Below, piece by piece: positions 1 to 60,075 of a stretch of DNA of 60,075 bases. Positions within the stretch are counted from its first letter, which is position 1. The number at the start of each line of letters is the position of its first letter. The notes beneath the pieces are model-generated. The model ran no database searches. It saw only the letters and a list, made by a program, of their open reading frames with translations, and had not been told where the DNA came from. The DNA lies in IMG/VR virus record IMGVR_UViG_3300046747_000237, positions 1-60,075 of that record; one strand, 5' to 3'. Both the position numbers and the translations under genes were made by a program. The DNA is from a virus (Duplodnaviria; Caudoviricetes).

Positions 1-127
1 GCTCGCGGGGAACGCCGTCGCGTTGAGCGTGAGCTCCGCGAGCAGCGTGTTGCCGGCGAGCGCGGTGTCTGCGTCAGTGGGACGAGTACCGCTGTACACG
101 CGGACAAAGCCCGAGTTGTAGGACGCG
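1..127. repeat. 127-bp terminal direct repeat (copy 1); circular-assembly overlap
   Basis: 1-127 is identical to 59949-60075; a reading frame continues across the join. Confidence 0.95.
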
Positions 128-174
128 CGAATGGCGTCGAGCATGATGCCGCGTTGGACGACGGTGGTCTTCAT
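128..174 (-). CDS. 5' end of the origin-spanning small virion protein (continues into 60075..59718)
   Basis: ATG at 174 gives MKTTVVQRGIMLDAIR, in frame with ASYNSGFVRVYSGTRPTDAD... across the terminal overlap. Confidence 0.8.
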
Positions 175-253
175 GCTGCGATGAGACGCGCGCAGACACT
201 CAGCTGGCCTGACGCGGGCCAGGCAGAAACGCGCGCGCGTAGCGTCGGCTACG
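175..253. promoter_or_regulatory. Divergent pair of putative late promoters
   Basis: Minus strand: AGGCCA(210-205)-N18-TCTCAT, 30 nt before ATG174. Plus strand: GGGCCA(216-221)-N18-TAGCGT(240-245), 32 nt before ATG254. Confidence 0.7.
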
Positions 254-478
254 ATGGCCGTCGACGCAGAATCCTTCCTCGCGCTCTGCAAAGAGCTCCG
301 CACACTCGGCGCCTGCAAGGTCGAGGGCTGGGGCTTCTCGGCGGTGTTCGTGCCAGCCGATGGCGCGCACCTTCCCAAGCCCGCTACGCCCGCCAAGAAA
401 GCCGCGAAGCGCAGTGACGAGCCCACGTCCGCTGAGAAGCGCGAGGCGATGTACAAGCGCGAGCTGGGGGCCACCTGA
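254..478 (+). CDS. Hypothetical protein (74 aa)
   Basis: ORF downstream of the promoter motif; its stop overlaps the portal ATG (TGATG). Confidence 0.7.
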   Translation: MAVDAESFLALCKELRTLGACKVEGWGFSAVFVPADGAHLPKPATPAKKAAKRSDEPTSAEKREAMYKRELGAT

Positions 479-2445
479 TGGCCCGCAGAGGCGACGACGA
501 CGCAGGCAAGGCGACCGCCTCGCGCTGGTACCTGGCCGACAAGAACAAGGCCCACAGCGCCGTGGCGGTGACGTGCGACTACATCCGCTCGCAGCAGTCC
601 GACCAGCGCCGCGAGATGCGGCACCACATGGAGCTGTACTCGGCCGGCAACGTCGCGGGCCTGGGCAGCACCGGCGAGACTGCAGCAGACCGCCTATTCC
701 GCTACATGTACACGGGCCGGGCCGCGAGCCGCTTCAACATGTCCGCAGCGGTCTGTGACACCGCGCTGAGCATGATCGCGCAAGCGCCTGCCGTGCCGCA
801 GTACCTCACGGTGAGCGGTGACTTCGGGCTGCAGAGGAAGGCCGAGAAGCGCTCCCAGGTCTTGCAGTGCCAGATGAACGACTTGGCCACCGACATCCTC
901 ACCGAGGCGTTCTTGGACGCCTGCAAGGTGGGCTCAGGCTTCATCACCGGCTACCTCGACGAAGAGGGCTTGCCGGTGCTCGAGCGCGTGCATCCGCTCG
1001 AGATCCTTGTCGAGCACGCCGACGGCATCAACGGTGCGCCGCGCTCGATCCACCGCGTGAGGCTGCGTAGCCGTGAGGTGCTCAAGGCTGAGTACCCGGC
1101 GCAGGCGTGGGAGATCGAGAAAGCACCGGCGCCGAGCTCCGACTGCGTCAGCGCGTTCTTCCTGGAGCGGGTGGCCTCGGGCTCCGACATGATCGAGGTG
1201 TACGAGTCGCACCACCTGCGTAGCTCCAAGCGTGCGAAGGACGGGCGCCACACGATCTGCCTGCAGACCGCGACGCTGCTCGACGAGAGTTTCGACGTTG
1301 ACGAGCTCCCGTATCCACAGGTCCGCTACCGCAAGCGAGACTTCGGGTTCTTCGGCGCAGGCCTGGTCGAGGCGACGCGCGAGCCTCAGAACCGCGTCAA
1401 CGAGCTGATCGAGCGCGTGGCGCGCGGCCAGGACCTCGCGAGTACGCTGATCATCGCCAACCCCAACGGCGAGGGCGCGGTCAAGACCGAGCAGCTGAGC
1501 AACGAGATCGGGCTGATCGTCAACTACGACCCTGAGGTCGGCCCGCCGCAGCTGATGAAGTGGGACGGCACGCTGAGCGACCTGCAAGAGCAGATCGACC
1601 TCGAGTTCGAGCGCGTGCTCAAGGTCGAGGGCCTCTCTCAGGAGCAGGTCAACGGCGAGGGCGCAGGCGACGGGCTGACGAGCGGCGTGGCTGTGCGCGC
1701 TGCCGACGACGTGCAGTCTCGCCGGCTGGTCGCCCCCACCAAGCGCTACCAGAGCTTTTGCATCGACGTCGCCAAGCTGCTCGAGCGGCTCAACGACGAA
1801 GCGGTGCGCGAGAGCGACGGCGAGTTCACGGTCACCGGCAAGGCCACCGAGGGGCGGCGCACGTTCCTCGAGTCGTCGAAGTGGGCCGAGCTCGCGATCC
1901 CTGACGGCCAGGTCAACATCGTCATGGCGCCGATGTCCGCGCTGCCGACGACGCCACAGGGCAAGTGGGCTGCCGTGCAGGAGTGGATCGGGAGCGGCTT
2001 CATCTCGCAGCAGTACGCGATGTCGCTGCTGCAGTTCCCCGACATCGACGCCTACGCGGACCTCGAGCTCGCGCACCTCGACATGGTGCAGTGGCAGATC
2101 ACGCAGCTGCTCGACGGCAAGCCTGTGCTGCCCACGCCGCGCCAGAACCTCCAGATCGCGATGGACCTCGGCACCAAGAGCGAGCTCAAGGCGATGATGA
2201 TGCATGCGCCGGACAACATCATAGATTTGATGGAAAATTTCCTCGTCGCCTGCGGAAACATGCTCAAGGCTGCGCAGCCCCCTGCCCCGCCGATGCCTGT
2301 GCCGATGCAGGGTCCGGCGCCTGGTGGGCCGCCAGGAGCTCGCCCGCCTGGGCCGCTGCCACAGGGGCCGGTCGCGCCGATGGGGCCGCCTGTGATGCAG
2401 CCTAGACCGCAACAGCCTGTGATGCGTCCGGGGGTGGCAGCGTGA
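478..2445 (+). CDS. Portal protein (podovirus/P22-like), Pro-rich C-terminal tail
   Basis: 655 aa; portal-like segments (DACKVGSG, YRKRDFGFFGAGLVE, SGVAVRA); precedes scaffold and capsid genes. Confidence 0.8.
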   Translation: MARRGDDDAGKATASRWYLADKNKAHSAVAVTCDYIRSQQSDQRREMRHHMELYSAGNVAGLGSTGETAADRLFRYMYTGRAASRFNMSAAVCDTALSMIAQAPAVPQYLTVSGDFGLQRKAEKRSQVLQCQMNDLATDILTEAFLDACKVGSGFITGYLDEEGLPVLERVHPLEILVEHADGINGAPRSIHRVRLRSREVLKAEYPAQAWEIEKAPAPSSDCVSAFFLERVASGSDMIEVYESHHLRSSKRAKDGRHTICLQTATLLDESFDVDELPYPQVRYRKRDFGFFGAGLVEATREPQNRVNELIERVARGQDLASTLIIANPNGEGAVKTEQLSNEIGLIVNYDPEVGPPQLMKWDGTLSDLQEQIDLEFERVLKVEGLSQEQVNGEGAGDGLTSGVAVRAADDVQSRRLVAPTKRYQSFCIDVAKLLERLNDEAVRESDGEFTVTGKATEGRRTFLESSKWAELAIPDGQVNIVMAPMSALPTTPQGKWAAVQEWIGSGFISQQYAMSLLQFPDIDAYADLELAHLDMVQWQITQLLDGKPVLPTPRQNLQIAMDLGTKSELKAMMMHAPDNIIDLMENFLVACGNMLKAAQPPAPPMPVPMQGPAPGGPPGARPPGPLPQGPVAPMGPPVMQPRPQQPVMRPGVAA

Positions 2446-2723
2446 TCGCCCCGCTCGTCCTCGCTGGTCTGCTCAGCTTCGTCGGCGTCGGCGACGTGCC
2501 GCGTAGTCCGTGGCACGCGTGGCCGCGCACCGAGTGGACGTATCTCGGGCGCGCGACGTCGCGGCCCAAGTCGAGGTCGTGGTGATCTTCGGCGTCCTCG
2601 GCCTCTGGTACCTCAGCGCCGGCAACTACTTCGCTGCCGAGTGCGTGATGTTCGCCGAGGTCTGCACGCACCTCGCGATCGCAGCGGCGTGGTTATCGTG
2701 GGCGTTTGTCAGGAGCTTGCACC

Positions 2724-2939
2724 ATGAACGTCTGGGTTGAGGCGCCACCACAAGAGACCGCGACACGTCGCAGCGAGCGCCTGGTGCTGCACGGGCTGCG
2801 TTGCGGCAAGCACAGCATCGCTGCGCTGAGCTATCACATCGGCAGCGACAGCAAGGGCGTCGATGCGCGCGATGCACTCGAGCGGCTGGAGAAGCGCGGC
2901 AAGGTGAAGCGCACGGAGCGTGGCTGGGAGCTGGCGTGA
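2724..2939 (+). CDS. Small winged-helix DNA-binding protein (putative)
   Basis: AGGAG RBS before ATG2724; ARDALERLEKRGKVKRTERGWEL resembles a wHTH recognition helix plus wing. Confidence 0.5.
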   Translation: MNVWVEAPPQETATRRSERLVLHGLRCGKHSIAALSYHIGSDSKGVDARDALERLEKRGKVKRTERGWELA

Positions 2940-3185
2940 CGCGCATGCCATACGCCGCTCGCCGCACCGGCACAGGCACCATGCTGCTGCTGTATCGCGG
3001 AGGGGCCAAGCACCGCACGCACTACGCGTCGCAGTCGCCGTGGTCTGACGCGACGCAGAGGCGCTTTCGCTGGCAGGTCTACCCAGGCGGCAAGCGGTGA
3101 GCGCGATACGCGGCGCCGGCTACGCGCTGTTGATCGAGGCGGTGGTGGGGCTCGCTGTGCTACTGGTGGTGCGGTACGCGCACTG

Positions 3186-3581
3186 TTAGCGAACGGTGAT
3201 GACGCCGCGCTTGTGGTCGACGCTCTCGACGGCGACCGACGCGCTGCCGAATATCAGCGAGCGCATGAACGCCGCCTCGGTCGCCCGCCAGAAGCCTTCG
3301 TCGTACGTGATCGACCACTTGCCATCGCGCTGCACTGCGCCGAAGCCAAACTCGAAGTGCTCGGCGTCGTCGGGGTTGGCGTAGGAGAAGACGCGGTCGT
3401 ACTCGCCAGCCTCGTCGGCGACAAAGTGCGTCTTGCGGCCAGGCACCGGTCGGAACGCATCCTCAAAGCCTCCGCGCAGGCGTGCGATGTGCGGCTCGCC
3501 GGGGCGCGAGTACCAACGTGCAGGCTCCGCAGCAACGCAGTAGTCACCGAAGCACAGGCGCTCGAAGGCTTCGCGGGTCAT
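3186..3581 (-). CDS. Hypothetical protein (131 aa), antisense to the head operon
   Basis: Globular-looking ORF coupled to 3578..3775. Confidence 0.65.
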   Translation of the reverse strand: MTREAFERLCFGDYCVAAEPARWYSRPGEPHIARLRGGFEDAFRPVPGRKTHFVADEAGEYDRVFSYANPDDAEHFEFGFGAVQRDGKWSITYDEGFWRATEAAFMRSLIFGSASVAVESVDHKRGVITVR

Positions 3582-3775
3582 GGCTGCTTCAGCGCCTCAC
3601 GCTCCCAGATGTCGCGCGCGGACTGTGGGATCTCGTGCCAACCAAGGCAGGGCAGAGGCTTCCCCACCTGCTCCGCGATCTTGTCCGTAAACCAGTCGAG
3701 CGGCGTTGTGTCGATCGAGTCCCACAGCCGCTGACCTGGAGTGCGCGTGTCTGGCTTCTGATCGGAACCGTCCAT
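3578..3775 (-). CDS. Hypothetical protein (65 aa)
   Basis: TAAGGTGG RBS-like sequence before the ATG; ATGA overlap with the next gene. Confidence 0.6.
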   Translation of the reverse strand: MDGSDQKPDTRTPGQRLWDSIDTTPLDWFTDKIAEQVGKPLPCLGWHEIPQSARDIWEREALKQP

Positions 3776-3805
3776 CCACCTTACTTACTCCACCACCTGA
3801 GTATC

Positions 3806-3835
3806 AGGCCAGCCCAATCGCACACCAATCAGCCT
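3806..3835 (+). promoter_or_regulatory. Putative late promoter (scaffold)
   Basis: AGGCCA-N18-CAGCCT, intergenic. Confidence 0.65.
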
Positions 3836-3875
3836 CGCGCTCAGCGGCATTTCGCCGCGACGAAGCAAAGAGGTC

Positions 3876-5114
3876 GTGAGCATGCGTGTGCGATTCCTGT
3901 CTGTACTGCGTGACGAGGCTGGCGAAGGTGACGGCGGTGGCGACGGCCCCGCAGCAGAGCCGAAAGAGCCAGCCGACAAAGAGCCAAAGCCCAAGGCGAA
4001 AGAACCCGAGCCCGCCAAGCCAAAGACCGTCGGCGACCTGAAGGCCAAGAGCTTCGCCGAGCGCGCCAAAGACGCGACCAAGAACGTCGAGGCGATGCTG
4101 CGCGAAAAGCGCGAGGCCAAGGCAGCTGCGAAGGCGGCTGAGCCGAAGGACGAGCCGGACGACGACGCGCCGGCCAAGCCAGCTGCGAAGGACGAGCCCA
4201 GCGACAAGGCCGACAAGCTCGCCAAGGCGGTCGAGAAGGCTGGCGGCGACGCACCCGACCAGAAGGCCAACGAGACCGACAAGGCGTACGAGGCGCGGCT
4301 GGTGAAGGCGCTACAGGACCTGCGCGGCTCCGAGGTGCAGACCAAGCAGCAGAAGGCCCGCGCGGACGCTGCCGAGCAGAAGGCGGCGCAGCTCGAGAAG
4401 GAAAAGGCCGCGTACGAGAAGCGGCTCGCGCGCGCCAAGACGCCGGAAGAGCGGCTCGAGTTCATGGCGGACGAGATGGGCTGCACGCTCGAGGAGTTCA
4501 TCCGCGACATCAACGACAACAAGACGCGCCTGCCCGGACAGCGCGCCAAGCTCGACCCCGCGGTCCAAGCTGAGATCGAGGCCATCAAGGCAGAGAACCA
4601 GCGCCTGGCCAAGATCGCTGAGGAGCGAGACACAAAAGAGAAGTCAGAGGCTCAGCAGCGCACGTTCACCGAGCACGTGACGCAGGCCGGCAAGTGGCTC
4701 ACCGACAACGCAGCGGAGTTCCCACTGCTGCAGGCGATCCCATGGGCAGCGCAGAACATCGTCAACGGCGCCTACAAGAACGGCGGCGACATGGGCGAGC
4801 CTGCGCGCAAGCTGCAGGAGAGCATCCTCAACGACTTCTTGCCGCTGCTCGACCGTGACGACGCGTGGAAGATGCTCGACGGCAAGCTCAGCAAAGAGGC
4901 CAAGGAGAAGCTCACCAAGCGGTTCGGGGCGCAGGCTGTGAAGGCTGCTGTGGTGACGGTGCCGGAGCATACGCGCAAGCCGCCTAGCAAGGTGACGAGC
5001 GAGGCTGCGGTGCCGGAGAAGGGGGCGAAAGGGATGAGCGAGAACGATCGCAAGCGTATTGCGACGGCGAAGCTCGACCGCTTCTTGGCTGAGCGCAAGA
5101 CCGCCCGCGGCTAA
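3876..5114 (+). CDS. Capsid scaffolding protein
   Basis: Charged, low-complexity and coiled-coil protein between portal and capsid genes; N-terminal 'RFLSVLRDEAGEGDGGG' is typical of scaffolds. Confidence 0.75.
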   Translation: MSMRVRFLSVLRDEAGEGDGGGDGPAAEPKEPADKEPKPKAKEPEPAKPKTVGDLKAKSFAERAKDATKNVEAMLREKREAKAAAKAAEPKDEPDDDAPAKPAAKDEPSDKADKLAKAVEKAGGDAPDQKANETDKAYEARLVKALQDLRGSEVQTKQQKARADAAEQKAAQLEKEKAAYEKRLARAKTPEERLEFMADEMGCTLEEFIRDINDNKTRLPGQRAKLDPAVQAEIEAIKAENQRLAKIAEERDTKEKSEAQQRTFTEHVTQAGKWLTDNAAEFPLLQAIPWAAQNIVNGAYKNGGDMGEPARKLQESILNDFLPLLDRDDAWKMLDGKLSKEAKEKLTKRFGAQAVKAAVVTVPEHTRKPPSKVTSEAAVPEKGAKGMSENDRKRIATAKLDRFLAERKTARG

Positions 5115-5117
5115 CGC

Positions 5118-5147
5118 AGGCCACCCCAGGCGCGCGTCTGACAGTCT
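5118..5147 (+). promoter_or_regulatory. Putative late promoter (major capsid)
   Basis: AGGCCA-N18-CAGTCT right after the scaffold stop. Confidence 0.65.
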
Positions 5148-5153
5148 GGTGGA

Positions 5154-5336
5154 GCCTGACTGTTGAGACGTGCGCCGGTGAGCAAGCAAGCGCGCGCGAC
5201 TCGACCAGACGGTGAGCAAAGGCCTTCCCCGAGGTGAGCAAGCGAGTCGGGAAACCAGGCGATGCGCATTCCGCGCGTCTGCCGCCCGAACACTCAGATC
5301 TCACAGGTCCCTGATCGGGACCGGACGGCCTTTCTC
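5154..5336 (+). promoter_or_regulatory. Structured 5' leader of capsid mRNA with three GGTGAGCAA repeats
   Basis: GGTGAGCAA at 5177, 5211 and 5233; complementary arms CGACTCG/CGAGTCG and GGTCCC/GGGACC. Confidence 0.45.
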
Positions 5337-6599
5337 ATGGCAATGGATTCCAGCGCAGCCTCGTTTTTGTACCGCCAGCTGTACGCTGACGGCATCGATC
5401 AAGAGGCGCTTGTTCGCAACAAGCCGCTCATGCAGTGGACGAAGAACGACACCGACTTCACCAACGACCTTGGCTTCAAAATCCCGGCGCCCTACGTCAA
5501 TCCGCAGGGCATCGCGGCGACTAACGCTGCCGCGAACAACGCGGAGGTCTCGTCCAAGGGCGTGACGTTCACCGTCCCCCAGCGTCACCACTACGCGTTC
5601 ATGAAGATCGACGGCGACGTCGTTCGAAACACCATCAACGGCGGCTCGACGTCGCAGTTCACCAACATCCTAACGCGAGAGGTCGACGGCGTTACCGAGG
5701 CGATCGGCGCGGAGATCCACCAGCGGATGTACGGCGAGAAGACGGGCGTGCGCTCGTACCTGAGCGCCACCTCCAGCATCACGACCAACGTCCTGACGCT
5801 GGCCAACGCTGAGGACACGCAGTTCTACGAGCCGAACATGCGCTGCGTGCTCGTGGATCCCGCCACGGGCTTCTCGCGCACTGGCACGGCGTTCGTCATC
5901 AAGACGGTGGACCCCATCACGTCGACCTTGACGATCACCGACACGGCAGGCGCCAACGTCAACCTCAACGCCGCCTTCGCGGCGGCTGCGGTGAGCGACG
6001 GCCTGGCTCGCGAGACCTTCGCGAGCGCCTCGGGCGGCATCGATTTTGACGGTCTGAAGGCGTGGATCCCCTCGACCGTGTCGATCTCCGACTCCTTCAA
6101 CGGCGTCAACCGGTCGCTGTACCGCACGCGCCTTGCCGGCGTGTACGTGGACGCCTCGGCGCTCCCCATCCGCAACGGTTTCATCAAGGCGCTCGCGGTG
6201 GCTAAGGGCCAGGTCGGCTCGATGTTCGAGTCGAAGTCTCCCTTCTTCATCAATCCCAAGAACCTCGCCCAGATCATCCAGACCGTGGAGTCGACCAAGA
6301 TCAACTCCGTATCCCTGGACGACAAGTACGGCATCGGACTCGAGGCTGTCGAAGTCTTCGGACACAAGTTCGTGGAAGACTCCATGTGCCCGGTCAACGA
6401 GGCGTACCTCATCGGCAAGAACGCGCTCGTGCGCGGCACCTGCGGAAAGCAACCGCAGATCGACGATCAAGACGGGGAAGATTTTTGGTTTGATCGAATC
6501 AACGGCAAGTTGATGGCAGTTCTTGCCCACGACGGTTGTGTGGCCGGGCTCCAGCCGTACAATTTGATGCGCGTCGTCCTCCCGAACGTCGCTCTCTAA
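5337..6599 (+). CDS. Major capsid protein
   Basis: ~420 aa after the scaffold; HK97/P22-like pattern (RNKPLMQW...HHYAFMKIDG...IHQRMYG...FDGLKAWI); start taken at ATG5337. Confidence 0.8.
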   Translation: MAMDSSAASFLYRQLYADGIDQEALVRNKPLMQWTKNDTDFTNDLGFKIPAPYVNPQGIAATNAAANNAEVSSKGVTFTVPQRHHYAFMKIDGDVVRNTINGGSTSQFTNILTREVDGVTEAIGAEIHQRMYGEKTGVRSYLSATSSITTNVLTLANAEDTQFYEPNMRCVLVDPATGFSRTGTAFVIKTVDPITSTLTITDTAGANVNLNAAFAAAAVSDGLARETFASASGGIDFDGLKAWIPSTVSISDSFNGVNRSLYRTRLAGVYVDASALPIRNGFIKALAVAKGQVGSMFESKSPFFINPKNLAQIIQTVESTKINSVSLDDKYGIGLEAVEVFGHKFVEDSMCPVNEAYLIGKNALVRGTCGKQPQIDDQDGEDFWFDRINGKLMAVLAHDGCVAGLQPYNLMRVVLPNVAL

Positions 6600-6679
6600 C
6601 CCTCCACACCTGACTATTTGAGCGGCTGGTGCAGAAATGCGCCGGCCGTTCTTGCATCCGTATAATCTGACTGTCAGAT

Positions 6680-7438
6680 ATGGGGATGACTGTTTGCTCG
6701 GTAGACGGCTGCGGCGGCACGGGGAAGATCATCAAAGGCCTGTGCCAGCGCTGCTACCTGAAGGACTACTACCGCAAGCACGCGGAGAAGCTCAAGCAGC
6801 GCACGCGTGACTGGGTAAAGGCCAACACAGAGCGGGCGCGCGCCAACGACAAGAAGAAGCGCGAAGCCAAGCCGGAGAAGTACGCCTCCTACAGCACTGC
6901 TTGGCTCAAGCGAAACCCCGACTACCCGAAGGAGCACTACTACGCCAACCGCGAGGAGCTACTGGCGAAGAGCAAGGCTTGGCGGGAGGCCAATGTGGAT
7001 CTGCGCCGAGAGCGTCGGCAGGCCGAGTACTACGCCGACGTTGAAAAGTCGCGCGAGCTGGCGCGTGCGGCGCGGAAGAAGCTGAAGGCCAAGAACCCGG
7101 ACGCCTTCAAGGCCTCCGCGAAGCGCTTCAAGGCCAACAACAAAGACAAGGTCAACGCCGACACGCACAGGCGCCGCGCGCGCATCAAGGGCGGCGGCGG
7201 GAGCTACACACGCGCGGACTGGCAGGCCATCCTCGAGCGCTACCAACACACTTGCCCATGCTGCGGCAAGACGGGCGAGAAGCTGACCGTCGACCACGTG
7301 ATCCCGGTCGCGATGGGAGGTAGCTCGAACCCGGACAATTTGCAGCCGCTCTGTCGGTTTTGTAACAACAGCAAGAACGTGCGCCACACCACCCGCTACG
7401 AGCCCTGGCACCTGCAGTCTGCAGACGCCGCCGAGTAG
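6680..7438 (+). CDS. HNH endonuclease with long basic N-terminal region
   Basis: CPCCG...LTVDHVIPVAMGGSSNPDNLQPLCRFCNNSK; N-terminal CSVDGC zinc motif; TATAAT at 6661. Confidence 0.9.
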   Translation: MGMTVCSVDGCGGTGKIIKGLCQRCYLKDYYRKHAEKLKQRTRDWVKANTERARANDKKKREAKPEKYASYSTAWLKRNPDYPKEHYYANREELLAKSKAWREANVDLRRERRQAEYYADVEKSRELARAARKKLKAKNPDAFKASAKRFKANNKDKVNADTHRRRARIKGGGGSYTRADWQAILERYQHTCPCCGKTGEKLTVDHVIPVAMGGSSNPDNLQPLCRFCNNSKNVRHTTRYEPWHLQSADAAE

Positions 7439-7466
7439 GCCAGCGCAGCTCCTGAGTCCTTACCGT
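7437..7466 (+). promoter_or_regulatory. Putative late promoter
   Basis: AGGCCA-N18-TACCGT immediately after the HNH stop. Confidence 0.65.
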
Positions 7467-7537
7467 CGTGGCTCAATGGCACGTTCCCGTGCCCGCCAAA
7501 ACGACCGCGCGGCTGTCGCGGGAAGGACTTCAGAACC

Positions 7538-7924
7538 ATGATCGACAACCTCGGCAAGTCGTCAACGCTCAACTTTGGACCGCAGCGCGTGCTCGCGTTT
7601 GCGCGGTTCAACGGGGCAGCCGCGGCGGCAACCAACATGACCCTTCTTGACCAGTTCGGGATTTTCAAAGTCGTCCAGGCGAGCACCGGCCTGTTCGTCG
7701 TGACGCTTCAGGAGAAGAGCGCAGAGTTCATCCCCGACGTGCGAGTCGTGTCGGCCGCAGCAGATCTTCACGACCTGCCCGTGACTGCCACGGACTTCGT
7801 GAACGGGACGTTCTCCTTCGCGCACTACCTGCAGACTGCGCGCACAGGCGCTCACGCGCTCAACAACGGCGTGTCTCCTGCCGCGGTGTTCAACATCACC
7901 GTGTTCGCCCGAGGCTCGCTGTAA
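7538..7924 (+). CDS. Putative virion/decoration protein (128 aa)
   Basis: Beta-rich ORF after the capsid gene; AAGGA RBS. Confidence 0.55.
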   Translation: MIDNLGKSSTLNFGPQRVLAFARFNGAAAAATNMTLLDQFGIFKVVQASTGLFVVTLQEKSAEFIPDVRVVSAAADLHDLPVTATDFVNGTFSFAHYLQTARTGAHALNNGVSPAAVFNITVFARGSL

Positions 7925-8157
7925 TGGCCGCCGCATCCTCCCCCGCCCTTCTAATCGGCTTCGGCGAGGGCAAGCCCACCCCCGGCGCCCCCACCGAGGA
8001 GAGCTCTCGATCTCTCGCCGGCAAGGCGCTCAAGAAGGCGCTTCTCGGCGACGATGGAGAGGCCATCGCCGACGCCTGGGACGCGCTGCAACGCGAGTCC
8101 GACGACGCCGCCTCCGAAGAGGAAGAGCCCGTTGCCGAGCCACCCGAGGCAGCGTAA
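7924..8157 (+). CDS. Hypothetical acidic protein (77 aa)
   Basis: Coupled to the previous stop (TAATG). Confidence 0.6.
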   Translation: MAAASSPALLIGFGEGKPTPGAPTEESSRSLAGKALKKALLGDDGEAIADAWDALQRESDDAASEEEEPVAEPPEAA

Positions 8158-8195
8158 GATCTGACCGTTCGGCGAAGTAACGAGTGATCGGGTCT

Positions 8196-8230
8196 GACGG
8201 CCGGTGGGGGATGGTCCCTCACCGGCCGTT
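8196..8230 (+). terminator. 16-bp GC-rich hairpin (terminator or processing site)
   Basis: GACGGCCGGTGGGGGA-TGG-TCCCTCACCGGCCGTT; weak U tail. Confidence 0.5.
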
Positions 8231-8237
8231 TGCTGTC

Positions 8238-8267
8238 AGGCCAGCCAAGCGCCCGCACTCGTAGCGT
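8238..8267 (+). promoter_or_regulatory. Putative late promoter, leaderless
   Basis: AGGCCA-N18-TAGCGT, 30 nt before GTG8274. Confidence 0.7.
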
Positions 8268-8273
8268 CGCGCT

Positions 8274-8975
8274 GTGAGCTCCACCTTCGTTCTGTCAGAT
8301 CTCCTGCGCGACGTGGCGACCCTCGCGAACTGCCCCCAGTTCACGACAAACACGCGCGTCACGGCGGCGCAAGCGACGTATTGGCTTTCGCAAGCCGCCC
8401 GCGAGCTCTCCGCGCTCATCCGCCAGAAGCTCTGCGAGGACCGCGACCTGCTCCAGATCCTCACCATCTCCACGGTGCCAGACTTCAACCTGATCAGCCT
8501 CCCAGCCGACTGCGGCGAGGTGCACTCCGTGGTCTGGCAGCGCGACACCACAGACGCTGTGCTGCTCAGGTCCGCCAGCGCCGCCAACCTCACCGACGAG
8601 CTCGAGGACGGCCAGTCGTGGAGTGACGTCGCTGTGGAGCCGACCTGGCGCCTCGAAGGCAACACGATCGCGCTCTACCCGACCAGCCCCGAGGCTGAGG
8701 ACCTGACGGTCTACTACACGACCAACTACGACACCTCGGGCACGACGGTGCAGGCGCGGACGGGCTTTGACCGCTGGGTGACGCTCGAGACGTGCATCCA
8801 GGTGTGCACCGCCCGCGACCGGCCGCAGTCGGTGGCGGCCTTCCAGCAGCAGAAAGCCTTGCTCGAGAACGACCTGTTCGCCCGAGCGCGCAAGCGAGAC
8901 GTCAACGAGTCTCACGTCATCCGCGATATTCGCGCGACCGCGGTGATGCGCGATATCCGGCGGCGGGGCTGGTGA
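8274..8975 (+). CDS. Head-tail adaptor / tail tubular protein A-like
   Basis: 233 aa; ISLPADC...PTWRLEGNTIALYP pattern; position before the nozzle gene. Confidence 0.65.
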   Translation: MSSTFVLSDLLRDVATLANCPQFTTNTRVTAAQATYWLSQAARELSALIRQKLCEDRDLLQILTISTVPDFNLISLPADCGEVHSVVWQRDTTDAVLLRSASAANLTDELEDGQSWSDVAVEPTWRLEGNTIALYPTSPEAEDLTVYYTTNYDTSGTTVQARTGFDRWVTLETCIQVCTARDRPQSVAAFQQQKALLENDLFARARKRDVNESHVIRDIRATAVMRDIRRRGW

Positions 8976-9376
8976 TGGACCGGCGCCCGCAGACCCCGTT
9001 CCCCGCCGACCCCTTTCGCGGCGGCTACGACCGGCCGCTGCCCCAGCAGCCTCAGCAGGCCCCCGGCAGTCCCGAGCTCGGCGAGCTCACGCGCCGGCTG
9101 GGGCTCGACCTGACCACCTTTGCCAACAAGCTCCGTGCGCTCCTGGCCGCCCCCATCTACCGCGATGTCACGGTCACGCTGCTCGCTGGCGACCTCACGG
9201 CGACCGCGGAGCACGGGTTGGGTCGCGGCTACCTCGGCGCTGCGATCGAGGGCCAGTCGAGCGCTGGGGCCGTCTACGTGCTGACTCCTGACGGCAGCAC
9301 GTCCAGCACGGTGGTGACGGTCGGTATCGACGTCGCGGCGGTGGTCGACATCACCGTGCAGCTGAGGGTGCGCTGA
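8975..9376 (+). CDS. Putative virion protein (133 aa)
   Basis: ATG8975 coupled to both neighbours; 'HGLGR' beta-rich C-terminus. Confidence 0.6.
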   Translation: MDRRPQTPFPADPFRGGYDRPLPQQPQQAPGSPELGELTRRLGLDLTTFANKLRALLAAPIYRDVTVTLLAGDLTATAEHGLGRGYLGAAIEGQSSAGAVYVLTPDGSTSSTVVTVGIDVAAVVDITVQLRVR

Positions 9377-12300
9377 TGCCGATCCCGTCCGGAGCGCCGC
9401 TCAAGCTGTCGCTGTTGCTCAACGGAGGCGTGAACAACCGCAGCGAGCCGGAGCTCGTGCAGCCGGTCGCGGCGCAGGGCAGCACGATCAAGCTGCGTGC
9501 GAGCACCAACACACGCTTGTCACGTCGCGTCGGCACGGTGGCGCGCTCGCCGAGCTTCGTGCAGGTGGACAACCCGCTGGCCGCGGCTGTGCCTGGCGAG
9601 GCCCGATACGGGCTGTTCACGGCGGCTCATGGCAAGTGCACGCTCGCGCTCCGGGCGCCCTACCATCTCCATGGCAGTCCGGTGTATGCAGACGCGGGCC
9701 GCGTCACGCCAGGCAACGCGCTGTCGACGTACACCGGCGACACGGCCACCACGCAGGTCTCCGCAGCGACCCCGCTCGTTGTCGACGCCGGCGCGGTCGG
9801 CCAGTACGCGGCCATCAGCAACATCGCGAACGTCTACAGCGAGACGCTCGACCAGGTGTGGACGTTCTACTGGGCCTACTCGTCGTCTGACTACTCGTAC
9901 CCCTATGCGTCAGTCCGCAAGGGCGACGGGACGCTGATCGCCTACCCGCAGATCCTTGCGGTGTCTGGCGGGTTCCTGCCTGTCGCGGCAGAGACCGCGG
10001 GTCTCGGCTATCCGCTGTGGTGTGGAGTCACCGAGCACGGCGCCAACGGGATTGTCGTCTGGTGGCAGCTGCCAACCGACCACACCATCTACTGCATGCG
10101 GCTGACGGTCAACGCCAGCGGCCTGATCGTGGCCCTGGCCGCTTCTTCGTCTGTGGCAGTGCTGCCCGCATACGCGACCTCGTCTGCAGATCCTGCCTAC
10201 GGCATCGACGTCTGCTCAGGCGGCGACAGCTACGCCTACATCGCGACCACGCTCGGCGCCTCGCCAAACAACGGGCGGGTGATCCAGTGGGACGTGGTCT
10301 CTCAGGCCGCGGTGGGTGGGTACTCGTTCGCGGGCGCGTCGCTGGGAGCCGGGCAGACCGCCATCTCCAGTCAGGTCATCCGCGGCACGCGCTACGTCGC
10401 CTGCAACTTCGGCAGCGTCACCAACAACCAGACGACGGTGGGCTGTTTTGCTGGCGGCAGCATGACGCCAACGTGGACGGTCGTACTCGCCGAGCAGGGC
10501 GGGCAAGCGGTCGGCTTCCTCGACGTCGGCTACGACGACGCAGGCAACGCGGGCCCGCGCACCGTCCACTTGATCGGAGTGGTCTCGGGCAGCTCCGCAG
10601 CTGGGCTCAACCGCACCAGCCTGGCGACGAACGCTCCGTGGATCTGCCGCACAATCATGCGGACGTGTCACCTCGCGACAGGATCGGACTCGCTCACGGT
10701 GGCCACGGAAATCTCGCTGCCGTTCCGCTCGTTGCAGACGCACGCGGCGCAGTGGTCTCCCACCACCAGCACGACCTTCCCGGTGTTTGGAACAGCGCCC
10801 ACTTACGGAAAAGGCACGGACGCGGTCGGACAGGCCGACTACGTAGACGACCCGTCGATCGACTTCTACGCGGTGCGCGATTGGCAGCATGCGTGCCCCA
10901 TTGCTCGCATCGGCTGCGTACGCGGCACGTTGCAGGCTCCGGCGCGCATCCAGGTCGAGCGGCGCCTGCAGAGCAAGTCGTTCTGCGTGGTCGGCCAGCG
11001 CGGATTTGCCGCGTACCGTCAGCTGAGTGAGACGTCGGGCATTTCCTCGGCAGACGTGGCGCTGGGCTTTCAGGGCTCATCGGGGCGCTATGCGGTGCTC
11101 GACTTCTCGCCGACGCAGCTGAGCGTTGCGCACGACAAAGACGGGTCCGTGTACGTAGCGAGCGCGCTCCCCTATCAGTGGGACGGGCGCGACCTGTTCG
11201 AGATGGGCGGCTTTCTCCACACGCCACACCTGTCGAATCTGATCTCGGGCGGCTCGCCGCTGGCCGGCAACTTCCATGCGCGCGTCGTTCATCGCTTCCA
11301 GGACGCTGCTGGGTCGATGCATCGCTCGCGGACGAGCGCCATCCACGAGTTCTCGCTGGCTGCGCAGGCGACCTACTTGTTCGCGGACCCTGGGCAGACG
11401 ATGAGCCGGCGGATCCCGCTGCTCTACTACTACGCCTCTGAGGCGAACGGGAAGACAGAGCACCTGTTCGAGGTGACCTCAGACCTCTGGAGCACCCTCA
11501 ACTCGGCGGTCTCCACGGCCTACCCGATGGTCTACACCACCGAGGCCGACGGCACGGAGCTCGCTCCACAGCCGCCCCCGCCCGCGTGGGACTTCGGCAT
11601 CGTCGGCTCTCGCATGTGGGGTGTCGATGCCGAGCTGCGCACGCGCGCGTTCTACAGCAAGCTCCGCGTCGCTGGCATCGGGTACGAGTTCCACCCCGCA
11701 CTCGAGGTCGCCGTTCCGAGCGGCTCAGGCGACCTGTTCGCAGTGCGCGAGTGGGCGGGGTTCCCCGTCCTGATCGCCGAGCGCGCGGTCTACCAGGTGT
11801 CCGGCGACGGGCCCACCAACCAGGTCGGCGGCGGCGGCGGAAGCTTCTCGCCCCCGGTGAAGATCAGCGACTACGGCTGCACCAACACCGCCAGCGTCGC
11901 CGTCTTCCCGACCGGCATGATCTGGCAGTTCCGCGATCGCTTCGTGCTGCTCGACGCCAACGGCGTGCAGCTCGTTCCAGACTTCCTTTGCACCGAGGAT
12001 GTGTCGGCGGCGCTTGTACTTACCCGCTACTCCGAGGTGCTCTTTTTCTCCGCGACCACGGCCGGCGCGCGCGTCTACAACTACGAGTTCGGCCGCTGGA
12101 CGACGTGGGACAGCGAGACGTTGCCCGACCCGGTCACCCAGGTGTCGCTGCTCCCGTACGACCCGGACACGGCGCTCGTCTACTCTGCGAGCACGGGCAT
12201 CCTGCGCCGGCTCGAGTGCGACACCTACGGGGCCGCCGCGCACATGACGCTCGAGACCGACTGGCTGCTCTTGGGGGGCGACTTCCAGGACCACGTCGAG

Positions 12301-12624
12301 CTGCGCGACCTCGTGTTCAGCGCCGTGGTGAACGGGCCGCACGGGCTCGAGGTCAACGTCTACACCGACTACGAGGACGACACGGCCACCACCGAGCGCA
12401 GCTGGACGGCGGACGAGATCGCCACGCTGTCGGACGCCACGGGGCGCTACACGCTGCGCATCGACCCTGTGCAGCCCAACTGCCGCGCGGTGCGCATCCG
12501 CGTGCGTGACGTGGTCGAGGCGGGCGACAACACCCAGGGCATGGGGCCGCGCGCGCTGACTGTGAGCTACCAGCTGAACGGGCAGTTGTTCGAAGACTCG
12601 TTTCTGCAGAACAGCCACAAGTAG
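9376..12624 (+). CDS. Tail nozzle / DNA stabilization protein (tail tubular B, P22 gp10-like)
   Basis: 1082 aa beta-propeller-like; begins L.GGVN; C-terminal 'SDYGC', 'YNYEFGRWTTW', 'LETDW' pattern. Confidence 0.7.
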   Translation: MPIPSGAPLKLSLLLNGGVNNRSEPELVQPVAAQGSTIKLRASTNTRLSRRVGTVARSPSFVQVDNPLAAAVPGEARYGLFTAAHGKCTLALRAPYHLHGSPVYADAGRVTPGNALSTYTGDTATTQVSAATPLVVDAGAVGQYAAISNIANVYSETLDQVWTFYWAYSSSDYSYPYASVRKGDGTLIAYPQILAVSGGFLPVAAETAGLGYPLWCGVTEHGANGIVVWWQLPTDHTIYCMRLTVNASGLIVALAASSSVAVLPAYATSSADPAYGIDVCSGGDSYAYIATTLGASPNNGRVIQWDVVSQAAVGGYSFAGASLGAGQTAISSQVIRGTRYVACNFGSVTNNQTTVGCFAGGSMTPTWTVVLAEQGGQAVGFLDVGYDDAGNAGPRTVHLIGVVSGSSAAGLNRTSLATNAPWICRTIMRTCHLATGSDSLTVATEISLPFRSLQTHAAQWSPTTSTTFPVFGTAPTYGKGTDAVGQADYVDDPSIDFYAVRDWQHACPIARIGCVRGTLQAPARIQVERRLQSKSFCVVGQRGFAAYRQLSETSGISSADVALGFQGSSGRYAVLDFSPTQLSVAHDKDGSVYVASALPYQWDGRDLFEMGGFLHTPHLSNLISGGSPLAGNFHARVVHRFQDAAGSMHRSRTSAIHEFSLAAQATYLFADPGQTMSRRIPLLYYYASEANGKTEHLFEVTSDLWSTLNSAVSTAYPMVYTTEADGTELAPQPPPPAWDFGIVGSRMWGVDAELRTRAFYSKLRVAGIGYEFHPALEVAVPSGSGDLFAVREWAGFPVLIAERAVYQVSGDGPTNQVGGGGGSFSPPVKISDYGCTNTASVAVFPTGMIWQFRDRFVLLDANGVQLVPDFLCTEDVSAALVLTRYSEVLFFSATTAGARVYNYEFGRWTTWDSETLPDPVTQVSLLPYDPDTALVYSASTGILRRLECDTYGAAAHMTLETDWLLLGGDFQDHVELRDLVFSAVVNGPHGLEVNVYTDYEDDTATTERSWTADEIATLSDATGRYTLRIDPVQPNCRAVRIRVRDVVEAGDNTQGMGPRALTVSYQLNGQLFEDSFLQNSHK

Positions 12625-12630
12625 CCGCTC

Positions 12631-12660
12631 AGGCCAGCGCGGGGGTCGTGCCGCGATGCT
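12631..12660 (+). promoter_or_regulatory. Putative late promoter, leaderless
   Basis: AGGCCA-N18-GATGCT, 30 nt before ATG12667; no SD. Confidence 0.7.
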
Positions 12661-12666
12661 GGCGGT

Positions 12667-15015
12667 ATGGGCAACGGCGGGCTGATCAAAACCAAGAAGG
12701 AGAAGGCTGCCAACGAGCGCAAAAAGCAGCGCGAGGCCGCTGAGAAAGCCGCGCAGACGGCCAACGCCGACAACATCCGCGCCCAGGCGACAGCGGGAGC
12801 AACAGCGGCCACCGCTGAGCGCCAGGCCACGCAGGACGCGCTGGCCGCGACAAGCGCGCAGGCGACCGAGCGCGCGACCCTGGCAGGCAACCAGCGCGAG
12901 TGGGCGCTGGCCGGCCAGTCGAACTCGCGCCAGGAAGCGGCGAACTCGATCGGCGGCATCAACCAGTCTGTCACCGCCGGCAACCAGCTGCGCACCGACG
13001 CGCTGAACGCCAACAACCTGAACACGGCGGCGCAGCGCTCCGCAGACCTGCGCACGCAGGCGCTCGCGGGCACGAACCTGCGCACAGACGCCGCGTCTGC
13101 GAACAGCCTCGCAGATAGCTATCTGAACCGCGTCGACCTGCAGAGCGCGGCGTCGAGCGCGAACCGCCAGGCCGACAGCTACTTGGCTCGCAGCGACCTG
13201 AACCGCAGCGCGGCAGCGGCGAACGCTTCGGCGGACAGCTACCTCGCTCGCAGCAACCTGAACGCCTCGGCGGCCAGCGCCAACAGCCTCGCGGACAGCT
13301 ATCTGGCGCGGTCCAACCTCAACCAGAGCGCGGCGGCGGCGAACAGCTTCCGCACGCAGGCGCTGGCGAACACCGACCTACGGGCAGACGCGGCGGACGC
13401 GAACTACATCCGCAACGAGGCGTTCAACCAGGTCGACATGGAAGGGGCGGCGCAGCGCGGCATCAACATGCGCTCGGCGGCACTCGACAAGCTCAACCTG
13501 GAGAACTCGGCCGTTGGCGCGAATCTGGAGCGCAGTCAGGCGCTTGCAGGCCGCGACCTTACGCGCAACGCGCAGCAAGCCAACCAGCTGCGCACGGACG
13601 CCTACGACTCCACCAACCTGAACGCGCTCGGTGACCAGTCCAACGCGCTCCGGGACGCTGCGCTCGCGGGGGGCAACCTCAACACCGCGGCCAACACCGC
13701 GATCGAGCAGAACGCGGACATCTCCGGGCGCCGCGTCGCCAACAGCATCGGCGTCAACAACCGCGCCGCGCAGGGCCTCGCGACCAGCCTCGGCGAGGGT
13801 AGCGCGCTCGGTCTGCAGCAGGCGCTCGCCAGCGCTGGCCAGGGCAACTCCGACCTGATGGCGGACAACGAGCTCAACCAGGCGCAGCTGGCCAGCGACA
13901 TGCGCTACGGCGCGGCCAACCAGCAGATCAACAACCAGCTGAACACAGCCAACCTCAACGCGAACCAGAAGTACGCGGCGGGGCTCGCGCAGACCAACAA
14001 CAAGCTCAACACGGCCAACCTCAACGCCAACCAGCTCTACACCGGCGCCTACGACCAGTACGGCAACGAGCTGATGATCGCCGACGCGAACGCCAACACG
14101 ACGATGCAGGGCGCGATCACACAGGCCGGCAACAACATCAGCGTCGGCAACGCGAACGCGAACCAGCTGTTCCAGGGAGCGGACGCGCAGGCTGGCTACC
14201 GCATGAGCACGGCCAACGCCAACGCGGACACGGCCATGCAGGGAAGCATCCTGCAGACCGGCAACGAGCTCAACGTGGCCGACCAGAACGCGAACACGTA
14301 CTACACGGGCGCGCGCGACCAGGCCGGCAACGAGATTTTGGTCGGCAACGCCAACGCCGACCGCGCGTACACCGGTGCGCGCGACCAGGCGGGCAATGAG
14401 ATCACCGTCGGCCTGTCCAACGCTGATCGCACGCTCCAGGGCGCGCAGTACCAGGCGGGCAACGAGATCTCAGTCGGCAACGCGAACGCGAACCGGAGCT
14501 ACCTCGGCGCGAGCGAGAGCGCGGCCAACAACATCACAGTTGGCAACGCGAACGCCGACCGCTCCTACACGGGCGCGCGCGACCAGACCACCAACGTGCT
14601 GAACACGGCAGACCAGAACGCCAACCAGCTCTATTCGGGCGCGTATGGTCAGTCGCTGAACGCGATTGGTGTGGCAGGCGACAACGCGAACTCGCTCTTC
14701 CAGGGCTCGACCGCGACCGCGCAGGCGTACGGCAACCTCTACGGCAACGACATCAACGCGACCAACTCGGCCAACAACTGGGCCAGCGGTGCGTACGGAC
14801 AGCAGTACGACACGCAGTCTCAGCTCGCCAGCAACTCGCTCGCCAATCAAAACCAGTGGCTCGCCAATCAGCAGAGCGCGTACGGGCAAGAGGTCATGGG
14901 TCAGCAGGCGGCGGCCAATCGAGCGACCACCCAGCGCGGCCAAAACACGCAGCTCGCGGGCGACATCATCCAGTCGACCTCCAACATCGCCGCCGCCAAC
15001 TCTGGCAACTCGTAA
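12667..15015 (+). CDS. Internal virion / DNA ejection protein with tandem repeats
   Basis: A/N/Q-rich 782 aa after the nozzle gene; two repeat arrays. Confidence 0.65.
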   Translation: MGNGGLIKTKKEKAANERKKQREAAEKAAQTANADNIRAQATAGATAATAERQATQDALAATSAQATERATLAGNQREWALAGQSNSRQEAANSIGGINQSVTAGNQLRTDALNANNLNTAAQRSADLRTQALAGTNLRTDAASANSLADSYLNRVDLQSAASSANRQADSYLARSDLNRSAAAANASADSYLARSNLNASAASANSLADSYLARSNLNQSAAAANSFRTQALANTDLRADAADANYIRNEAFNQVDMEGAAQRGINMRSAALDKLNLENSAVGANLERSQALAGRDLTRNAQQANQLRTDAYDSTNLNALGDQSNALRDAALAGGNLNTAANTAIEQNADISGRRVANSIGVNNRAAQGLATSLGEGSALGLQQALASAGQGNSDLMADNELNQAQLASDMRYGAANQQINNQLNTANLNANQKYAAGLAQTNNKLNTANLNANQLYTGAYDQYGNELMIADANANTTMQGAITQAGNNISVGNANANQLFQGADAQAGYRMSTANANADTAMQGSILQTGNELNVADQNANTYYTGARDQAGNEILVGNANADRAYTGARDQAGNEITVGLSNADRTLQGAQYQAGNEISVGNANANRSYLGASESAANNITVGNANADRSYTGARDQTTNVLNTADQNANQLYSGAYGQSLNAIGVAGDNANSLFQGSTATAQAYGNLYGNDINATNSANNWASGAYGQQYDTQSQLASNSLANQNQWLANQQSAYGQEVMGQQAAANRATTQRGQNTQLAGDIIQSTSNIAAANSGNS
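12982..13701 (+). repeat. 12 x 60-bp (20-aa) coding tandem repeat
   Basis: Units such as NSLADSYLARSNLNQSAAAA. Confidence 0.85.
13930..14721 (+). repeat. 12 x 66-bp (22-aa) coding tandem repeat
   Basis: Units such as GNEILVGNANADRAYTGARDQA. Confidence 0.85.
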
Positions 15016-15026
15016 AGGCCACCACC

Positions 15027-17015
15027 ATGCCACCCTACGGCGTCTCTCTCGGCAATCTCTCCAGCGCGCTCCGTCTCACCGGTGGAGACGAGAGCCTCGC
15101 GCGCCGTCTGCTCGCGGAGGAAGAGCAGCAGCAGCGGCACGAGGCGGTCACCGCGGGCCCCGTCAACGACGCCCCGATCGTCGAGCGCGGGCTGCCCGAC
15201 AACCCCTACAACGAGCCGGGGGCGAATCCCTATCAGCGTGGCGCAGGGCCTGCCGACGACGGCGTGATGCGCGACTTCGAGCCGGAGCGCGTCGTCGCTC
15301 GCCCGAAGGAGCAGCGCAGTCCGTACGACTCGCCGGAGATCCAAGCGGCACTCGAGCGTGTCGGCATGGCGCCGAAGACCTACGGCGGCTCTGCGCCCAA
15401 CGGCCAGGTCCCCGGCAACCCCTACGACGACCAGCAGCCGCCGATCGTGCAGCAGAACCAGCGCACGGCGTCGCTCGGCAGCCAGGACCTCGCCATGGGC
15501 GCGCCGCAGCCGCGTGCGCCTCAGCCTGCCCCGTCGCCAGTGCAGCAGGCGCTGCAGCGCACGCAGCCGGCCCCTGTGCAGCTGCCCCCCGACACGCAGC
15601 AGGCGCTCCAGCGCACGGGCAGCCAGTACCAGCTTCCCAACGTGCAGGGCGTGGACCCGCGGTCGAGCGTGCGCGCGCTGCAGCTGGGCCAGGTCGACGG
15701 CTACAACGATCGCATCGGGCTGGCGCAGCGCTCGGGCGAAGTAGCCGGCAACACCAACGCTGCGCAGGGCAAGGTGTACAGCGACGCGGCGACCGACCAG
15801 GGCGCGCGCAATGCCGTGAGCGATCAGCGTCAGCAGGGCATGCTCGACCGCACGGACGCGAACCGTCAGGACGCGTACGCGAAGGTCGACAAGATCCGCG
15901 AGCTCGCGGCCAACAGGCCCGGCAAGCAGAGCCCGACGGCCAGCAAGATCGCGGAGATCGGGATGATGATCCCCGGCCTCAACATCCTCGCGGCGCCTGC
16001 GTACGGCATCCTGCGAGGTCGCGACAAGGACGCGCAGCGCGAGTGGGCGCAGAACATCGACAGCGCGGCCACTGCCCAAAAGGCCGATACGGCGATGAAC
16101 GCCAGCGAGCACGACGACCGCAACAACGAGCTCTCGCAAGAGCAGCGGATGGCACTGCTGCGCGACGGGCAAAAGCTCAACCAGCTGGAGGCGATCGCCA
16201 AGGCCGGCGACAGCGAGCAGTCGCGGCTCAAGGCGAGCAACGACGCACTCGCGCTCAAGGACCGGATGGCCGACATGCTGATCGGCATCAAAACGGGCGA
16301 CCAGAAGAAGGCAGCGGCTGGCTCGCGCAGTGCCGAGGACACGCGGATCACGCAGCTGCTCTCGCAGGTGCCTGACGCCGAGCGGCCGGACCTGGCGATG
16401 AAGCTGGGCCCGCGCGCGGTCGAACTGCTCGGCAAGGCGGCGAAGAACACGACCGCTGTCGTCGGGATGGGCAAGGACCTGGCGCAGACCGAGGGCGCCA
16501 TCGCGGAGGCAGCGCACAAGCGCAACGAGGCGGCTGCGGGTCCCAGGCTCAGCGACGGCGACAAGAAGCTGCAGCGCCTCGCGGAAGGCGTGCGTCCCGC
16601 CTACGACGCTCTCAGCAAGTACGCCGCGCAGATCGGCAAGGGCACTGCCGAGGTGCCGTACGTCGGCATCGGGCCGGGCGCGACCACGATGTTTGCGGGC
16701 GAGGACACGCAGGGCCTCAACGGCAACATTCAGCAGCTCGCCAACGTGCTTCTACGCGATGAGTCAGGCGCCAACCTCCCCGAGTCCGAGCAGAAGACCA
16801 AGTGGGACGCCTGGGGCATCACCAGCCCAGACGCCGCGGTGCGCAACCGAGGGCTCGGCAAGATGCTCGCCGAGTACGAGGGACGTGTCTCCCATGTCGC
16901 CCCGGTTGGCGGACCGGCCCCCGCTGCGCCAGCGGCGGCAGGTCCAAAGGCCGACTACTCGCGCGATGAGCTCGAGGCCGAACTACGCCGGCGCCGTGCC
17001 CAGGCGGGGCGCTGA
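15027..17015 (+). CDS. Internal virion / ejection protein
   Basis: ATG15027; helical Q/A-rich protein; C-terminal 'LLRDESGA.LP.SE' motif; synteny. Confidence 0.6.
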   Translation: MPPYGVSLGNLSSALRLTGGDESLARRLLAEEEQQQRHEAVTAGPVNDAPIVERGLPDNPYNEPGANPYQRGAGPADDGVMRDFEPERVVARPKEQRSPYDSPEIQAALERVGMAPKTYGGSAPNGQVPGNPYDDQQPPIVQQNQRTASLGSQDLAMGAPQPRAPQPAPSPVQQALQRTQPAPVQLPPDTQQALQRTGSQYQLPNVQGVDPRSSVRALQLGQVDGYNDRIGLAQRSGEVAGNTNAAQGKVYSDAATDQGARNAVSDQRQQGMLDRTDANRQDAYAKVDKIRELAANRPGKQSPTASKIAEIGMMIPGLNILAAPAYGILRGRDKDAQREWAQNIDSAATAQKADTAMNASEHDDRNNELSQEQRMALLRDGQKLNQLEAIAKAGDSEQSRLKASNDALALKDRMADMLIGIKTGDQKKAAAGSRSAEDTRITQLLSQVPDAERPDLAMKLGPRAVELLGKAAKNTTAVVGMGKDLAQTEGAIAEAAHKRNEAAAGPRLSDGDKKLQRLAEGVRPAYDALSKYAAQIGKGTAEVPYVGIGPGATTMFAGEDTQGLNGNIQQLANVLLRDESGANLPESEQKTKWDAWGITSPDAAVRNRGLGKMLAEYEGRVSHVAPVGGPAPAAPAAAGPKADYSRDELEAELRRRRAQAGR

Positions 17016-20000
17016 TGGGTGGCCGAAGGCCGCTGACCGATCTCAGCGACGACGAGCTCTCGTCGCTGCTCGACCCACCGCGCGCTCGCTCGGTCGCTGA
17101 CCTCTCTGACGAAGAGCTGGAAGCGCAGCTGGCCGGCCCAAGCACGCCGGTCCAGAGCGGCGGCGCGGGCGCTCGTCTGCTCGAGCAGCTGAGCGGCAAC
17201 GAGGAAGAGCGCGCGGCTCGCGAGGCGTCTCTCCAGGCAGAGCACGGCGGCGCGCTCAGCCAAGCGATGGCCGGCTCTGAGGCGCTCTCTCGCGGCCTCA
17301 CCCTCGGCGGCTCCAGCGTCGCCAGCGCGGCGCTCACCGGCGCGCTCACGCCCGATGGCCCGCAGCTGACGCCTGAAGCTCGCGAGCGCATGAAGGACCC
17401 CGCCGTCGCCGCGCGGATGGCCGCGATGGGCGTGCGGCCGCAGGACGTGCCGGCCGACCGCGGCGGCTTCTCGATCGGCTACGACGCAGCTCGCCAGCAA
17501 GAGGACGACCGCGCGGCGGCGAACCCCGTCACCGCGCTCGGTGGCGAGATCGGCGGCGCACTGCTACCTGCGCTCGTCACGGGCGGCGCGTCCGCTGCGG
17601 CCGAAGGCTCGTCGCTGCTCGCTCGCGGCGGCCAGGCAGCGCTGCGCTACTCGCCGGCTGGGTTGGCAGAGCGAGCGGCCGGGAACGTCGCTACGCGGCT
17701 CGCGGGTCCCGGAGCCGGACTCGTTGGCCGGGTGGGCGGGAACGTTCTTGGTCACGCTGGCGTCGGCGGGCTGGAGACGCTCGCGTACGAGGCTTCGCAG
17801 CTGCGCGAGGCCGACATCGCAAATCCCGAGGAGGCTGCCGAGCACCTGCTCTACGCGTGGGGCACGGGGGCGCTGCTCTCGGGCGTGGCGGGCGGGGTAT
17901 TCGGCGGGTCCCCGGGGGCGACCAGGCGCGCTGGGCAGCAGACGGACGAGCTTGGGACGACGCTGGCGCAGCAGGGCGCGGGCGACGAGCTTGTGCAGCA
18001 GGCCGGCCGGCGAGCCGACTCGCACATCGGCGCGCTCGACCAGCTGAGCCAGCAAGCCAAGCAGGTGCCAGCGAACGACGTGGCCACGCGCAACGCCATC
18101 GACCACGAAGGCGGGCTCTTGCTCGACGAGGCGACGCAGGAGATCGAGCGGCGGCCCCTGTCGGCCGCGCAGATCCCCGAGCCTCCGCGTGCGAAGTGGC
18201 GGGCAGTTGCCGAGCGCGCGCAGGCAGCCGGCGGCAAGTTCAAGGAAGCGGTCGACACCGGGACGCGTGCCGCTCGACAGGACTTCGACAACGTCTTGCG
18301 CGGCATGGACCAGATCGACGAGTACGGCGGCATCGCGGCCAAGCAGCGCGCCAACCAGTTCAACGTCGGGCACGCCGTCGACTCGACGCCGGTAGACAAT
18401 CTGCTCGCCGACATGCACGGCGAGATCGCCGGGTTCATGCAGGGCCGGTCACGGACTGCGCTGGCGTCGGGCGGCGGCCTCAACGCGCTCGAGGGCGTCA
18501 AAAAGGTCATCAACGAGAGCGGCGCGCTCATCCGCGGCGCGCTCGGCCGTGGCGACGTGGGCGAGGCGTACAACCTGCTCGACCAGGGCGTGAAGGGCTT
18601 CCTCGGCAAGGCTCGCGGCTCCGCGCGCGCGGAGCCTGTGAAGGACCTGATCGAGCGGATGTACCCCAAGATCCAGGGCTTCCTCGAAGATGAGTCGTCG
18701 TGGGGAGAACTGGCGCAGCGACAGAAGCTCGCCAACCCTAGCTGGTCGAACCGGATCGGCGTCAGTATGGACGGCCGGATCCAGGGGCTCACCACCATCG
18801 CAGGCGAGCGTAAAGCGAACCTGTTCGACAACATCAAGCTCGCGAACTCGAGCGGGCTCGAGAGCCTCTTCAACCGCCTGGGCGACGCGGGCACGGAAGA
18901 CGTCGAGCAGGCGTTCCGCACGCACCTGCGCGCGATGGCACGCGACGCGACCGACCGCACTCGAGCGTGGGGCACCGACAAGCTGCGCGACGAAGCGACC
19001 CGCGTAGTCGGGTCCGTGAAGCGCATCGAAGACACCATGGACAGGATCGCCCTGCTCCGGCGCGACAAGCTGGCGCACGAGGCTTCGCTGCAAGGCTCCA
19101 CGATCCAGATGGTCGGCCAGCTTGCGAGCTCACTCGGCGCGAGCGGTATCGGGGCAGGCATCAGCGCCGCAGTCGGCGCCAAGCGCAAGCTGGTCGAGAT
19201 GCTGGGCGCGGCGCAGTCTCCGGGTGAGCGCGCAGCTATCCAAGCCTCGATTCCCCCGCCCCTGCCGCTCGAGCAGACCGTGGGCCAAGTCACCCGCACC
19301 ACCGGCTCGCGCATCGCCCAGGCAGGCGCCTCGATGCTGCAGACGGTCGGGCGCGGCGCGCAATCGGCGAGCGCGGCGGCGCCGTTCGTTCAGGGCGCGA
19401 TGCTCTCCGACGAGCGGCACGAGCAGGTGATGCGCGACGCCGTGGCGCTCAACAACCCTGACAGCCCCGAGGCTCGCCAGCTGTACGAGCAGGCCGCCGC
19501 GATCGAGAAGGAGTCGCCCAAGCTCGCCGACGCCTTCGCCATGTCGAAGCTGCGGATGGCCGACTACATCGCTAGCAAGATGCCCAAGCAGGACAGCCAG
19601 GCGCTGTACGCCCCGGCGCCGCAGCTCGACCCGGTGACCAACAGGAAGCTCAAGCGCACGGTCGCAGCGGCTGTCGACCCGGTGGGCGCGATCGAGCGGA
19701 TGGCTGCGATGCGGGCGTCGCCCGAGGACGTGGAGACGGTGCGCACGCTGTTCCCCTCGATGCACAAGGCGTATCAGCTGAACGCACAGCGCGCGCTCAA
19801 GGCTGCGAAGGTCAAGCCGAACTACGAGACCCGCGTTGCGGCGTCGCAGAGCATTGGGGTGCCCGCGGACCCGTCGATGGAGATCGACAACCTGCGCATG
19901 CAGCAGATGGTGGCCAACGCGCCAGACCAGGCGAAGCTGGAAGAGAACAAGGCCAAGCAGAAGAACATGGCCGAGGCAGCTAAGATGGGGCCAGGCGCTG

Positions 20001-20068
20001 GTGGCAAGTTCCGCAATGCCGACGACGTCTACGCCCCGCACGCAGATGCCATAATGTCGCGCCGCTGA
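17015..20068 (+). CDS. Large internal virion / ejection protein
   Basis: 1017 aa, A/G-rich; 'ALSRGLTLGGS' and 'AAANPVTALGGEIGG' typical of podovirus ejection proteins; repeated DLSD(D/E)EL at the N-terminus. Confidence 0.6.
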   Translation: MGGRRPLTDLSDDELSSLLDPPRARSVADLSDEELEAQLAGPSTPVQSGGAGARLLEQLSGNEEERAAREASLQAEHGGALSQAMAGSEALSRGLTLGGSSVASAALTGALTPDGPQLTPEARERMKDPAVAARMAAMGVRPQDVPADRGGFSIGYDAARQQEDDRAAANPVTALGGEIGGALLPALVTGGASAAAEGSSLLARGGQAALRYSPAGLAERAAGNVATRLAGPGAGLVGRVGGNVLGHAGVGGLETLAYEASQLREADIANPEEAAEHLLYAWGTGALLSGVAGGVFGGSPGATRRAGQQTDELGTTLAQQGAGDELVQQAGRRADSHIGALDQLSQQAKQVPANDVATRNAIDHEGGLLLDEATQEIERRPLSAAQIPEPPRAKWRAVAERAQAAGGKFKEAVDTGTRAARQDFDNVLRGMDQIDEYGGIAAKQRANQFNVGHAVDSTPVDNLLADMHGEIAGFMQGRSRTALASGGGLNALEGVKKVINESGALIRGALGRGDVGEAYNLLDQGVKGFLGKARGSARAEPVKDLIERMYPKIQGFLEDESSWGELAQRQKLANPSWSNRIGVSMDGRIQGLTTIAGERKANLFDNIKLANSSGLESLFNRLGDAGTEDVEQAFRTHLRAMARDATDRTRAWGTDKLRDEATRVVGSVKRIEDTMDRIALLRRDKLAHEASLQGSTIQMVGQLASSLGASGIGAGISAAVGAKRKLVEMLGAAQSPGERAAIQASIPPPLPLEQTVGQVTRTTGSRIAQAGASMLQTVGRGAQSASAAAPFVQGAMLSDERHEQVMRDAVALNNPDSPEARQLYEQAAAIEKESPKLADAFAMSKLRMADYIASKMPKQDSQALYAPAPQLDPVTNRKLKRTVAAAVDPVGAIERMAAMRASPEDVETVRTLFPSMHKAYQLNAQRALKAAKVKPNYETRVAASQSIGVPADPSMEIDNLRMQQMVANAPDQAKLEENKAKQKNMAEAAKMGPGAGGKFRNADDVYAPHADAIMSRR

Positions 20069-20070
20069 GC

Positions 20071-20100
20071 AGGCCACGTTGATCTGACGGTCTGCAGACT
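20071..20100 (+). promoter_or_regulatory. Putative late promoter, leaderless
   Basis: AGGCCA-N18-CAGACT, 30 nt before ATG20107. Confidence 0.7.
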
Positions 20101-20106
20101 CCCTGC

Positions 20107-20463
20107 ATGGCGTCACCTCTCGAGCTGTCGGGCAACCCGCAGATCCTCACGCTCCCGGCAACCCTCACGGTGCAGTCGGCATCCAACGCGGTCCGCAACC
20201 GGCACCTATCGATTGAGGCGTCGTGGACGGGTACGCCTACGGGCGTCTTCTCGCTCGTGTGCTCGTTCGACGGCGGGACGACGTTTCGGACTGTTCCAGG
20301 CGCGTCCGCCGAGTTCACCGCGAACGGCAACGCGCAGCCCGCTGGCGGCGCGAGTGCGGCGGTCTGGAACTTCCTCAACGTGCCGGGTGGTCTGTGGGCG
20401 ATCCTTTACACCGCCACGAGCGGCACCGGATCGGCACGCCTGAACTGGGCGTGGACGGACTGA
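20107..20463 (+). CDS. Putative virion protein (118 aa, beta-sandwich)
   Basis: Contains Asp-box-like 'SFDGGTTF'. Confidence 0.6.
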   Translation: MASPLELSGNPQILTLPATLTVQSASNAVRNRHLSIEASWTGTPTGVFSLVCSFDGGTTFRTVPGASAEFTANGNAQPAGGASAAVWNFLNVPGGLWAILYTATSGTGSARLNWAWTD

Positions 20464-20464
20464 G

Positions 20465-21463
20465 ATGCTGGACAGCTATCACTCGCGCAAGCTGCTGGAT
20501 CCGCCGCGCTGGATGCTCGACGCGTACCGGCTAGGCCCGACCGCGGAGCGCACTGCCTGGTCCAAAATCATGGACGAGGCGCCGCTCTTTCGCCACAGCG
20601 ACGCCGTTCTTCGCGTGGTCGAAAGCGTGGTGCGCAGGTGCACGACTGAGCTCGGCACGAGGCTTGGAACGGACCTCGCCAAGCTTCTCGGCGTCGCGCC
20701 CGCGTTCGCGAGCATGTTCCAGCAGAACATCGGCGGCGTGCCTGGCAAGAGCGACGTCTGGCTCGACGCCAGCAACTACGTGCTCGACGGCGGCACGGGT
20801 AAGCTTCGATCGCTCGTCGACTACATCGACGCCACGCACATCGTGACGCAGGCAAGTGCAGGGCTTCAGCCCGCTGCCCCGGCAACAACCGCAGCAGTCG
20901 CAAACGCCATGACGACGCTGTTCGCCAGCAGCCAGCTGGTCAGCAACCGCGCCGCCTCTCTGTGGTCGTTCATTCACGACGGCACAGGCTTCGACAACAT
21001 CTGCGTGGTCGTCCCAACCGTTCTGAGCACCGGCCACATCTGGGCCACGGCGTCAGCTGCGGGCATCCTCGGAGGGACCGCCGTTGGCGCTGCGCTGCTG
21101 CCAGCCTCGGACACGTCCACTTACTTGCGGGCGTCCAACGGTCCGACCGCGATCATCAATAACAACGGCGCAACCCTTCTGGCCGTTGGCACGGGCTCTT
21201 ACATCGAGACGTCGTACTCGGAGACGAGCTCGCCCGAGTGGACGATCTGGAAGAAGGGCACGCTTGTAAACTCGGGCTCTTCTGCCGCCGCTCCGTCTGC
21301 GTCCGCGCCTACCACCACGCTTTATGTCGGCACGGACGGCATCGGAGCTTTCCCCGGCGACTTCCGGCTGCGCAGCAGCTACTGGTGGCGTCACGTACTG
21401 TCGGCGGCCGAGAAGACCGTCGCGCGCGCGTTCGTGCAGGCTGATACGGGCGTTGTCCCGTGA
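20465..21463 (+). CDS. Putative receptor-binding protein, LamG/concanavalin-like domain
   Basis: VWLDAS...WSFIHDG...RHVLSAAE module shared with four other domains in this genome. Confidence 0.55.
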   Translation: MLDSYHSRKLLDPPRWMLDAYRLGPTAERTAWSKIMDEAPLFRHSDAVLRVVESVVRRCTTELGTRLGTDLAKLLGVAPAFASMFQQNIGGVPGKSDVWLDASNYVLDGGTGKLRSLVDYIDATHIVTQASAGLQPAAPATTAAVANAMTTLFASSQLVSNRAASLWSFIHDGTGFDNICVVVPTVLSTGHIWATASAAGILGGTAVGAALLPASDTSTYLRASNGPTAIINNNGATLLAVGTGSYIETSYSETSSPEWTIWKKGTLVNSGSSAAAPSASAPTTTLYVGTDGIGAFPGDFRLRSSYWWRHVLSAAEKTVARAFVQADTGVVP

Positions 21464-22275
21464 CCATCCTCGGCACGCAGCTTGGAACAGACCTCGCCGA
21501 CCAGGCCGAGCTTGCCAGCCTCGAGCTCTACCTCGCCCAGAACCTTTGGTCATGGAAGCGCTCGGACGCGTGCGCGGTTGCGGACGGCAAGGTCACAGCG
21601 TTCTACGACAAGGTGCTTCTGGCCAGCGAGGGCGCGCTCTACACCAACGCGCGCTCGGTGCACGCGGGCCATGCATGGGCGCAGAGCAACGGCCCAGACC
21701 AAGTGCTTGCGCCGGTGTCATCGCCCATCTTCAACAGCAAAGAGGCGATCGAGTACGACGGTCTGACACAGCTCTACGTCTCCACGCTGCCCGCGTCCGC
21801 GTGGTCGTTTACGGCAGACAACCTCGACATGTTCCTTGTGAGCTCGCCCGGCAGCACAAGCTCGGGCGTGTTGGTGGAGACGTTCGCGCGCCCCGGCGTT
21901 ACCAACGGGTCGTCCATCTATCGCACAGGCTCATCCGTGCAGACTGCAGTCTGCCGCGCAACGGGCGGCATCGCTGCTCCCGCGTCGGCCATCCCTGGCG
22001 CACTGCTCGACGTTGCGGACGTCATCGAGCTCCGCGTGGACTCGGGCAACACGCCGAACATCCAGCTCACCTACAAGGGCACGACCACGACGGCGGCGCT
22101 GGCCGGCGCGTACGGCACCGCCACGCAATCGATGGTCGTCGGCAACGCTTCTACCGGCGTCATCCCTGAGAGAGGGCGCGAGGCGGACCTGCTCATCGCG
22201 AACCGACAGGACGCCACGCTGCGCACGAAGATCAAGCGGTACATCCTGCTGCGCTACGGAATCGAGGTCGCATGA
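21460..22275 (+). CDS. Putative receptor-binding protein, LamG/concanavalin-like domain
   Basis: Same module, ending LLIANR...YILLRYGI. Confidence 0.55.
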   Translation: MTILGTQLGTDLADQAELASLELYLAQNLWSWKRSDACAVADGKVTAFYDKVLLASEGALYTNARSVHAGHAWAQSNGPDQVLAPVSSPIFNSKEAIEYDGLTQLYVSTLPASAWSFTADNLDMFLVSSPGSTSSGVLVETFARPGVTNGSSIYRTGSSVQTAVCRATGGIAAPASAIPGALLDVADVIELRVDSGNTPNIQLTYKGTTTTAALAGAYGTATQSMVVGNASTGVIPERGREADLLIANRQDATLRTKIKRYILLRYGIEVA

Positions 22276-23198
22276 CGAACTGGCTCACGGGGTCGGTCGC
22301 TCAGGTCGCGACCTACAAGACGACGCTCGAGACGCTGTACGCCACGCCCATCCGAGGCGTCGCGCGCGGCGTCGCTGACCGCACCCCCGCCACCTACACG
22401 ACTGGGGCGCCGGGATGGACGACGAGCGTCTTGCGTGCCCCCTACGTCGCCGGGGCGCTCTCGTGCCTCGCTGTGCCGGCGTCTGGCATGCAGTTCCTTG
22501 GCACCAGCGGGTTGCCGGCAAGCGCAACAGCCACGAAGAACCTCGACAGCACGCTCAAGGCGGTCATCGGACCTCAGAACGTCGTCTTCGACGGCAACAG
22601 CCTGGTGTCTGGGGAGGCGAGCACGGGCGCGGGCGGCCAGACGCTGCCGCAGAAGATGGCCGCGCGAACGCCCGTGCTCACCTATGGCGGCGTCTGCCCC
22701 AACCTCGGCGGCAGCGGGCAGACGTGGCGGCAGATGAGCGGGCTAGTGGGCGCTTACACGGCGGCCGACGTCGACAACGCCTACACGCCTGGCCGCGAGA
22801 ACATCCTCGTCTGCTGGGAGACGACCAACTCTATCGCCACCGGGCGCACTGTCTCGGAGGCGGTGGCCGACTGCACCGAGTACATCGCCGCGCGCAAGGC
22901 AAAGCGAGCCTGGTCTGCCGTGATCCTGCTGACCGCGTTGCCTCGGTCGATCATCGATCCCTCGCTGCGCTCATGGAACACGTACGCGCTCGCCAACTAT
23001 CTCGCAATGGGCGCTGACTACATCGTCGACGTCAGGCAGTCAGGCTCGCCGTTCAACTTCGCGGGCGAGGTCGACGCCAACTTTGTCGCGGTCCAGCCGC
23101 TCTTCTACGAGACCAGTTCACCCTGGACGCACCTCACCGACGCTGGGTACGTGTACGTCGCCAACTACCTGGCAACGACGCTGGCAGGCCTCCTGTGA
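22272..23198 (+). CDS. SGNH/GDSL-type esterase (putative polysaccharide deacetylase)
   Basis: Blocks VFDGNSL, NLGGSG, WETTN, HLTDAGY. Confidence 0.75.
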   Translation: MTNWLTGSVAQVATYKTTLETLYATPIRGVARGVADRTPATYTTGAPGWTTSVLRAPYVAGALSCLAVPASGMQFLGTSGLPASATATKNLDSTLKAVIGPQNVVFDGNSLVSGEASTGAGGQTLPQKMAARTPVLTYGGVCPNLGGSGQTWRQMSGLVGAYTAADVDNAYTPGRENILVCWETTNSIATGRTVSEAVADCTEYIAARKAKRAWSAVILLTALPRSIIDPSLRSWNTYALANYLAMGADYIVDVRQSGSPFNFAGEVDANFVAVQPLFYETSSPWTHLTDAGYVYVANYLATTLAGLL

Positions 23199-23671
23199 GG
23201 CTCGCTCCCGCCCTGCTGCTCGCGCTTGCCGCCTGCACTGCCGCCCCAGAGCTCCTGCCGCACGAGCGCGCAGCCGGCGCAGCAGCGTTTACCGCGTGGG
23301 CACAGGCGGGCCTCCCCGAGCCCGACAAGGGCCGCTGCGACGTGCGCACCTTCCGCGTGCGCATGGCGAGCGCCGAGCGCTTCGTGCAGGACTGCCGCAC
23401 CGCGCCAGAGGCTGCGTACGCCTGCACCGCGTGGGAGACGACAGACGAGCTGTTCAGGTGGCGGGACGTGCCTGTGGTGGTGATTGCGCCGTGGTGGCAC
23501 AGCGAGCCGGGCATCGTGGTCCATGAAATTTGCCACGCGCTGATTCGTTGTAGCGGCATCGGGCCGTCTGCTCGCGACGCAGGGGACTCGAAGCACACCG
23601 ACCCGCGCGTCTGGAAGGCCGAAGGCGGTGAGACGTCTGTGCAAGCGCGCGCGATGAAGCTGCTCGAGTAG
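23195..23671 (+). CDS. Lipoprotein with HExxH zincin motif
   Basis: Signal with lipobox LAAC; VVHEICHAL. Confidence 0.6.
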   Translation: MRLAPALLLALAACTAAPELLPHERAAGAAAFTAWAQAGLPEPDKGRCDVRTFRVRMASAERFVQDCRTAPEAAYACTAWETTDELFRWRDVPVVVIAPWWHSEPGIVVHEICHALIRCSGIGPSARDAGDSKHTDPRVWKAEGGETSVQARAMKLLE

Positions 23672-23699
23672 GCCACCTGCCGCGTTCCGCCGCGACACT
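23670..23699 (+). promoter_or_regulatory. Putative late promoter (terL)
   Basis: AGGCCA-N18-GACACT. Confidence 0.6.
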
Positions 23700-23732
23700 C
23701 ACACCGGTGCCTGGTCCATCGGTAGAGGCGGC

Positions 23733-25262
23733 GTGGCTGCCCTCAAAGTAACGCCCGAGCAAGCGCGCGCTGAGATTGTACGTCGCGCCTTCGTGGAGCT
23801 CGCGAAGCGGCGCGGCACGCCTGAGTACCTGCCTGCCATCGCGACGGCGATCCGCTCGGAACTGTTCCCTCGGCAGCTGGCTGTGCTCGACGACCCAAGG
23901 CGCCGCATTGCGTGGTGCTGCTCGCGACGTGCCGGCAAGACCGAGGGCGCGGTGCGCATGCTCGCGCTCTCAATCCTGGAGAGCGGAGAGGAGGAGTTCA
24001 CTGTCTTCGGAGCTCGGACGCTCGGCATCGCACGCGACTTGGTGTGGCGGCGCTTGGTGCGCCTCAACGACCGCTACTGCTTGGGCTGGAAGGTTCACGA
24101 AAGTCGCAACGAGATCTCCACCGGTGACGGCGCGGAGTTCCGCCTGTTCGGGGTCGACGACGAAGCGAGTCTCGAGAAGGTGCGCGGCAAGAAGTACCGC
24201 CTCGTCTTCTGTGACGAAAGCTCGACCTATGAGGGCAACCTCAAGAAGCTCATCCAGGAATGCTTCTCGCCCGGCACGATGGACTTTCGGCCCCGTGGCC
24301 GCATCGTCGTTGCAGGCACGCCTGGGTACGTCTGCGAGGGCTTCTGGTTCGACATCGCAGCGCGCCCGATTGAGGAAGGCGGCATCGACACGTACGCGCG
24401 GCACGGCTGGACGCTGCGCGACAACCCGCACATCCCCGACGTACACGAGGCCATCGCCGAGGAGTGCCGCGACAACAAGTGGACCGAGAACGACCCAGCC
24501 AAGCTGCGCGAGCTCGATGGCCGGTGGATCGCCGACGGCGACGCGCTGGTCTACGCGTACAACTCCCAGCGCAACTCCGTCTCCGAGCTCCCCGAGGCGC
24601 CCGAGGGTCTCACGCACGAGGAGTGGATACGCGACCACTGGCAGACCACCCTCGGCGCTGACATCGGGTACACCGACGATTTTTCGCTGGTGGTGCTTGG
24701 CTCGCCGCCGCACTCCAAGCTCATCTACGTGCTCTACGCGTACAAGCAGGCGGGTCTGCTCACCGGCCAGCAAGCTGACTTCATCCAGAAGGCTCGCCAG
24801 CGCTACAAGCCCGCACGCACGGTGATCGACGCAGGCGGGCAAGGGAAGCTGCCGCTTGAAGAGTTCAACGCCCGCTACGGCAGCAGCGCGGGCGGCAACG
24901 CGCGAGCAGCGGAGAAGCACGGCAAGATCGAGGCGATCGGCATGCTCAACAGCGACCTGCGCTACCTCGCTGAGGACGGCAAGGGAATCATCCGCGTGCT
25001 GCAACCGGATGCGGAGTGCCTGTCGAGCGAATGGATGCGCCTGCCGTGGGAGAACGAGCGGCGTGACAAGGAGTCGTCGCGGTTCCCGAAGCACGCCAGC
25101 GATGGGTGTCTGTATGCCTGGAGAGCCCACCGCGCGTACAAGGCCAAGCCTCCACCTAGCACCGAGAAGACCCCCGAGCAGATCGAGCAGGAGCTCGTCG
25201 AAGCCCGCATGAAGCGCGTCCGCGAGCAGCAGGCCAAGGGCCGCGCCTCACGCGCACGTTGA
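23733..25262 (+). CDS. terL: Terminase large subunit
   Basis: Walker A SRRAGKT, Walker B VFCDE, coupling motif AGTP, nuclease GADIG...D and HASD. Confidence 0.92.
   Translation: MAALKVTPEQARAEIVRRAFVELAKRRGTPEYLPAIATAIRSELFPRQLAVLDDPRRRIAWCCSRRAGKTEGAVRMLALSILESGEEEFTVFGARTLGIARDLVWRRLVRLNDRYCLGWKVHESRNEISTGDGAEFRLFGVDDEASLEKVRGKKYRLVFCDESSTYEGNLKKLIQECFSPGTMDFRPRGRIVVAGTPGYVCEGFWFDIAARPIEEGGIDTYARHGWTLRDNPHIPDVHEAIAEECRDNKWTENDPAKLRELDGRWIADGDALVYAYNSQRNSVSELPEAPEGLTHEEWIRDHWQTTLGADIGYTDDFSLVVLGSPPHSKLIYVLYAYKQAGLLTGQQADFIQKARQRYKPARTVIDAGGQGKLPLEEFNARYGSSAGGNARAAEKHGKIEAIGMLNSDLRYLAEDGKGIIRVLQPDAECLSSEWMRLPWENERRDKESSRFPKHASDGCLYAWRAHRAYKAKPPPSTEKTPEQIEQELVEARMKRVREQQAKGRASRAR
25231..25260 (+). 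promoter_or_regulatory. Putative late promoter, leaderless (lysis cassette)
   Basis: AGGCCA-N18-CACGTT, 30 nt before ATG25267. Confidence 0.65.
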
Positions 25263-25266
25263 CGGC

Positions 25267-25533
25267 ATGACGGCCGACCAAATCGCAACCTGGGCCCTTG
25301 CCGCGATCGGTGCTGCGAGCATTGCCGCAGGCATCCTGCGCTCGATCCTGCCCTACCTGCGCGACTGGTCCGACCGCACCGCGACCAACGCCGACAACGC
25401 AGCCGTTGAGGGGCTCAGCCTCGCGCTGAACCTGCTCACGATGCTGATCGAGGTGCTGCACCGCATCGCGGACGCAGCCGCCATCAACCCGCCCGTGTCT
25501 GTGCAGACCGCCGAGAAGGAGAAGAGCCAGTGA
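25267..25533 (+). CDS. Putative holin / membrane protein
   Basis: Hydrophobic segments; upstream of the endolysin. Confidence 0.5.
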   Translation: MTADQIATWALAAIGAASIAAGILRSILPYLRDWSDRTATNADNAAVEGLSLALNLLTMLIEVLHRIADAAAINPPVSVQTAEKEKSQ

Positions 25534-25724
25534 ACATCGGACGCATCTTCGCTGTCGTGCCTGCGCTCATCGACGCCGGCAAGTTCATCGCCGACAAGAT
25601 CCGCGCGCGTCGCAAGGCTCGGCTCACCGCCAATGAGCGCGAGCTGGCGATGCTCGAGGCTCAGGATCGGCTCGACGACATCCTCGACAAGGTGGACACG
25701 AAGCGAGAGAAGAAGCCGCGGTGA
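25530..25724 (+). CDS. Small lysis-cassette protein (64 aa)
   Basis: GTGA overlaps on both sides; amphipathic N-terminus and coiled coil. Confidence 0.55.
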   Translation: MNIGRIFAVVPALIDAGKFIADKIRARRKARLTANERELAMLEAQDRLDDILDKVDTKREKKPR

Positions 25725-26197
25725 CGCAGGGCAGTGGCGGCACGCTCTACAAGAGCGACGACATCGAGCTGCTCTTGCCGACGTGGCGCGAGAAGGTGCG
25801 CGAGCTCATGAACCGCCTCGGCGAGCTGGGGCACCGCCCGATCCTGTTCGACGGGCTGCGCACGATGGACGAGGCCAAGCGCAACGCGGCCAAGGGCGTC
25901 GGCATCGAGAACAGCATCCACTGCTACGGGGCCGCTGCCGATCTGATCTGCTCGAAGCACGGCTGGTCTTGCCAGGGCCAGCACTGCCGGTTCTTCGTGA
26001 ACCTCGGGCGCGAGGCTGACGCGATGGGCATCGTCTGGGGCGGCCACTTCACACGCGTGGATCTGCCGCACTGCCAGGGCATCTCCGTGCACATGCAAAA
26101 GGAGATGCGCGCGCTCGGAGCCGAGCCGATCACCGCAGCTGCTCGTGACAGGCTGGTGCAAGAGCACTTCAAGGCCAACGCTCCCAAGAAGGGGTGA
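25721..26197 (+). CDS. Endolysin, M15 family (L-Ala-D-Glu peptidase-like)
   Basis: GLRT...Q/E, SIHCYGAAAD, WGGHF..VDLPH motifs. Confidence 0.85.
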   Translation: MTQGSGGTLYKSDDIELLLPTWREKVRELMNRLGELGHRPILFDGLRTMDEAKRNAAKGVGIENSIHCYGAAADLICSKHGWSCQGQHCRFFVNLGREADAMGIVWGGHFTRVDLPHCQGISVHMQKEMRALGAEPITAAARDRLVQEHFKANAPKKG

Positions 26198-26201
26198 GTG
26201 T
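26172..26201 (+). promoter_or_regulatory. Putative late promoter, leaderless
   Basis: AGGCCA-N18-GAGTGT, 31 nt before ATG26209. Confidence 0.55.
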
Positions 26202-26208
26202 CGCTCGC

Positions 26209-26676
26209 ATGGCGGCGCCGACTGGACTGCTCAAGTGGCTGAGCGAGGTGAAGGTGGAAGAGCTCGCCGGCACCCTCGGCACCGTTGGCGGCGTGCTCTA
26301 CATCGCCTGGGACCGCTTCAGCAAGCTGCGCTCCAAGAACGTCGTCACCGCCGCCTACGAAGCCAGCAGGCCCAAGAGCCACCCGCCACCGCCCCCTACG
26401 CCACCTGCGCGCGAGCCCACGGGGCAGCACGCTGTCGATGCTGCGGAGCACCAGGCGTTGCAAGCTCGCTACGCCAGCACCGAGGCAACGCTGCTCGAGA
26501 CGCAGATGCGCATCGGGGCGGTGAGCGCCACCCTGAGCCGGCACATCCGCGAGGCGACGCGGGAGGAGGCTGCTTTGTCGGCGAGCCTGATCATGGAGCG
26601 CGCGGAGAACGAGCGGCTGCGCAAGGAGAACACCGAGCTGCGTGCGGAACTGATGCGGCGTCAGGCCGCGCCTTAG
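26209..26676 (+). CDS. Membrane-anchored coiled-coil protein (lysis accessory, putative)
   Basis: One TM-like segment, a Pro linker and a C-terminal coiled coil. Confidence 0.5.
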   Translation: MAAPTGLLKWLSEVKVEELAGTLGTVGGVLYIAWDRFSKLRSKNVVTAAYEASRPKSHPPPPPTPPAREPTGQHAVDAAEHQALQARYASTEATLLETQMRIGAVSATLSRHIREATREEAALSASLIMERAENERLRKENTELRAELMRRQAAP

Positions 26677-26864
26677 CGCTTCTGCTTCGCCAGTGCCGCG
26701 AGCGCGCGCCGCACAACACCCGCCTGCGTCTCCCCGTAGCGCTCGCACAGGGCTGCCAAGGTCTCGCGCAGCGCATCGCCCAGGCGCACCGTCAGGTTGC
26801 TGCCAGCACCCGCTGGAGAGGCGCGCGGACGACCGGCGCCGGGGCGCTTGCCGCCTCGTGGCAT
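26673..26864 (-). CDS. Ribbon-helix-helix (CopG/Arc-like) DNA-binding protein
   Basis: MPRGGKRPGAGRP...LTVRL...LAALCERYGETQAGVVRRAL. Confidence 0.7.
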   Translation of the reverse strand: MPRGGKRPGAGRPRASPAGAGSNLTVRLGDALRETLAALCERYGETQAGVVRRALAALAKQKR

Positions 26865-27007
26865 CAGCCTAGCCACTCCTTCTTGGTCTTGATGATGCGG
26901 CGCAACTCCTTGCGCTCTTCCTTGCTCAGGTCGTAGTCGTCTGCGGTCTGAGTGAAGGGGGCGCCGCCGCAGATGATCTCGTAGGCCAGGGTGTAGAGCT
27001 TGCTCAT
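26864..27007 (-). CDS. Small hypothetical protein (47 aa)
   Basis: AGGAGAG RBS; stop overlaps the RHH ATG. Confidence 0.6.
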   Translation of the reverse strand: MSKLYTLAYEIICGGAPFTQTADDYDLSKEERKELRRIIKTKKEWLG

Positions 27008-27102
27008 CGGGTCTCTCCTCTGCGGCTCCGTGCCGCTCACAAGAAAGACTATGCACCCTGCCGATTGAATGCGCAATGCGTTTTCTTAGATGCTTGCCCG
27101 GT

Positions 27103-27132
27103 AGGCCGCGAAACGCCCCGGCAACGCATGCT
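27103..27132 (+). promoter_or_regulatory. Putative late promoter, leaderless
   Basis: AGGCCG-N18-CATGCT, 29 nt before ATG27138. Confidence 0.55.
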
Positions 27133-27137
27133 GGCTC

Positions 27138-27638
27138 ATGCTGAAGTCTGGCGTCGTCATCGCAGCGTCCACGGTGCTCGCCGGCCTCATCACCTGCCAC
27201 ACCGCCGACCCGCCGCCAGCCACCATCACCCGCAAGCCTCGCCCGACGCCCGCGGTGACGCTGGTGCTCGCGAGCGCGGACATGTCGCCGCACTGCCGCA
27301 TGGTGACGGCGCACGCGGTGCGGCACCTGGTCGAGCTTGGGGCGAAGATCGAGATGATCACGGTCGACGAGACGCATCCGTCATTCGGACTCGAACCGCA
27401 CGTCGGCCAGGTCGTGGTGCGCGCGGGGCTGCCACTCGGCGGGCTCTCTGAGTCTTTTGCGTGGAGGTCGCCAGCTGGCACCGTGCTGCGCGCTGAGATC
27501 GTGCTGGGCTACTGCTCGACGGCGCTCGTAGCTCACGACCTTTCACACGTCCTCGGCATGGAGATGTCGGTCAACTACGAACTGCTGCTGCACGCCGAGG
27601 GGCAGGACTGGGGGCTTGAGCCGATGGGGCGCCCGTGA
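27138..27638 (+). CDS. Exported zincin-like protein with degenerate motif
   Basis: Signal peptide; LVAHDLSHVLG instead of HExxH. Confidence 0.5.
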   Translation: MLKSGVVIAASTVLAGLITCHTADPPPATITRKPRPTPAVTLVLASADMSPHCRMVTAHAVRHLVELGAKIEMITVDETHPSFGLEPHVGQVVVRAGLPLGGLSESFAWRSPAGTVLRAEIVLGYCSTALVAHDLSHVLGMEMSVNYELLLHAEGQDWGLEPMGRP

Positions 27639-27964
27639 CCGACTACCCGAATCGCTGCAACGCCATCACCTCAATGGGCAGCAAGTGCTTCGTGCGCGTG
27701 AAAGAGCCCGGCCCATGCGCTGTCCACCGCCATCACGACGAGCGGGCACCGCAAGCCTTCAAGGCCGTGCGGCGCTGCGAGTACGTCGAGGCGAAGACGC
27801 GTGCGCGGTGCTTCGTGGCAGTCGGCGCCTACCAAGTGCTGTGTGACCAGCACGTGGCAGTGAGCGGCGTGCATGGGCTGCAGCGTGAGGCCAGGGCGCT
27901 CAGGAGGGCGCTCGACCAGCTGGACGAGGCGATCGCCCAGCTGGCGAGCCAGACGCCGCGTTAG
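27635..27964 (+). CDS. Cys/His-rich hypothetical protein
   Basis: Two RC...C...C..H units. Confidence 0.55.
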   Translation: MTDYPNRCNAITSMGSKCFVRVKEPGPCAVHRHHDERAPQAFKAVRRCEYVEAKTRARCFVAVGAYQVLCDQHVAVSGVHGLQREARALRRALDQLDEAIAQLASQTPR

Positions 27965-28341
27965 GCGTGCGCCCCGTTGCCGTTGGCGCGTGACGGCGTG
28001 GCGACCTCCAACATCTCCCGCGAGTAGCCCTGTGCGATGGCCGAAGTGAACCAGCCCGGCGTCGGACCCTTGCCCGACCAGGTCACGCTGGAGTCATCGG
28101 GGTTCACGTACTTGGCCGGCGCCACTCCACGCTGCGCGACTGGCTTGCGGGCAGCGCGTGGCGCATCGAGTAGCGACTGCTGGATGAACGTCGCGAACGA
28201 CACGCCGTCATCGTCGGCGAGCTCCTCGATCTCCTTTCGCAATGCGCTGATGCGCTCGGCCCTATGCTCGACCAATGCGTCTGCGAGCTGCTGCTGCATT
28301 GCGCGGATCTCGGCGGCTGATTTCCCCTTAGTGTCGATCAT
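27961..28341 (-). CDS. hns: H-NS family nucleoid-associated protein
   Basis: N-terminal coiled coil; APAKYVNPDD..VTWSGKGPTPGWF; AAGGAG RBS. Confidence 0.85.
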   Translation of the reverse strand: MIDTKGKSAAEIRAMQQQLADALVEHRAERISALRKEIEELADDDGVSFATFIQQSLLDAPRAARKPVAQRGVAPAKYVNPDDSSVTWSGKGPTPGWFTSAIAQGYSREMLEVATPSRANGNGAHA

Positions 28342-28654
28342 GATCCATTCTCCTTGCTCGTTGCTGTTTGGAAGCGAGCGCCCTCTCGACAGCTGGGCGC
28401 GTGATCTCAGGCTTGCTGCGGACCACTTCTAGAGCCGCCCTGCCCGCCTTTTTACGGCGTTTCTGCGGTAGGGCGGTCGGTCTGGGCGGCCTCCCTGGAA
28501 GTGGCAGGGCGAGGGCTTTCGAAGACCTCGCAGAAGCTCATCCAGAGCGCTCCCGAGGCGTCGCCGGTCGGCGCAAGCAGGGTCGCGTCGCCGCACTTGC
28601 CTGGTGCGCTGCACGCAAAGCGCATGCAGCGGACGCATAAGACCAATGCGTCGG

Positions 28655-29134
28655 TCATAGTGGCCGCTCCATCGGCCCGATCCACAAGTGGCCGAGTTCC
28701 GTCACGTCGAAGTCGTCCTCGATACATCGGTACCCGGTCGCGCATTCCACGACTTCGTAGACGTACGCCCTCGCGAATGGATGACGCTTGCACCAGTAGT
28801 AGCCCTCTGCTGATGGCGGCTGCGTTGTCCATGCCGGCTCAGGCTTCTCCATCGCTACGACGCCGTACGCGAACTCGCGCAGCGACTCGGGGCCGTTCAG
28901 GACCAGCAGGGCGGCCTCGAGCGCGTCGAGGGCGTTGGGGTGCCAGATAGACGCCAGCACCTCGAGCCGGCCGCTGCCCATCGTGGGGACCTGGAGCACA
29001 CGCGCCGATGTCACTTGGTCGTCGCTGTCCCAGTCGATGTCCACCTGGTGGATGTGCATGAGCCCGGACCCTGGACGCAGCCAAGCCTTCCGCGCCAGCG
29101 CCGTCAGCCTCTCCGTCCGCTTCTCGTCACTCAT
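28655..29134 (-). CDS. Hypothetical protein (159 aa)
   Basis: Part of the coupled leftward operon; WTTQPPSAEGYYW phage-type motif. Confidence 0.6.
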   Translation of the reverse strand: MSDEKRTERLTALARKAWLRPGSGLMHIHQVDIDWDSDDQVTSARVLQVPTMGSGRLEVLASIWHPNALDALEAALLVLNGPESLREFAYGVVAMEKPEPAWTTQPPSAEGYYWCKRHPFARAYVYEVVECATGYRCIEDDFDVTELGHLWIGPMERPL

Positions 29135-29325
29135 GACCGCTCCTGTTCCGCGATGATTCGCGCGACCTCGGCATCACAGCGCCTGCGGTTCTCGATGCCC
29201 TCCAGACGACGGCTCTCGCGAGTGCAGCAGTTGATGGTGAAGACGATCGCCCAGCCCGTGACGAGCGACCAGAACAGCCCGTAGGCGCCGACTGCGATGG
29301 TGTCGCTTTGCAGGAGGGCGATCAT
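29131..29325 (-). CDS. Small membrane protein
   Basis: One TM segment; ATGA coupling. Confidence 0.5.
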   Translation of the reverse strand: MIALLQSDTIAVGAYGLFWSLVTGWAIVFTINCCTRESRRLEGIENRRRCDAEVARIIAEQERS

Positions 29326-29555
29326 GTCTCCCTCCAGTCGTGGGCGCGCCCGTCGATCGTGGAGACCAGCTGCGAGACCCGGCTCGACAGCCCCGTAGGC
29401 GTGGATTGCCCGATGTGCTTGACCTGCATAGGCACGCTGACGAGCGCACTGCACACGTTGCACTGGGCCGATTCCACTGCCGTCCAGTGGTCGAGCAGCC
29501 GACGCTTGCCCGGCACCAGCGCGTCGGACTCGCAGACAGGGCAGTGAATGTTCAC
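29322..29555 (-). CDS. Zinc-ribbon protein
   Basis: CPVC...CNVC. Confidence 0.5.
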   Translation of the reverse strand: MNIHCPVCESDALVPGKRRLLDHWTAVESAQCNVCSALVSVPMQVKHIGQSTPTGLSSRVSQLVSTIDGRAHDWRET

Positions 29556-29776
29556 AGCTTCCTCCAGCCCATGACCCAGGCGCAGAGCCCGATGCCCAGC
29601 AGCAGACCGCCGATGGCGTCGGGGGTGCCCGTCGCGCCCGAGTAGTGCAGGATCCAAGCGGTGCAGCCGAGCAACATGCACCCGACTATGGTGTAGAGGA
29701 GTCTCCCCAGGAAGCCGACGACCCACTTGGCTCCACCGACTGCTGTTCCGACGATGCCTTGCTCTGCTTTGCCCAT
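29552..29776 (-). CDS. Small membrane protein (2 TM)
   Basis: AGGAGAG RBS; hydrophobic. Confidence 0.55.
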   Translation of the reverse strand: MGKAEQGIVGTAVGGAKWVVGFLGRLLYTIVGCMLLGCTAWILHYSGATGTPDAIGGLLLGIGLCAWVMGWRKL

Positions 29777-30111
29777 TTGAGTGCTCTCCTTGCTCGTTTT
29801 GCGTCGCGTTCTCTGCGGAGCTGTTCCTCGATCGCCCAGTGGGCGCGGAGGTAGCGGACGGTGTGCTCGTCCTCGATAGTCGCGGTCGGCCAGGCGATGG
29901 GCATGTCCGCATCGCAGGCGTTCCAGTCGCCGTCACTGCCGACGGCGTAGCGCTCCTCGCCCTGGTCGAGGTACTGCACCAGCCAGCGACCGTCGGCGGT
30001 GCGCCAAGCGCCGATGAACTCGCGTGGCGTGCCGAGCTGGTCGAGCAGCCAGATGACGAACCAGATCGAGAGGACGGCGCCTCCGACCAGGTGGGCGATG
30101 AGGGCGATCAT
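29686..30111 (-). CDS. Membrane-anchored hypothetical protein
   Basis: N-terminal TM; ORF track. Confidence 0.5.
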   Translation of the reverse strand: MIALIAHLVGGAVLSIWFVIWLLDQLGTPREFIGAWRTADGRWLVQYLDQGEERYAVGSDGDWNACDADMPIAWPTATIEDEHTVRYLRAHWAIEEQLRRERDAKRARRALKWAKQSKASSEQQSVEPSGSSASWGDSSTP

Positions 30112-30172
30112 CGGACGCCCCTGCCCATGCCGAGCTTGCGGAGCGACCAGCAGAGGGCTGTGAGGAGGACGC

Positions 30173-30490
30173 TCATTCGCCGCCTCGCAGCTTGGCGATG
30201 AGCGCCGCGAGGTCTTGCGGGTCGATGTGAGCCCGCTCGTTGGGCGCCGGGTCCCACACGCACTCTGCCTCGATCGCCGACAACACGCGCTCGCGCTCAG
30301 CGGCCTTGATCTGCTCTCCCTTGTCGAGCTCGCCGATGGCCAGCTGCGCGTCCCACGAGAGCCTCGAGACGCGCTGGAACTCGCCAGCCCAGTAGTCGGA
30401 GTACGGGCGGGTGAGCTCCTCGGTGAGGATGCGCTGCATCTCTGCGCGGTGCGTGTCGCGCAGGGCGACCAGTTCGTCTCGGCGGGTCAT
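30173..30490 (-). CDS. Hypothetical protein
   Basis: Coupled ORF. Confidence 0.6.
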   Translation of the reverse strand: MTRRDELVALRDTHRAEMQRILTEELTRPYSDYWAGEFQRVSRLSWDAQLAIGELDKGEQIKAAERERVLSAIEAECVWDPAPNERAHIDPQDLAALIAKLRGGE

Positions 30491-30834
30491 CGCGTCTTCT
30501 CCCGCGTCGTCACCTTCACGTACGCGTCGTAGAACTTGGCCAGGCTGAACTCGGCAGTGCTCGCCCGCATGTGGTCGAGCTTCGGCTGAACCGACGACCG
30601 CCAGCGGTGGAGGTGGCTCAGCAACGGCGCGACCTCGGCGAGCGCGAGCGCGCGCTCGGCCGCCAGCAGTTCGGGCACCCTGCCGCCCAGGTCGAGCAGC
30701 CGCGCCCGCTCGGCCTCCTCAGCCTCTCGGACTTGGTAGTTGAACTCCGAGCCGCAACGGCACTTCATCCAGCCATCGGGGAGCTTCTGTTCCGTGTGCT
30801 GTCCGCACGACGGGCACTGGAGGTAGTCGCTCAT
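30487..30834 (-). CDS. Zinc-finger hypothetical protein
   Basis: CPSC...CRC. Confidence 0.6.
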   Translation of the reverse strand: MSDYLQCPSCGQHTEQKLPDGWMKCRCGSEFNYQVREAEEAERARLLDLGGRVPELLAAERALALAEVAPLLSHLHRWRSSVQPKLDHMRASTAEFSLAKFYDAYVKVTTREKTR

Positions 30835-31124
30835 TCGCCCCTCCTCGCCGCTTCCTCAGCCTCTTTGTCTTCGTCCGCCTCGCGCAGCGCCGCGCGACGC
30901 TCACGACCGAGCCGCGACGCTACCGGCGACTCGTCCGTGGGGCGTGGGATGCCGTACCGCTCGTAGATGTCGCGTGCGTCCGCCTCGATGCTCTTGGCGG
31001 TGCGCTCGTCCGCGGCGTCGTCACTGTCGGCTGCGACGGGGGCTGCGGGCTTGTGTGGCTTGTCGGAGCTGCCGAGTAGGCAGCTGGCCATGGCGAGGAG
31101 CGCGAGGGCGATGAGGGCGGTCAT
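30831..31124 (-). CDS. Putative lipoprotein
   Basis: MTALIALALLAMASC signal/lipobox-like. Confidence 0.5.
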   Translation of the reverse strand: MTALIALALLAMASCLLGSSDKPHKPAAPVAADSDDAADERTAKSIEADARDIYERYGIPRPTDESPVASRLGRERRAALREADEDKEAEEAARRGE

Positions 31125-31486
31125 GGCTTCGCCTCCAGCCCTTCCGCAAGTCCCTTGGCCACGAGCGCGCCGCCCGCGGTGAGGCGGTATACGCGGCGGT
31201 GCATCGTCGGCCCCTGGTACTCACCGGGCCGAGCTGGCTGATACGCGAGACGCGACACGACCAGGCCCGCAGTCTCCAGCCCGTCGAGCAGCACGTAGAC
31301 GGTGCCGCGCCCGATCGAACCAGCGCAGCGGTCGTAGATGTCGGCGCCGAGCATGTCTCCGTGCTCTGACAGCAGGGAGAGGATCAGGCGCTGCTGGCGG
31401 TACGCGCGCGCCGCGAGGATGCGCCGGCCGAGCCAGCCGCCGAACAGCACGCCGGCCAGGGTGAGGGCGACGGATCCGGGGGTCAT
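31121..31486 (-). CDS. PadR-like wHTH regulator with N-terminal TM segment
   Basis: ILSLL...GADI...GTVYVLLDGLETAGLV...RRVYRLTAGG. Confidence 0.7.
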   Translation of the reverse strand: MTPGSVALTLAGVLFGGWLGRRILAARAYRQQRLILSLLSEHGDMLGADIYDRCAGSIGRGTVYVLLDGLETAGLVVSRLAYQPARPGEYQGPTMHRRVYRLTAGGALVAKGLAEGLEAKP

Positions 31487-32199
31487 GGGGACACCGTCGA
31501 GGTATCACGCCCACCAGGCGTCCCCACATTCGCCCAGGTCCGCCCCTTGATGGCGTCGCCGATTGCCCAGCGTGAAACGCCGAAGCGCGCGCCGACCTGC
31601 GCGTAGGACTGCCCCATCGCAACCAACTCGCGCACCTTGGGGATGTCGCTCTCGGCAAGCTTCGACGCGCCCCGAGCGCGCGGGAAGTCGTGCCGGCGCC
31701 TGTCGGCCGCGTTCTCACTCTTGGTGCCCCAGCGAAGGTTTACCGGCCATCGGTTGTCGCCGCGAACGCCGTTGTAGTGGCGGCACTCCATGCCAGCCGG
31801 GCAAGGCCCCTCGAACGCCTCGAGCACGAGCACGTGGACGAGCTTCTTCGCCTTGGCGCCACCCGAAAGCATCAGGTCGACGCGAGCGTAGCCAGCCTTC
31901 GAATCGGGCTTGAGCACCAGCCCGGTCTCGCCGTTGCGCACCGTCCCGTAGGCGCTGACCTCGTAGCGCGTGCCGGCAACAGGCTTCCAGCCCTCTGGAA
32001 TGGGCTGTGACAGACGCTGTGACAGAGCAGGCGCTAGATCGTGCTGGCTGGGGCCATCTGGCGCCGCGCAGTCTGCCGCGTTTACCGGGCCTTTTGCCGT
32101 AAAACTCGGCGCTCCCACCAGGAGTCGAACCTGGGACCTTTCGCTTAGGAAGCGACTCGCGTTTAAGTCTTTGGCGTCGTTTCGGGGTCTGTTTTCCAT
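31483..32199 (-). CDS. NUMOD4-HNH endonuclease with C-terminal HTH; 5' end spans attP
   Basis: EGWKPVAG.RYEVSAYG.VR; VHVLVLEAFEG...CRHYNGVRGDN..NLRWGT.SEN; GAGG RBS before ATG32199. Confidence 0.85.
   Translation of the reverse strand: MENRPRNDAKDLNASRFLSERSQVRLLVGAPSFTAKGPVNAADCAAPDGPSQHDLAPALSQRLSQPIPEGWKPVAGTRYEVSAYGTVRNGETGLVLKPDSKAGYARVDLMLSGGAKAKKLVHVLVLEAFEGPCPAGMECRHYNGVRGDNRWPVNLRWGTKSENAADRRRHDFPRARGASKLAESDIPKVRELVAMGQSYAQVGARFGVSRWAIGDAIKGRTWANVGTPGGRDTSTVSP
32004..32025. promoter_or_regulatory. Integrase arm-type site pair
   Basis: GCTGTGACAG at 32004 and 32016 (12-bp period). Confidence 0.7.
32108..32156 (-). other. attP core: 3' half of a tRNA-Arg(CCT)
   Basis: Minus strand TCGC-TTCCTAA-GCGA anticodon arm, CCAGG-TTCGACT-CCTGG T arm, TGGGAGC-G-CC acceptor; no D arm or 5' half; adjacent to the integrase. 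Confidence 0.85.
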
Positions 32200-32208
32200 G
32201 GCTGAACC

Positions 32209-33342
32209 TCAGTTGAGAGAGGAGGCTGAAGACTGGGCTGTAACAGCGGCTGTAACAGGGTCGATCCTGGTGGCCGCCGCGATCTTGGAAACGGCGCTGG
32301 CCATGCTCACGCGGTCGAGGTGGCCGTAGACGGCGCGCACCATCACCGTGCTCTCGTGGCCCATCAGCTCGGCGCAAACGCGCTCCGGGACGCCTGCCTG
32401 GCACAGCCACGAGCAGAAGGTCCGCCGCAGGTCGTTGGGTGTCACTCGGGCGATTCCAGCGCGCACGCAAGCCCTGGCAAGGTCTCGGACGCACGATCCG
32501 TCGGTCCACTCTGGGAAGGGCTTGGCGAGCACGCAGCGGCGGCGCAGCACCTCGGCAGCCTCTGGGTTGACGGGCACCAACCGGTCGGCGCCGTCGGTCT
32601 TGGTCCCGCGGACCCGAAGCTCGAGGCGCTTGGCGTCGAAGTCGTCTGGCTGCATGTCGGAGAGCTCGGACTTGCGTAGCCCGAGGTGGCAGTACGCGAT
32701 GACGTAGTCCCGTCGATCTTGCCGGTCGGCACGGCGGCGCAATGTCTTCGGAACGCGCTGGTTGCGTGTCGGCACGGGGTTGGGAGCAAGCGCGTCGAGT
32801 AGCGCCTCGTACTCCCCGCGGGTCATCCAGCGGTCTCGCGGCTTGTAGACGCCCGTCAGTTCGTCGGGAAAGTAATGCGTCGGGCTGCGGCTCGGGCGGT
32901 ACAGGCCCAGCTTTTCCGCGCGTCGCATCGCCTGGGTGAGGGTCTTGATCTCCTTCGCGACCGTATGCCGGTGGGCACCATCCTTGATGCGGGTCCGCAT
33001 GTAGCTGGTGGTGTCCGCGAGCGTGACCGATGCCAGCGGCGTGCTGCTGCCCAAGTGCTCGATCAGGTGCCGAGCGTGGTAGGTGCTCGCGCGGACCGTT
33101 GCCGGCGCGCGCTTCGCGTCCCGCTGGTACTTCAGGACGAGATCGAGGGCGGTGCTCACCGTGAGCCTCGCTTCCTCTTTCCAACCGGCGTCAACAACAA
33201 AGCGTCGCTCAATTTCTCGAGCGGCAAGCTTCGCGGCAGCCGGTTCGGTTTGCTTCGTCGACTCGTGCCAACGCTTCCCGTCGACGCCTCGTCCACAGCA
33301 CCAGAGGAACCGGGTTCCCTTCTTTTTGTAGATGCTCGGCAC
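32209..33342 (-). CDS. int: Tyrosine recombinase (integrase)
   Basis: GLRKSEL, TKT, NDLRR, LMGH, VYGH catalytic boxes; start GTG33342 (or 33372). Confidence 0.92.
   Translation of the reverse strand: MPSIYKKKGTRFLWCCGRGVDGKRWHESTKQTEPAAAKLAAREIERRFVVDAGWKEEARLTVSTALDLVLKYQRDAKRAPATVRASTYHARHLIEHLGSSTPLASVTLADTTSYMRTRIKDGAHRHTVAKEIKTLTQAMRRAEKLGLYRPSRSPTHYFPDELTGVYKPRDRWMTRGEYEALLDALAPNPVPTRNQRVPKTLRRRADRQDRRDYVIAYCHLGLRKSELSDMQPDDFDAKRLELRVRGTKTDGADRLVPVNPEAAEVLRRRCVLAKPFPEWTDGSCVRDLARACVRAGIARVTPNDLRRTFCSWLCQAGVPERVCAELMGHESTVMVRAVYGHLDRVSMASAVSKIAAATRIDPVTAAVTAQSSASSLN
32237..32258. promoter_or_regulatory. Integrase arm-type site pair
   Basis: GCTGTAACAG at 32237 and 32249 (12-bp period). 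Confidence 0.7.
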
Positions 33343-33551
33343 TGGTACTCGTTGCCTCCGCTTTTGAACCACCGGTCGATCACGTCGGTGCTGATCTTGA
33401 GGAGCTTCCCGACTCGCACATGCGGAAGGGAAAGCATGATCTCGCGCGCCTTGTGGTCTTTGACGCCAACCAGTTCGCAGACCTCTTTGACGCTGAGTAG
33501 CAGCCGCGAGCGAACCTCACGCGTGCGCATATTCTCGGCCGCATTACTCAT
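33156..33551 (-). CDS. Excisionase-like HTH protein
   Basis: LLSVKEVCELVGV...PHVRVGKLLKI...IDRW; upstream of int. Confidence 0.7.
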   Translation of the reverse strand: MSNAAENMRTREVRSRLLLSVKEVCELVGVKDHKAREIMLSLPHVRVGKLLKISTDVIDRWFKSGGNEYQCRASTKRREPGSSGAVDEASTGSVGTSRRSKPNRLPRSLPLEKLSDALLLTPVGKRKRGSR

Positions 33552-33747
33552 GGCTAGGCCCCCTCAAGAACGCCTCGATCGTCTCCACCCGAAACCGGTG
33601 CCCCGCCAGCGACGCCCCGCTCTTCCCACGATGGTCCGGCACGATGCGCCCGCGCCTGACCAGCGCACGCACGCCGCTCACGGTGAGCTTGAGCCGCTTG
33701 GCGACCTCGCTGGTGGTGAGCCACTCGGTGGTGATGGCGTCAGACAT
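33544..33747 (-). CDS. Second excisionase/MerR-like HTH protein
   Basis: WLTTSEVAKRLKL....VRALVRRGRI...HRF...IEAF. Confidence 0.75.
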   Translation of the reverse strand: MSDAITTEWLTTSEVAKRLKLTVSGVRALVRRGRIVPDHRGKSGASLAGHRFRVETIEAFLRGPSHE

Positions 33748-34213
33748 CGCCCGCCACACTCGCCGCAAGCTCTGCCAGCCCCTTAGTGTCGAACCGTACG
33801 TAGCTGATCGTCTTGTACGATTCGCCGTAGGACGACGAAGCCCGCTCACCTCTCTTGTCGCGCTCGTACTTTACCAGCGACGGGCTGACGTCGTTCGAGA
33901 GCGAACAGTCGAAGCCGAGCCACCAAAGGTGCTCAGGCTCGCCCGGCTCCGGCACGTGGCAGAGTGGCGGCGAGCACTCATTGGCGTACGTGAGCCCGCC
34001 GTTCACGGCGATGTCGTCGCACATGGAGTGGACGTCGCCCTCACTCTTGCCGTGCCACGGGTGGCCAGGAGGCACGCCCACGTAGCCGCAGAGCGCACCC
34101 AGGCCATTACGGTGGATCAGGCACACGAAGCCCGCGTGTCGAAACTCGACGTGATCGGGCTCGTCCATCCACTCGCCGGGGCCGAACTTTGCAAGCTTCT
34201 CTTCGTTGGTCAT
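33740..34213 (-). CDS. Conserved-type phage hypothetical protein
   Basis: CGYVGVPPGHPW...VNGGLTY...WWLGFDC motif. Confidence 0.7.
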   Translation of the reverse strand: MTNEEKLAKFGPGEWMDEPDHVEFRHAGFVCLIHRNGLGALCGYVGVPPGHPWHGKSEGDVHSMCDDIAVNGGLTYANECSPPLCHVPEPGEPEHLWWLGFDCSLSNDVSPSLVKYERDKRGERASSSYGESYKTISYVRFDTKGLAELAASVAGDV

Positions 34214-34361
34214 GGTCGAGCTCCTCTCATCTGCACGAGCTGTCGCAGCGTCGGCAGGTTCTTTGCGGCCTGGTAACACGGGGTGCACAGGAGCTTTCCA
34301 GCGAGCTGCCACAGCGTGTGCGAGCCTTTGCCGCCTGCGTCGCAGGGGGTGAGTTGGTCGG

Positions 34362-34649
34362 TCATGGCTCCACCCGGTTGATGAGCGCGTTCAGGCGGGC
34401 GACCTCGGAGAGAAGTCGACGCACGTCTGCAGGCGCTTGCGCCAGGATCTCCGCGACGCATGCGCTCGTCAGCATCATCTCGCTGCACCGCACGTGATCA
34501 GTCGTCAGCCAGACGGCGTGGCCCTCCTCCGGGTGCTCGCCAAAATCGCCAAGCGGCCAGTCCTGCATGGCATCGTCGAGGCCCTTGGCTAGGCGCAGCG
34601 GCGGCATGTCGCGCCAGCGCTCGATGATGGCTTCGATGGTTCTCGGCAT
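34362..34649 (-). CDS. Hypothetical protein
   Basis: Coupled ORF. Confidence 0.55.
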   Translation of the reverse strand: MPRTIEAIIERWRDMPPLRLAKGLDDAMQDWPLGDFGEHPEEGHAVWLTTDHVRCSEMMLTSACVAEILAQAPADVRRLLSEVARLNALINRVEP

Positions 34650-34837
34650 CACTTCGCCATCCTCTCCAACACGCCCCGCGTCTCCTCGATCTGCGTCCAC
34701 AGTCCCCGCGCGTCTCCGAGCAGGTTCTCGCTGGCCCTGGCGACGCTCATCGCCAGCCGCACCAGCGACTCAGCTTCGAGGCGCTCGACGTCGAGGGAGG
34801 CGGTGCTGTGCAGGGCGTCGGTGATGGGGCGGGTCAT
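34649..34837 (-). CDS. Hypothetical protein
   Basis: Coupled ORF (MTRPITDAL...). Confidence 0.5.
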   Translation of the reverse strand: MTRPITDALHSTASLDVERLEAESLVRLAMSVARASENLLGDARGLWTQIEETRGVLERMAK

Positions 34838-35274
34838 GGCGCCACCGGACGAGCGCGATTGCCTGCCTGGCGCTCGGTGATGCCAGCGAACGTCTGCTCG
34901 ACGCGGGTGCGGAGCAGTGCGACGTCGTCGAGGCTGCGCAGGGTCGCCGTCCCGAACATCGTCGTGACCATGCGTGGCAGTACGATGAGCACGGTGATCG
35001 TTTCTTCTGTCGGGAGGTCGTCGGTGGGAGCCAGGCAGTTCGCCTCGCGGTAGGCGCGCGGGTCCGTCCAAAGCTTCTCGGCGTCGTCCAGGTTCATGTA
35101 GCTTCCGTGGACGCCGCTCGTGCTGAGGAATACCCAGTTGATGTCGTCCGGTTCGAGGTCGCGCAGAATCTCCATCGCGTCTCCCATGATCTCGTTGGTC
35201 GTGTAGTGGCTCCCTGCCTCTACAGGTCGGCCATGACGGTCGACGTTTCGAAGCGGCCATGCGCCCTCGGTCAC
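34834..35274 (-). CDS. Hypothetical protein
   Basis: GTG start coupled to the upstream stop; NWVFLSTSGVHG. Confidence 0.6.
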   Translation of the reverse strand: MTEGAWPLRNVDRHGRPVEAGSHYTTNEIMGDAMEILRDLEPDDINWVFLSTSGVHGSYMNLDDAEKLWTDPRAYREANCLAPTDDLPTEETITVLIVLPRMVTTMFGTATLRSLDDVALLRTRVEQTFAGITERQAGNRARPVAP

Positions 35275-35573
35275 GTCGCCACCTTCGCGAGCTCTTCCCG
35301 CAGCCGCGTGTTCTCTTCCATGACGCGGTCGACGTACTCCCAGAGGCTCTGCACACCCGCCACCAGCTCGGCGCCAGTCACGCCAGCGTCGTGCATGTCG
35401 GCGGGGCGCTCGGAGTCGCCCTCCGGCCACAGCGCCTCGGCGATCTGCATCATCTCGGCAGAGATCTCGATGAGCGAGTTTTCCTTGGACCGGCATTCCG
35501 CTAAGAGCTCGTCCATGGTGAGGTTGGGCAGCACGCCGTGGGTGCGGATGTAGCTGACGGTGGCGGGGGTCAT
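35271..35573 (-). CDS. Hypothetical protein
   Basis: AAGGAG RBS. Confidence 0.6.
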   Translation of the reverse strand: MTPATVSYIRTHGVLPNLTMDELLAECRSKENSLIEISAEMMQIAEALWPEGDSERPADMHDAGVTGAELVAGVQSLWEYVDRVMEENTRLREELAKVAT

Positions 35574-35660
35574 GGTGGTGTCTCCTTCGGTGGTCGCTGG
35601 TCGCGCTTCCGATACAGCGCAGCAACGTGTGCTGCTGCGCTGAGGCAGGGCGCGATCGGG

Positions 35661-36182
35661 TTAAAATGGGATGCTGTCCTCGTCGTCTGGCGGGCCGTCG
35701 TACGGCATGTCGGCGAAACCACCGGTCGGCTTGGCTGGCTCGGCGGCGCGAGCGGCTACCGGTGCCACGCCGTAGTTGCGCGCACTGTCGCGCGTGAGTC
35801 GCGCCATGCTCTCCGAGAACTTCTGCAGCTGCTCTGCGTTCATCGGGTTCTTCAGCATCAGGCGCGGCGGCCGGTTGACGAACCGCACCTCTTCGTAGGT
35901 CTTCTCGCCGTCCTTCCGAGCCTCGAGCACAACCTCGACCTCAGAGGTGCCCATGCCGGACATGTCGCCGAACGTCTCGCCGACCCATCCGCAGTGACGC
36001 AGCGACCTGAGCGTATGCTCCACCGAGTTGCTCGACAGGAAGCCAGTCCACTGTCGCGACTGGCCGGCCTTATCGCCACTGCGGAGCTCGAACAGCACCT
36101 TGACGACTTCGTAACCACCAACGACGTCGAAGTCCCACGACGTCGCCACTGCCTTGCACGTTGTTTGGTTCTCTTTGAGCAT
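35661..36182 (-). CDS. Single-stranded DNA-binding protein (putative)
   Basis: Acidic tail ending DDEDSIPF; follows the exonuclease/annealase pair. Confidence 0.7.
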   Translation of the reverse strand: MLKENQTTCKAVATSWDFDVVGGYEVVKVLFELRSGDKAGQSRQWTGFLSSNSVEHTLRSLRHCGWVGETFGDMSGMGTSEVEVVLEARKDGEKTYEEVRFVNRPPRLMLKNPMNAEQLQKFSESMARLTRDSARNYGVAPVAARAAEPAKPTGGFADMPYDGPPDDEDSIPF

Positions 36183-36194
36183 ATCCAGCCTCTC

Positions 36195-37058
36195 TTACGC
36201 TGCTTCGTCTTCTGCTTCGTCGTGGTGCGACCGGTCCTCATCGCCCCACCGCGGGGGCGTTGGCAATGCGATGAGCTCGCGCTCGACGCGTGGCCACAGG
36301 CCGGATGCGTAGTGCCCGCGCAGTCTGATCAACTGCCGCTCAGTCCAGCGCCAGCCCTGGTCGAGCCACTCGGGCGTGAGCTCGACGACCTGGCAGCGGA
36401 AGGGGATGGTCTTCTCGCAGACGAGCAGGAAGTGCCTCGAGCCCAGCACGTCCCACGCCTGGCGGCAGATCGAGCCCTGAGCGTCGTAGCGGTATTTGAT
36501 CACGCCTCGCCCGCTCGTGATGTCAGAGAGAGACTGCGCGCTCTTCAGGTCGAGCGAGAACGGCGCATAGCCGCTCGCAAGGCACCCTTCCGCGCTCAGG
36601 TAGTCGGGCCGGCTCTGAATGCCCGGCGTGCCAGGGAACGGGCCGCGGAGGGTCACCTGCTTCACGCACGCGTTCACCATCTCCACGGCGGTCTCGTTCT
36701 CTTCCAGGGCCGCACGCATGGCCATGCAGCTGTCGAGCTCTTCCTCGGTGACGAACGAGCGACCCGCGGCCAGGTGCGCATCGCGCCACTTCTTGTCCTC
36801 GTTCGACCGGAACTCGCGATCCTTGATGACGAGCTTCCCGTCCGCATTGAAGCCGCGGCCCTGCACGATGTCCTCGAACACCTGCCCGAAGATCAGGGCC
36901 TCCCGGTTCTTCGTCTCTGGCGTCGAGCGCAGCACGTGCTTCGTGTAGAAGCCGTACGCGCCGAGCTGCTCGAACGTCTTGAGCTTGTTCGCCCCGAGCC
37001 TCGGGGAGGCGTGGTAGTCCTCGAGCGACACGTCGAGGCTGAAATTGCGCTCGATCAC
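36195..37058 (-). CDS. RecE/ExoVIII-like PD-(D/E)XK exonuclease
   Basis: EDYH, FG..F, SRPD, DLKS, Y.Y..Q motifs. Confidence 0.8.
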   Translation of the reverse strand: MIERNFSLDVSLEDYHASPRLGANKLKTFEQLGAYGFYTKHVLRSTPETKNREALIFGQVFEDIVQGRGFNADGKLVIKDREFRSNEDKKWRDAHLAAGRSFVTEEELDSCMAMRAALEENETAVEMVNACVKQVTLRGPFPGTPGIQSRPDYLSAEGCLASGYAPFSLDLKSAQSLSDITSGRGVIKYRYDAQGSICRQAWDVLGSRHFLLVCEKTIPFRCQVVELTPEWLDQGWRWTERQLIRLRGHYASGLWPRVERELIALPTPPRWGDEDRSHHDEAEDEAA

Positions 37059-37885
37059 TGCGCTGCCTCAGCGGGCTGCATGGCCAGGTTGATGGCCTCG
37101 CGCGGCGAGACCTCGTGCGCAGCGCATGCCTCTTGGAACGCCAGCCACGCCTTGCTCTTTCGCACCGGGCCGTGGAGCCGCACGATCTCGCGCGCCGTCT
37201 CGGCGAAGTGCTCGATCTTCGAGCAGCCCGGCAGGTCGTCGTTTATCAGCTTGGCAAGGCTCTCGTCCTTCGACGGCCCAGCGGCCAGCGCTGGCGCAGC
37301 GGAGGACGGCTCCATCGCGTTCAGCGGCGCGTCGATGAAGCGCGGCGGTTCGTAGCTCTGCTGCTCATCGTCGAGCTCATCGGGCAGGTAGATGCCGGCG
37401 AGGATGTCGGGGCAGTACGCCTTGCCCGCTGCGCTGATGGCGCGCGCTCGCAGCATCGCCTGTGGGTACATCTTCCAGTTGCCGCCATCCTTGAGCAGAC
37501 CAGCGCGCTCGGCGAACGCGAGCGTGAACGTCGACACGTACGGCTCTTGGCCGTCGCGCGACAGTTCGAGCGACGCCGTCTGGCCGTCGCTGCCGTCGTT
37601 GAGCCAGCGGTACTTGAGGCCGGCGCGGATCATCAGTCCGAGCTGCAGCGCCGCGTCGAGGGTGACGTTCCCCTTCACAATTTTTATGCTGCGGATGCTT
37701 GCCATCGGACCAATGCCGAGTTCTCGGCCAGCGAGCACGACCGCGACGATTTCGCCTTCACCGCGCAGGTGAGTCGGAAGGAACCCGCCTGCTTTGACGA
37801 GCGCCGATGCCAACTGGAAGATCGCGGGCAGCTCGCCAGCGATGTCTGTGCCGTTGCGTAGTGCCAGTGAAGAACCGTTGCTCAT
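37055..37885 (-). CDS. RecT/Redbeta-family ssDNA annealing protein
   Basis: GRELGIGPM...AERAGL...WKMYPQAMLRARA...PDIL.GIY..DE. Confidence 0.85.
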   Translation of the reverse strand: MSNGSSLALRNGTDIAGELPAIFQLASALVKAGGFLPTHLRGEGEIVAVVLAGRELGIGPMASIRSIKIVKGNVTLDAALQLGLMIRAGLKYRWLNDGSDGQTASLELSRDGQEPYVSTFTLAFAERAGLLKDGGNWKMYPQAMLRARAISAAGKAYCPDILAGIYLPDELDDEQQSYEPPRFIDAPLNAMEPSSAAPALAAGPSKDESLAKLINDDLPGCSKIEHFAETAREIVRLHGPVRKSKAWLAFQEACAAHEVSPREAINLAMQPAEAAQ

Positions 37886-38070
37886 GACTTCCTCCCGCGA
37901 ATGTCCGGCCAGAGTGCAGAGATTTTGAGATCGCCGAAGTGGGCAATCAGGAGACGCAGCTCTTTCAAGTTGAGCACTTCAGACCCCCACGTTGAAAACA
38001 CACGCCCAGAACAGCGCGGACCAGCACACCGCGACGACTGCTGCGACCATCCAGAACGCGACGATGCGCA

Positions 38071-38286
38071 TCAGAAGCCTCCGTAGGAGCAGACGCCGAG
38101 GCACCGCGAGCACCCGCCGTTGCAGTCGCAGTTGCGGTCGCCAGAGACGGCGTCCAACTCGTCGGCACGGAGCTCAGCCGCACACCACTGGCAGGCGATG
38201 CTGTGGGGGAACGCCTCCACCGGCTCGAAGCTGTCCACCCTGCACATGCAGTCGCAGAGCTGGCAGCGCATGAGGGGCGTGCCCAT
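38071..38286 (-). CDS. Cys-rich small protein
   Basis: CxxC clusters; coupled. Confidence 0.5.
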   Translation of the reverse strand: MGTPLMRCQLCDCMCRVDSFEPVEAFPHSIACQWCAAELRADELDAVSGDRNCDCNGGCSRCLGVCSYGGF

Positions 38287-38480
38287 CAGACTGCCCCGCC
38301 GCTCATCCAGACAGCCTTGCTGGTGTGGTGGTCGTAGTAGCGCCGCACGCGACCGCACAACCTGCACGTGCACTCGTCATTGCCATCGATGAACGCCTGG
38401 CCCTGATGCGCGTCGGAGAGCTCGAGCTCGGCGAGCGAAGGCGTGGGCTCGCGACGCGGCATTGCCGGCGGGGCGCTCAC
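38286..38480 (-). CDS. Small protein with CxCxxC
   Basis: Coupled ORF. Confidence 0.5.
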   Translation of the reverse strand: MSAPPAMPRREPTPSLAELELSDAHQGQAFIDGNDECTCRLCGRVRRYYDHHTSKAVWMSGGAV

Positions 38481-38815
38481 AGCGCACCTGCCATCGCCGG
38501 ATCCGCCTGCTGCGCCCAGTAAGCTTCGTCGAGCGCATCAGCTTCGTTGACGATCTCCTGAAGCTCGGTGACCTCGGCGGAGCAGTCGCCGTGTGCCGGG
38601 CACTGGTTGCGCACGCACCGGCGCAGAGCGTCAGCCAGCTTCTCCAGCGTCGGCGCCGACAGCCGGCGAGCCAGCTTCGAGACGCCGCCCGACTCGAGCG
38701 CGATGGCCGAGAGGGCTGAGAGCTCCGAGGAGTGGCAGTAGCAAGCGTCGTTCGCGCATGCATCGCTGTGGAGCGGTGTGACGCGGGCTGAGGCGGGCTG
38801 AGCGGTGATCCTCAT
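38477..38815 (-). CDS. First gene of the leftward early operon (Cys-containing hypothetical)
   Basis: ATG38815 lies 7 nt after a putative -10. Confidence 0.55.
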   Translation of the reverse strand: MRITAQPASARVTPLHSDACANDACYCHSSELSALSAIALESGGVSKLARRLSAPTLEKLADALRRCVRNQCPAHGDCSAEVTELQEIVNEADALDEAYWAQQADPAMAGAL

Positions 38816-38852
38816 AACCACAGTTATGCAACCGCGGTGATGCAACCGTCAA
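38813..38852 (-). promoter_or_regulatory. PL-like promoter with operators
   Basis: Minus strand TTGACG-N18-CATAAC; palindrome CATAAC-CACA-GTTATG (38813-38828) and TGCAAC-CGCG-GTGATG (38827-38842). Confidence 0.7.
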
Positions 38853-38909
38853 CTAACAATCGTTCGCGGGGTGTCGTTTTCTGAGATCAGCCATCGGCCG
38901 GGCGCTCGC

Positions 38910-39335
38910 TTACTGCATCGTCACCGTCACGTCATAGGTCGCGGTGCAGGGTTGGTTGGTCTCGTAGACGAAGGTCACGACCCCGCGCAGTTCGTCGGCT
39001 TCTACGAAGTGCAGCACGCCGATCATGGTGGCCGCCTGGCCGTCTGGATTGACGCAGCGGAAGTTGTCATACGTGAGCGCGCAGAGGTCGGCGGACCTGA
39101 CTACGCTGCCTGTGCACACCACGCCCGTCTCGCGCGGCGGCCCGCCGTACACCACGGCCTGCTCGAAGTCGCCGTCGTTGCACGTGCCGTTGGGACGCTC
39201 GTGCATCTGGTGCAGCCACACGCCTGTCATCGGCTCGCAAGGCCCCTCGAACGGCTCGTCGCCAGCTCCGCAGGCTGCTGAGGCTGCTGCAATCGCGAGC
39301 AATAGTGGCGCGGCGAGGGGACGAGTGTTTGGCAT
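38910..39335 (-). CDS. Cys-rich lipoprotein (possible superinfection-exclusion protein)
   Basis: Signal with SAAC lipobox-like motif; downstream of cI in the immunity region. Confidence 0.6.
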   Translation of the reverse strand: MPNTRPLAAPLLLAIAAASAACGAGDEPFEGPCEPMTGVWLHQMHERPNGTCNDGDFEQAVVYGGPPRETGVVCTGSVVRSADLCALTYDNFRCVNPDGQAATMIGVLHFVEADELRGVVTFVYETNQPCTATYDVTVTMQ

Positions 39336-39477
39336 TGGGCAGATCTACCTATTCCTGTGAGGGGACTCAACGGGTGTGCCTTTTGCTGTCGCGCAAAAGT
39401 GACACGGTGGGGTGAAGCTGCGCGTTTGGCGCGCTACAACGGACCCTGCTTCAGGGTAGATTGTTTCGGCTTCGACA

Positions 39478-39512
39478 CGGAGGCGACAGTGCAGGGGGCG
39501 CTGTCGCCTCTG
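39478..39512. terminator. 15-bp hairpin downstream of cI
   Basis: CGGAGGCGACAGTGC-AGGGG-GCGCTGTCGCCTCTG. Confidence 0.45.
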
Positions 39513-39570
39513 CCGTCGGATCTCAGCCCTCTGTCGAGCGAGCGCGCCCCACGCTCAGGAGCCTTGGTAT

Positions 39571-39750
39571 ATGAAGCTCGCTGCCGGCCCGCTGTACTTT
39601 GCCGAAGCCGTTCCCGACCGAGTCATGCACTGGACGGAGAACGACCTGGCGCTCATGCGAGACGGCATCAGGCAGATGGAAAACGCGCTCGAGCGGGCGC
39701 GTGCCGACTACCGCCACGCCGAGGCCCGCCTGCACGCGCAAGCTTGCTAG
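39571..39750 (+). CDS. Small protein (59 aa) convergent with cI
   Basis: AGGAG upstream; MKLAAGPLYF...; stop codons overlap at CTAG. Confidence 0.45.
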   Translation: MKLAAGPLYFAEAVPDRVMHWTENDLALMRDGIRQMENALERARADYRHAEARLHAQAC

Positions 39751-40253
39751 CGCAACTTGCGCGGTGGCTGCGGCTTCACCGGCTCGGCCCCTGCGGATGC
39801 CTGCGACGGAGAGTCGATCTGCAGGCCGCGGAACAGGTGGAGCTGGTTGAGCCACCAGCCATCATTCGCGTTGTCTATCCCGCGGGGGAAGCGGTAGCTG
39901 GCAAGGTAGTTGCGCTCGTCGAGCGTGATGCCTTGAGGCTTGGTAGCGCGCTCGAGAAAGCCCCGTAACGAAGCGTAGATGACCGCCCGCGGCTCGCATG
40001 GGTCGGCCGCCTCCTCGGGCGCATGGTCGAGGTCGTCCTCGTCAGTAAGCAGGTCGTCGAGTGGGCGCTTGAGCGCCTTGGCGAGCTCCCTGCGCGTTTC
40101 GAGGGTCGGCTTCGACGCGCCCGTGCGCCACTTCTGCATGGCGGGCCCGCTCTTCCCGATCATCTGCCCAAGGCGGTTCATCGAGACGCCCGCCTCCGCA
40201 GCCATGCGTTCCAGTCGTTCGTAGAACGCCGTGCGTTCGATCGGTCGCGCCAT
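39747..40253 (-). CDS. CI-like repressor (XRE HTH)
   Basis: RLERM....GVSMNRLGQMIG.S..AMQKWRTG.SKP; divergent from cro; no S24 peptidase motif seen. Confidence 0.85.
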   Translation of the reverse strand: MARPIERTAFYERLERMAAEAGVSMNRLGQMIGKSGPAMQKWRTGASKPTLETRRELAKALKRPLDDLLTDEDDLDHAPEEAADPCEPRAVIYASLRGFLERATKPQGITLDERNYLASYRFPRGIDNANDGWWLNQLHLFRGLQIDSPSQASAGAEPVKPQPPRKLR

Positions 40254-40282
40254 GAGGAGGGTTTGTAAACCCTGGTCCCTCC

Positions 40283-40364
40283 AAGACGCAATTGCGGGGG
40301 TTTCACAACCCAAGGAGAGAAACTGTTGCGTCTTCATAACCATGGTTATATAACCTGACCTATG
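40283..40364. promoter_or_regulatory. cI/cro divergent promoter-operator region
   Basis: Plus strand TTGCGT(40326)-N17-TATAAC(40349); operator CATAAC-CATG-GTTATA (40335-40350); inverted TTGCGTCTT at 40283-40291. Confidence 0.75.
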
Positions 40365-40565
40365 ACCTTGGCTGAATGGTTGGCGGCCGGCAAGCGCGGC
40401 TCAGTCGCCCGACTCTCTCGAACATCCGGCGTCTCGATGCTGACTATCCGTCGCGTCAGAGACGGCCTTCGGCTGCGAAACGTGTGCGTCGCAAACGCGT
40501 TGAGTGCGGCTACCGCCGGCGCGGTTTCGCCGGAATCGATGCTCGACATCGCGAGGGCCGCGTGA
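40362..40565 (+). CDS. Cro-like protein
   Basis: 67 aa; MTLAEWL...ARLSR.SGVS..TI...A..LS.AT.GAV. Confidence 0.8.
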   Translation: MTLAEWLAAGKRGSVARLSRTSGVSMLTIRRVRDGLRLRNVCVANALSAATAGAVSPESMLDIARAA

Positions 40566-41149
40566 TCCCGCAGGCGAAGATCGACAAGTTCTGGTCGCGC
40601 GTCGACAAGAGCGGCGAGTGCTGGGTCTGGACTCGATACGTCAACATCTTCGGCTACGGCCAGGTCTCGGGCTTCGGCAAGGGCCTCGGGACAGCGCACC
40701 GCGTCTCGTACTTCCTGAAGCACGGCCCGATTCCAACTGGCGCCCACATTTGCCATTCGTGCAACGTCGCACGCTGCTGCAACGACGCGCACCTGTACGC
40801 CGGAAATCCGCTGACAAACAGCTGGGACCGCGTGCTCGCGGGACGCTCGAACTACAGCGCTGGCGCGAAGGAGCGCGACCGCTCGAAGCTGCCGCGTAGC
40901 GACGCTGCGCGCGCGTCCGCCGAGACGTGCCGGGCGCTCCGCATGCGCTGCGGGATGACGCAGCGCGAGGTTGCAGCCGCGCTCGGCTGCTCGACCGCCA
41001 ACGTCTCCAACAACGAGCAGGCGTGGCGCGTCGCGCCGGCCGACGAGCTGGCGAAGCTCGAGCGGCTGGCCGACGCCGTGCGCCGGGGCGTCGTTCGCCC
41101 TCGCTACGCGCTGCCAGCTGGTGAGCATCCGCATTCCTTAGACACGTAG
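40562..41149 (+). CDS. HNH endonuclease fused to a C-terminal XRE HTH
   Basis: FWSRVDK..ECWVW...AHRVSY...ICHSCN...C.N..HL; LR...GMTQREVAAALG.S...VS..E. Confidence 0.85.
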   Translation: MIPQAKIDKFWSRVDKSGECWVWTRYVNIFGYGQVSGFGKGLGTAHRVSYFLKHGPIPTGAHICHSCNVARCCNDAHLYAGNPLTNSWDRVLAGRSNYSAGAKERDRSKLPRSDAARASAETCRALRMRCGMTQREVAAALGCSTANVSNNEQAWRVAPADELAKLERLADAVRRGVVRPRYALPAGEHPHSLDT

Positions 41150-41227
41150 TCGCACGTCCCCCCACCCGCAAGGACTGTTGCGCTGACTCGTCAGTAGGCC
41201 CGCATCTGCACCTGAACAGAGGCTCCC

Positions 41228-41458
41228 GTGATCGAAGCTCTCGCTGTCTTTTCCGCCCTCATCGCCTTCATCAGCATCGCCCGCATGATGGCGCGCTGCG
41301 GTAGCGACGCCTTCGACGACGACTACGAGCCGCCTGCGCCCATCGCCGCAGTGCCGCGCGCGCTCCTCGCGAAGCCCGCCAACGACGTGACGCCGTTCCC
41401 CGTCGACGCAGAGACGCAGCCCGCAGCACGCCGCAAGCGCCAGCAGGAGGCCGCGTGA
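41228..41458 (+). CDS. Small membrane protein
   Basis: GAGG RBS; N-terminal TM. Confidence 0.55.
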   Translation: MIEALAVFSALIAFISIARMMARCGSDAFDDDYEPPAPIAAVPRALLAKPANDVTPFPVDAETQPAARRKRQQEAA

Positions 41459-42057
41459 TCGCCGCCCTGTTCGTGCAGACCGATGGCGCGTACTTCGGCC
41501 TGCCCGACGTCGATCCGTGGGACCTGGCGCGCGATGCGCGGCTCTACACAGGCCCGCACCAAGTCGTCGCGCATCCGCCGTGCTCGCGCTGGTGTCGCCT
41601 GGCCGGCCTTGTCGAAGCGCGCTGGGGCCACAAGCGGGGCGACGACGGCGGCTGCTTTGAGAGCGCCCTGCGCAGTGTCCGCGCGTTCGGCGGCGTGCTG
41701 GAGCATCCCGCGTACAGCGCTGCGTGGGCGAAGTACGATCTTCCCGTTCCGCCGTCTGGTGGTGGTTGGGTGCGCGGGTTCTGCGGCGGCTGGAGCTGCT
41801 ACGTCGAGCAGGCTCAGTACGGGCACGCTGCGAAGAAGGCGACCTGGCTCTACGCGTTCGGCGTGACCCCGCCTGTGCTGCGCTGGACCTATCAGCCCGA
41901 TAGCGTTCCCAGCGCGACCGTCAGTTGGTGCCGCAACCACAGCCCGAACGACACGCGTAGGCGTATCGGAAAGGCCGAAGCGTCTCGGACACCGCCTGAT
42001 TTCCGCGCTGTCCTGATCGCAATCGCGCGGTCAGCACGCGCCATGGAGGCAGCGTGA
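41455..42057 (+). CDS. Short C5-cytosine methyltransferase-like protein
   Basis: AHPPC (motif IV), VLEHP (motif VI), QAQYGH..KK.TWL (motif VIII-like). Confidence 0.6.
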   Translation: MIAALFVQTDGAYFGLPDVDPWDLARDARLYTGPHQVVAHPPCSRWCRLAGLVEARWGHKRGDDGGCFESALRSVRAFGGVLEHPAYSAAWAKYDLPVPPSGGGWVRGFCGGWSCYVEQAQYGHAAKKATWLYAFGVTPPVLRWTYQPDSVPSATVSWCRNHSPNDTRRRIGKAEASRTPPDFRAVLIAIARSARAMEAA

Positions 42058-42142
42058 AGCGCGACATCTCTCTCATCGCACTCATCGTCATGTGGGTGAT
42101 CGGCCTCAGCCTGACGGCGATCGAGCTGCTGAAGGTGTCGCC

Positions 42143-42370
42143 GTGAGCGCGCGCAAAACCAAGCGCTGCCCCGTGCACGACAACCAGGAGCACGGCGCCG
42201 AGGCAGAGGAACTGCGCCGGGCCGTCGAGAAGCTGCGCGAAAGCCTCGTCCCGCACCTCGAGTACGACGGCTACGACATTCGCGACCGCTTGCAGGCGCT
42301 GCTCGATGACGTCGACGCGCGCGACTCGCTGGCGTGGCTCGAGCGGCACGACGCAGAGGTGTCGCCGTGA
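42143..42370 (+). CDS. Hypothetical protein
   Basis: GTG start; flanked by a 16-bp direct repeat. Confidence 0.5.
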   Translation: MSARKTKRCPVHDNQEHGAEAEELRRAVEKLRESLVPHLEYDGYDIRDRLQALLDDVDARDSLAWLERHDAEVSP

Positions 42371-42624
42371 GCCGCCTAGCCAGCCTTGAGGACTGCGCGC
42401 GCCTCAACGCGTTCTTGCCGTGCCCCGAGTGCGACTGGATGGCCATCCCGGCGAGCCGCATCTCCATCGACAACGTGCCGTCGTGGGACGAGGACGACGA
42501 GTGCGACTGCCCCGGCTGCGGCGTGCGGCTGCGCGCGAACATCACCGGCGACGACGATGGCGACTTCATGGAAGCGATCGTTACGGAGCGCGACACGTCG
42601 GTCACTTGGACGGTGAAGACATGA
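42367..42624 (+). CDS. Zinc-ribbon protein
   Basis: CPEC...CPGC. Confidence 0.55.
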   Translation: MSRLASLEDCARLNAFLPCPECDWMAIPASRISIDNVPSWDEDDECDCPGCGVRLRANITGDDDGDFMEAIVTERDTSVTWTVKT

Positions 42625-42811
42625 CCGACACCATCGCCCCCGAGGCGCACCCCATCTGTCAGATCACCCTCCTGCAGACCGGCACAGCCCGCGAGTTTTA
42701 CGCGCGCGTCGAGTCTGGCGAGTCGCAGCTGGTCACCGGGCCGTGGGAGACGCGAGACGCGCTGATGGCGTACGTGGCGCGGTGGTTGAGTGCTGATGGA
42801 CGGAGGGGGAC

Positions 42812-43327
42812 GTGAGCCAGATCGATCAAGGCAGCTTGTTTGCAACCTTCAGCATCGTTCGCACGAACGGCGATACGTACACGGTGCTGGTGGACGCCTG
42901 TGACCTCGATCGCGTGTTGGCGGCCGGCCCTTGGCACGTGACGCCAAGGCCATTCCACAATGCCGTTTACGCGCTCCGCCACGTATACGTGGACGGCAAG
43001 CGCACGACGCAACGGCTGCATCGCTTCTTGTTCGACGCAGGCGGTTTGCAGGTCGACCACATCAACGGCGACGGGCTCGACAACAGGCGGTGCAATCTCA
43101 GGGCTGCTTCGTCAGCCCAGAACATGCGCAACCGCGGCAACCGGCGCGACAACACGTCCGGGTTCAAAGGAGTGTGTTGGCACAAGCAAAGCGCCAAGTG
43201 GATTGCGCAGATCGGACACGGCGGCACCCAGAAGCGCCTTGGCAACTACGCCTCCCCTGAGCTCGCCCACGCAGCCTATTGCGAAGCGGCCGCCAAGCTG
43301 TACGGCGAATTCGCGAGGACAGCATGA
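42812..43327 (+). CDS. HNH-AP2 endonuclease
   Basis: VDHINGDGLDNRRCNLR; NTSGFKGV.W.K...KW.AQI; AYCEAA.KLYGEFA. Confidence 0.92.
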   Translation: MSQIDQGSLFATFSIVRTNGDTYTVLVDACDLDRVLAAGPWHVTPRPFHNAVYALRHVYVDGKRTTQRLHRFLFDAGGLQVDHINGDGLDNRRCNLRAASSAQNMRNRGNRRDNTSGFKGVCWHKQSAKWIAQIGHGGTQKRLGNYASPELAHAAYCEAAAKLYGEFARTA

Positions 43328-43956
43328 GTGGCCAAACCCGGCTCTTTGGCGAGCCCGACCAGCTGCCCGAGAGCTCGCAGTGGTGGACCCCGATGTGGTG
43401 CGCGCGACGGATCGCCAGCTGGGTGTCGCCCACCGCGAGAGTCCTGGAACCCGCCGCGGGCAGCGGCAACCTGATCGCGGCGCTGCTCGAGCGCGGCCAC
43501 GACCCGGCGCTGATCACCGGCGTCGAGCGCGACCCCGACTGGGCGCAGCACACCACCAACCGCTTTGAGGGCCGCGTCAGCATCCTGTGCGCTGACTTTC
43601 TGGGCCCGGACTGCGCGAACTACCTCGAGATGCTGCCGACGTTCGACGTCGCGTTCGGCAACTTCCCGTACGAGGGCGGCCAGCACGCTGCCTTCACGGA
43701 GCGAGCGCTCGACCTCGGCGTACCGCTCGTGATCGGAGTCTTCCCGCACTCCGTCGAGTACGGCATCGACCGCGACCAGCTGTGGCGCACCAAGGCTCAG
43801 GTCACGCGCCGCGCCCGGCTGCCTGCCCGCGTCAGCTACGGCGGTGCGCACTCGGCCAGCTTCGAGACCGTCTGCCTGAAGATCAAACGGCGTGAGCGCG
43901 CGCGTAGGGATGACGACCTGATGCTGGCGGTCGAGGAAGTCTGGGTGCAGCCATGA
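43324..43956 (+). CDS. SAM-dependent amino-DNA methyltransferase
   Basis: QWWTP, VLEPAAGSGNL, GNFPY (NPPY variant). Confidence 0.75.
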   Translation: MSGQTRLFGEPDQLPESSQWWTPMWCARRIASWVSPTARVLEPAAGSGNLIAALLERGHDPALITGVERDPDWAQHTTNRFEGRVSILCADFLGPDCANYLEMLPTFDVAFGNFPYEGGQHAAFTERALDLGVPLVIGVFPHSVEYGIDRDQLWRTKAQVTRRARLPARVSYGGAHSASFETVCLKIKRRERARRDDDLMLAVEEVWVQP

Positions 43957-44318
43957 GAGCCTGTGACCGCTGCAAGCGCGCCGGTGCCACGCACCGCTAC
44001 CTCACGCGCGAGATGTGCCCGAGTTGCTGCAGCGCGTTTGACGCGTGGTGGGAGCGCGGGCGCAAGAGCGCTGGGCAGCCCCCACGAGCGACCGTAGGCA
44101 CGCCCTGGAAGCTCATCAGCGGGTTGATCGAGAAGCACGGCAGCGTGACCGCAGAGCAGTACGCGGCGCTGTCTGGGCAGGTCGGCAGAGCGCCCTACTA
44201 CGCGCTCCGCTCGTTCGTCCGCAAGGGCTGGCTCGAGTCCGACCGGATGGCGGACGGGAGCGTCCAGTTCTTCTTCTCCACGTCGCGCTGGCAGCGGCCA
44301 GCGGAGGCCGCCGAATGA
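43953..44318 (+). CDS. Zn-finger/wHTH hypothetical protein
   Basis: CDRC...CPSC; LRSFVRKGWL. Confidence 0.5.
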   Translation: MRACDRCKRAGATHRYLTREMCPSCCSAFDAWWERGRKSAGQPPRATVGTPWKLISGLIEKHGSVTAEQYAALSGQVGRAPYYALRSFVRKGWLESDRMADGSVQFFFSTSRWQRPAEAAE

Positions 44319-45199
44319 GCACCAAAGCGGCACCCTGGGCGAAGCTCTGGTGGGACTGGTACGCCACCCGCTCGCACGTTGGGCTGAGCGGAATCGCGCT
44401 CGCACTCGGCCCCGCGCTGATGCTCCTGGGTCGCGCTTCAAAGCGTCACTGTGACGCCTCCGGTGACGCATGCGGTGACATGGACGGTGACGGCGTTTGG
44501 ATCGTCACGGGCGCCGGCAAGCCAGTCACCGCCGCTTACCTCGCCAGCGTCGTCCGCTTCTCGGTACCCGAGGTAGAGGCCGCTCTCGCGGAGCTCGTCG
44601 AGTCCGGGACGCTCATCGTAAGGACTGACAAAGCTTACGGATTCCCCAACTTCTGGCGCTACCAAGAGACCGCTGCGGCGGCTCGTACCCGCAAGTATCG
44701 GAGCAAAGAAAAGCGTCACAGTGACGGTCACGGTGACGCTTCACGTGACGGGTCCGGTGACGACAAGAGGACAGAGGTAAGAGGACAGAGTGTGAAGAGC
44801 GCGGGCGGGGGCGCGAAGCCTTCGGCCGGACTCGACCAGTCCGAGGCCGAGCGCGTCGCGACTCGCGGGCTGATCCGCCGCGAGTTCTCGGCCCGCTACG
44901 AAGCCGCGCAGGAGACCGGGTGGACGCAGTCCAGTTCGCCCGACGTGGACACGCTCGTGACGTGGCTGCTGACCGTGAAGTCAGACCGCTCCGGAGCCTG
45001 GCGCACGACGCTGGACAACTTCTTCGCCGACCCGTTTGTGCGGTCGATCCACTTCTCGATCAGCCACCTGGCGAAGCACCCGGACAAGTACCGCCAGCCC
45101 CGCGAGATCGCCCGCGCCGCGCCCAACGGCGGCATGTCCGACGCCGAACGCGAGCGCCGCTACCCGACCCGCACCCTCGACCAGGCGAGCTACAAATGA
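44315..45199 (+). CDS. Replication initiator protein
   Basis: PWAKLW N-terminus, wHTH, NFWRYQ...R.RKYR; internal iterons; directly upstream of DnaB. Confidence 0.75.
   Translation: MSTKAAPWAKLWWDWYATRSHVGLSGIALALGPALMLLGRASKRHCDASGDACGDMDGDGVWIVTGAGKPVTAAYLASVVRFSVPEVEAALAELVESGTLIVRTDKAYGFPNFWRYQETAAAARTRKYRSKEKRHSDGHGDASRDGSGDDKRTEVRGQSVKSAGGGAKPSAGLDQSEAERVATRGLIRREFSARYEAAQETGWTQSSSPDVDTLVTWLLTVKSDRSGAWRTTLDNFFADPFVRSIHFSISHLAKHPDKYRQPREIARAAPNGGMSDAERERRYPTRTLDQASYK
44441..44492. repeat. Iteron cluster 1 (GTGAC every 12 bp, x4)
   Basis: AAGCGTCAC followed by GTGAC at 44451, 44463, 44475, 44487. Confidence 0.7.
44711..44762. repeat. Iteron cluster 2 / putative replication origin
   Basis: AAGCGTCAC followed by GTGAC at 44721, 44733, 44745, 44757. 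Confidence 0.7.
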
Positions 45200-46470
45200 C
45201 CGAGCAGCAGCAACTCGCAGACCTCGACGTCGAAGCCGCGCTCGTCTCGGAAGCCCTGCGCCGCTACGACCGCTACGTCGCTCGTGGGCTCTCCCCAGCA
45301 GACTTCTGGGGCGAGCAGAACAAGCTCGTCCTCGAAGCCTGCGCAGCAGTCTGGGACCGCGGCGACCCAGTCAGCGTGGGCTCGGTCGCCCTCGAGCTGC
45401 AGCGCCGCGGGCTCAAGGTCGGCGCCTACCCCGGCGAGCGTGGCGTGGCCGAGTTCGCGCTGAACGGCGCAGCGGCGGTGCCAGACGCCGACCGGCTGCG
45501 AGAGCTCGCGAGACTCCGTGCGGTCGTGGACGTCTCGCTGCGGGCCGCTCTCCAGGCTCAGCAGCAAGACCTGTCCGGCGCACTGGCGACGCTCGCAGAG
45601 GTCGACCAGCTCGGCGCCAGCAAGCCCAGCACGCGCACGGGCGGCGACCTCGTGGACCGCGTGCTGAGCGGGCTACGCAACCCCGAGGAGTTCGACCAGC
45701 GTCGCGTGTACCTCGGGCTGCCAGGCTTTGACCGGGCGATCGGCAAGCTGCCCGTGGGCTCGATGCTCGTGGTCGCAGCAGACTCGAACGTCGGCAAGTC
45801 GCTTGTCGCTCTCGAACTGCTCGTGGGCTGCGCCGAGGCGAACGTCTCGTGCGGCTTGATCAGCCTCGAAGACCCCGAGGACATCACCGCCTCACGGCTG
45901 CTCGCTCGCTACACGCAGGGCATCTCGAGCCGCCAGATCTTGCAGGGCCGCGTCTCAGCCGACCCGAACGTACAGCTCGACCTGAGCGGCGCAGCAGCGC
46001 GTGTGAAGCGCCTCGGTGACCGGCTGCTGTTCGAAGACTGCACGGGCGAGAGCGAGCTTGAGGTCTGCGCCGCCATGAGCCGCATCGCAGCGCGCGGCGG
46101 AAAGCTCGTGGTCGTGGACTACGTGCAGGAGATCGAGGCCAGCAAGAAGCAACAGGACCGCCGCAACGAAGTGCGCTGGGTGGCTAAGCGGCTCAAGACG
46201 CACGCCAAGCGCCTCGGCGTTGTGCTGGTGCTGGTCAGTCAGATCGCGAGGCCCAAGGACGGCGACGAGTTCAAGCCGCCCTCGAAGCACGCCCTCAAAG
46301 AGAGCGGCGACCTGGTCAACGCAGCCGAGGCGATCGTGGTGCTCTGGCGCGAGTACGCAGCCGACGACGCGCCTATCTTCGCACGGCTGCAGAAGGGCAA
46401 GAGCGGCGGGCTCGGGCTCACCTGGGAGATGCGACGCAACACCGCCAACGGCGCGCTGGTGGAGCCATGA
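45196..46470 (+). CDS. dnaB: DnaB-like replicative helicase
   Basis: AADSNVGKS, SLE, VVDYVQ, LVSQ, LKESG motifs. Confidence 0.92.
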   Translation: MTEQQQLADLDVEAALVSEALRRYDRYVARGLSPADFWGEQNKLVLEACAAVWDRGDPVSVGSVALELQRRGLKVGAYPGERGVAEFALNGAAAVPDADRLRELARLRAVVDVSLRAALQAQQQDLSGALATLAEVDQLGASKPSTRTGGDLVDRVLSGLRNPEEFDQRRVYLGLPGFDRAIGKLPVGSMLVVAADSNVGKSLVALELLVGCAEANVSCGLISLEDPEDITASRLLARYTQGISSRQILQGRVSADPNVQLDLSGAAARVKRLGDRLLFEDCTGESELEVCAAMSRIAARGGKLVVVDYVQEIEASKKQQDRRNEVRWVAKRLKTHAKRLGVVLVLVSQIARPKDGDEFKPPSKHALKESGDLVNAAEAIVVLWREYAADDAPIFARLQKGKSGGLGLTWEMRRNTANGALVEP

Positions 46471-46820
46471 GCGCCGCACGCGAACGCAGCCGCCGAGCGA
46501 TCAACGAGTCGCGCGAGCTCTGGTACGAGATCGCCTGTCGCGACGAGCTGCAAGCGTACGTGACCGGCACCAACACGGAGCATGGCAGCGCACAGGAAGC
46601 GATCGAGAGCGTCGAGCGTCCAGCGCCTGCGACCGACGCAGACATCGACGCGCACATCGCAGGGCTCGCCAAGTGGGCAGCGGACATCCGCGGCTTCGTT
46701 GCCAAGGGCGGTGACAGCAGCGAGCCGTACGTCCGTGCGCGCTTGCTCGTGAGGGCTGAGGAGATCGAAGACCGCGTGGCGCAGCTGGTACCGGCAGACG
46801 CACTCAGGGAGGCATCGTGA
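46467..46820 (+). CDS. Hypothetical protein
   Basis: Coupled ORF. Confidence 0.55.
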   Translation: MSAARERSRRAINESRELWYEIACRDELQAYVTGTNTEHGSAQEAIESVERPAPATDADIDAHIAGLAKWAADIRGFVAKGGDSSEPYVRARLLVRAEEIEDRVAQLVPADALREAS

Positions 46821-46986
46821 CCAAGACCAAAGCAGCAGCACTGATCAGCATCGCGCACGCCCGTGCAGACCTGAAAAGGCGCGTGTTGGCAGCGCATGCC
46901 GCGGGCGACCTCGGCAACGGCGCGTGGCTGACGCTGGTGCGGGATGAGATGGCGAAGATCGCGATGAGTGCGAGTGAGGGGGAGCG

Positions 46987-47442
46987 ATGAGCGAGCAAGA
47001 CGAGAAGAGGTCGGCCCTTTCGGTGGACGAAGGCAAGATGGTTTTCCGCTGGCTGCACAGCAACTGCGGCGATCGGCAGACTGCCGCGCGGATTATCAGC
47101 AGACTAGCTGCCGATGCGGATCGCATAATCACGAGCGACAGCCAGCGGCTCGCGCTGAGCGACGAGACCAGAAAACTGCGGGATCGCTTGTGCGCAAGCG
47201 ACGCTGCTGTTCTGGCAGTCGGCCGAGAGCCTTTGCTTGCGATCATCGAAGCTCACGCCGTGGAACTGGGGGCTGCCCGCGCAGACGAGCGGGCGAAGGC
47301 TCAGGAGCTATTCAGTGCTCTCGAGCGGCGCATGAGTCTGCACGCGACGAACGGCGGCGACTGCCCCTACGAAGCAAACGCCGTGGGCATGTTCGCTGCC
47401 GAGCTCGCCATGCTCATCAGGCAGCTCCGAGGTGCACGGTGA
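46987..47442 (+). CDS. Hypothetical protein
   Basis: GGGGAG RBS. Confidence 0.55.
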   Translation: MSEQDEKRSALSVDEGKMVFRWLHSNCGDRQTAARIISRLAADADRIITSDSQRLALSDETRKLRDRLCASDAAVLAVGREPLLAIIEAHAVELGAARADERAKAQELFSALERRMSLHATNGGDCPYEANAVGMFAAELAMLIRQLRGAR

Positions 47443-48014
47443 AGCTCACCAGCACCAAGAAGCCGCGCAAGGCCAAGCTCGCCCCGAGCTACGAGCCCTG
47501 GGACTGCGTTTGCCTGGTCGTCGACACCGCCCAGACCAGCGGCTACGCGGTGACCGTCCGCGGCGAGGTCGTGGGGCACGGCGAGGTCAACATGCTTGTT
47601 GCCAGGTTGCCGGGCCAGAGCAGCCCCTGTGAGGCCGCTTGTGCCGCTGCCCTACTCCTGGCCCGTAATCGCGGCTTGACGGCCGTCCTGGTCTTCGAGA
47701 GGCCCTTCCGTGGCACGTCTCAGGGCGGATGGACGGGCAGCTGGCGGGCAGCGTGGCTCAGCGCGGGGGGTCGGAAGCGCGCCCAGGTCGGCTGCTACCC
47801 CAGCGCCTGGCGTGCTCGGGTGCTCGGCAACGGCAGCCTGCCGAGGGAGCTCGCGAGGGCTGCGGAGATGCGTGTCGCCCGGTCGCTGGTGAGCGGCGAA
47901 CTCGGCGGCGACGAGGCCGCGGCCATCGCCATGAGCCGCTGGGCTGCGCATGCCGGCGAGGTCGGCAAGGTGCTCCCGAAGGGGCGTGCGCCGAAGCTGG
48001 CGAAGACGGGGTGA
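47439..48014 (+). CDS. RuvC-like Holliday junction resolvase
   Basis: LVVDT..TSGYA, VFERP, PSAWR, DEAAA. Confidence 0.65.
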   Translation: MKLTSTKKPRKAKLAPSYEPWDCVCLVVDTAQTSGYAVTVRGEVVGHGEVNMLVARLPGQSSPCEAACAAALLLARNRGLTAVLVFERPFRGTSQGGWTGSWRAAWLSAGGRKRAQVGCYPSAWRARVLGNGSLPRELARAAEMRVARSLVSGELGGDEAAAIAMSRWAAHAGEVGKVLPKGRAPKLAKTG

Positions 48015-48037
48015 GCTTGCTGGATGGGGGGTGCGAC

Positions 48038-48610
48038 ATGGGGGTAGCTCTGCGAAACCACGACGACGAGACAGGCAACGTTTACCAGCTGCGACCGGCC
48101 CAGGCAGGGCTGTTCGCGGACAACGACGTCGCGTCTCGTCGCATCGATCCGAAGCGGCACGTTCTAAAATTCAAGGTCCGGTCCGACTGGGACGACGGCG
48201 ACGTGCCGCTCGAGCAGGCTGTGCAGCTGGGGCTCGACGACGCCAGCGTGGACCGTGCGCAGCTCGCGAGGGAGGCGACAGACGGGCTGCCGATCAGCGA
48301 CCGCGAGTGCCTGCGCCGTGAGCTCGGCAGCGACGCGTCAGGCCATGCGCGGGCGAAGTTCAAGTCCGAAAGGGACGCGACAGTGCTGGCGCTGTTCCAT
48401 CGGTTCAAGCGCAGCGAGGGCTACGAGCAGGCGGTGTGCTCGCTGTTCAGCGTGGTGTCGCTCGACCCGACGTACATGCGCGACGAGCCTCCGTCCTGGA
48501 TCTTGCGGCTCTTTTGCGAAGAAAAGCGGCTGCTGATGGAGACGTTCTGCCGGGACGGGGACAAGCGGATTGAGCTGGGCGACAGCGAAGAGAGCGAGGA
48601 CGAGGGATGA
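48038..48610 (+). CDS. Hypothetical protein (position of a late-gene regulator in lambdoid layouts)
   Basis: ORF after the resolvase; no motif recognised. Confidence 0.55.
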   Translation: MGVALRNHDDETGNVYQLRPAQAGLFADNDVASRRIDPKRHVLKFKVRSDWDDGDVPLEQAVQLGLDDASVDRAQLAREATDGLPISDRECLRRELGSDASGHARAKFKSERDATVLALFHRFKRSEGYEQAVCSLFSVVSLDPTYMRDEPPSWILRLFCEEKRLLMETFCRDGDKRIELGDSEESEDEG

Positions 48611-49257
48611 AGGTCACAGACGAAATGCTGGCGAAGTTCTGCAAATACGCCGGAATGATCGGAGCGCGCAACACATGGCCCAACGTGAGGACGGGGCTTG
48701 AGGCTGTGTTTGCCGGCATGCCGGAGCCTGTGCCGGGGCCGTTCTGCACAACGCAAGCCGAGCTGAACGCACTGGCCACGTGCCCGAAGCAAGCACAGGC
48801 GATACTCACCAGCGCCCTCAACAGGGCTCTGAGGACGACGAGTCCAGAGCAGCCGAGCGCGGAGTTCCCGTTCAGGCTGACAACGGACGAGCTTGGCGCG
48901 CTGTCGAAAGCCCGGAGGTTTATCGGCTACGCAGGCGACTTCATGCGGACTGACACGATGGAGCTCGTTGCAGCCCTCGACCGCGCCGTCTCCACGCTGG
49001 CGGCGCCGACGGTGGAAGCGCTGAGCGCGGAGGAGGAGGAGATTGTTCGGGACGCCGAACGCTGCTGGCCGGCCGCGACGCAGACGCCAGGTGGTCTGCT
49101 GATCGCCATCATCCGCAAGCGCTTCCCGAAGCCTGCGCCAGCCGAGAAGACGGCAGACGACCTCGAGCGAATCATCCGCAACGACTCGCGGATGTCTGAC
49201 AGTCCAGCGTGGAACGAAGCCCTGGCCGAACTCGTGCGACGCGCGGAGGGGAAGTGA
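48607..49257 (+). CDS. Hypothetical protein
   Basis: Coupled ORF. Confidence 0.55.
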   Translation: MKVTDEMLAKFCKYAGMIGARNTWPNVRTGLEAVFAGMPEPVPGPFCTTQAELNALATCPKQAQAILTSALNRALRTTSPEQPSAEFPFRLTTDELGALSKARRFIGYAGDFMRTDTMELVAALDRAVSTLAAPTVEALSAEEEEIVRDAERCWPAATQTPGGLLIAIIRKRFPKPAPAEKTADDLERIIRNDSRMSDSPAWNEALAELVRRAEGK

Positions 49258-49503
49258 CCTGGGTACGGCGCCCGCCCATCGAGGCCACAGCAGACCCCGA
49301 CGCGCCGCGCAAGGTCGCTGACTTGCCGGATTTCTGGGACCGGCGTCGACTGCTCGAAGGCAAGCCCGACACGTCGAGGTGCGCGGCTGACCTGCGACAG
49401 GCGCTCGAGGCGCTCAGCACGTGGGGAGACGAAGAGTGACCGACCCCTACGACGACGCGTATCTGCTCTACCGCCTCGCGCGGTACCGAGCGCATCTCGT
49501 CGC

Positions 49504-49533
49504 AGGCCAGTGCCGTCAGCTGTTCCGCATTGT
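49504..49533 (+). promoter_or_regulatory. Candidate late promoter for the GNAT-terS block
   Basis: AGGCCA-N18-CATTGT, ~40 nt before GTG49574. Confidence 0.4.
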
Positions 49534-49573
49534 CGCAAGTGGGCTGTTCAAGCCCGCGAGCAAGGCGGACACG

Positions 49574-50035
49574 GTGAATATCGAGATAAGCGCAGCGCAG
49601 CCCAATGAGCTGGGGCTGGTCTACAGCAGCTGGAAGATGAGCGCCCTCGACGCGCCGCACAACGACCCGCTGAAGTCGACCGGCATGGTCGGGCAGCACT
49701 TCACTCGCTACAACCGCGACGTCCAGCGCGTCATGCAGACACAGCCGCTCATCCTGGTAGCGCGCGAGCAGTCTGACCCGAGCTTCGCCTATGGGTGGAT
49801 CTGCGCGGGCCTCTACGACGGCGACTTGGCGATCCTGTACGTCTACACCAAGTACAAGTTCCGCAGGCTGGGGATAGCGCGAGACCTGCGCGACGCGGTG
49901 CTGTCGCGGTCGCCGGACAACGTGCGGCCGGTGTACTGCGCGAAGTCTGCGCACGACGAGGTGTTCGAGGACTGGGGGTTCACGTTTCGTGAGCTCGACG
50001 ATGTGTTGGGGACGAGCGAGAGGCGGGCAGGATGA
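49574..50035 (+). CDS. GNAT acetyltransferase
   Basis: LYVYTKYKFRRLGIARDL acetyl-CoA motif; start uncertain (49436 or 49574). Confidence 0.75.
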   Translation: MNIEISAAQPNELGLVYSSWKMSALDAPHNDPLKSTGMVGQHFTRYNRDVQRVMQTQPLILVAREQSDPSFAYGWICAGLYDGDLAILYVYTKYKFRRLGIARDLRDAVLSRSPDNVRPVYCAKSAHDEVFEDWGFTFRELDDVLGTSERRAG

Positions 50036-50301
50036 GACTGCGAGAACTGAAGCTGCGCACGGGCATCGACTCGCCCGAGCGCGGGCCCAACAAGACGATG
50101 CTGGACAGCCGCGTGCAGGACCGCTTCGTGGCGAGCGAGGCGCTGCAGCTCGAGGACCTGGGCCACTGCGTGCGCATCAGCGGGCCGTACGGCGTGCAGC
50201 GGCAGCCGTGGAGCAACGTGGCAGAGGCGTGGGAACTGGAAGCGCCACCATCAACAGGAACCGCGCAAGCGGCTGCGGCTAAGCCGCGGGGAGCGAAGTG
50301 A
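50032..50301 (+). CDS. Hypothetical protein
   Basis: Coupled ORF. Confidence 0.6.
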   Translation: MRLRELKLRTGIDSPERGPNKTMLDSRVQDRFVASEALQLEDLGHCVRISGPYGVQRQPWSNVAEAWELEAPPSTGTAQAAAAKPRGAK

Positions 50302-50534
50302 GCATGGCTGAGGAGCAGACAGCGATCGAGTTCCTGTACCGGCAGCTCGTCGATGGCGTACCTGGCGCGCCGAGGTGGGAGGGCGTCAGGTACAACAGAG
50401 AAACGGGGGACGTTGTCGTCGACACGTCGAAGGGGTCGTTCTCCATTCCAGGGAGCCTCGCGCGTCTTGATCCGAGCGAGTTCACATACGTGCTCGGCGG
50501 CGAGATAGACAAGCTGATCGCCGGGGCCGTCTGA
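50298..50534 (+). CDS. Hypothetical protein
   Basis: Coupled ORF. Confidence 0.55.
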   Translation: MSMAEEQTAIEFLYRQLVDGVPGAPRWEGVRYNRETGDVVVDTSKGSFSIPGSLARLDPSEFTYVLGGEIDKLIAGAV

Positions 50535-50998
50535 TGGGCGAGCGCTGGCAAAAGGACATCCGCGGTATTTTTCGCGGCGACGACCCGGGGAAGATCATCC
50601 GCGAAGGCGCCGCTGATTTGCTCGAGAGGGCAAAGATCAACGGCATCAAGCGCGAGCACAAGCTGCGCGAGCATGTCTATCAAAGCTCGCACTCGTTGGT
50701 CGTGCAGGTCGAGCAGATCCGGCACAACCCGCCGCTGTACCGCATGCGCACCACGCAGCCCCTCGTCGAGGGCGGGCAGCTGGTCGAGGTGACCGACGCT
50801 GACGAGAAGATGCTGGAGTGCGAGATGCGCATGGCCATTCGGCGGTCGCTCCAAGCAGCTGGCTACTTCGACGGCGCACCCTTCAAGGAGCAGTGGGAGA
50901 CGGCGAAGCGATGGGCCTCGAACGTGGTCATACATCGGGAAAGCGCGATCAAGCTTTTGGACAGTGAACTTTTTGCTGGGGAGCGGAGACGCTCATGA
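50534..50998 (+). CDS. Hypothetical protein
   Basis: Coupled ORF. Confidence 0.6.
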   Translation: MGERWQKDIRGIFRGDDPGKIIREGAADLLERAKINGIKREHKLREHVYQSSHSLVVQVEQIRHNPPLYRMRTTQPLVEGGQLVEVTDADEKMLECEMRMAIRRSLQAAGYFDGAPFKEQWETAKRWASNVVIHRESAIKLLDSELFAGERRRS

Positions 50999-51198
50999 CC
51001 GACGCACCCAAGAAGCGCGCGCGGCTCACCGGTGACCAGCGCATGGCTGTGGTGATCGAGAAGCAGGGTCGCGAGGTCGACCGGCTCGCGGTGAGGCTTG
51101 CTGCGGCGTCAGAGGCTCACCAGGAGGCTCAAGGCGCGTACACCAAGGCGCTCAACCAGCTGGTGCGTTACAGGGCCGCAGCGGAGCTCGAGAGCTGA
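50995..51198 (+). CDS. Small coiled-coil protein
   Basis: Coupled ORF. Confidence 0.55.
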   Translation: MTDAPKKRARLTGDQRMAVVIEKQGREVDRLAVRLAAASEAHQEAQGAYTKALNQLVRYRAAAELES

Positions 51199-51201
51199 CG
51201 C

Positions 51202-51699
51202 ATGGACATCGCACCGCCCGACAACCTCACCGAGCTCCTCAACGCACTGACGCTCAAGCAGCGCCGGTGGGTCGAGGCGTACTTCGGCGAAGCTGCGGGC
51301 AACGCGACCAAGGCAGCGCGACTCGCTGGGTATGAGGGAACGGACGCCGTGATGGCTGTCCAGGGGTACGAGAACCGCAGAAACCCTAATATTCAGAAGG
51401 TCACCGAAGCACTCACCGAGTGCGACGGTGGCGTACCTTCGTATCTCCAGCGGCTGCGCAACTTCGGCAAAATCGCGAACGGACGAGTGATGAAGACCTG
51501 GATCAACCCGGAGACCGGCGAGGCGAGCGACGTCGAGGTGGCTGCGGAAGCGAAGGACATCATCGCAGCGAACAGGGAGATCGGCCTGTTGGCGGGCAAC
51601 TACGTTTCGAAGGTAGCCCCCACCAACGCAGCTGGCGACGACTTGAAGGGCTGGACGATGGAGCAGCTGTTGGCACTGACGCAGCTGAAGGCGGGGTGA
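51202..51699 (+). CDS. terS: Terminase small subunit
   Basis: LTLKQRRWVEAY....NATKAARLAGY...G.EN..NP.I. Confidence 0.85.
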   Translation: MDIAPPDNLTELLNALTLKQRRWVEAYFGEAAGNATKAARLAGYEGTDAVMAVQGYENRRNPNIQKVTEALTECDGGVPSYLQRLRNFGKIANGRVMKTWINPETGEASDVEVAAEAKDIIAANREIGLLAGNYVSKVAPTNAAGDDLKGWTMEQLLALTQLKAG

Positions 51700-52131
51700 T
51701 GTGATGGCTTTTACGTTGCGATCGGACGCATTCGATCTCGTGGCAAAGATGGTGTACCGCGAGCCAGGACCAGGCGAAGAGCGCATAGGGTTTGGGACGA
51801 TGGGCCTGCGCTGGATGCGTGCCGAGGAAGACCGCGTGCGGAGCAGGATGGAGCGCATCTGGCTCCACGTGGAGTGACCATGCTGCAAGCGATACGAGAC
51901 TGGTGGCAGCGCGTGCTCGCTGAGCTCGAGATGCGGAACTGAAGGAGATCGACATGGGACTTTTCGGAAAGCTGTTCAATATTGCAGACCACGTTGCGAC
52001 GCTGCCTCTCGAGGTGCTGCGCGATGCGGTCGATCCTCGGCTCGATGGCCACAACACGGCCAAGCGAGTGCACAGGCTGATCGACGAGGTGGACGGCACT
52101 GCAGACGAGCGCGAGCGACGCAGGCGCTGAC

Positions 52132-52434
52132 GTGGACCGCTTCACCTGGCAAGACTGCGTGCTCGACGCCAAGCAGCACACGCTGACGGTGCAGGGCAAG
52201 CTCGTGCACATCGAGCCGCGCTGCTTCGAAGTGTTGTTGATGTTGATGCGTCGTGCTGGCGAGCTGGTGACGAAGCAAGAACTGCTTGATACGGTGGGGC
52301 GTGGGCAGAAAGTGAGCGAGGCCAGTCTGCACGTGGCGGTCGGCGTGGCGCGTAGGGCTCTCAAGAGCGGGTGCGGCTACCCGATCGAGAACGTGCCGAC
52401 GCTGGGGTATCGGTTCGTTGGCAAGGTCGAGTGA
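52132..52434 (+). CDS. Stand-alone OmpR/PhoB (CadC-like) winged-helix DNA-binding domain
   Basis: LD....L...G..V.IEPRCFEVLL.L....GELVTKQELLD.V...V.E.SL...V...RRAL...IENVPTLGYRF. Confidence 0.85.
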   Translation: MDRFTWQDCVLDAKQHTLTVQGKLVHIEPRCFEVLLMLMRRAGELVTKQELLDTVGRGQKVSEASLHVAVGVARRALKSGCGYPIENVPTLGYRFVGKVE

Positions 52435-52754
52435 AGCGCCTCCGCGACATCTGGCGCTTCCTCTGCGAGGCGCTCAGCGGTCGCTTGCTGGCACGGCTGC
52501 GCAATGTCGAGCTCAACTATGCGTGGCAGTGCGAGGCCAACGAGCGCTGGCTGCAAGAGGTGACCAACCTGCGAGGCACGACGACGCAAGACACGCAGCG
52601 GCTGACCAGGGAGCTCCGAGGGGTGCACGCCAGCATCCACGCGCTGGCTGTGCGGACTGCGGACGAGCGGCTTGGCACGGTGGAGCGGGCGCTCACGTTC
52701 GACGATGAGATAACGCCTGTCGTGATCGTACGGGATGCAGATAGTAAGACCTGA
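52431..52754 (+). CDS. Hypothetical coiled-coil protein
   Basis: GTGA coupling. Confidence 0.5.
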   Translation: MKRLRDIWRFLCEALSGRLLARLRNVELNYAWQCEANERWLQEVTNLRGTTTQDTQRLTRELRGVHASIHALAVRTADERLGTVERALTFDDEITPVVIVRDADSKT

Positions 52755-52795
52755 GTGTTTGTGCTATGGGCATGTGGACGAGCAAGGAGGCCACG

Positions 52796-53083
52796 ATGGG
52801 CGAGCACGAAGACTTGGCAGAGCGTCAGGTGAAAGCGGTTGAGCGGCAGAGCGACAACGCTGCGCTGGTTGGCGAGGCTGCAAAACAGCTGGCGGATCGC
52901 CTGTCTACCGTGCAAGCGGAAGAGTCGGCGCGCGTTGCTGCAGACCGCAAGCGCAACGCCTGGCGATACTTCGTCGCCGCCATCGAGAGTGGCCACGCTG
53001 GCCAGTCCCCGCTCGCTGAGCACGTCGCCAGGCGGGCTGACGCGTACGTCGAGATGGAAGAGTCGCGCTTTGGGAGGTTGTGA
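52796..53083 (+). CDS. Hypothetical protein
   Basis: AAGGAGG RBS before ATG52796. Confidence 0.6.
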   Translation: MGEHEDLAERQVKAVERQSDNAALVGEAAKQLADRLSTVQAEESARVAADRKRNAWRYFVAAIESGHAGQSPLAEHVARRADAYVEMEESRFGRL

Positions 53084-53892
53084 TGGGCTATGACGTCTTC
53101 ACCAAGCGCTGTGGTTGCGGCGCCATCCACCCGGTGCGCACCACCTGCGGTAGCTGCATCTCGCTGCGTCGTGCTGAGGCTGTGGCGAAGGCTGGGCCGG
53201 AGCAGAAGCGGTTCAGCGGCACGCAGTGGTATGTGAGCAGCCTCAAGGCGAGCGCGTTCAAGATGCCGCCTCCCAACGAGGGCGTGACCGTCGTGGGTCC
53301 GTGGTTGACGGTCCGGGCCGACCCGAATATGCCGCGCGACACGGCCATGCTGGTGCCGGCGTTAGGCGGCTTCGTCGACATGTCCGCCCCGGTCAGCAGC
53401 GCTGAGGTCTTCCGCCGCGAGCAGCAGTACCAGCGCGAGCTGGGCAACCTGCCGATGCTGAGCGACATGCAGCCGGAGAAGCCTGCGAAGCCGAAGCCAC
53501 GCAGCACCGTCGAGAAGCTGCGCGACGCCATGACGGGCATGCCTGCGGCCGAGGCGTACGACACGTTGAGGGAGACCGAGCGCCGGTACGGCGTGCGTGG
53601 CAGGTCGGCATGGTGCAAGCCGATGTCACCGGGTGCTTCCCTCAGCCCGCTTACAGCGGCCAGCGCCGCGAAGGAACGGTACATCGACGCCGACTGCAAC
53701 GAGGTCCGCGAGGCGCTGGGCGGCATGGTCGAGGACTGCTACGGGCAGCTGCGGCGCATCGGCGACACGAGCCCGGCTGTGCCAGGTCCGCTTGCGGTCA
53801 GGAGCGGTCGACAGCACGGCAAGCAGGAGGCAATGAGCAAGGCAGACGCGATGGAGAAGTGGTGCCGCGACATGGGGATACCGGTGCGATGA
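53080..53892 (+). CDS. Hypothetical protein (N-terminal Cys motifs)
   Basis: Coupled ORF. Confidence 0.5.
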   Translation: MMGYDVFTKRCGCGAIHPVRTTCGSCISLRRAEAVAKAGPEQKRFSGTQWYVSSLKASAFKMPPPNEGVTVVGPWLTVRADPNMPRDTAMLVPALGGFVDMSAPVSSAEVFRREQQYQRELGNLPMLSDMQPEKPAKPKPRSTVEKLRDAMTGMPAAEAYDTLRETERRYGVRGRSAWCKPMSPGASLSPLTAASAAKERYIDADCNEVREALGGMVEDCYGQLRRIGDTSPAVPGPLAVRSGRQHGKQEAMSKADAMEKWCRDMGIPVR

Positions 53893-54097
53893 GCTGGGTC
53901 GACGACATGCAGTCAGAGATCGACATCGCGTCCGGCACCATGGCCGACATGATGCTCAAGCTGATGTACCCGCTCTTCATCGGCCCACCTTCGCCAGAGG
54001 AGCACGCGGCAGGCATCGTGCGCAGCCTCATGTACGCGGCGGGCTACTCGCCGTACTGGGGCGTTGAGGATGGCGACGACTGCTGCGGGTGCTGCTG

Positions 54098-54388
54098 ATG
54101 ACCATCCGCAGCCCAGTCCCACCCGTCGGCGCCAACCACACCGAGTGGCACGCCGCGCGCGATGCAGAGGTGCGGGCTGACGAGTGCTGGCAAGTCCTGA
54201 ACGCAGTAGAGAACCTGTCCGACGAACAGGCGCACGCTGAGGACGGGTGCGGGCACCAGGTCATCTACATGGAGAAGCTCTACGAGATTGTCGCCGAGCT
54301 GCGTGGCCCCGTGCCAGTACCGCCCATCGACCCGCGTGCTGCGCGAGCCCTGAGCCGGCTCGTAGACAGCAAGCGAGGCGAACCATGA
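54098..54388 (+). CDS. Hypothetical protein
   Basis: Coupled ORF. Confidence 0.45.
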   Translation: MTIRSPVPPVGANHTEWHAARDAEVRADECWQVLNAVENLSDEQAHAEDGCGHQVIYMEKLYEIVAELRGPVPVPPIDPRAARALSRLVDSKRGEP

Positions 54389-54547
54389 CCTACTGGTGGC
54401 ACCTACTCGGCGTGCTGGGCGCGTTAGAGCGCCACTTCGAGACTTCGAGGCGCAGCACCAAGCCAGCGAGTTCGGGGCGATCCTGAAGCGTACGCGCGGC
54501 GCCCTGCAAAGGGACATGCTCTGCTACGCGATCGCCAACGGCTACGT

Positions 54548-57500
54548 CTAGACCTGCGGCACCCCGTACCGCTCGTACGCATAGCGTCGCACCAGCTGCT
54601 TCGCGTCGTAGCCCATCTCCCTGTCGTAGATGATCAGGTCCAGGAACACGAACTGCGACCCGTCGGCGACACCCAGCTGCAGCGTCGCCTGTGCGTCGTT
54701 GGTGCTGGGCGTGAAGTAGAGCTTGATCGAGCTCCGCACGTCGCTGTTGACGTCGAGCGTGCAGTCGACCTGCTGGGCCTCGACGCCACCCGTGAAGTGC
54801 ACGATGACCACGTCGCCATTGGCGTGCGCGGCGCTCGCAGGGCCGTCCGCCTGGGGCTGCGTCTCCGCGATCACGAAGTGCACGTTCCCGGTGCCAGGGT
54901 TGACGTAGGTGTAGAGCCCATCGTTGCCCGTGGTGGTGGTCTGGATCAGCCCGTTGTAGTTGTCGTTCACAACGAGCTTGGCGATCAGGAAGATCTCGCA
55001 GGGGTCACCCTGGTGGATGAAGTTCCAGTCAGCCCGCGGCAGGTTGCTCACGTACTTCTGGCCGCCCGTGAAGGTCACTCCGAGCGCGTTGTTCGCGGTT
55101 GGGATGGCAACAGGCACTGCAACGCGCTCGCCGACGATGGCTGAGAGTGTGTGGCCGCCGACCACGAGATCTTGGAACGCGGTGACGAGCCCGCCGGCCT
55201 GGGTGTACGTGTCCGCGCGGATCCAGCACGCGGGCAGACGGTTCTCGAGCGCCCAGTAGACGTAGCCGTCGAGCGACCACACGGCGTAGCGGTCGCGGAT
55301 GTACGCGAGCACCGCGGTGTCTTCCTCTGGTCGCAGCACGCGGTCGAAGATGATCGCCTCAGCCAGGCGCATCGTGCTGCCGAGCTCGCACAGCGCGAGC
55401 GTCTGCGGAGCCGTCACGGTCGATGGCGTGGGGAAGTCCCCCGACGTCTCGCCCTGGCCAGGGCCGTACCGCAGCTCGGCTTGGAACGACTGCAGCGCGT
55501 CTGCACGCCAGCGCACGAGCACGCCAGCGCCGTCGGGGTTGCCGTCTGGCTGGCTGAGGATGAGGTTCGCGGCTGAGGCGTTCACGACGCCTACGGACAG
55601 TCCAGCGCCCGGGTTGGTGTACGCGAAGAAGCCGTTTGAGCCGGTCGATGTGCTGGAGAGGACGGTGTTGTAGCCAGCTGTCGCCAGCGACGTCATCACC
55701 AGGTAGACGGTGCGCGCGCCCTCCTGGTGCAGGAAGTCCCAGTCGTCCGGCGCGAGCGTGCTCGTGTAGTACGAGCCGCCGTTGAACGCTGCGACCTCGG
55801 CTCCGTTGAGCGAGGTGGTGACGTCAGACACGAGGATGCGGGCCGAGTCGTCTGCCTGGGCGAACGAGTGGCCAGGGCGCACTAGGTCGGTGAAGCTCGA
55901 GATCCGGCTGCCGACGGTCACGTACGCATCTGCGCGGATGCGCGAGAACGGCCCGAGCCCGTTGACGACCGTGCTCAGGTCGCTCGCAGGCATCGACGCG
56001 ACGGTGGGCCGCCGCGAGCTCGTGAGCAGCATGGGCACCTCGCCGAGCGCCAGCGTCATGTTCGCGCCGGCGTAGATGGCGGCCTCGCGCGCGTTGCCCT
56101 CGAAGTCGACGATCGTGGCGCCAACACCGACGCGCACGGTGATCGGGGGCTCCGGGTAGTCGTTGTCGCTCCAGTAGACCGAGACCCACTGCGAGTGGTC
56201 GGCGTTGCGGAATAGATAGAAGCGCGCGCGCTGCGTCAGCCCGGGGAGCACGCCGTCCGGCACGTAGCCGCGCAGGCTGGCGACGACCTGATTGACGACG
56301 CCGTACGCAGGGCGCGGCTGCAGGCTGAAGTACAGCAGCCCCAGGCTCGCTTCGTCGTCGGTGGGCCCGTCGAAGGTGTCGCGCATGAGGTAGATGATGA
56401 AACCTCGCGCAAGCTCGTCGTGGCGCACGTACGCCATCTTCTTGGCCAGCGTGAGCGCCTGCGTTCGTTGCTGGCTGAACGCGGCGGTGCGGCCGACCTC
56501 GGACAGGTACCAGGGCATCGTCTCGTCCACGCCCGCTGCTACGCGGTTGGCCTTGACGATCTCGTAGTCCTTCTCGAGCGAGCCGAAGTCGCCGTAGTTG
56601 TGCCAGCTGTGGATCGAGAACGCGGCGTTCGCCTCAGCGAGCACGCGCGCATGGATCGTCGGGTTCAGGTCGGTCAGCCCTGCGCCGTAGATCGTCTCGC
56701 TCGCGAACGCGCAGCCCAGGATGCTCGGCGCCGTGAGCGTGCCCCGTAGCGTGGCCGCGGTGAGGTTGATGAACGCAATGAAGTCGTCGATGCCGCTTGG
56801 CTGCGCCCAGTAGATCGAGAGGTTCGGCTCGTTCCAATCCTCCCAGCGCCAGACCTTGTCGCCGTATCGAGCGGCGTAGGCCGAGACGTAGTCGACCCAG
56901 TAGGCGTCGATTGGCCGCTCGCGGCTCAGATGCAGGTCGCTCCCGTCTGCAGCGTACCGAGCGAGCGAGGCAGGCGTAGCGGCGAACGCGGCGCTGTAGC
57001 TGGTGAGCGAGACGACGCGCAGTCCGGCACCGGTCAGCAGCTCGTACGCGGCGTCGGGGCGTGACCAGTCGAGCGTGCCGTCGGGACCCTCGGTGGAGTC
57101 CCAGTTGTGGCTGTGCCGCGCGACCATGAGGCCCGCCTGGCGCATCGCCTCGATCTGCGCGTCGTTGGACGCGTCGTCGCCGAGGTCGAAGTCAGGGCCA
57201 GCGTCTCCCGCGAGCGAGATGGTTGCGCCCCAGTCGAAGTTGGCGTCGTATTCAGCCCCGGCGAACGCAGGCACGAACACGAAGTTGTCGGTGCCGCTCA
57301 CCGATCCGCCCGACCAGCTCGCCGAGTACGTGACCAGCCTGTGCCCGTAGACAGGCTCGCCGTCGGTGCGCAGCTGCAGGCTGATGCTGCCCACCGAGAG
57401 CGCGGGCACAGAGAGCGACGTGTCGAGCGGGTGGTAGCGGTTGTCGACGGTCTTGTACGAGCCGGTGACCACGACCGTCTTGGCGACCGCGTAGCCGTTG

Positions 57501-57772
57501 AACACGCCGAGGTAGCTCGAGCCCTCGTGGGCTGGGTCGATGGCGCGCACGGGGTTGTCGCAAACGACGGCCAGCGTGATCGCGTCGGTCTGCGTGAGCG
57601 GGGCGACGGTGGGCGGCTCCGAGGCGAGCAGCGTGCCGCGCTGGAGCTCGCGGACGATGGCCTCCGTGCTGGTGGTGAGCTTCCCGTCGGCGGGGATCTG
57701 AATGCCGTCGTCGTCCAGCACGACAGCGCCGGTGAGAGGCGTAACGAAGATCGGTTGCGGGGTGCGTGCCAC
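54548..57772 (-). CDS. Virion-associated clan GH-A glycoside hydrolase (GH39/GH5-like) with two LamG-like domains
   Basis: WEDWNEPN (acid/base), SWHNY, WYLSEVG (nucleophile), GLL...QPRPAY; two C-terminal lectin-like repeats. Confidence 0.75.
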   Translation of the reverse strand: MARTPQPIFVTPLTGAVVLDDDGIQIPADGKLTTSTEAIVRELQRGTLLASEPPTVAPLTQTDAITLAVVCDNPVRAIDPAHEGSSYLGVFNGYAVAKTVVVTGSYKTVDNRYHPLDTSLSVPALSVGSISLQLRTDGEPVYGHRLVTYSASWSGGSVSGTDNFVFVPAFAGAEYDANFDWGATISLAGDAGPDFDLGDDASNDAQIEAMRQAGLMVARHSHNWDSTEGPDGTLDWSRPDAAYELLTGAGLRVVSLTSYSAAFAATPASLARYAADGSDLHLSRERPIDAYWVDYVSAYAARYGDKVWRWEDWNEPNLSIYWAQPSGIDDFIAFINLTAATLRGTLTAPSILGCAFASETIYGAGLTDLNPTIHARVLAEANAAFSIHSWHNYGDFGSLEKDYEIVKANRVAAGVDETMPWYLSEVGRTAAFSQQRTQALTLAKKMAYVRHDELARGFIIYLMRDTFDGPTDDEASLGLLYFSLQPRPAYGVVNQVVASLRGYVPDGVLPGLTQRARFYLFRNADHSQWVSVYWSDNDYPEPPITVRVGVGATIVDFEGNAREAAIYAGANMTLALGEVPMLLTSSRRPTVASMPASDLSTVVNGLGPFSRIRADAYVTVGSRISSFTDLVRPGHSFAQADDSARILVSDVTTSLNGAEVAAFNGGSYYTSTLAPDDWDFLHQEGARTVYLVMTSLATAGYNTVLSSTSTGSNGFFAYTNPGAGLSVGVVNASAANLILSQPDGNPDGAGVLVRWRADALQSFQAELRYGPGQGETSGDFPTPSTVTAPQTLALCELGSTMRLAEAIIFDRVLRPEEDTAVLAYIRDRYAVWSLDGYVYWALENRLPACWIRADTYTQAGGLVTAFQDLVVGGHTLSAIVGERVAVPVAIPTANNALGVTFTGGQKYVSNLPRADWNFIHQGDPCEIFLIAKLVVNDNYNGLIQTTTTGNDGLYTYVNPGTGNVHFVIAETQPQADGPASAAHANGDVVIVHFTGGVEAQQVDCTLDVNSDVRSSIKLYFTPSTNDAQATLQLGVADGSQFVFLDLIIYDREMGYDAKQLVRRYAYERYGVPQV

Positions 57773-57777
57773 GGTGC

Positions 57778-57807
57778 AGCCTCGCGCGCGTGCGGGAGCG
57801 GTGGCCT
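57778..57807 (-). promoter_or_regulatory. Putative late promoter, leaderless
   Basis: AGGCCA-N18-GAGGCT, 29 nt before GTG57772. Confidence 0.7.
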
Positions 57808-57813
57808 GTCAGG

Positions 57814-59715
57814 TCAGATGGTGATCGCGTAGTAGCTCGAGATGTACGAGTTCACGGTCGCGCGCTCCCCAGACGTCAGCACGCGGTTGCAGATGATGAG
57901 CTCGGCAACGCCCATCGCGCATGGGTTCTGCGAGCCGATGCGCAGCGTCAGCGCCGCGTTCCCGGTGTCTGGCGTCAGGCCGTAGTTGGCGGTGACGTCA
58001 GCCTGGCTGGAGACAGAGAGCGTCGAGTCAGGCGTCTGCGCCGAGCCCATCCGCAGGTTGACCGATCGCGGTGTGCCCGTGGTGTTGCTCGAGGCACTTG
58101 CGACAAGCACTGCCGCGGTGGACGCGTCGTCGACCTCCACGTTGATGACGCCGGTCGTATGATCGTTGTAGAGGGTGAGCCCAGCGCCGAGCGCGGTAGC
58201 CGCGACGTTGGTGGTCAGGTACTCGTTGAAGTTGCCGTCTGTCGTGACCTTGAGGACGAAGAAGAGCTCGCAGTCAGACCCATCGTGCAGGAACTTCCAC
58301 TGCGCCGTAGTGCGGCTGCTCGTGAGGTACACGCCCGACGTGAACGGGATGACCAGACGATTGTTCATCGTCGACTCAGTCGCCGCAGCACCAGGCCGAA
58401 GCCCCGCCGTCGCCTGATCAAACGTGTGGCCGCTCAGCACCAGGTCCTGCAGCTGGCTGACCTTGGAGCTGACCTCCGTCCGCGTGTCGGCGCGGACACG
58501 AGAGAACGCGAGCGCGCTGACCGCTGCGCTGAGGTCGCTGATGCCCGCAGCAGAACCCGTCAGCCCCGCCTGTGCGCCCGCTCCTGTGCCTGCGATGCGT
58601 TGCGCGCCCGAGGCCGCCCCGGTCAGCCCCGACTGCGCTCCGGCTGCCGTGCCGGCAATGCGCATCGCGCCGCTCGCCGCCCCGGTCAGGCCGCTCTGTG
58701 CTCCAGCGCCTGTGCCCGCGAGACGCAGCCCGCCAGCAGCCGCGCCCGTCAGGCCGGCCTGTGTGCCTGCTCCAGCGCCGCTGATCGCGCCAGCGCTCGA
58801 CGTGCCACCGGCGGCGCCTACGAGGCCCGCTTGGGCGCCTGCAGCGGTGCCAGCGATGCGGAGGCCGCCTGTCGCGGCCCCGGTCAAGCTTGGCCGCACG
58901 CCAGCGCCAGTGCCGCTGATGGACGAAATCGCGCCGGCGGTACCCGTAGCTGCCCCAACAAGCCAGGCGTCAGTCGAGTAGCGCAGCACGTTCGAGAAGG
59001 TGCCGACGAAGTTCGTGGGACCGCTCGACGTCGACAGCCTGCCGATGCCCATCGTGCCGAGCGGCCAGACGAAAGCGGAGCCGAGGTCGGTAGCCCCGTT
59101 GCCCTCGGTGGCGCCGGAGATCGTGATCCTGCCGATCGTCGTGTCGACCTCGACCGTGATCGCCTGGCCGAGCGAATACTCGAAGAACGCGAGGTTGCCG
59201 TTGCCCGCCGAGGCCCCGCTGTCCCAGGTGTAAATGCAGGTGTTGCCGTGGACGTTTGAGTAATAGAGGTCGAGCCCGTTCTGCGTTGCCCCGCCGATGT
59301 TGAACAGCTGGTACGTGACGCCGCTCGTGCGCGCGGACTGCGTGAACGTGAACTTCCACCGTCCGCTGCGCATGAACGACGGCGCCACCGTCGTGCTCGG
59401 CGGCTGCAGCGCGGTCAGGTCGAGGCCGAGCGAGTAGCCGTCGCCCGACATGAGCAGGCCGGCTGCCGTGCCCGCGAGACGCATCGCTCCCGCGCCGGCT
59501 CCCATGAGCCCCGACAAAGCACCCGCTGCCGACCCGCTGATCGGAGGCGGGTGGTACGGCACCGGGTAGCAGTCGAGCGACCCCTCGAGCAGCTCGTTCT
59601 CCACCTCGTCATCGACAGTCGTCTCGATGCCCGCAGCGGGCACGACAACGCCATCCAGGCGCACGGTGACGCCGGGCTTGGGGACGACGAGGATAGGAGC
59701 CGGGCTGCGCGCCAC
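57814..59715 (-). CDS. Fibre-like virion protein with G/A repeats and a LamG-like domain
   Basis: N-terminus homologous to that of the GH protein; ~21-aa repeats; C-terminal lectin-like module. Confidence 0.65.
   Translation of the reverse strand: MARSPAPILVVPKPGVTVRLDGVVVPAAGIETTVDDEVENELLEGSLDCYPVPYHPPPISGSAAGALSGLMGAGAGAMRLAGTAAGLLMSGDGYSLGLDLTALQPPSTTVAPSFMRSGRWKFTFTQSARTSGVTYQLFNIGGATQNGLDLYYSNVHGNTCIYTWDSGASAGNGNLAFFEYSLGQAITVEVDTTIGRITISGATEGNGATDLGSAFVWPLGTMGIGRLSTSSGPTNFVGTFSNVLRYSTDAWLVGAATGTAGAISSISGTGAGVRPSLTGAATGGLRIAGTAAGAQAGLVGAAGGTSSAGAISGAGAGTQAGLTGAAAGGLRLAGTGAGAQSGLTGAASGAMRIAGTAAGAQSGLTGAASGAQRIAGTGAGAQAGLTGSAAGISDLSAAVSALAFSRVRADTRTEVSSKVSQLQDLVLSGHTFDQATAGLRPGAAATESTMNNRLVIPFTSGVYLTSSRTTAQWKFLHDGSDCELFFVLKVTTDGNFNEYLTTNVAATALGAGLTLYNDHTTGVINVEVDDASTAAVLVASASSNTTGTPRSVNLRMGSAQTPDSTLSVSSQADVTANYGLTPDTGNAALTLRIGSQNPCAMGVAELIICNRVLTSGERATVNSYISSYYAITI
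58545..58965 (-). repeat. ~63-bp (21-aa) coding tandem repeats
   Basis: Units such as SGAMRIAGTAAGAQSGLTGAA, about 6 copies; ends approximate. Confidence 0.75.
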
Positions 59716-59717
59716 GG

Positions 59718-60075
59718 TCAGGTCCCGACAGGCGCCGTGATCGTGAAGCTGCTGACGGTGACCACGACCGTCGCCACGAAGCTCAGCGTCGAGAACTGGA
59801 ACTCACCACCGCCGCCCGTCGCCGTGCAGCTGAAGTCGCCCAGCACCGTGGTGCCGTTGGACTGCAGCACGCGCACGAAGCTCGCGGTGCCGGTGGCGTC
59901 CGCCGAGCTGTCCTGCGTGATCGCGTTGGCCGTGAGCACACCGCTGGAGCTCGCGGGGAACGCCGTCGCGTTGAGCGTGAGCTCCGCGAGCAGCGTGTTG
60001 CCGGCGAGCGCGGTGTCTGCGTCAGTGGGACGAGTACCGCTGTACACGCGGACAAAGCCCGAGTTGTAGGACGCG
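59718..60075 (-). CDS. Small virion structural protein (origin-spanning, ~134 aa)
   Basis: YSGTRP..AD....TLLAEL.L...F...GVLT...ATGTASF.R motif common in phage virion gene clusters. Confidence 0.75.
   Translation of the reverse strand, partial: ASYNSGFVRVYSGTRPTDADTALAGNTLLAELTLNATAFPASSSGVLTANAITQDSSADATGTASFVRVLQSNGTTVLGDFSCTATGGGGEFQFSTLSFVATVVVTVSSFTITAPVGT
59949..60075. repeat. 127-bp terminal direct repeat (copy 2)
   Basis: Identical to 1-127. Confidence 0.95.

What the first reader, a model, noticed from the sequence alone, without database searches (positions are those of the whole stretch)
175..57807. Genome-wide non-canonical late promoter AGGCCA-N18-NANNNT driving mostly leaderless virion/lysis mRNAs, with no recognisable phage RNAP or sigma factor
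Seen: the hexamer (A/G)GGCC(A/G) is followed after exactly 18 nt by a -10-like hexamer in front of nearly every late transcription unit. Sites (first base of the hexamer, then the -10): 210(-) TCTCAT, 216 TAGCGT, 3806 CAGCCT, 5118 CAGTCT, 7437 TACCGT, 8238 TAGCGT, 12631 GATGCT, 20071 CAGACT, 23670 GACACT, 25231 CACGTT, 26172 GAGTGT, 27103 CATGCT, 49504 CATTGT, 57807(-) GAGGCT. All 14 have T6 and 13 have A2. In nine the start codon is 29-32 nt after the hexamer (5-8 nt after the -10) with no Shine-Dalgarno. The early promoters instead have TTG-type -35 boxes. Known: A2/T6 are the bases sigma70 flips out during melting, and phages can replace -35 recognition (T4 AsiA/MotA, Mu C). Inference: host sigma70-type RNAP is reprogrammed at -35 by a phage factor, or an alternative host sigma is used, to make leaderless late transcripts. 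Candidate factors are 48038..48610, the stand-alone OmpR-type domain at 52132 and the wHTH at 2724.
Basis: partly seen in the sequence, partly recalled or inferred. Interest (0 to 1): 0.85.

Follow-up and report, generated by a model that had tools for sequence, protein, structure and literature searches.

The report
Unusual late promoters in a soil phage
An uncultured soil phage carries about 14 copies of a two-part promoter-like signal (AGGCCA, 18 bases, then a minimal -10 box) placed so that most virion and lysis genes would be transcribed starting at their own start codon, and nothing in the genome yet shows what reads the AGGCCA part.

Summary
AGGCCA-N18-NANNNT occurs 11 times among the window's 45 AGGCCA copies (binomial P 1.5e-8). 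Other spacings give 0-2. It ranks first in an unbiased scan of all hexamers and spacings. All 14 listed sites point the same way as the gene downstream. Nine have the start codon 5-8 nt after the -10 box. A relative with 71% portal identity keeps the hexamer at syntenic gene junctions (29 of 30 bases) while the spacers have diverged to random level (29 of 90).

The sites are best read as late promoters for a sigma70-family holoenzyme that make leaderless mRNAs. No sigma factor or RNA polymerase was found by Pfam on 78 ORFs or by six-frame searches. The stand-alone OmpR-type winged helix at 52132-52434 is real and is the best candidate reader of AGGCCA, but support is weak: it is missing from the partial relatives. 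The claim of TTG-type early promoters was not confirmed.

The host is unknown and no RNA data exist. I rate this a new variant of a known kind (phage-specific late promoter class), interest about 0.6.

The parts
181..210 (-). Promoter-like site AGGCCA-N18-TCTCAT, then 6 nt, then ATG of a 134-aa minus-strand gene (174 down to 1, continuing at 59948-59718 across the assembly's 127-bp end repeat). It lies back to back with site 216.
   Evidence: It is the only site without A2. The orthologous gene in G001 (20163-20567) has AGGCCA-N18-TACCGT-N6-ATG.
216..245 (+). GGGCCA-N18-TAGCGT, then 8 nt, then ATG 254 (74-aa first gene before the portal gene); leaderless type
3806..3835 (+). AGGCCA-N18-CAGCCT with a ~40-nt leader and a Shine-Dalgarno (AAGAGG) before GTG 3876 (412 aa)
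   Evidence: Both hexamers and the first 22 nt of the leader are identical in G001 while the spacer has diverged.
5118..5147 (+). AGGCCA-N18-CAGTCT, ~110-nt leader before ATG 5262 (445 aa, probable capsid-module gene)
   Evidence: The syntenic G001 site is AGGCCG-N18-TACTAT.
7437..7466 (+). AGGCCA-N18-TACCGT directly after the HNH gene's stop. A 21-codon ORF (ATG 7476) overlaps ATG 7538 by ATGA.
8238..8267 (+). AGGCCA-N18-TAGCGT, then 6 nt, then GTG 8274 (233 aa, tail protein phrog_6013); leaderless type
12631..12660 (+). AGGCCA-N18-GATGCT, then 6 nt, then ATG 12667 (782 aa); leaderless type
   Evidence: the G001 ortholog keeps GCTGGCGGTATGG
20071..20100 (+). AGGCCA-N18-CAGACT, then 6 nt, then ATG 20107 (118 aa); leaderless type
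   Evidence: G001 16547 has the same hexamers
23670..23699 (+). AGGCCA-N18-GACACT, short leader with AGAGG before GTG 23733 (large terminase)
   Evidence: L093 and L098 have AGGCCG-N18-TAACGT and AGGCCG-N18-CAGTCT before their terminase genes.
25231..25260 (+). AGGCCA-N18-CACGTT inside the 3' end of the terminase gene, then 6 nt, then ATG 25267 (88 aa, holin-like); leaderless type
   Evidence: L091 and L092 have AGTCCA-N18-CATTCT-N6-ATG at the same place.
26172..26201 (+). AGGCCA-N18-GAGTGT inside the 3' end of the endolysin gene, then 7 nt, then ATG 26209 (155 aa, membrane anchor plus coiled coil); leaderless type
27103..27132 (+). AGGCCG-N18-CATGCT, then 5 nt, then ATG 27138 (166 aa, lipoprotein-like signal); leaderless type
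49504..49533 (+). AGGCCA-N18-CATTGT within or at the start of ORF 49421-50035. Possible internal promoter for the block 49.5-53.9 kb, which holds the small terminase and the OmpR-type gene. Status uncertain.
   Evidence: It scores 17.3 in a weight matrix it did not help to build; the next best non-site scores 10.5. No leaderless ORF follows it and frame-2 coding signal runs through it.
57778..57807 (-). AGGCCA-N18-GAGGCT, then 5 nt, then GTG 57772 (1074 aa, weak GH39/PslG-like region, probable tail depolymerase); leaderless type, though GAGG could also serve as a Shine-Dalgarno
52132..52434 (+). Stand-alone OmpR/PhoB-type winged-helix DNA-binding domain (100 aa); best but weak candidate reader of AGGCCA
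   Evidence: Pfam Trans_reg_C E 1.4e-11, over cut-off. PDB response-regulator DNA-binding domains match down to E 1.8e-7. One 99-aa relative has 74% identity.
48038..48610 (+).
   Evidence: No Pfam or NCBIfam family. Atlas model has pLDDT 0.38 and no usable hit.
2724..2939 (+).
   Evidence: E 0.01-0.04, below cut-offs. Its block 2510-3581 has no counterpart in G001, where 83 nt separate the two flanking homologs.

Best explanation
The 13-14 sites are a dedicated class of late promoters of a temperate, tailed soil phage. Shown here: a two-part motif, (C/T)AGGCCA, an 18-nt non-conserved spacer, then NANNNT followed by a G+C-rich S-G-C. It is always co-oriented with the next gene, sits almost only in the virion, packaging and lysis modules, and is conserved in relatives. 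Inferred: the NANNNT box is a minimal -10 element. A at -11 and T at -7 are the two bases that sigma70-family region 2 captures (established knowledge, recalled). That points to the host's multisubunit RNA polymerase with a sigma70-family sigma opening the DNA, with transcription starting 6-7 nt further on. In nine units that position is the A or G of the start codon, so the mRNA has no leader and no ribosome-binding site, and each such gene needs its own promoter. Because 14 of 20 -10 boxes lack the consensus first T, the promoters should depend on the upstream AGGCCA. AGGCCA matches TTGACA at only 3 of 6 positions and is absent from the early and lysogeny regions. I therefore infer that it is read by a dedicated factor made earlier in infection, which keeps the late genes silent in a lysogen. 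The most likely reader is the stand-alone OmpR/PhoB-type winged helix at 52132-52434, acting like the effector domains of PhoB or PmrA, whose boxes replace the -35 element. My odds: the sites are promoters, about 0.85; the nine units are leaderless, about 0.75; the factor is phage-encoded, about 0.55; the factor is the OmpR-type protein, about 0.3.
For: - Enrichment and exact spacing: 11 of 45 AGGCCA copies carry NANNNT at N18, P 1.5e-8. Relative G001 has 5 of 14, P 2.4e-5. AGGCCA/N18 ranks first in the unbiased hexamer x spacing scan.
- Position: all 14 sites are co-oriented with the downstream gene. Nine have the start codon 5-8 nt after the box. For 7 of those nine it is the first start codon of the open frame.
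- Extra constraint after the box: G at the second following base in 15 of 20 sites, P 1.8e-4.
- Weight-matrix scan: the 14 window sites score 14.9-27.4 and the next best place scores 10.5. Site 49504, left out of training, scores 17.3.
- Footprint across 5 syntenic junctions with G001 (portal 71% identical): hexamer 29 of 30, spacer 29 of 90, -10 box 21 of 30, upstream 50 of 200, downstream 55 of 150.
- Other relatives: L098 and L093 (terminase 74% and 61% identical) have AGGCCG-N18-NANNNT before the terminase gene. L091, L092 and L093 have AGTCCA-N18-NANNNT-N6/7-ATG.
- Functions of the driven genes: portal operon, tail protein, large terminase, holin-like gene, gene after the endolysin, GH39-like tail enzyme.
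- No sigma or RNAP in the genome.
- The OmpR-type domain is present in this genome and absent from three ~58-60 kb relatives that lack the motif.
- OmpR/PhoB-family boxes replacing the -35 element: abstract of PMC10570014 (search listing). A MotA box replacing -35 with sigma70 keeping the -10: passages of PMC7403470.
Against: - There is no transcript evidence at all: no RNA run holds the phage.
- The host is unknown, so a host sigma with this specificity cannot be excluded.
- Only one hexamer is conserved, whereas OmpR/PhoB proteins usually bind tandem repeats (recalled).
- The OmpR-type gene was not found in G001 (21 kb), L093 (12 kb) or the other partial relatives that carry the motif. In L093 the 3.5 kb downstream of the small-terminase homolog holds no such gene.
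- If 49504 is a real site, the OmpR-type gene lies behind a promoter of the class it would activate, so a start-up route by read-through would be needed.
- The G001, L093 and L098 sites were found with the motif pattern itself, so only their syntenic placement is independent.
- The logo columns for A and T are fixed by how sites were chosen.
- An equally extreme raw P value for an unrelated hexamer (CCTTGC/N25) shows that the simple background is too lenient inside genes.
Confidence: 0.6

Rival explanations
1. The motif is the promoter consensus of a host alternative sigma factor (or of the host's own primary sigma in an unstudied phylum). The phage borrows it with no factor of its own.
For: No phage sigma or activator could be tied to the motif. 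The motif family AG(G/T)CC(A/G) is shared by several related phages from different metagenomes. The host is unknown.
Against: A temperate phage (integrase) with lysis genes behind host-sigma promoters would risk expressing them in the lysogen (inference). A-11/T-7 as the only conserved -10 bases is the pattern of primary-type sigmas, whose -35 is TTGACA-like in nearly all phyla (recalled). More distant relatives of the same lineage lack AGGCCA: 0, 3 and 0 pattern matches in G002-G004. One of them, L014, shows TANNNT 5-7 nt before long ORFs without it.
Confidence: 0.2
2. An unrecognisable phage-encoded sigma-like protein (as diverged as T4 gp55 or SPO1 gp28) among the orphan early proteins replaces the host sigma and reads both boxes.
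For: Many early proteins have no family, for example 41455-42057, 48038-48610, 48607-49257 and 53080-53892. Phage sigmas with their own bipartite consensus are known (recalled; phiEco32-type sigma in the listing).
Against: No Sigma70_r2 match at E <= 1 in six frames. Region-4 models give only sub-threshold generic helix-turn-helix hits in an HNH/HTH protein and an ORF beside the integrase. Atlas look-ups of two orphans gave nothing usable.
Confidence: 0.12
3. The AGGCCA sites are not promoters. They are oriented protein-binding sites in gene junctions, like the 'stoperators' of cluster A mycobacteriophages where the repressor blocks elongation, or another DNA- or RNA-level signal.
For: They are asymmetric, co-oriented with transcription and sit in short junctions. 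These features are shared with stoperators (recalled).
Against: A roadblock site does not explain the exact 18-nt distance to A...T, or the 5-8 nt from there to start codons. Six to eight informative bases cannot single out 14 of 45 AGGCCA copies without the second box.
Confidence: 0.06
4. Chance or a compositional or codon artefact.
For: One unrelated hexamer/spacing pair reached a similar raw P value.
Against: That pair lies inside genes and is explained by codon phase. The AGGCCA sites are at gene junctions, tied to start codons, and conserved at syntenic places in relatives.
Confidence: 0.01

Closest known systems
T4 middle promoters (MotA box plus sigma70 -10, with AsiA; 'sigma appropriation')
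   Same: A phage-specific element takes the place of the -35 box while a minimal TAnnnT-type -10 box is kept, and there are many copies per genome (passages of PMC7403470; copy number recalled).
   Different: The sequence and position of the upstream element differ. No MotA or AsiA family hit was found among the 78 ORFs scanned with Pfam. T4 middle mRNAs are not leaderless as a rule (recalled).
OmpR/PhoB-family activation at promoters whose -35 is replaced by the regulator's box (PhoB, PmrA, GlnR, SARP/AfsR)
   Same: An OmpR-type winged helix is encoded. The conserved element sits where the -35 would be. The class is described in the abstracts of PMC10570014, PMC10936776 and PMC10235972 (listing).
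   Different: Here the protein is only the 100-aa DNA-binding domain, is phage-borne, and the promoters show a single hexamer rather than tandem repeats. No binding was shown.
Thermus phage P23-45 middle and late promoters
   Same: The phage class promoters depend on the -10 region rather than a canonical -35, and a phage protein shifts host RNAP specificity (passages of PMC7403470).
   Different: Those are extended -10 promoters with no upstream box. No homolog of that phage was found (no phage-collection match to the 9376-12624 gene, the portal or the 1074-aa protein; terminase at most 27% identical, to T5-like phages).
Phage-encoded sigma systems (SPO1 gp28 and gp33/34, T4 gp55, phiEco32 gp36)
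   Same: Class-specific bipartite or single-box late promoters repeated through the late region (recalled; phiEco32-like case in the listing).
   Different: No sigma-like gene is detectable.
Cluster A mycobacteriophage stoperators
   Same: Short asymmetric sites in gene junctions, oriented with transcription (recalled).
   Different: Stoperators are about 13 bp and have no fixed link to a -10 box or a start codon. Here the link is exact.

Membership tests
sigma70-family bipartite promoter | -10 hexamer with A at position 2 and T at position 6 | tested here: met
   13 of 14 have A2 and 14 of 14 have T6. This was partly imposed by the search pattern, but 11 of 45 AGGCCA copies have it at N18 against 0-2 at other spacings.
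sigma70-family bipartite promoter | Upstream hexamer 16-19 bp from the -10 box | tested here: met
   18 bp in 14 of 14 sites.
sigma70-family bipartite promoter | -35 resembling TTGACA | tested here: not met
   AGGCCA matches 3 of 6 (G3, C5, A6) and lacks the TT (sequence; consensus recalled).
sigma70-family bipartite promoter | Transcription starts 6-8 nt after the -10 box | not testable with these tools
   No RNA holder is listed. The only indirect evidence is start codons 5-8 nt after the box in 9 units.
T4-type sigma appropriation (MotA/AsiA) | MotA-like activator and AsiA-like co-activator genes | tested here: not met
   No such Pfam family among 78 ORFs. Remote structural homologs are not excluded.
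OmpR/PhoB-type activator-dependent promoter | OmpR-type winged-helix protein present | tested here: met
   Trans_reg_C at 44.6-44.7 bits against a 26.2 cut-off; PDB matches.
OmpR/PhoB-type activator-dependent promoter | Tandem direct repeats with a period of about 10-11 bp at or upstream of -35 | tested here: not met
   No conserved column beyond -2..+7 of the hexamer in 20 aligned sites.
OmpR/PhoB-type activator-dependent promoter | The protein binds the box and contacts RNAP | not testable with these tools
   No DNA-binding prediction tool is available and the host RNAP is unknown.
ECF sigma promoter | ECF sigma gene (regions 2 and 4) in the element | tested here: not met
   PF04542: no match at E <= 1. 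PF04545 and PF08281: sub-threshold only.
Single-subunit phage RNAP promoter (T7-like) | T7-type RNAP gene and a contiguous conserved promoter of about 20 bp | tested here: inconclusive
   PF00940 gave no match, but the tool's controls also rang nowhere, so the search is uninformative. No RNA_pol hit in the Pfam scans of the large ORFs. The motif is bipartite with a random spacer.
Cluster A stoperator-like roadblock sites | Repressor-bound asymmetric site with no fixed relation to promoter elements | tested here: not met
   There is a fixed N18 relation to A...T and to start codons. Binding is not testable.

The most novel reading that the evidence does not exclude
A phage-borne OmpR/PhoB DNA-binding domain with no receiver domain acts as a single-copy stand-in for -35 recognition. 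It directs host RNA polymerase to about 14 per-gene promoters whose transcripts begin at the start codon. The whole late programme (virion, packaging, lysis) would then be translated from leaderless mRNAs and switched by one 100-aa protein. This would be a new form of promoter-specificity takeover, distinct from MotA/AsiA, gp55, Mu C and Q.
Probability: 0.2. Interest if true: 0.8.

Novelty: new variant of a known kind. Interest (0 to 1): 0.6.

Why it matters
Phage late-gene switches are textbook models of how RNA polymerase specificity is changed, and almost all known ones come from a few cultured phages. This is a clean, statistically solid promoter class in an uncultured soil phage lineage with no cultured relative. 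Two features are unusual together: a non-TTGACA upstream box at fixed distance from a minimal -10 box, and a one-promoter-per-gene layout that would make most late mRNAs leaderless. Within one phage lineage, relatives also appear to have exchanged a strong -10-only design for a weak -10 plus upstream box, which makes the evolution of promoter architecture open to study.

Tried and rejected
- **Host identification failed.** There was no DNA or protein match of the portal, the 1074-aa protein or the 9376-12624 gene to the phage collection. The terminase and helicase gave only 22-29% matches to phages of many phyla. Two genome-contig scans found no prophage relative. Cluster look-ups carry no organism.
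- **Sequencing runs.** No RNA holder is listed; three soil-metagenome DNA runs hold the stretch or a part of it, and one may be the source. Laying their contigs gave short pieces. Among the 40 differences shown (401 not shown), none fell in a promoter box, so nothing can be concluded.
- **IMG/VR scan with the conserved 3806 leader.** It returned G001 plus six hits that are one unrelated coding sequence.
- **IMG/VR scan with an extended motif pattern.** It returned 120 single chance hits. Re-scanning those loci found at most 3 pattern matches per locus, none tied to start codons in the five loci inspected.
- **De novo k-mer enrichment before crude gene starts.** It did not even recover AGGCCA and was dropped.
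- **TTGGCCC 'motif' in relative L012.** It is a 15-bp tandem coding repeat.
- **Relatives of the OmpR-type protein and of the 1074-aa protein in IMG/VR:** none.
- **Atlas look-ups of 53080-53892 and 48038-48610:** low-confidence models and no usable hit.
- **51202-51699 as a regulator.** Considered because it co-occurs with the motif in L093 and is absent from G002-G004. Rejected because its N-terminus is a typical small-terminase helix-turn-helix (Pfam Terminase_2; the family's usual sequence pattern is recalled).
- **Embedded spanin as a clue to a Gram-negative host.** The +1-frame ORF in 26209-26676 has a LAAC box but no signal peptide, so it was rejected.
- **RNAP catalytic motif.** A DxDGD pattern occurs once, in a replisome-organiser-like ORF.
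- **Rfam:** no family at gathering score.
- **Structure and complex prediction** were not used. The candidates are orphans with shallow alignments and the host partner is unknown.
- **Closed or unavailable.** Supplementary files of papers were not consulted.

Full report
**What the window is.** The window is a complete virus record with a 127-base direct end repeat, so it reads as a circle of 59,948 bases. It has 67% G+C and no tRNA genes.

It encodes:
- a portal, a tail protein, an HNH endonuclease and a large terminase
- a tyrosine integrase and a DnaB-type helicase
- a cI-like helix-turn-helix protein and a RecT-like protein
- an M15 peptidase endolysin
- an H-NS-like protein

It is therefore a temperate tailed phage. 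It has no cultured relative. The 9376-12624 gene, the portal and a 1074-aa protein find nothing in the phage collection. The terminase is at most about 27% identical, to T5-like phages. Public runs that hold it are soil metagenomes. The host could not be determined.

Genes run rightwards from 254 to 27964 (virion, packaging, lysis). They run leftwards from 40343 to 27961 (lysogeny and accessory genes), rightwards from 40376 to about 53900 (replication and others), and leftwards from 174 across the junction to 54548 (three large late-type genes).

**The observation.** All have T at position 6 of the second hexamer. All but 210(-) have A at position 2.

- The degenerate pattern gives 17 matches against 5.96 expected, and no shuffle of 100 reaches 17.
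- Of the 45 copies of AGGCCA on both strands, 11 are followed by NANNNT after exactly 18 bases. Every other spacing from 12 to 24 gives 0-2 (binomial P 1.5e-8).
- I also scanned without a hypothesis: all hexamers at 17 spacings, 61,149 combinations. AGGCCA at N18 came first, 11 against a background of 0.94.

**A control that weakens the raw statistics.** The second place in that scan, CCTTGC at N25, had a similar raw P value. Its ten copies lie antisense inside genes with no relation to gene starts. In a genome with about 88% G+C at third codon positions, only one spacing phase allows A and T there. Against in-phase spacings (1-3 each), its excess is P 4.6e-5, which is not significant over 61,149 tests. 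The same phase-aware background leaves AGGCCA at P 2.6e-10. So the simple statistics are too lenient inside genes. The case for AGGCCA rests mainly on position and conservation.

**Position.** All 14 sites point the same way as the next gene. Most follow the previous stop codon within a few bases, and two lie in the last codons of the upstream gene (25231, 26172).

In nine sites the start codon follows the second hexamer by 5-8 bases (216, 8238, 12631, 20071, 25231, 26172, 27103 and 57807(-); 210(-)). For seven of these nine it is the first possible start of the open frame. The exceptions are 26209, which has an upstream in-frame GTG at 26194, and the 134-aa gene behind 210(-), which runs off the window's end. 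A -10 hexamer covers -12 to -7, so six intervening bases put +1 on the first base of the codon. The observed gaps are 5, 5, 6, 6, 6, 6, 6, 7 and 8.

Eight of the nine have no purine-rich ribosome-binding stretch. Site 57807(-) has GAGG inside its box.

Four sites have leaders with Shine-Dalgarno-like runs: 3806, 5118, 23670 and 7437. At 7437 a 21-codon ORF overlaps the next ATG.

Early genes, by contrast, show ordinary AAGGAG/GGAGG runs. The host therefore uses both modes of translation start.

**Logo and weight matrix.** A logo of 20 sites (14 from the window, 6 from G001) shows information only at (C/T)AGGCCA, at the A and T of the box, and at the three bases after it. For example, G occurs at the second following base in 15 of 20 sites, P 1.8e-4. 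There is no second upstream repeat.

A weight matrix built from 13 window sites and 6 G001 sites separates 14 window places (14.9-27.4) from everything else (10.5 or less). Site 49504, left out of the training, scores 17.3. That makes it probably real, although it lies in or at the start of ORF 49421-50035. For the 13 training sites this score is circular.

**Relatives.**
- *G001.* This 21-kb IMG/VR contig has a portal 71% identical to the window's. It carries five AGGCCA sites and one AGGCCG site, all forward, with none on the reverse strand or in the reversed-pattern control. In G001, 5 of 14 AGGCCA copies have the N18 box (P 2.4e-5).
- *Synteny with G001.* Five G001 sites lie at the same gene junctions as window sites. 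In ungapped comparison, the hexamer is identical at 29 of 30 bases and the -10 box at 21 of 30. The spacer is identical at only 29 of 90, the 40 bases upstream at 50 of 200, and the 30 bases downstream at 55 of 150. The sixth G001 site precedes the ortholog of the window's 134-aa minus-strand gene. This supports the imperfect site 210(-).
- *Metagenome contigs.* Contigs with terminases 61-79% identical show AGGCCG-N18-TAACGT and AGGCCG-N18-CAGTCT before the terminase gene (L093, L098). They also show AGTCCA-N18-NANNNT followed after 6-7 bases by ATG (L091, L092, L093). The L091/L092 case was found by aligning the terminase 3' end, not by the pattern.
- *More distant relatives.* Three relatives with terminases 46-52% identical (57-60 kb contigs) lack the motif: 0, 3 and 0 matches. 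One of them, L014, shows TANNNT with a proper first T 5-7 bases before the ATG of several long ORFs and no common upstream box (by eye). In the window's clade only 6 of 20 boxes begin with T. The lineage seems to share leaderless late genes but to differ in how the promoter is strengthened.

**What reads the motif.** Pfam was run on 78 ORFs, PHROGs on 10 and NCBIfam on 10. No sigma or RNA polymerase family appeared.

- Six-frame searches found no Sigma70_r2 at E <= 1. They found only sub-threshold helix-turn-helix matches to the region-4 models, in an HNH/HTH protein and in an ORF beside the integrase.
- The T7-type RNAP model found nothing, but its controls also rang nowhere, so that search is uninformative.
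- The large orphan proteins are late genes themselves. One resembles GH39/PslG glycosidases, and the others match nothing relevant. A DxDGD pattern occurs once, in a replisome-organiser-like ORF.
- Consensus sigma70 promoters and intrinsic terminators are at shuffle level everywhere.

*The OmpR-type candidate.* The protein at 52132-52434 is a complete OmpR/PhoB-type DNA-binding domain and nothing else. Its gene lies near the end of the rightward block. It has one close stand-alone relative (74% identical, 99 aa) and few others. It is absent from the three motif-less relatives. It was also not found in the partial motif-bearing contigs G001 and L093, which is neutral to mildly negative.

*The other two candidates.* 48038-48610 and 2724-2939 gained no support. 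The block that holds 2724 has no counterpart in G001.

**Mechanism.** The A and T kept in the second box are the two bases that primary-type sigma factors capture on melting (recalled). Together with the distance to the start codons, this argues for the host's multisubunit polymerase with a sigma70-family sigma, not for a phage polymerase with a contiguous promoter.

The weak first position of the box, the strictly conserved AGGCCA, and its restriction to late modules argue that a class-specific reader is needed. For a temperate phage, a reader made only after induction is the simplest way to keep lysis genes silent. Hence my preference for a phage factor, with the OmpR-type domain first in line.

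The sites carry too little information in AGGCCA alone to be picked out of 45 copies. Joint recognition with the -10 box is therefore implied, which fits a promoter and does not fit a roadblock site. The one-promoter-per-gene layout follows from the lack of ribosome-binding sites: an internal cistron without one would be poorly translated from a read-through transcript (inference).

**Comparison with known systems.**
- The nearest in logic are T4 middle promoters, where a MotA box replaces -35 and sigma70 keeps the -10 (passages of PMC7403470).
- Also close are OmpR/PhoB-family promoters, where the regulator's box replaces the -35 element (abstract of PMC10570014; abstracts of PMC10936776 and PMC10235972 for SARP and GlnR).
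- Thermus phage P23-45 late promoters depend on the -10 region only (PMC7403470).
- Two full-text searches, one for AGGCCA with promoter, phage and leaderless, and one for late promoters with leaderless in phages, listed no paper describing this motif among the 35 papers shown of 445 matching. This covers only the held library. I saw listings and abstracts only, except for the passages of PMC7403470.

I file the finding as a new variant of a known kind, not as a member of any of these systems. For each of them a defining feature was tested and not met.

**Limits.**
- There are no transcripts, no host and no binding data.
- Only one relative has several syntenic sites.
- Several related sites were found with the motif itself.
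- The role of 49504 and the start-up of the OmpR-type gene are open.

Noticed in passing
window 6680-7438: An HNH endonuclease gene sits between the capsid-module gene and the next head gene. In relative G001 these two neighbours are adjacent, with 7 nt between them. The HNH gene has a perfect TATAAT 13 nt before its ATG, and an AGGCCA promoter (7437) starts in its stop codon. This looks like a mobile insertion, followed by a promoter that could restore downstream expression.
   Followed up: partly
window 27961-28341 (-): A phage-encoded H-NS-like protein. One of 38 ORFs hit the Pfam Histone_HNS C-terminal domain at E 1.5e-12; I assigned the hit to this ORF by a C-terminal sequence pattern recalled from memory (TWSGKGPTPGWF). 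This hints at a proteobacterial-type host, which sits oddly with widespread leaderless late genes.
   Followed up: partly
locus L014 (relative, terminase 46% identical), e.g. 2047, 6357, 10010, 13867, 19151: Long late-type ORFs start 5-7 nt after consensus TANNNT boxes with no AGGCCA upstream. The lineage seems to share leaderless late genes but uses a strong -10 box alone here, against a weak -10 box plus AGGCCA in the window's clade (judged by eye).
   Followed up: partly
window 51202-51699: A small-terminase-type gene (Terminase_2 N-terminal helix-turn-helix) lies 27 kb away from the large terminase gene (23733-25262), in the rightward block. In L093 its homolog (37% identical) lies next to a homolog of 50534-50998.
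   Followed up: partly
window 40328-40376: Only 32 nt separate the divergent cI-like and cro-like starts. They contain a perfect 14-bp palindrome, ATAACCATGGTTAT, and an A+T-rich TATATAAC. A 67-codon ORF (40362-40565) starts 7 nt after TATAAC, so the immunity genes may be leaderless too.
   Followed up: partly
window 54548-57772 (-): The 1074-aa late protein has a weak match (E 2.5e-4 to 0.05) to GH39 beta-xylosidases and PslG. It is probably a tail enzyme that cuts a host surface polysaccharide.
   Followed up: no
window 13159-13347 and 14301-14586: Tandem coding repeats of 60 and 66 nt (3.1 and 4.3 copies) inside the 782-aa gene 12667-15015. The same region gives staggered matches to G001.
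   Followed up: no
window 46820-47350: About 500 nt in which no reading frame shows the raised third-position G+C of genes, downstream of the helicase gene. Only weak short repeats are present. It could be an origin or a regulatory region.
   Followed up: partly
window 3836-3857 and G001 2005-2026: The first 22 nt of the leader behind promoter 3806 are identical in G001, although the spacer and the rest of the leader differ. Each leader folds into a hairpin using GCGGC. This may be a regulatory RNA or protein-binding element.
   Followed up: partly
locus L012 18900-19130: A relative carries a gene made of 15-nt tandem units (CAGGTTGGCCCCGGT-like), i.e. a pentapeptide-repeat protein. It produced a false 'TTGGCCC' promoter signal.
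   Followed up: yes

Follow-up and report, generated by a model that had tools for sequence, protein, structure and literature searches.

Does the attachment site (attP) of this phage lie inside a translated nuclease gene, such that integration would part the nuclease from its own start codon? The question is raised by a window of 60,075 bases, the whole stretch of DNA that we analyzed, in which the frame of a NUMOD4-HNH nuclease is open without a stop from an ATG at 32199-32197 to a stop at 31483 (238 aa) and crosses a tRNA-like core next to the integrase gene, int. The initial annotation read this arrangement as an integration-dependent gene switch. The window is a complete circular phage genome: the 60 kb virus record has terminal repeats, and the source run yields a Logan contig whose ends join. 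The DNA is 66% GC, and the phage is an uncultured, high-GC phage from soil. A blastn search against 50,697 phage records matched two, both Gordonia phage Gsput1 (3% of the query, at an HNH gene), and yielded no annotated relative. Single-protein searches of IMG/VR returned no close relative with the integrase and five distant loci, none of them close, with the HNH protein; no RNA runs were listed as holding the stretch. Our comparison set comprised 77 integrase loci (L001 is the window itself; L007, L008, L009, L029, L044, L045, L052, and L062 are among the others), and further contigs were labeled X1-X4, with X1 and X2 from soil samples and the near relatives X3 and X4 from freshwater.

To judge from its sequence, the locus is an ordinary attP that belongs to the neighboring tyrosine integrase; its core is a piece of tRNA-Arg(CCT), and its arm sites are paired (Table 1). 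An alignment of 26 homologs suggests that the true start of int may be a GTG about 12 codons into the longest ORF. Residues R233, K258, R316, H339, and Y349 are invariant across 27 sequences, and we take these, from general knowledge, to belong to the catalytic R-K-(H)-R-H-Y set, whose second (His) position is N313 in the window. The C-terminal tail of the integrase spans the P arm sites. The motif GCTGTRACAG occurs four times in the 60,075 bases (32004, 32016, 32237, and 32249), and all four occurrences flank the core, against a chance expectation of 0.29; none of 100 shuffles reached four. The paired arm sites first proposed from inspection of the sequence are thus well supported. On the - strand, the first three bases of each P' arm site form an in-frame CTG, codon 59 in one site and codon 63 in the other. 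Relatives have arm-site pairs of their own, with a 12-nt period, on both sides of their cores, and L062 and L029 share the window's core-to-P' distance of ~146-152 nt.

Table 1 Features of the attP locus and its surroundings, in window coordinates
Feature	Position	Strand	Description
Two HTH_17 (excisionase-type) ORFs	33156..33849	-	just upstream of int; PF12728 E 5.7e-8 and 2.7e-4
Tyrosine integrase gene int	32209..33372	-	longest ORF 387 aa; PF00589 E 1.1e-16; 78 homologs, best 69% identity
P arm	32237..32258	.	two GCTGTAACAG sites 12 nt apart, within last codons of int
int stop / GAGG / ATG	32197..32211	-	TGA 32211-32209, GAGG 32210-32207, ATG 32199-32197; candidate upstream HNH start
attP core, putative tRNA-Arg(CCT) 3' half	32108..32157	-	anticodon stem-loop, variable loop, T arm, acceptor 3' strand; no CCA
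Shared anticodon stem-loop segment	32142..32156	-	motif search in 77 loci: L001 (window), L007, L008, L029, L052, L062
In-frame GTG, codon 28	32116..32118	-	within core acceptor strand
P' arm	32004..32025	.	two GCTGTGACAG sites 12 nt apart
ATT, codon 67, candidate near-cognate start	31999..32001	-	2 nt after P' arm, 4 codons before W71
NUMOD4 + HNH_3 + C-terminal helical (HTH-like) part	31483..31995	-	NUMOD4 res 69-109, HNH_3 res 119-164
Co-directional genes behind HNH	27961..31486	-	PadR-like gene 31121-31486, several small ORFs, H-NS-domain gene 27961-28341

The tRNA-Arg(CCT) 3' half reported between the arms is also present. Its anticodon, CCT, lies at 32149-32147 in a loop reading TTCCTAA. 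The Rfam tRNA model matched 32118-32177 (-) in part, at 18.5 bits (E 0.53) where the gathering score is 29, and ARAGORN found no complete tRNA in the whole window. The comparative evidence from the T stem is stronger support for the putative tRNA half than the Rfam match. Across five attPs, those of the window and four related integrase loci, all 25 cells of the stem are paired, four of its five pairs show compensatory change, and the covariation of the stem reaches 0.64 versus 0.24 in shuffles (0/500 reach 0.64) and <=0.23 with the partners slid.

What the window and five related loci share of the tRNA is the anticodon stem-loop alone, and in L062 and L008 it is all that is present of the tRNA core. 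Strand exchange most likely takes place within this segment. As the core corresponds to a tRNA 3' half, integration would restore the host tRNA. The tRNA piece is sense relative to int in the window, L029, and L062, and antisense in L007, L008, L009, and L052. The integrase family offers a useful comparative set, with tRNA-restoring and tRNA-disrupting attPs, both core orientations, and recurrent HNH genes at the P' arm. The initial annotation had proposed the core as a probe for the host attB and prophage junctions, and this produced hints of junctions only. [quoted passage not shown] Exact scans of 185,579 species genomes with 42-nt and 28-nt pieces of the tRNA half returned 0 matches, as did the 28-nt piece in IMG/VR.

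The nuclease domains lie beyond the P' arm. PF07463 (NUMOD4) scores 26.7 bits (cut-off 23.4) and PF13392 (HNH_3) 51.4 bits (E 8e-14), and residues 71-182 align with positions 3-115 of the I-HmuI chain (PDB 1u3e; E 1.1e-5), with I-HmuI residue 3 on W71. The H-N-N motif (H141, N154, and N163) is invariant in the alignment of HNH homologs. We considered and rejected paralogy between the two HNH_3 genes of the window (E 0.099) and between the window HNH and that of L062 (E 0.001), as in both comparisons only the HNH motif aligns.

Where, then, does translation of the nuclease begin? The observation that no in-frame ATG or GTG separates the core from the nuclease domain, apart from a GTG within the core, was confirmed and extends to TTG: between the int stop and the NUMOD4 domain, ATG32199 and GTG 32118-32116 are the only such codons, and none lies in frame between codon 28 and codon 87. 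Likewise as first described, the frame is open from ATG32199 and a GAGG overlaps the int stop, though the openness is at chance level. The GAGG sits 7 nt and the int stop 9 nt upstream of this ATG, and int and the HNH ORF share one frame with a single TGA between them. These features argue for translation from ATG32199, coupled to int, which would read through attP as an unconstrained leader peptide of 68 residues; full-length nuclease would be made only while the genome is circular or excised. Crossing over at the anticodon loop would part ATG32199 and 14-17 codons, kept at the int end of the prophage, from the nuclease domain, which would lie at the tRNA end. We consider this reading possible but doubtful, and hold just as tentatively its consequence, a nuclease, potentially damaging to the host, that would be silent in the lysogen, its start removed by integration at the anticodon loop, and switched on together with int at excision or infection.

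Composition breaks at the domain boundary. Codons 1-68 have a GC3 of 0.59 and a codon log-odds of -0.28, versus 0.85 and +0.29 for codons 69-238, and among 800 windows of 68 codons from 19 training genes, only 0.5% were as low in GC3 and 1.4% in log-odds, although a translated linker with its sequence dictated by attP function may also look non-coding. GC3 is 0.54 in codons 32-68 and, counted by hand, ~0.89 in codons 69-86, which carry half of NUMOD4. Three of the six frames lack a stop over 31996-32199, and P values from shuffles are 0.11 to 0.23; the openness of the HNH frame across attP is no more than chance. No homolog covers the 68 upstream codons. In 11 of the 13 aligned HNH homologs, the W71 column is preceded by <=13 residues (17 and 33 in the remaining two), and all five viral HNH homolog loci have an ATG, GTG, or TTG within 13 codons of the homolog-start position. 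In the predicted structure, block means of pLDDT range from 45 to 60 over residues 1-60 and reach 94 or higher from residue 71 on, with most blocks there at 87 or more. The 68 codons do not look like evolved coding sequence, and the lack of a coding signature or homolog speaks against translation from ATG32199, as does the unremarkable openness of the frame.

The HNH genes of related loci point in the same direction, starting at or after the P' arm: the ATG lies 3 nt after the arm in L045, inside it in L044, and ~110 nt after it in L062, where the core-crossing frame differs from the HNH frame. In L044, an additional upstream in-frame ATG, with a frame open through the tRNA core, accompanies a canonical ATG at the homolog start; therefore, such extensions arise without being needed. 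The core-crossing ORF meets the HNH start in an ATGA overlap in L062 and L045 and is in frame with it in L044. We rejected a core-crossing ORF as a trait of the clade: a forward frame is open over the whole attP in two of six loci, against an expectation of 0.02-0.18 per locus, a count that also weighs against translation through attP in the window. In addition, the L062 ORF has only TTG starts, and an ATGA overlap also occurs at a non-HNH gene of L007. Non-orthologous HNH_3 genes recur behind attP in L044, L045, and L062, a pattern that would fit mobility without showing it. A wider version of the switch would be that HNH_3 genes were recruited repeatedly to the P' arm boundary (in the window, L044, L045, L062, and the P0061 fusion), with expression gated by Int binding or attP topology.

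Near relatives provide evidence on both sides. The X3 and X4 contigs cover codons 1-31 and 37-108, within which the HNH frame has no stop; no relative shows codons 32-36, and codons 37-46 are represented just by loose letters, which counts against translation from ATG32199. X3 keeps ATG32199 and an open frame (codons 1-31) despite ~28% divergence in codons 1-14. Past 32061, the X4 contig has 36 unlike letters and, by our own reading of 30 letters, no stop in the HNH frame. This retention favors translation from ATG32199, with a rough likelihood ratio of 3-5 for some constraint. Against it, nine of the 10 listed substitutions in codons 1-15 of X3 fall at codon position 1 or 2, and 10 of the first 14 residues are changed; the three listed changes in the X3 domain comprise two at third positions and one conservative change. 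The frame across attP, which was to be followed in relatives, is free of stops in the covered codons of X3 and X4; in the more distant L062, L044, and L045, the HNH gene has an ATG of its own, within the P' arm or beyond it. Of the proposed switch, the attP with its tRNA core, arms, and fitting topology stands, whereas its location within a translated gene is on balance doubtful in view of composition, homologs, the X3 substitutions, and the starts in L062, L044, and L045.

We give about an even chance to the reading in which attP lies in the leader, outside the functional coding part, and the HNH gene starts at ATT32001 or an arm-site CTG. A lambda-type attP of ~255 bp (32004-32258) would separate int from a free-standing NUMOD4/HNH_3 homing-endonuclease-like gene, its core probably the 3' half of a host tRNA-Arg(CCT) gene with two arm-type sites on each side. 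The evolved nuclease gene would begin where the P' arm lies, near codons 67-69 of the long ORF, and the 68 codons upstream would be attP DNA that is stop-free and in frame by happenstance. Since there is no ATG, GTG, or TTG between codons 28 and 87, this reading needs a rare start codon, and initiation at the near-cognate ATT32001 or an arm-site CTG would presumably give weak expression. ATT32001 corresponds in position to the ATG of the homologs and of the L045 HNH gene, and it is ATT rather than ATG in all three related sequences seen, with no listed difference there in X3 or X4. In X4, CTG63 is changed to CCG, weakening the CTG option. Reading the sequence, we found no Shine-Dalgarno-like motif before ATT32001 or the CTGs, a motif present in only 22 of 42 first-start gene models of this phage. 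The GAGG, at a good distance from ATG32199 and with that ATG 9 nt past the int stop, stands against a start at the P' arm. The shared ATT bears on translation from ATG32199 as well, as the homologs' start codon is missing in three related sequences and yet the domain is intact (H141/N154/N163; GC3 0.85).

The same codon could instead mark a native ATG lost by an ATG to ATT change, in a gene that is decaying or made only in N-terminally truncated form from the GTG at codon 87. Free-standing homing endonuclease genes do decay, the ATT falls exactly at the homologs' ATG position, and the database protein for the window HNH (P0001, 152 aa, from a metagenome gene caller) starts at codon 87. We nevertheless find this unlikely, because codons 69-86 combine their high GC3 with half of NUMOD4, 170 codons are free of stops with the catalytic H/N/N columns intact, and three diverged sequences share the ATT, with change in the domain mostly at third positions. 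The same gene caller drops 71 conserved residues from int (P0016); its start calls therefore carry little weight, and we did not use the P0001 start as evidence. Far less probable still is translation from GTG32118, the only other canonical in-frame start. This codon has no good Shine-Dalgarno-like motif, falls in a stretch, the T arm and acceptor, that the predicted RNA fold shows as paired, and would add 43 unconserved residues, including the GC3-poor codons 32-68. It is 3' of the anticodon loop, so such a start would travel with the nuclease upon integration and there would be no switch at the level of the ORF.

Whatever the HNH start, integration would part the genes from HNH to H-NS from the leftward genes upstream. 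The attP lies inside a co-directional leftward block running from 40343 down to 27961, in which the H-NS-domain gene is the last ORF; after integration, the segment from HNH through H-NS would therefore follow the host tRNA-Arg gene immediately and run in its direction, cut off from any drive acting on the upstream part. No terminator-like site was found between the tRNA half and the HNH domain. The initial annotation had this operon cut off from a promoter PL and placed behind the host tRNA promoter. The topology of the block fits such a move, but PL and drive from the tRNA promoter remain suppositions: a sigma-70 consensus scan of 27000-41500 found 0 sites, a scan that carries little weight in DNA of 66% GC.

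Attachment sites in tRNA genes have reportedly been classified by Williams in 2002. The window resembles the anticodon-centered tRNA-gene sites of heterobivalent (lambda-type) integrases, with a core from the anticodon stem-loop to the 3' end and arms on both sides. The Islander database counts 2083 islands with anticodon-centered sites and 3760 with a 3' tDNA fragment (PMC4383910). A point of difference is that the orientation of the tRNA piece relative to int varies among close relatives of the window integrase. L062 and L008, each with a ~15-nt anticodon stem-loop core and a complete phage tRNA-Arg(CCT) gene beside int, match the architecture of tRNA-dependent lysogeny as described by Guerrero-Bustamante and Hatfull 2024 (PMC10865867). 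The window retains the 3' half in full and carries no tRNA gene, and so would be of the conventional tRNA-restoring type, unlike tRNA-dependent lysogeny.

In phage lambda, attP lies downstream of int in a leftward unit and int is subject to sib retroregulation. Here too, integration would change the sequence 3' of int and separate the distal genes; unlike lambda sib, the RNA fold of 31980-32215 (-) is unremarkable (z -0.65). I-HmuI is intron-encoded. The predicted window nuclease has the same domains in the same order as I-HmuI (1U3E) and the NUMOD4/HNH_3 phage homing endonucleases; unlike I-HmuI, its gene is free-standing, abuts attP, and has no canonical start at the usual N-terminus of the family.

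The closest precedent for an attP in a translated ORF, and a point in favor of translation from ATG32199, is mycobacteriophage BPs. Its attP lies inside the repressor ORF, and the repressor becomes active when integration strips it of a C-terminal degradation tag (PMC3694055; PMC4557955). As in BPs, attP would sit in a translated ORF next to int, and the viral and prophage products would differ. Unlike in BPs, integration would remove the start and N-terminus of the nuclease and silence it; and whereas the BPs ORF across attP is established experimentally, translation across attP in the window is putative and the segment crossed has no coding signature. If translation does cross attP, the BPs repressor would be joined by a second kind of integration-dependent switch, one that acts on a nuclease by removal of a start codon rather than a degradation tag and that would explain how a temperate phage can safely carry a homing nuclease. 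As the evidence stands, it provides a well-resolved anticodon-centered tRNA-Arg attP in an uncultured high-GC soil phage and shows how, where DNA is GC-rich, an attachment site can end up inside a long ORF.

The evidence for the attachment site and its topology is solid. The initial annotation had described a tRNA-Arg(CCT) 3' half flanked by paired GCTGTRACAG arm sites, and both were recovered. Read from 32157 to 32108 on the minus strand, the core comprises the anticodon stem-loop (anticodon CCT), variable loop, T arm and 3' acceptor strand of tRNA-Arg, and the arm motif occurs four times in the window against 0.29 expected, as two 12-nt-spaced pairs (32004/32016 and 32237/32249). ARAGORN found no whole tRNA in the window, and the Rfam tRNA match was partial (18.5 bits, E 0.53), both as expected for half a gene. 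Exact scans of species genomes and IMG/VR with pieces of the tRNA half found no attB. On the minus strand, two HTH_17 excisionase-type ORFs are followed by int, its stop codon, ATG32199 and a 238-codon nuclease ORF, from whose ATG residues are counted here.

Features at and around the attachment site
Feature	Position	Strand	Remarks
H-NS-domain gene	27961-28341	-	last ORF of leftward block; 126 aa; H-NS C-terminal DNA-binding domain, E 1.5e-12
ATG of 238-codon ORF	32199-32197	-	start of ORF
NUMOD4	residues 69-109		238-codon ORF
HNH_3	residues 119-164		238-codon ORF
int stop TGA	32211-32209	-	
int	32209-33372	-	PF00589
Second HTH_17 ORF	33156-33551	-	overlaps int ORF 5' end by about 180-215 nt; low GC3 (0.69)
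RecT-family match, weak	37055-37885	-	E 4e-4, below Pfam cut-off; leftward block; may be a recombination gene
Cro/CI-type HTH gene	39747-40343		adjoins start of leftward block
Second HNH_3 protein	40376-41149	+	C-terminal HTH_31/HTH_3 domain; first gene of rightward block
Complete phage tRNA-Arg(CCT) gene	L062 (related locus) 218-293		beside int; region L062:196-710
Complete phage tRNA-Arg(CCT) gene	L008 (related locus) 1314-1387		beside int; region L008:1040-1390

The window is a complete IMG/VR virus record (60,075 bases, direct terminal repeats, rated 100% complete) with a GC content of 0.62-0.72 throughout. The source run contains the same genome as a 59,978-base Logan contig whose ends overlap by 30 bases, so the genome is circular. 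That contig opens precisely at the core's 5' edge, its ends overlapping at 32128-32157, as would fit a branch of the assembly graph at which other DNA (the 5' half of a host tRNA, attB or attL) joins the core; no contig linking such DNA to it was among the matches listed. A blastn search of phage records found no annotated phage resembling the window, two records matching over 3% of the query. In a crude gene map, plus-strand structural genes extend to about 27960 and are followed by a co-directional minus-strand block running from 40343 to 27961, with int, attP and the HNH gene in its middle. The H-NS domain encoded at its end may hint at a proteobacterial host, given where this domain is usually found.

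The int product has 78 metagenome homologs, at up to 69% identity, and an alignment of 27 integrases was used to fetch 43 metagenome and 28 IMG/VR loci. As judged by sequence comparison, these relatives confirm that the locus is an attP. The window and five related loci share GCTTCCTAAGC, in the anticodon stem-loop just 3' of int. One relative (L029) carries the 3' tRNA half in sense with two arm pairs, as in the window; two (L007, L052) carry it antisense, in another (L009) the half, also antisense, is of tRNA-Arg(TCT), and L062 and L008 retain the stem-loop only (about 15 nt) beside a complete phage tRNA-Arg(CCT) gene. In each relative the core is flanked, left and right, by 12-nt-spaced pairs of an arm repeat peculiar to that phage; measured to the distal end of the P' arm, the distance from the core is about 146-152 nt in L029, L062 and the window. 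In the five loci with 3' halves no T-stem cell is unpaired, and 4 of the 5 base pairs show compensatory change, so each phage tracks a different host tRNA. Since the stem-loop is the piece common to the related attPs, we infer that strand exchange takes place there. Core orientation is mixed within this one integrase clade: it matches that of int in the window (32108-32157) and L029:343-393, and is inverted in L007:1354-1399, L052:6087-6139 and L009:2736-2771. In inverted-core phages the restored tRNA would adjoin int rather than the far prophage end.

The P arm sites form the last ~16 codons of int (32209-32258). Several homologs in the alignment (A1) have similar T/A-rich tails and others end just before them, so the tail resembles arm DNA that is translated, an effect, on a small scale, of an ORF running over an att site. 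At the other end of the gene, the end of the second HTH_17 ORF or the int start is uncertain as drawn; the conserved N-terminal domain is missing from the int protein called in the metagenome (P0016, 316 aa).

The initial annotation had further proposed that the nuclease is translated from ATG32199 straight through attP, so that integration would part it from its start. The frame is indeed open for 238 codons and, with TTG also scanned, its only in-frame starts between the int stop and the nuclease domain are ATG32199 and GTG32118, the latter inside the core. The domain thus has no canonical start nearby, yet looks alive, which favors ATG32199. This codon lies 9 nt past the int stop with GAGG 7 nt upstream, which counts a little, as just 22 of 42 first-start gene models of this phage have such a Shine-Dalgarno-type motif. 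Openness itself is uninformative: three of the six frames run without a stop across 31996-32199, as do 41% of the genome's 204-nt windows, and shuffling gave P 0.11 (0.23 when the core was left unshuffled). Composition argues against translation across attP. Codons 1-68 have a GC3 of 0.59 and a codon log-odds of -0.28, against 0.85 and +0.29 for codons 69-238; among 800 68-codon windows from 19 confident genes, only 0.5% (GC3) and 1.4% (log-odds) are as low, and the core-to-domain part, free of tRNA constraint, has a GC3 of 0.54.

Homology points the same way, beginning at residue 69, the start of Pfam NUMOD4, with I-HmuI residue 3 aligned to W71. Of 13 aligned homologs, 11 carry no more than 13 residues ahead of the W71 column and the other two 17 and 33, against 70 in the window; a canonical start lies within 13 codons of this position at all five viral homolog loci. 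AlphaFold block means rise from 45-60 (residues 1-60) to 94 or more from residue 71, which is weak evidence, since low values are expected where the alignment is empty. Among same-clade phages the HNH_3 ATG lies 3 nt after the P' arm (L045), inside it (L044) or about 110 nt after it (L062). In L044 a second ATG lies in frame further upstream, behind AAAGGA, with the frame open through the L044 tRNA core, despite the canonical ATG at the homolog N-terminus; here the extension is clearly fortuitous.

Near relatives were sought by aligning Logan contigs of four runs to 30800-33400, which yielded fragments only. A 151-nt contig from one freshwater run (X3) is identical to the window over 32109-32156 and has 11 listed differences plus a -1/+1 indel pair over 32157-32202. 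Its likeness to the window ends exactly with the last base of the tRNA, with the int-side flank alignable at about 72% identity; this break may mark a divergent spacer or else an attR junction, in which case 19 nt of flank would come from the host of a related prophage. The contig keeps the ATG and shows no stop, but 10 of the first 14 residues are changed, and of the 10 substitutions listed in codons 1-15, 9 fall at positions 1 or 2, a pattern showing no selection on the sequence of the encoded peptide. In a second freshwater contig (X4, covering 31876-32061), ATT67 is unchanged, CTG63 has become CCG, and the domain has two third-position changes and one T-to-A replacement; of 36 unlike letters beyond 32061, the 30 read hold no in-frame stop. 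The kept ATG and openness are worth perhaps a 3-5-fold likelihood ratio. Over the covered codons (1-31 and 37-108) these near relatives show no in-frame stop; L045, L044 and L062 have their own HNH starts at or after the P' arm.

On balance the evidence leans slightly against the proposed switch, which rests on the start-codon assignment: the open frame and missing canonical start stand, with composition, homology and clade HNH starts against it, and we consider initiation at ATG32199 possible but doubtful. We give about even chances to a nuclease gene proper that would begin at the P' arm via a near-cognate start, with attP in its leader; ATT32001 lies 2 nt past the arm and four codons before W71, just where the clade's HNH genes have ATG. 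That the gene is decaying or truncated seems improbable, and a start at GTG32118 very improbable.

Non-orthologous HNH_3 genes lie directly behind the P' arm in L044:386-901, L045:456-1058 and L062:704-1204. These genes are of HNH_3 + HTH and HNH_3 + AP2 types, and a database protein (P0061) fuses an integrase catalytic domain to HNH_3-AP2. Such arrangements suggest that HNH cassettes have repeatedly settled at the int-attP junction, and their target may be the conserved tRNA core or the int 3' end. The window's second HNH_3 gene, divergent from the neighboring Cro/CI-type HTH gene, encodes a protein related to the post-attP HNH genes of L044 and L045 (tblastn E about 1e-13).

Whatever the start, the orientation of the core suggests that after integration int would lie at one end of the prophage together with ATG32199 and a few codons, and that the other end would carry, all in the same orientation as the tRNA, the restored tRNA-Arg, HNH, a PadR-like gene and the remaining genes as far as H-NS. 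We located no terminator between the tRNA half and the HNH domain, and no promoter in a sigma-70 consensus scan of 27000-41500, which carries little weight in 66% GC DNA. A search for RNA runs containing this stretch listed none.

Anticodon-centered sites are the commonest class of tRNA attachment site in the Islander catalog (PMC4383910), and the window attP would work like those listed there. The phage tRNA-Arg(CCT) genes of L062 and L008 differ from the core-derived tRNA, and integration would break the host tRNA, the phage copy replacing it. Their architecture matches the tRNA-dependent lysogeny described for actinobacteriophages (PMC10865867), here in uncultured environmental phages. No paper titled for an attP inside a nuclease gene was among the matches listed, in a literature coverage that is incomplete and leaves absence unproven. 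In mycobacteriophage BPs a translated ORF spans attP and integration strips a C-terminal degradation tag from the repressor (PMC3694055, PMC4557955). The proposed switch would be the mirror of this: the putative loss of an N-terminus and start, against that of a C-terminal tag in BPs (PMC3694055).
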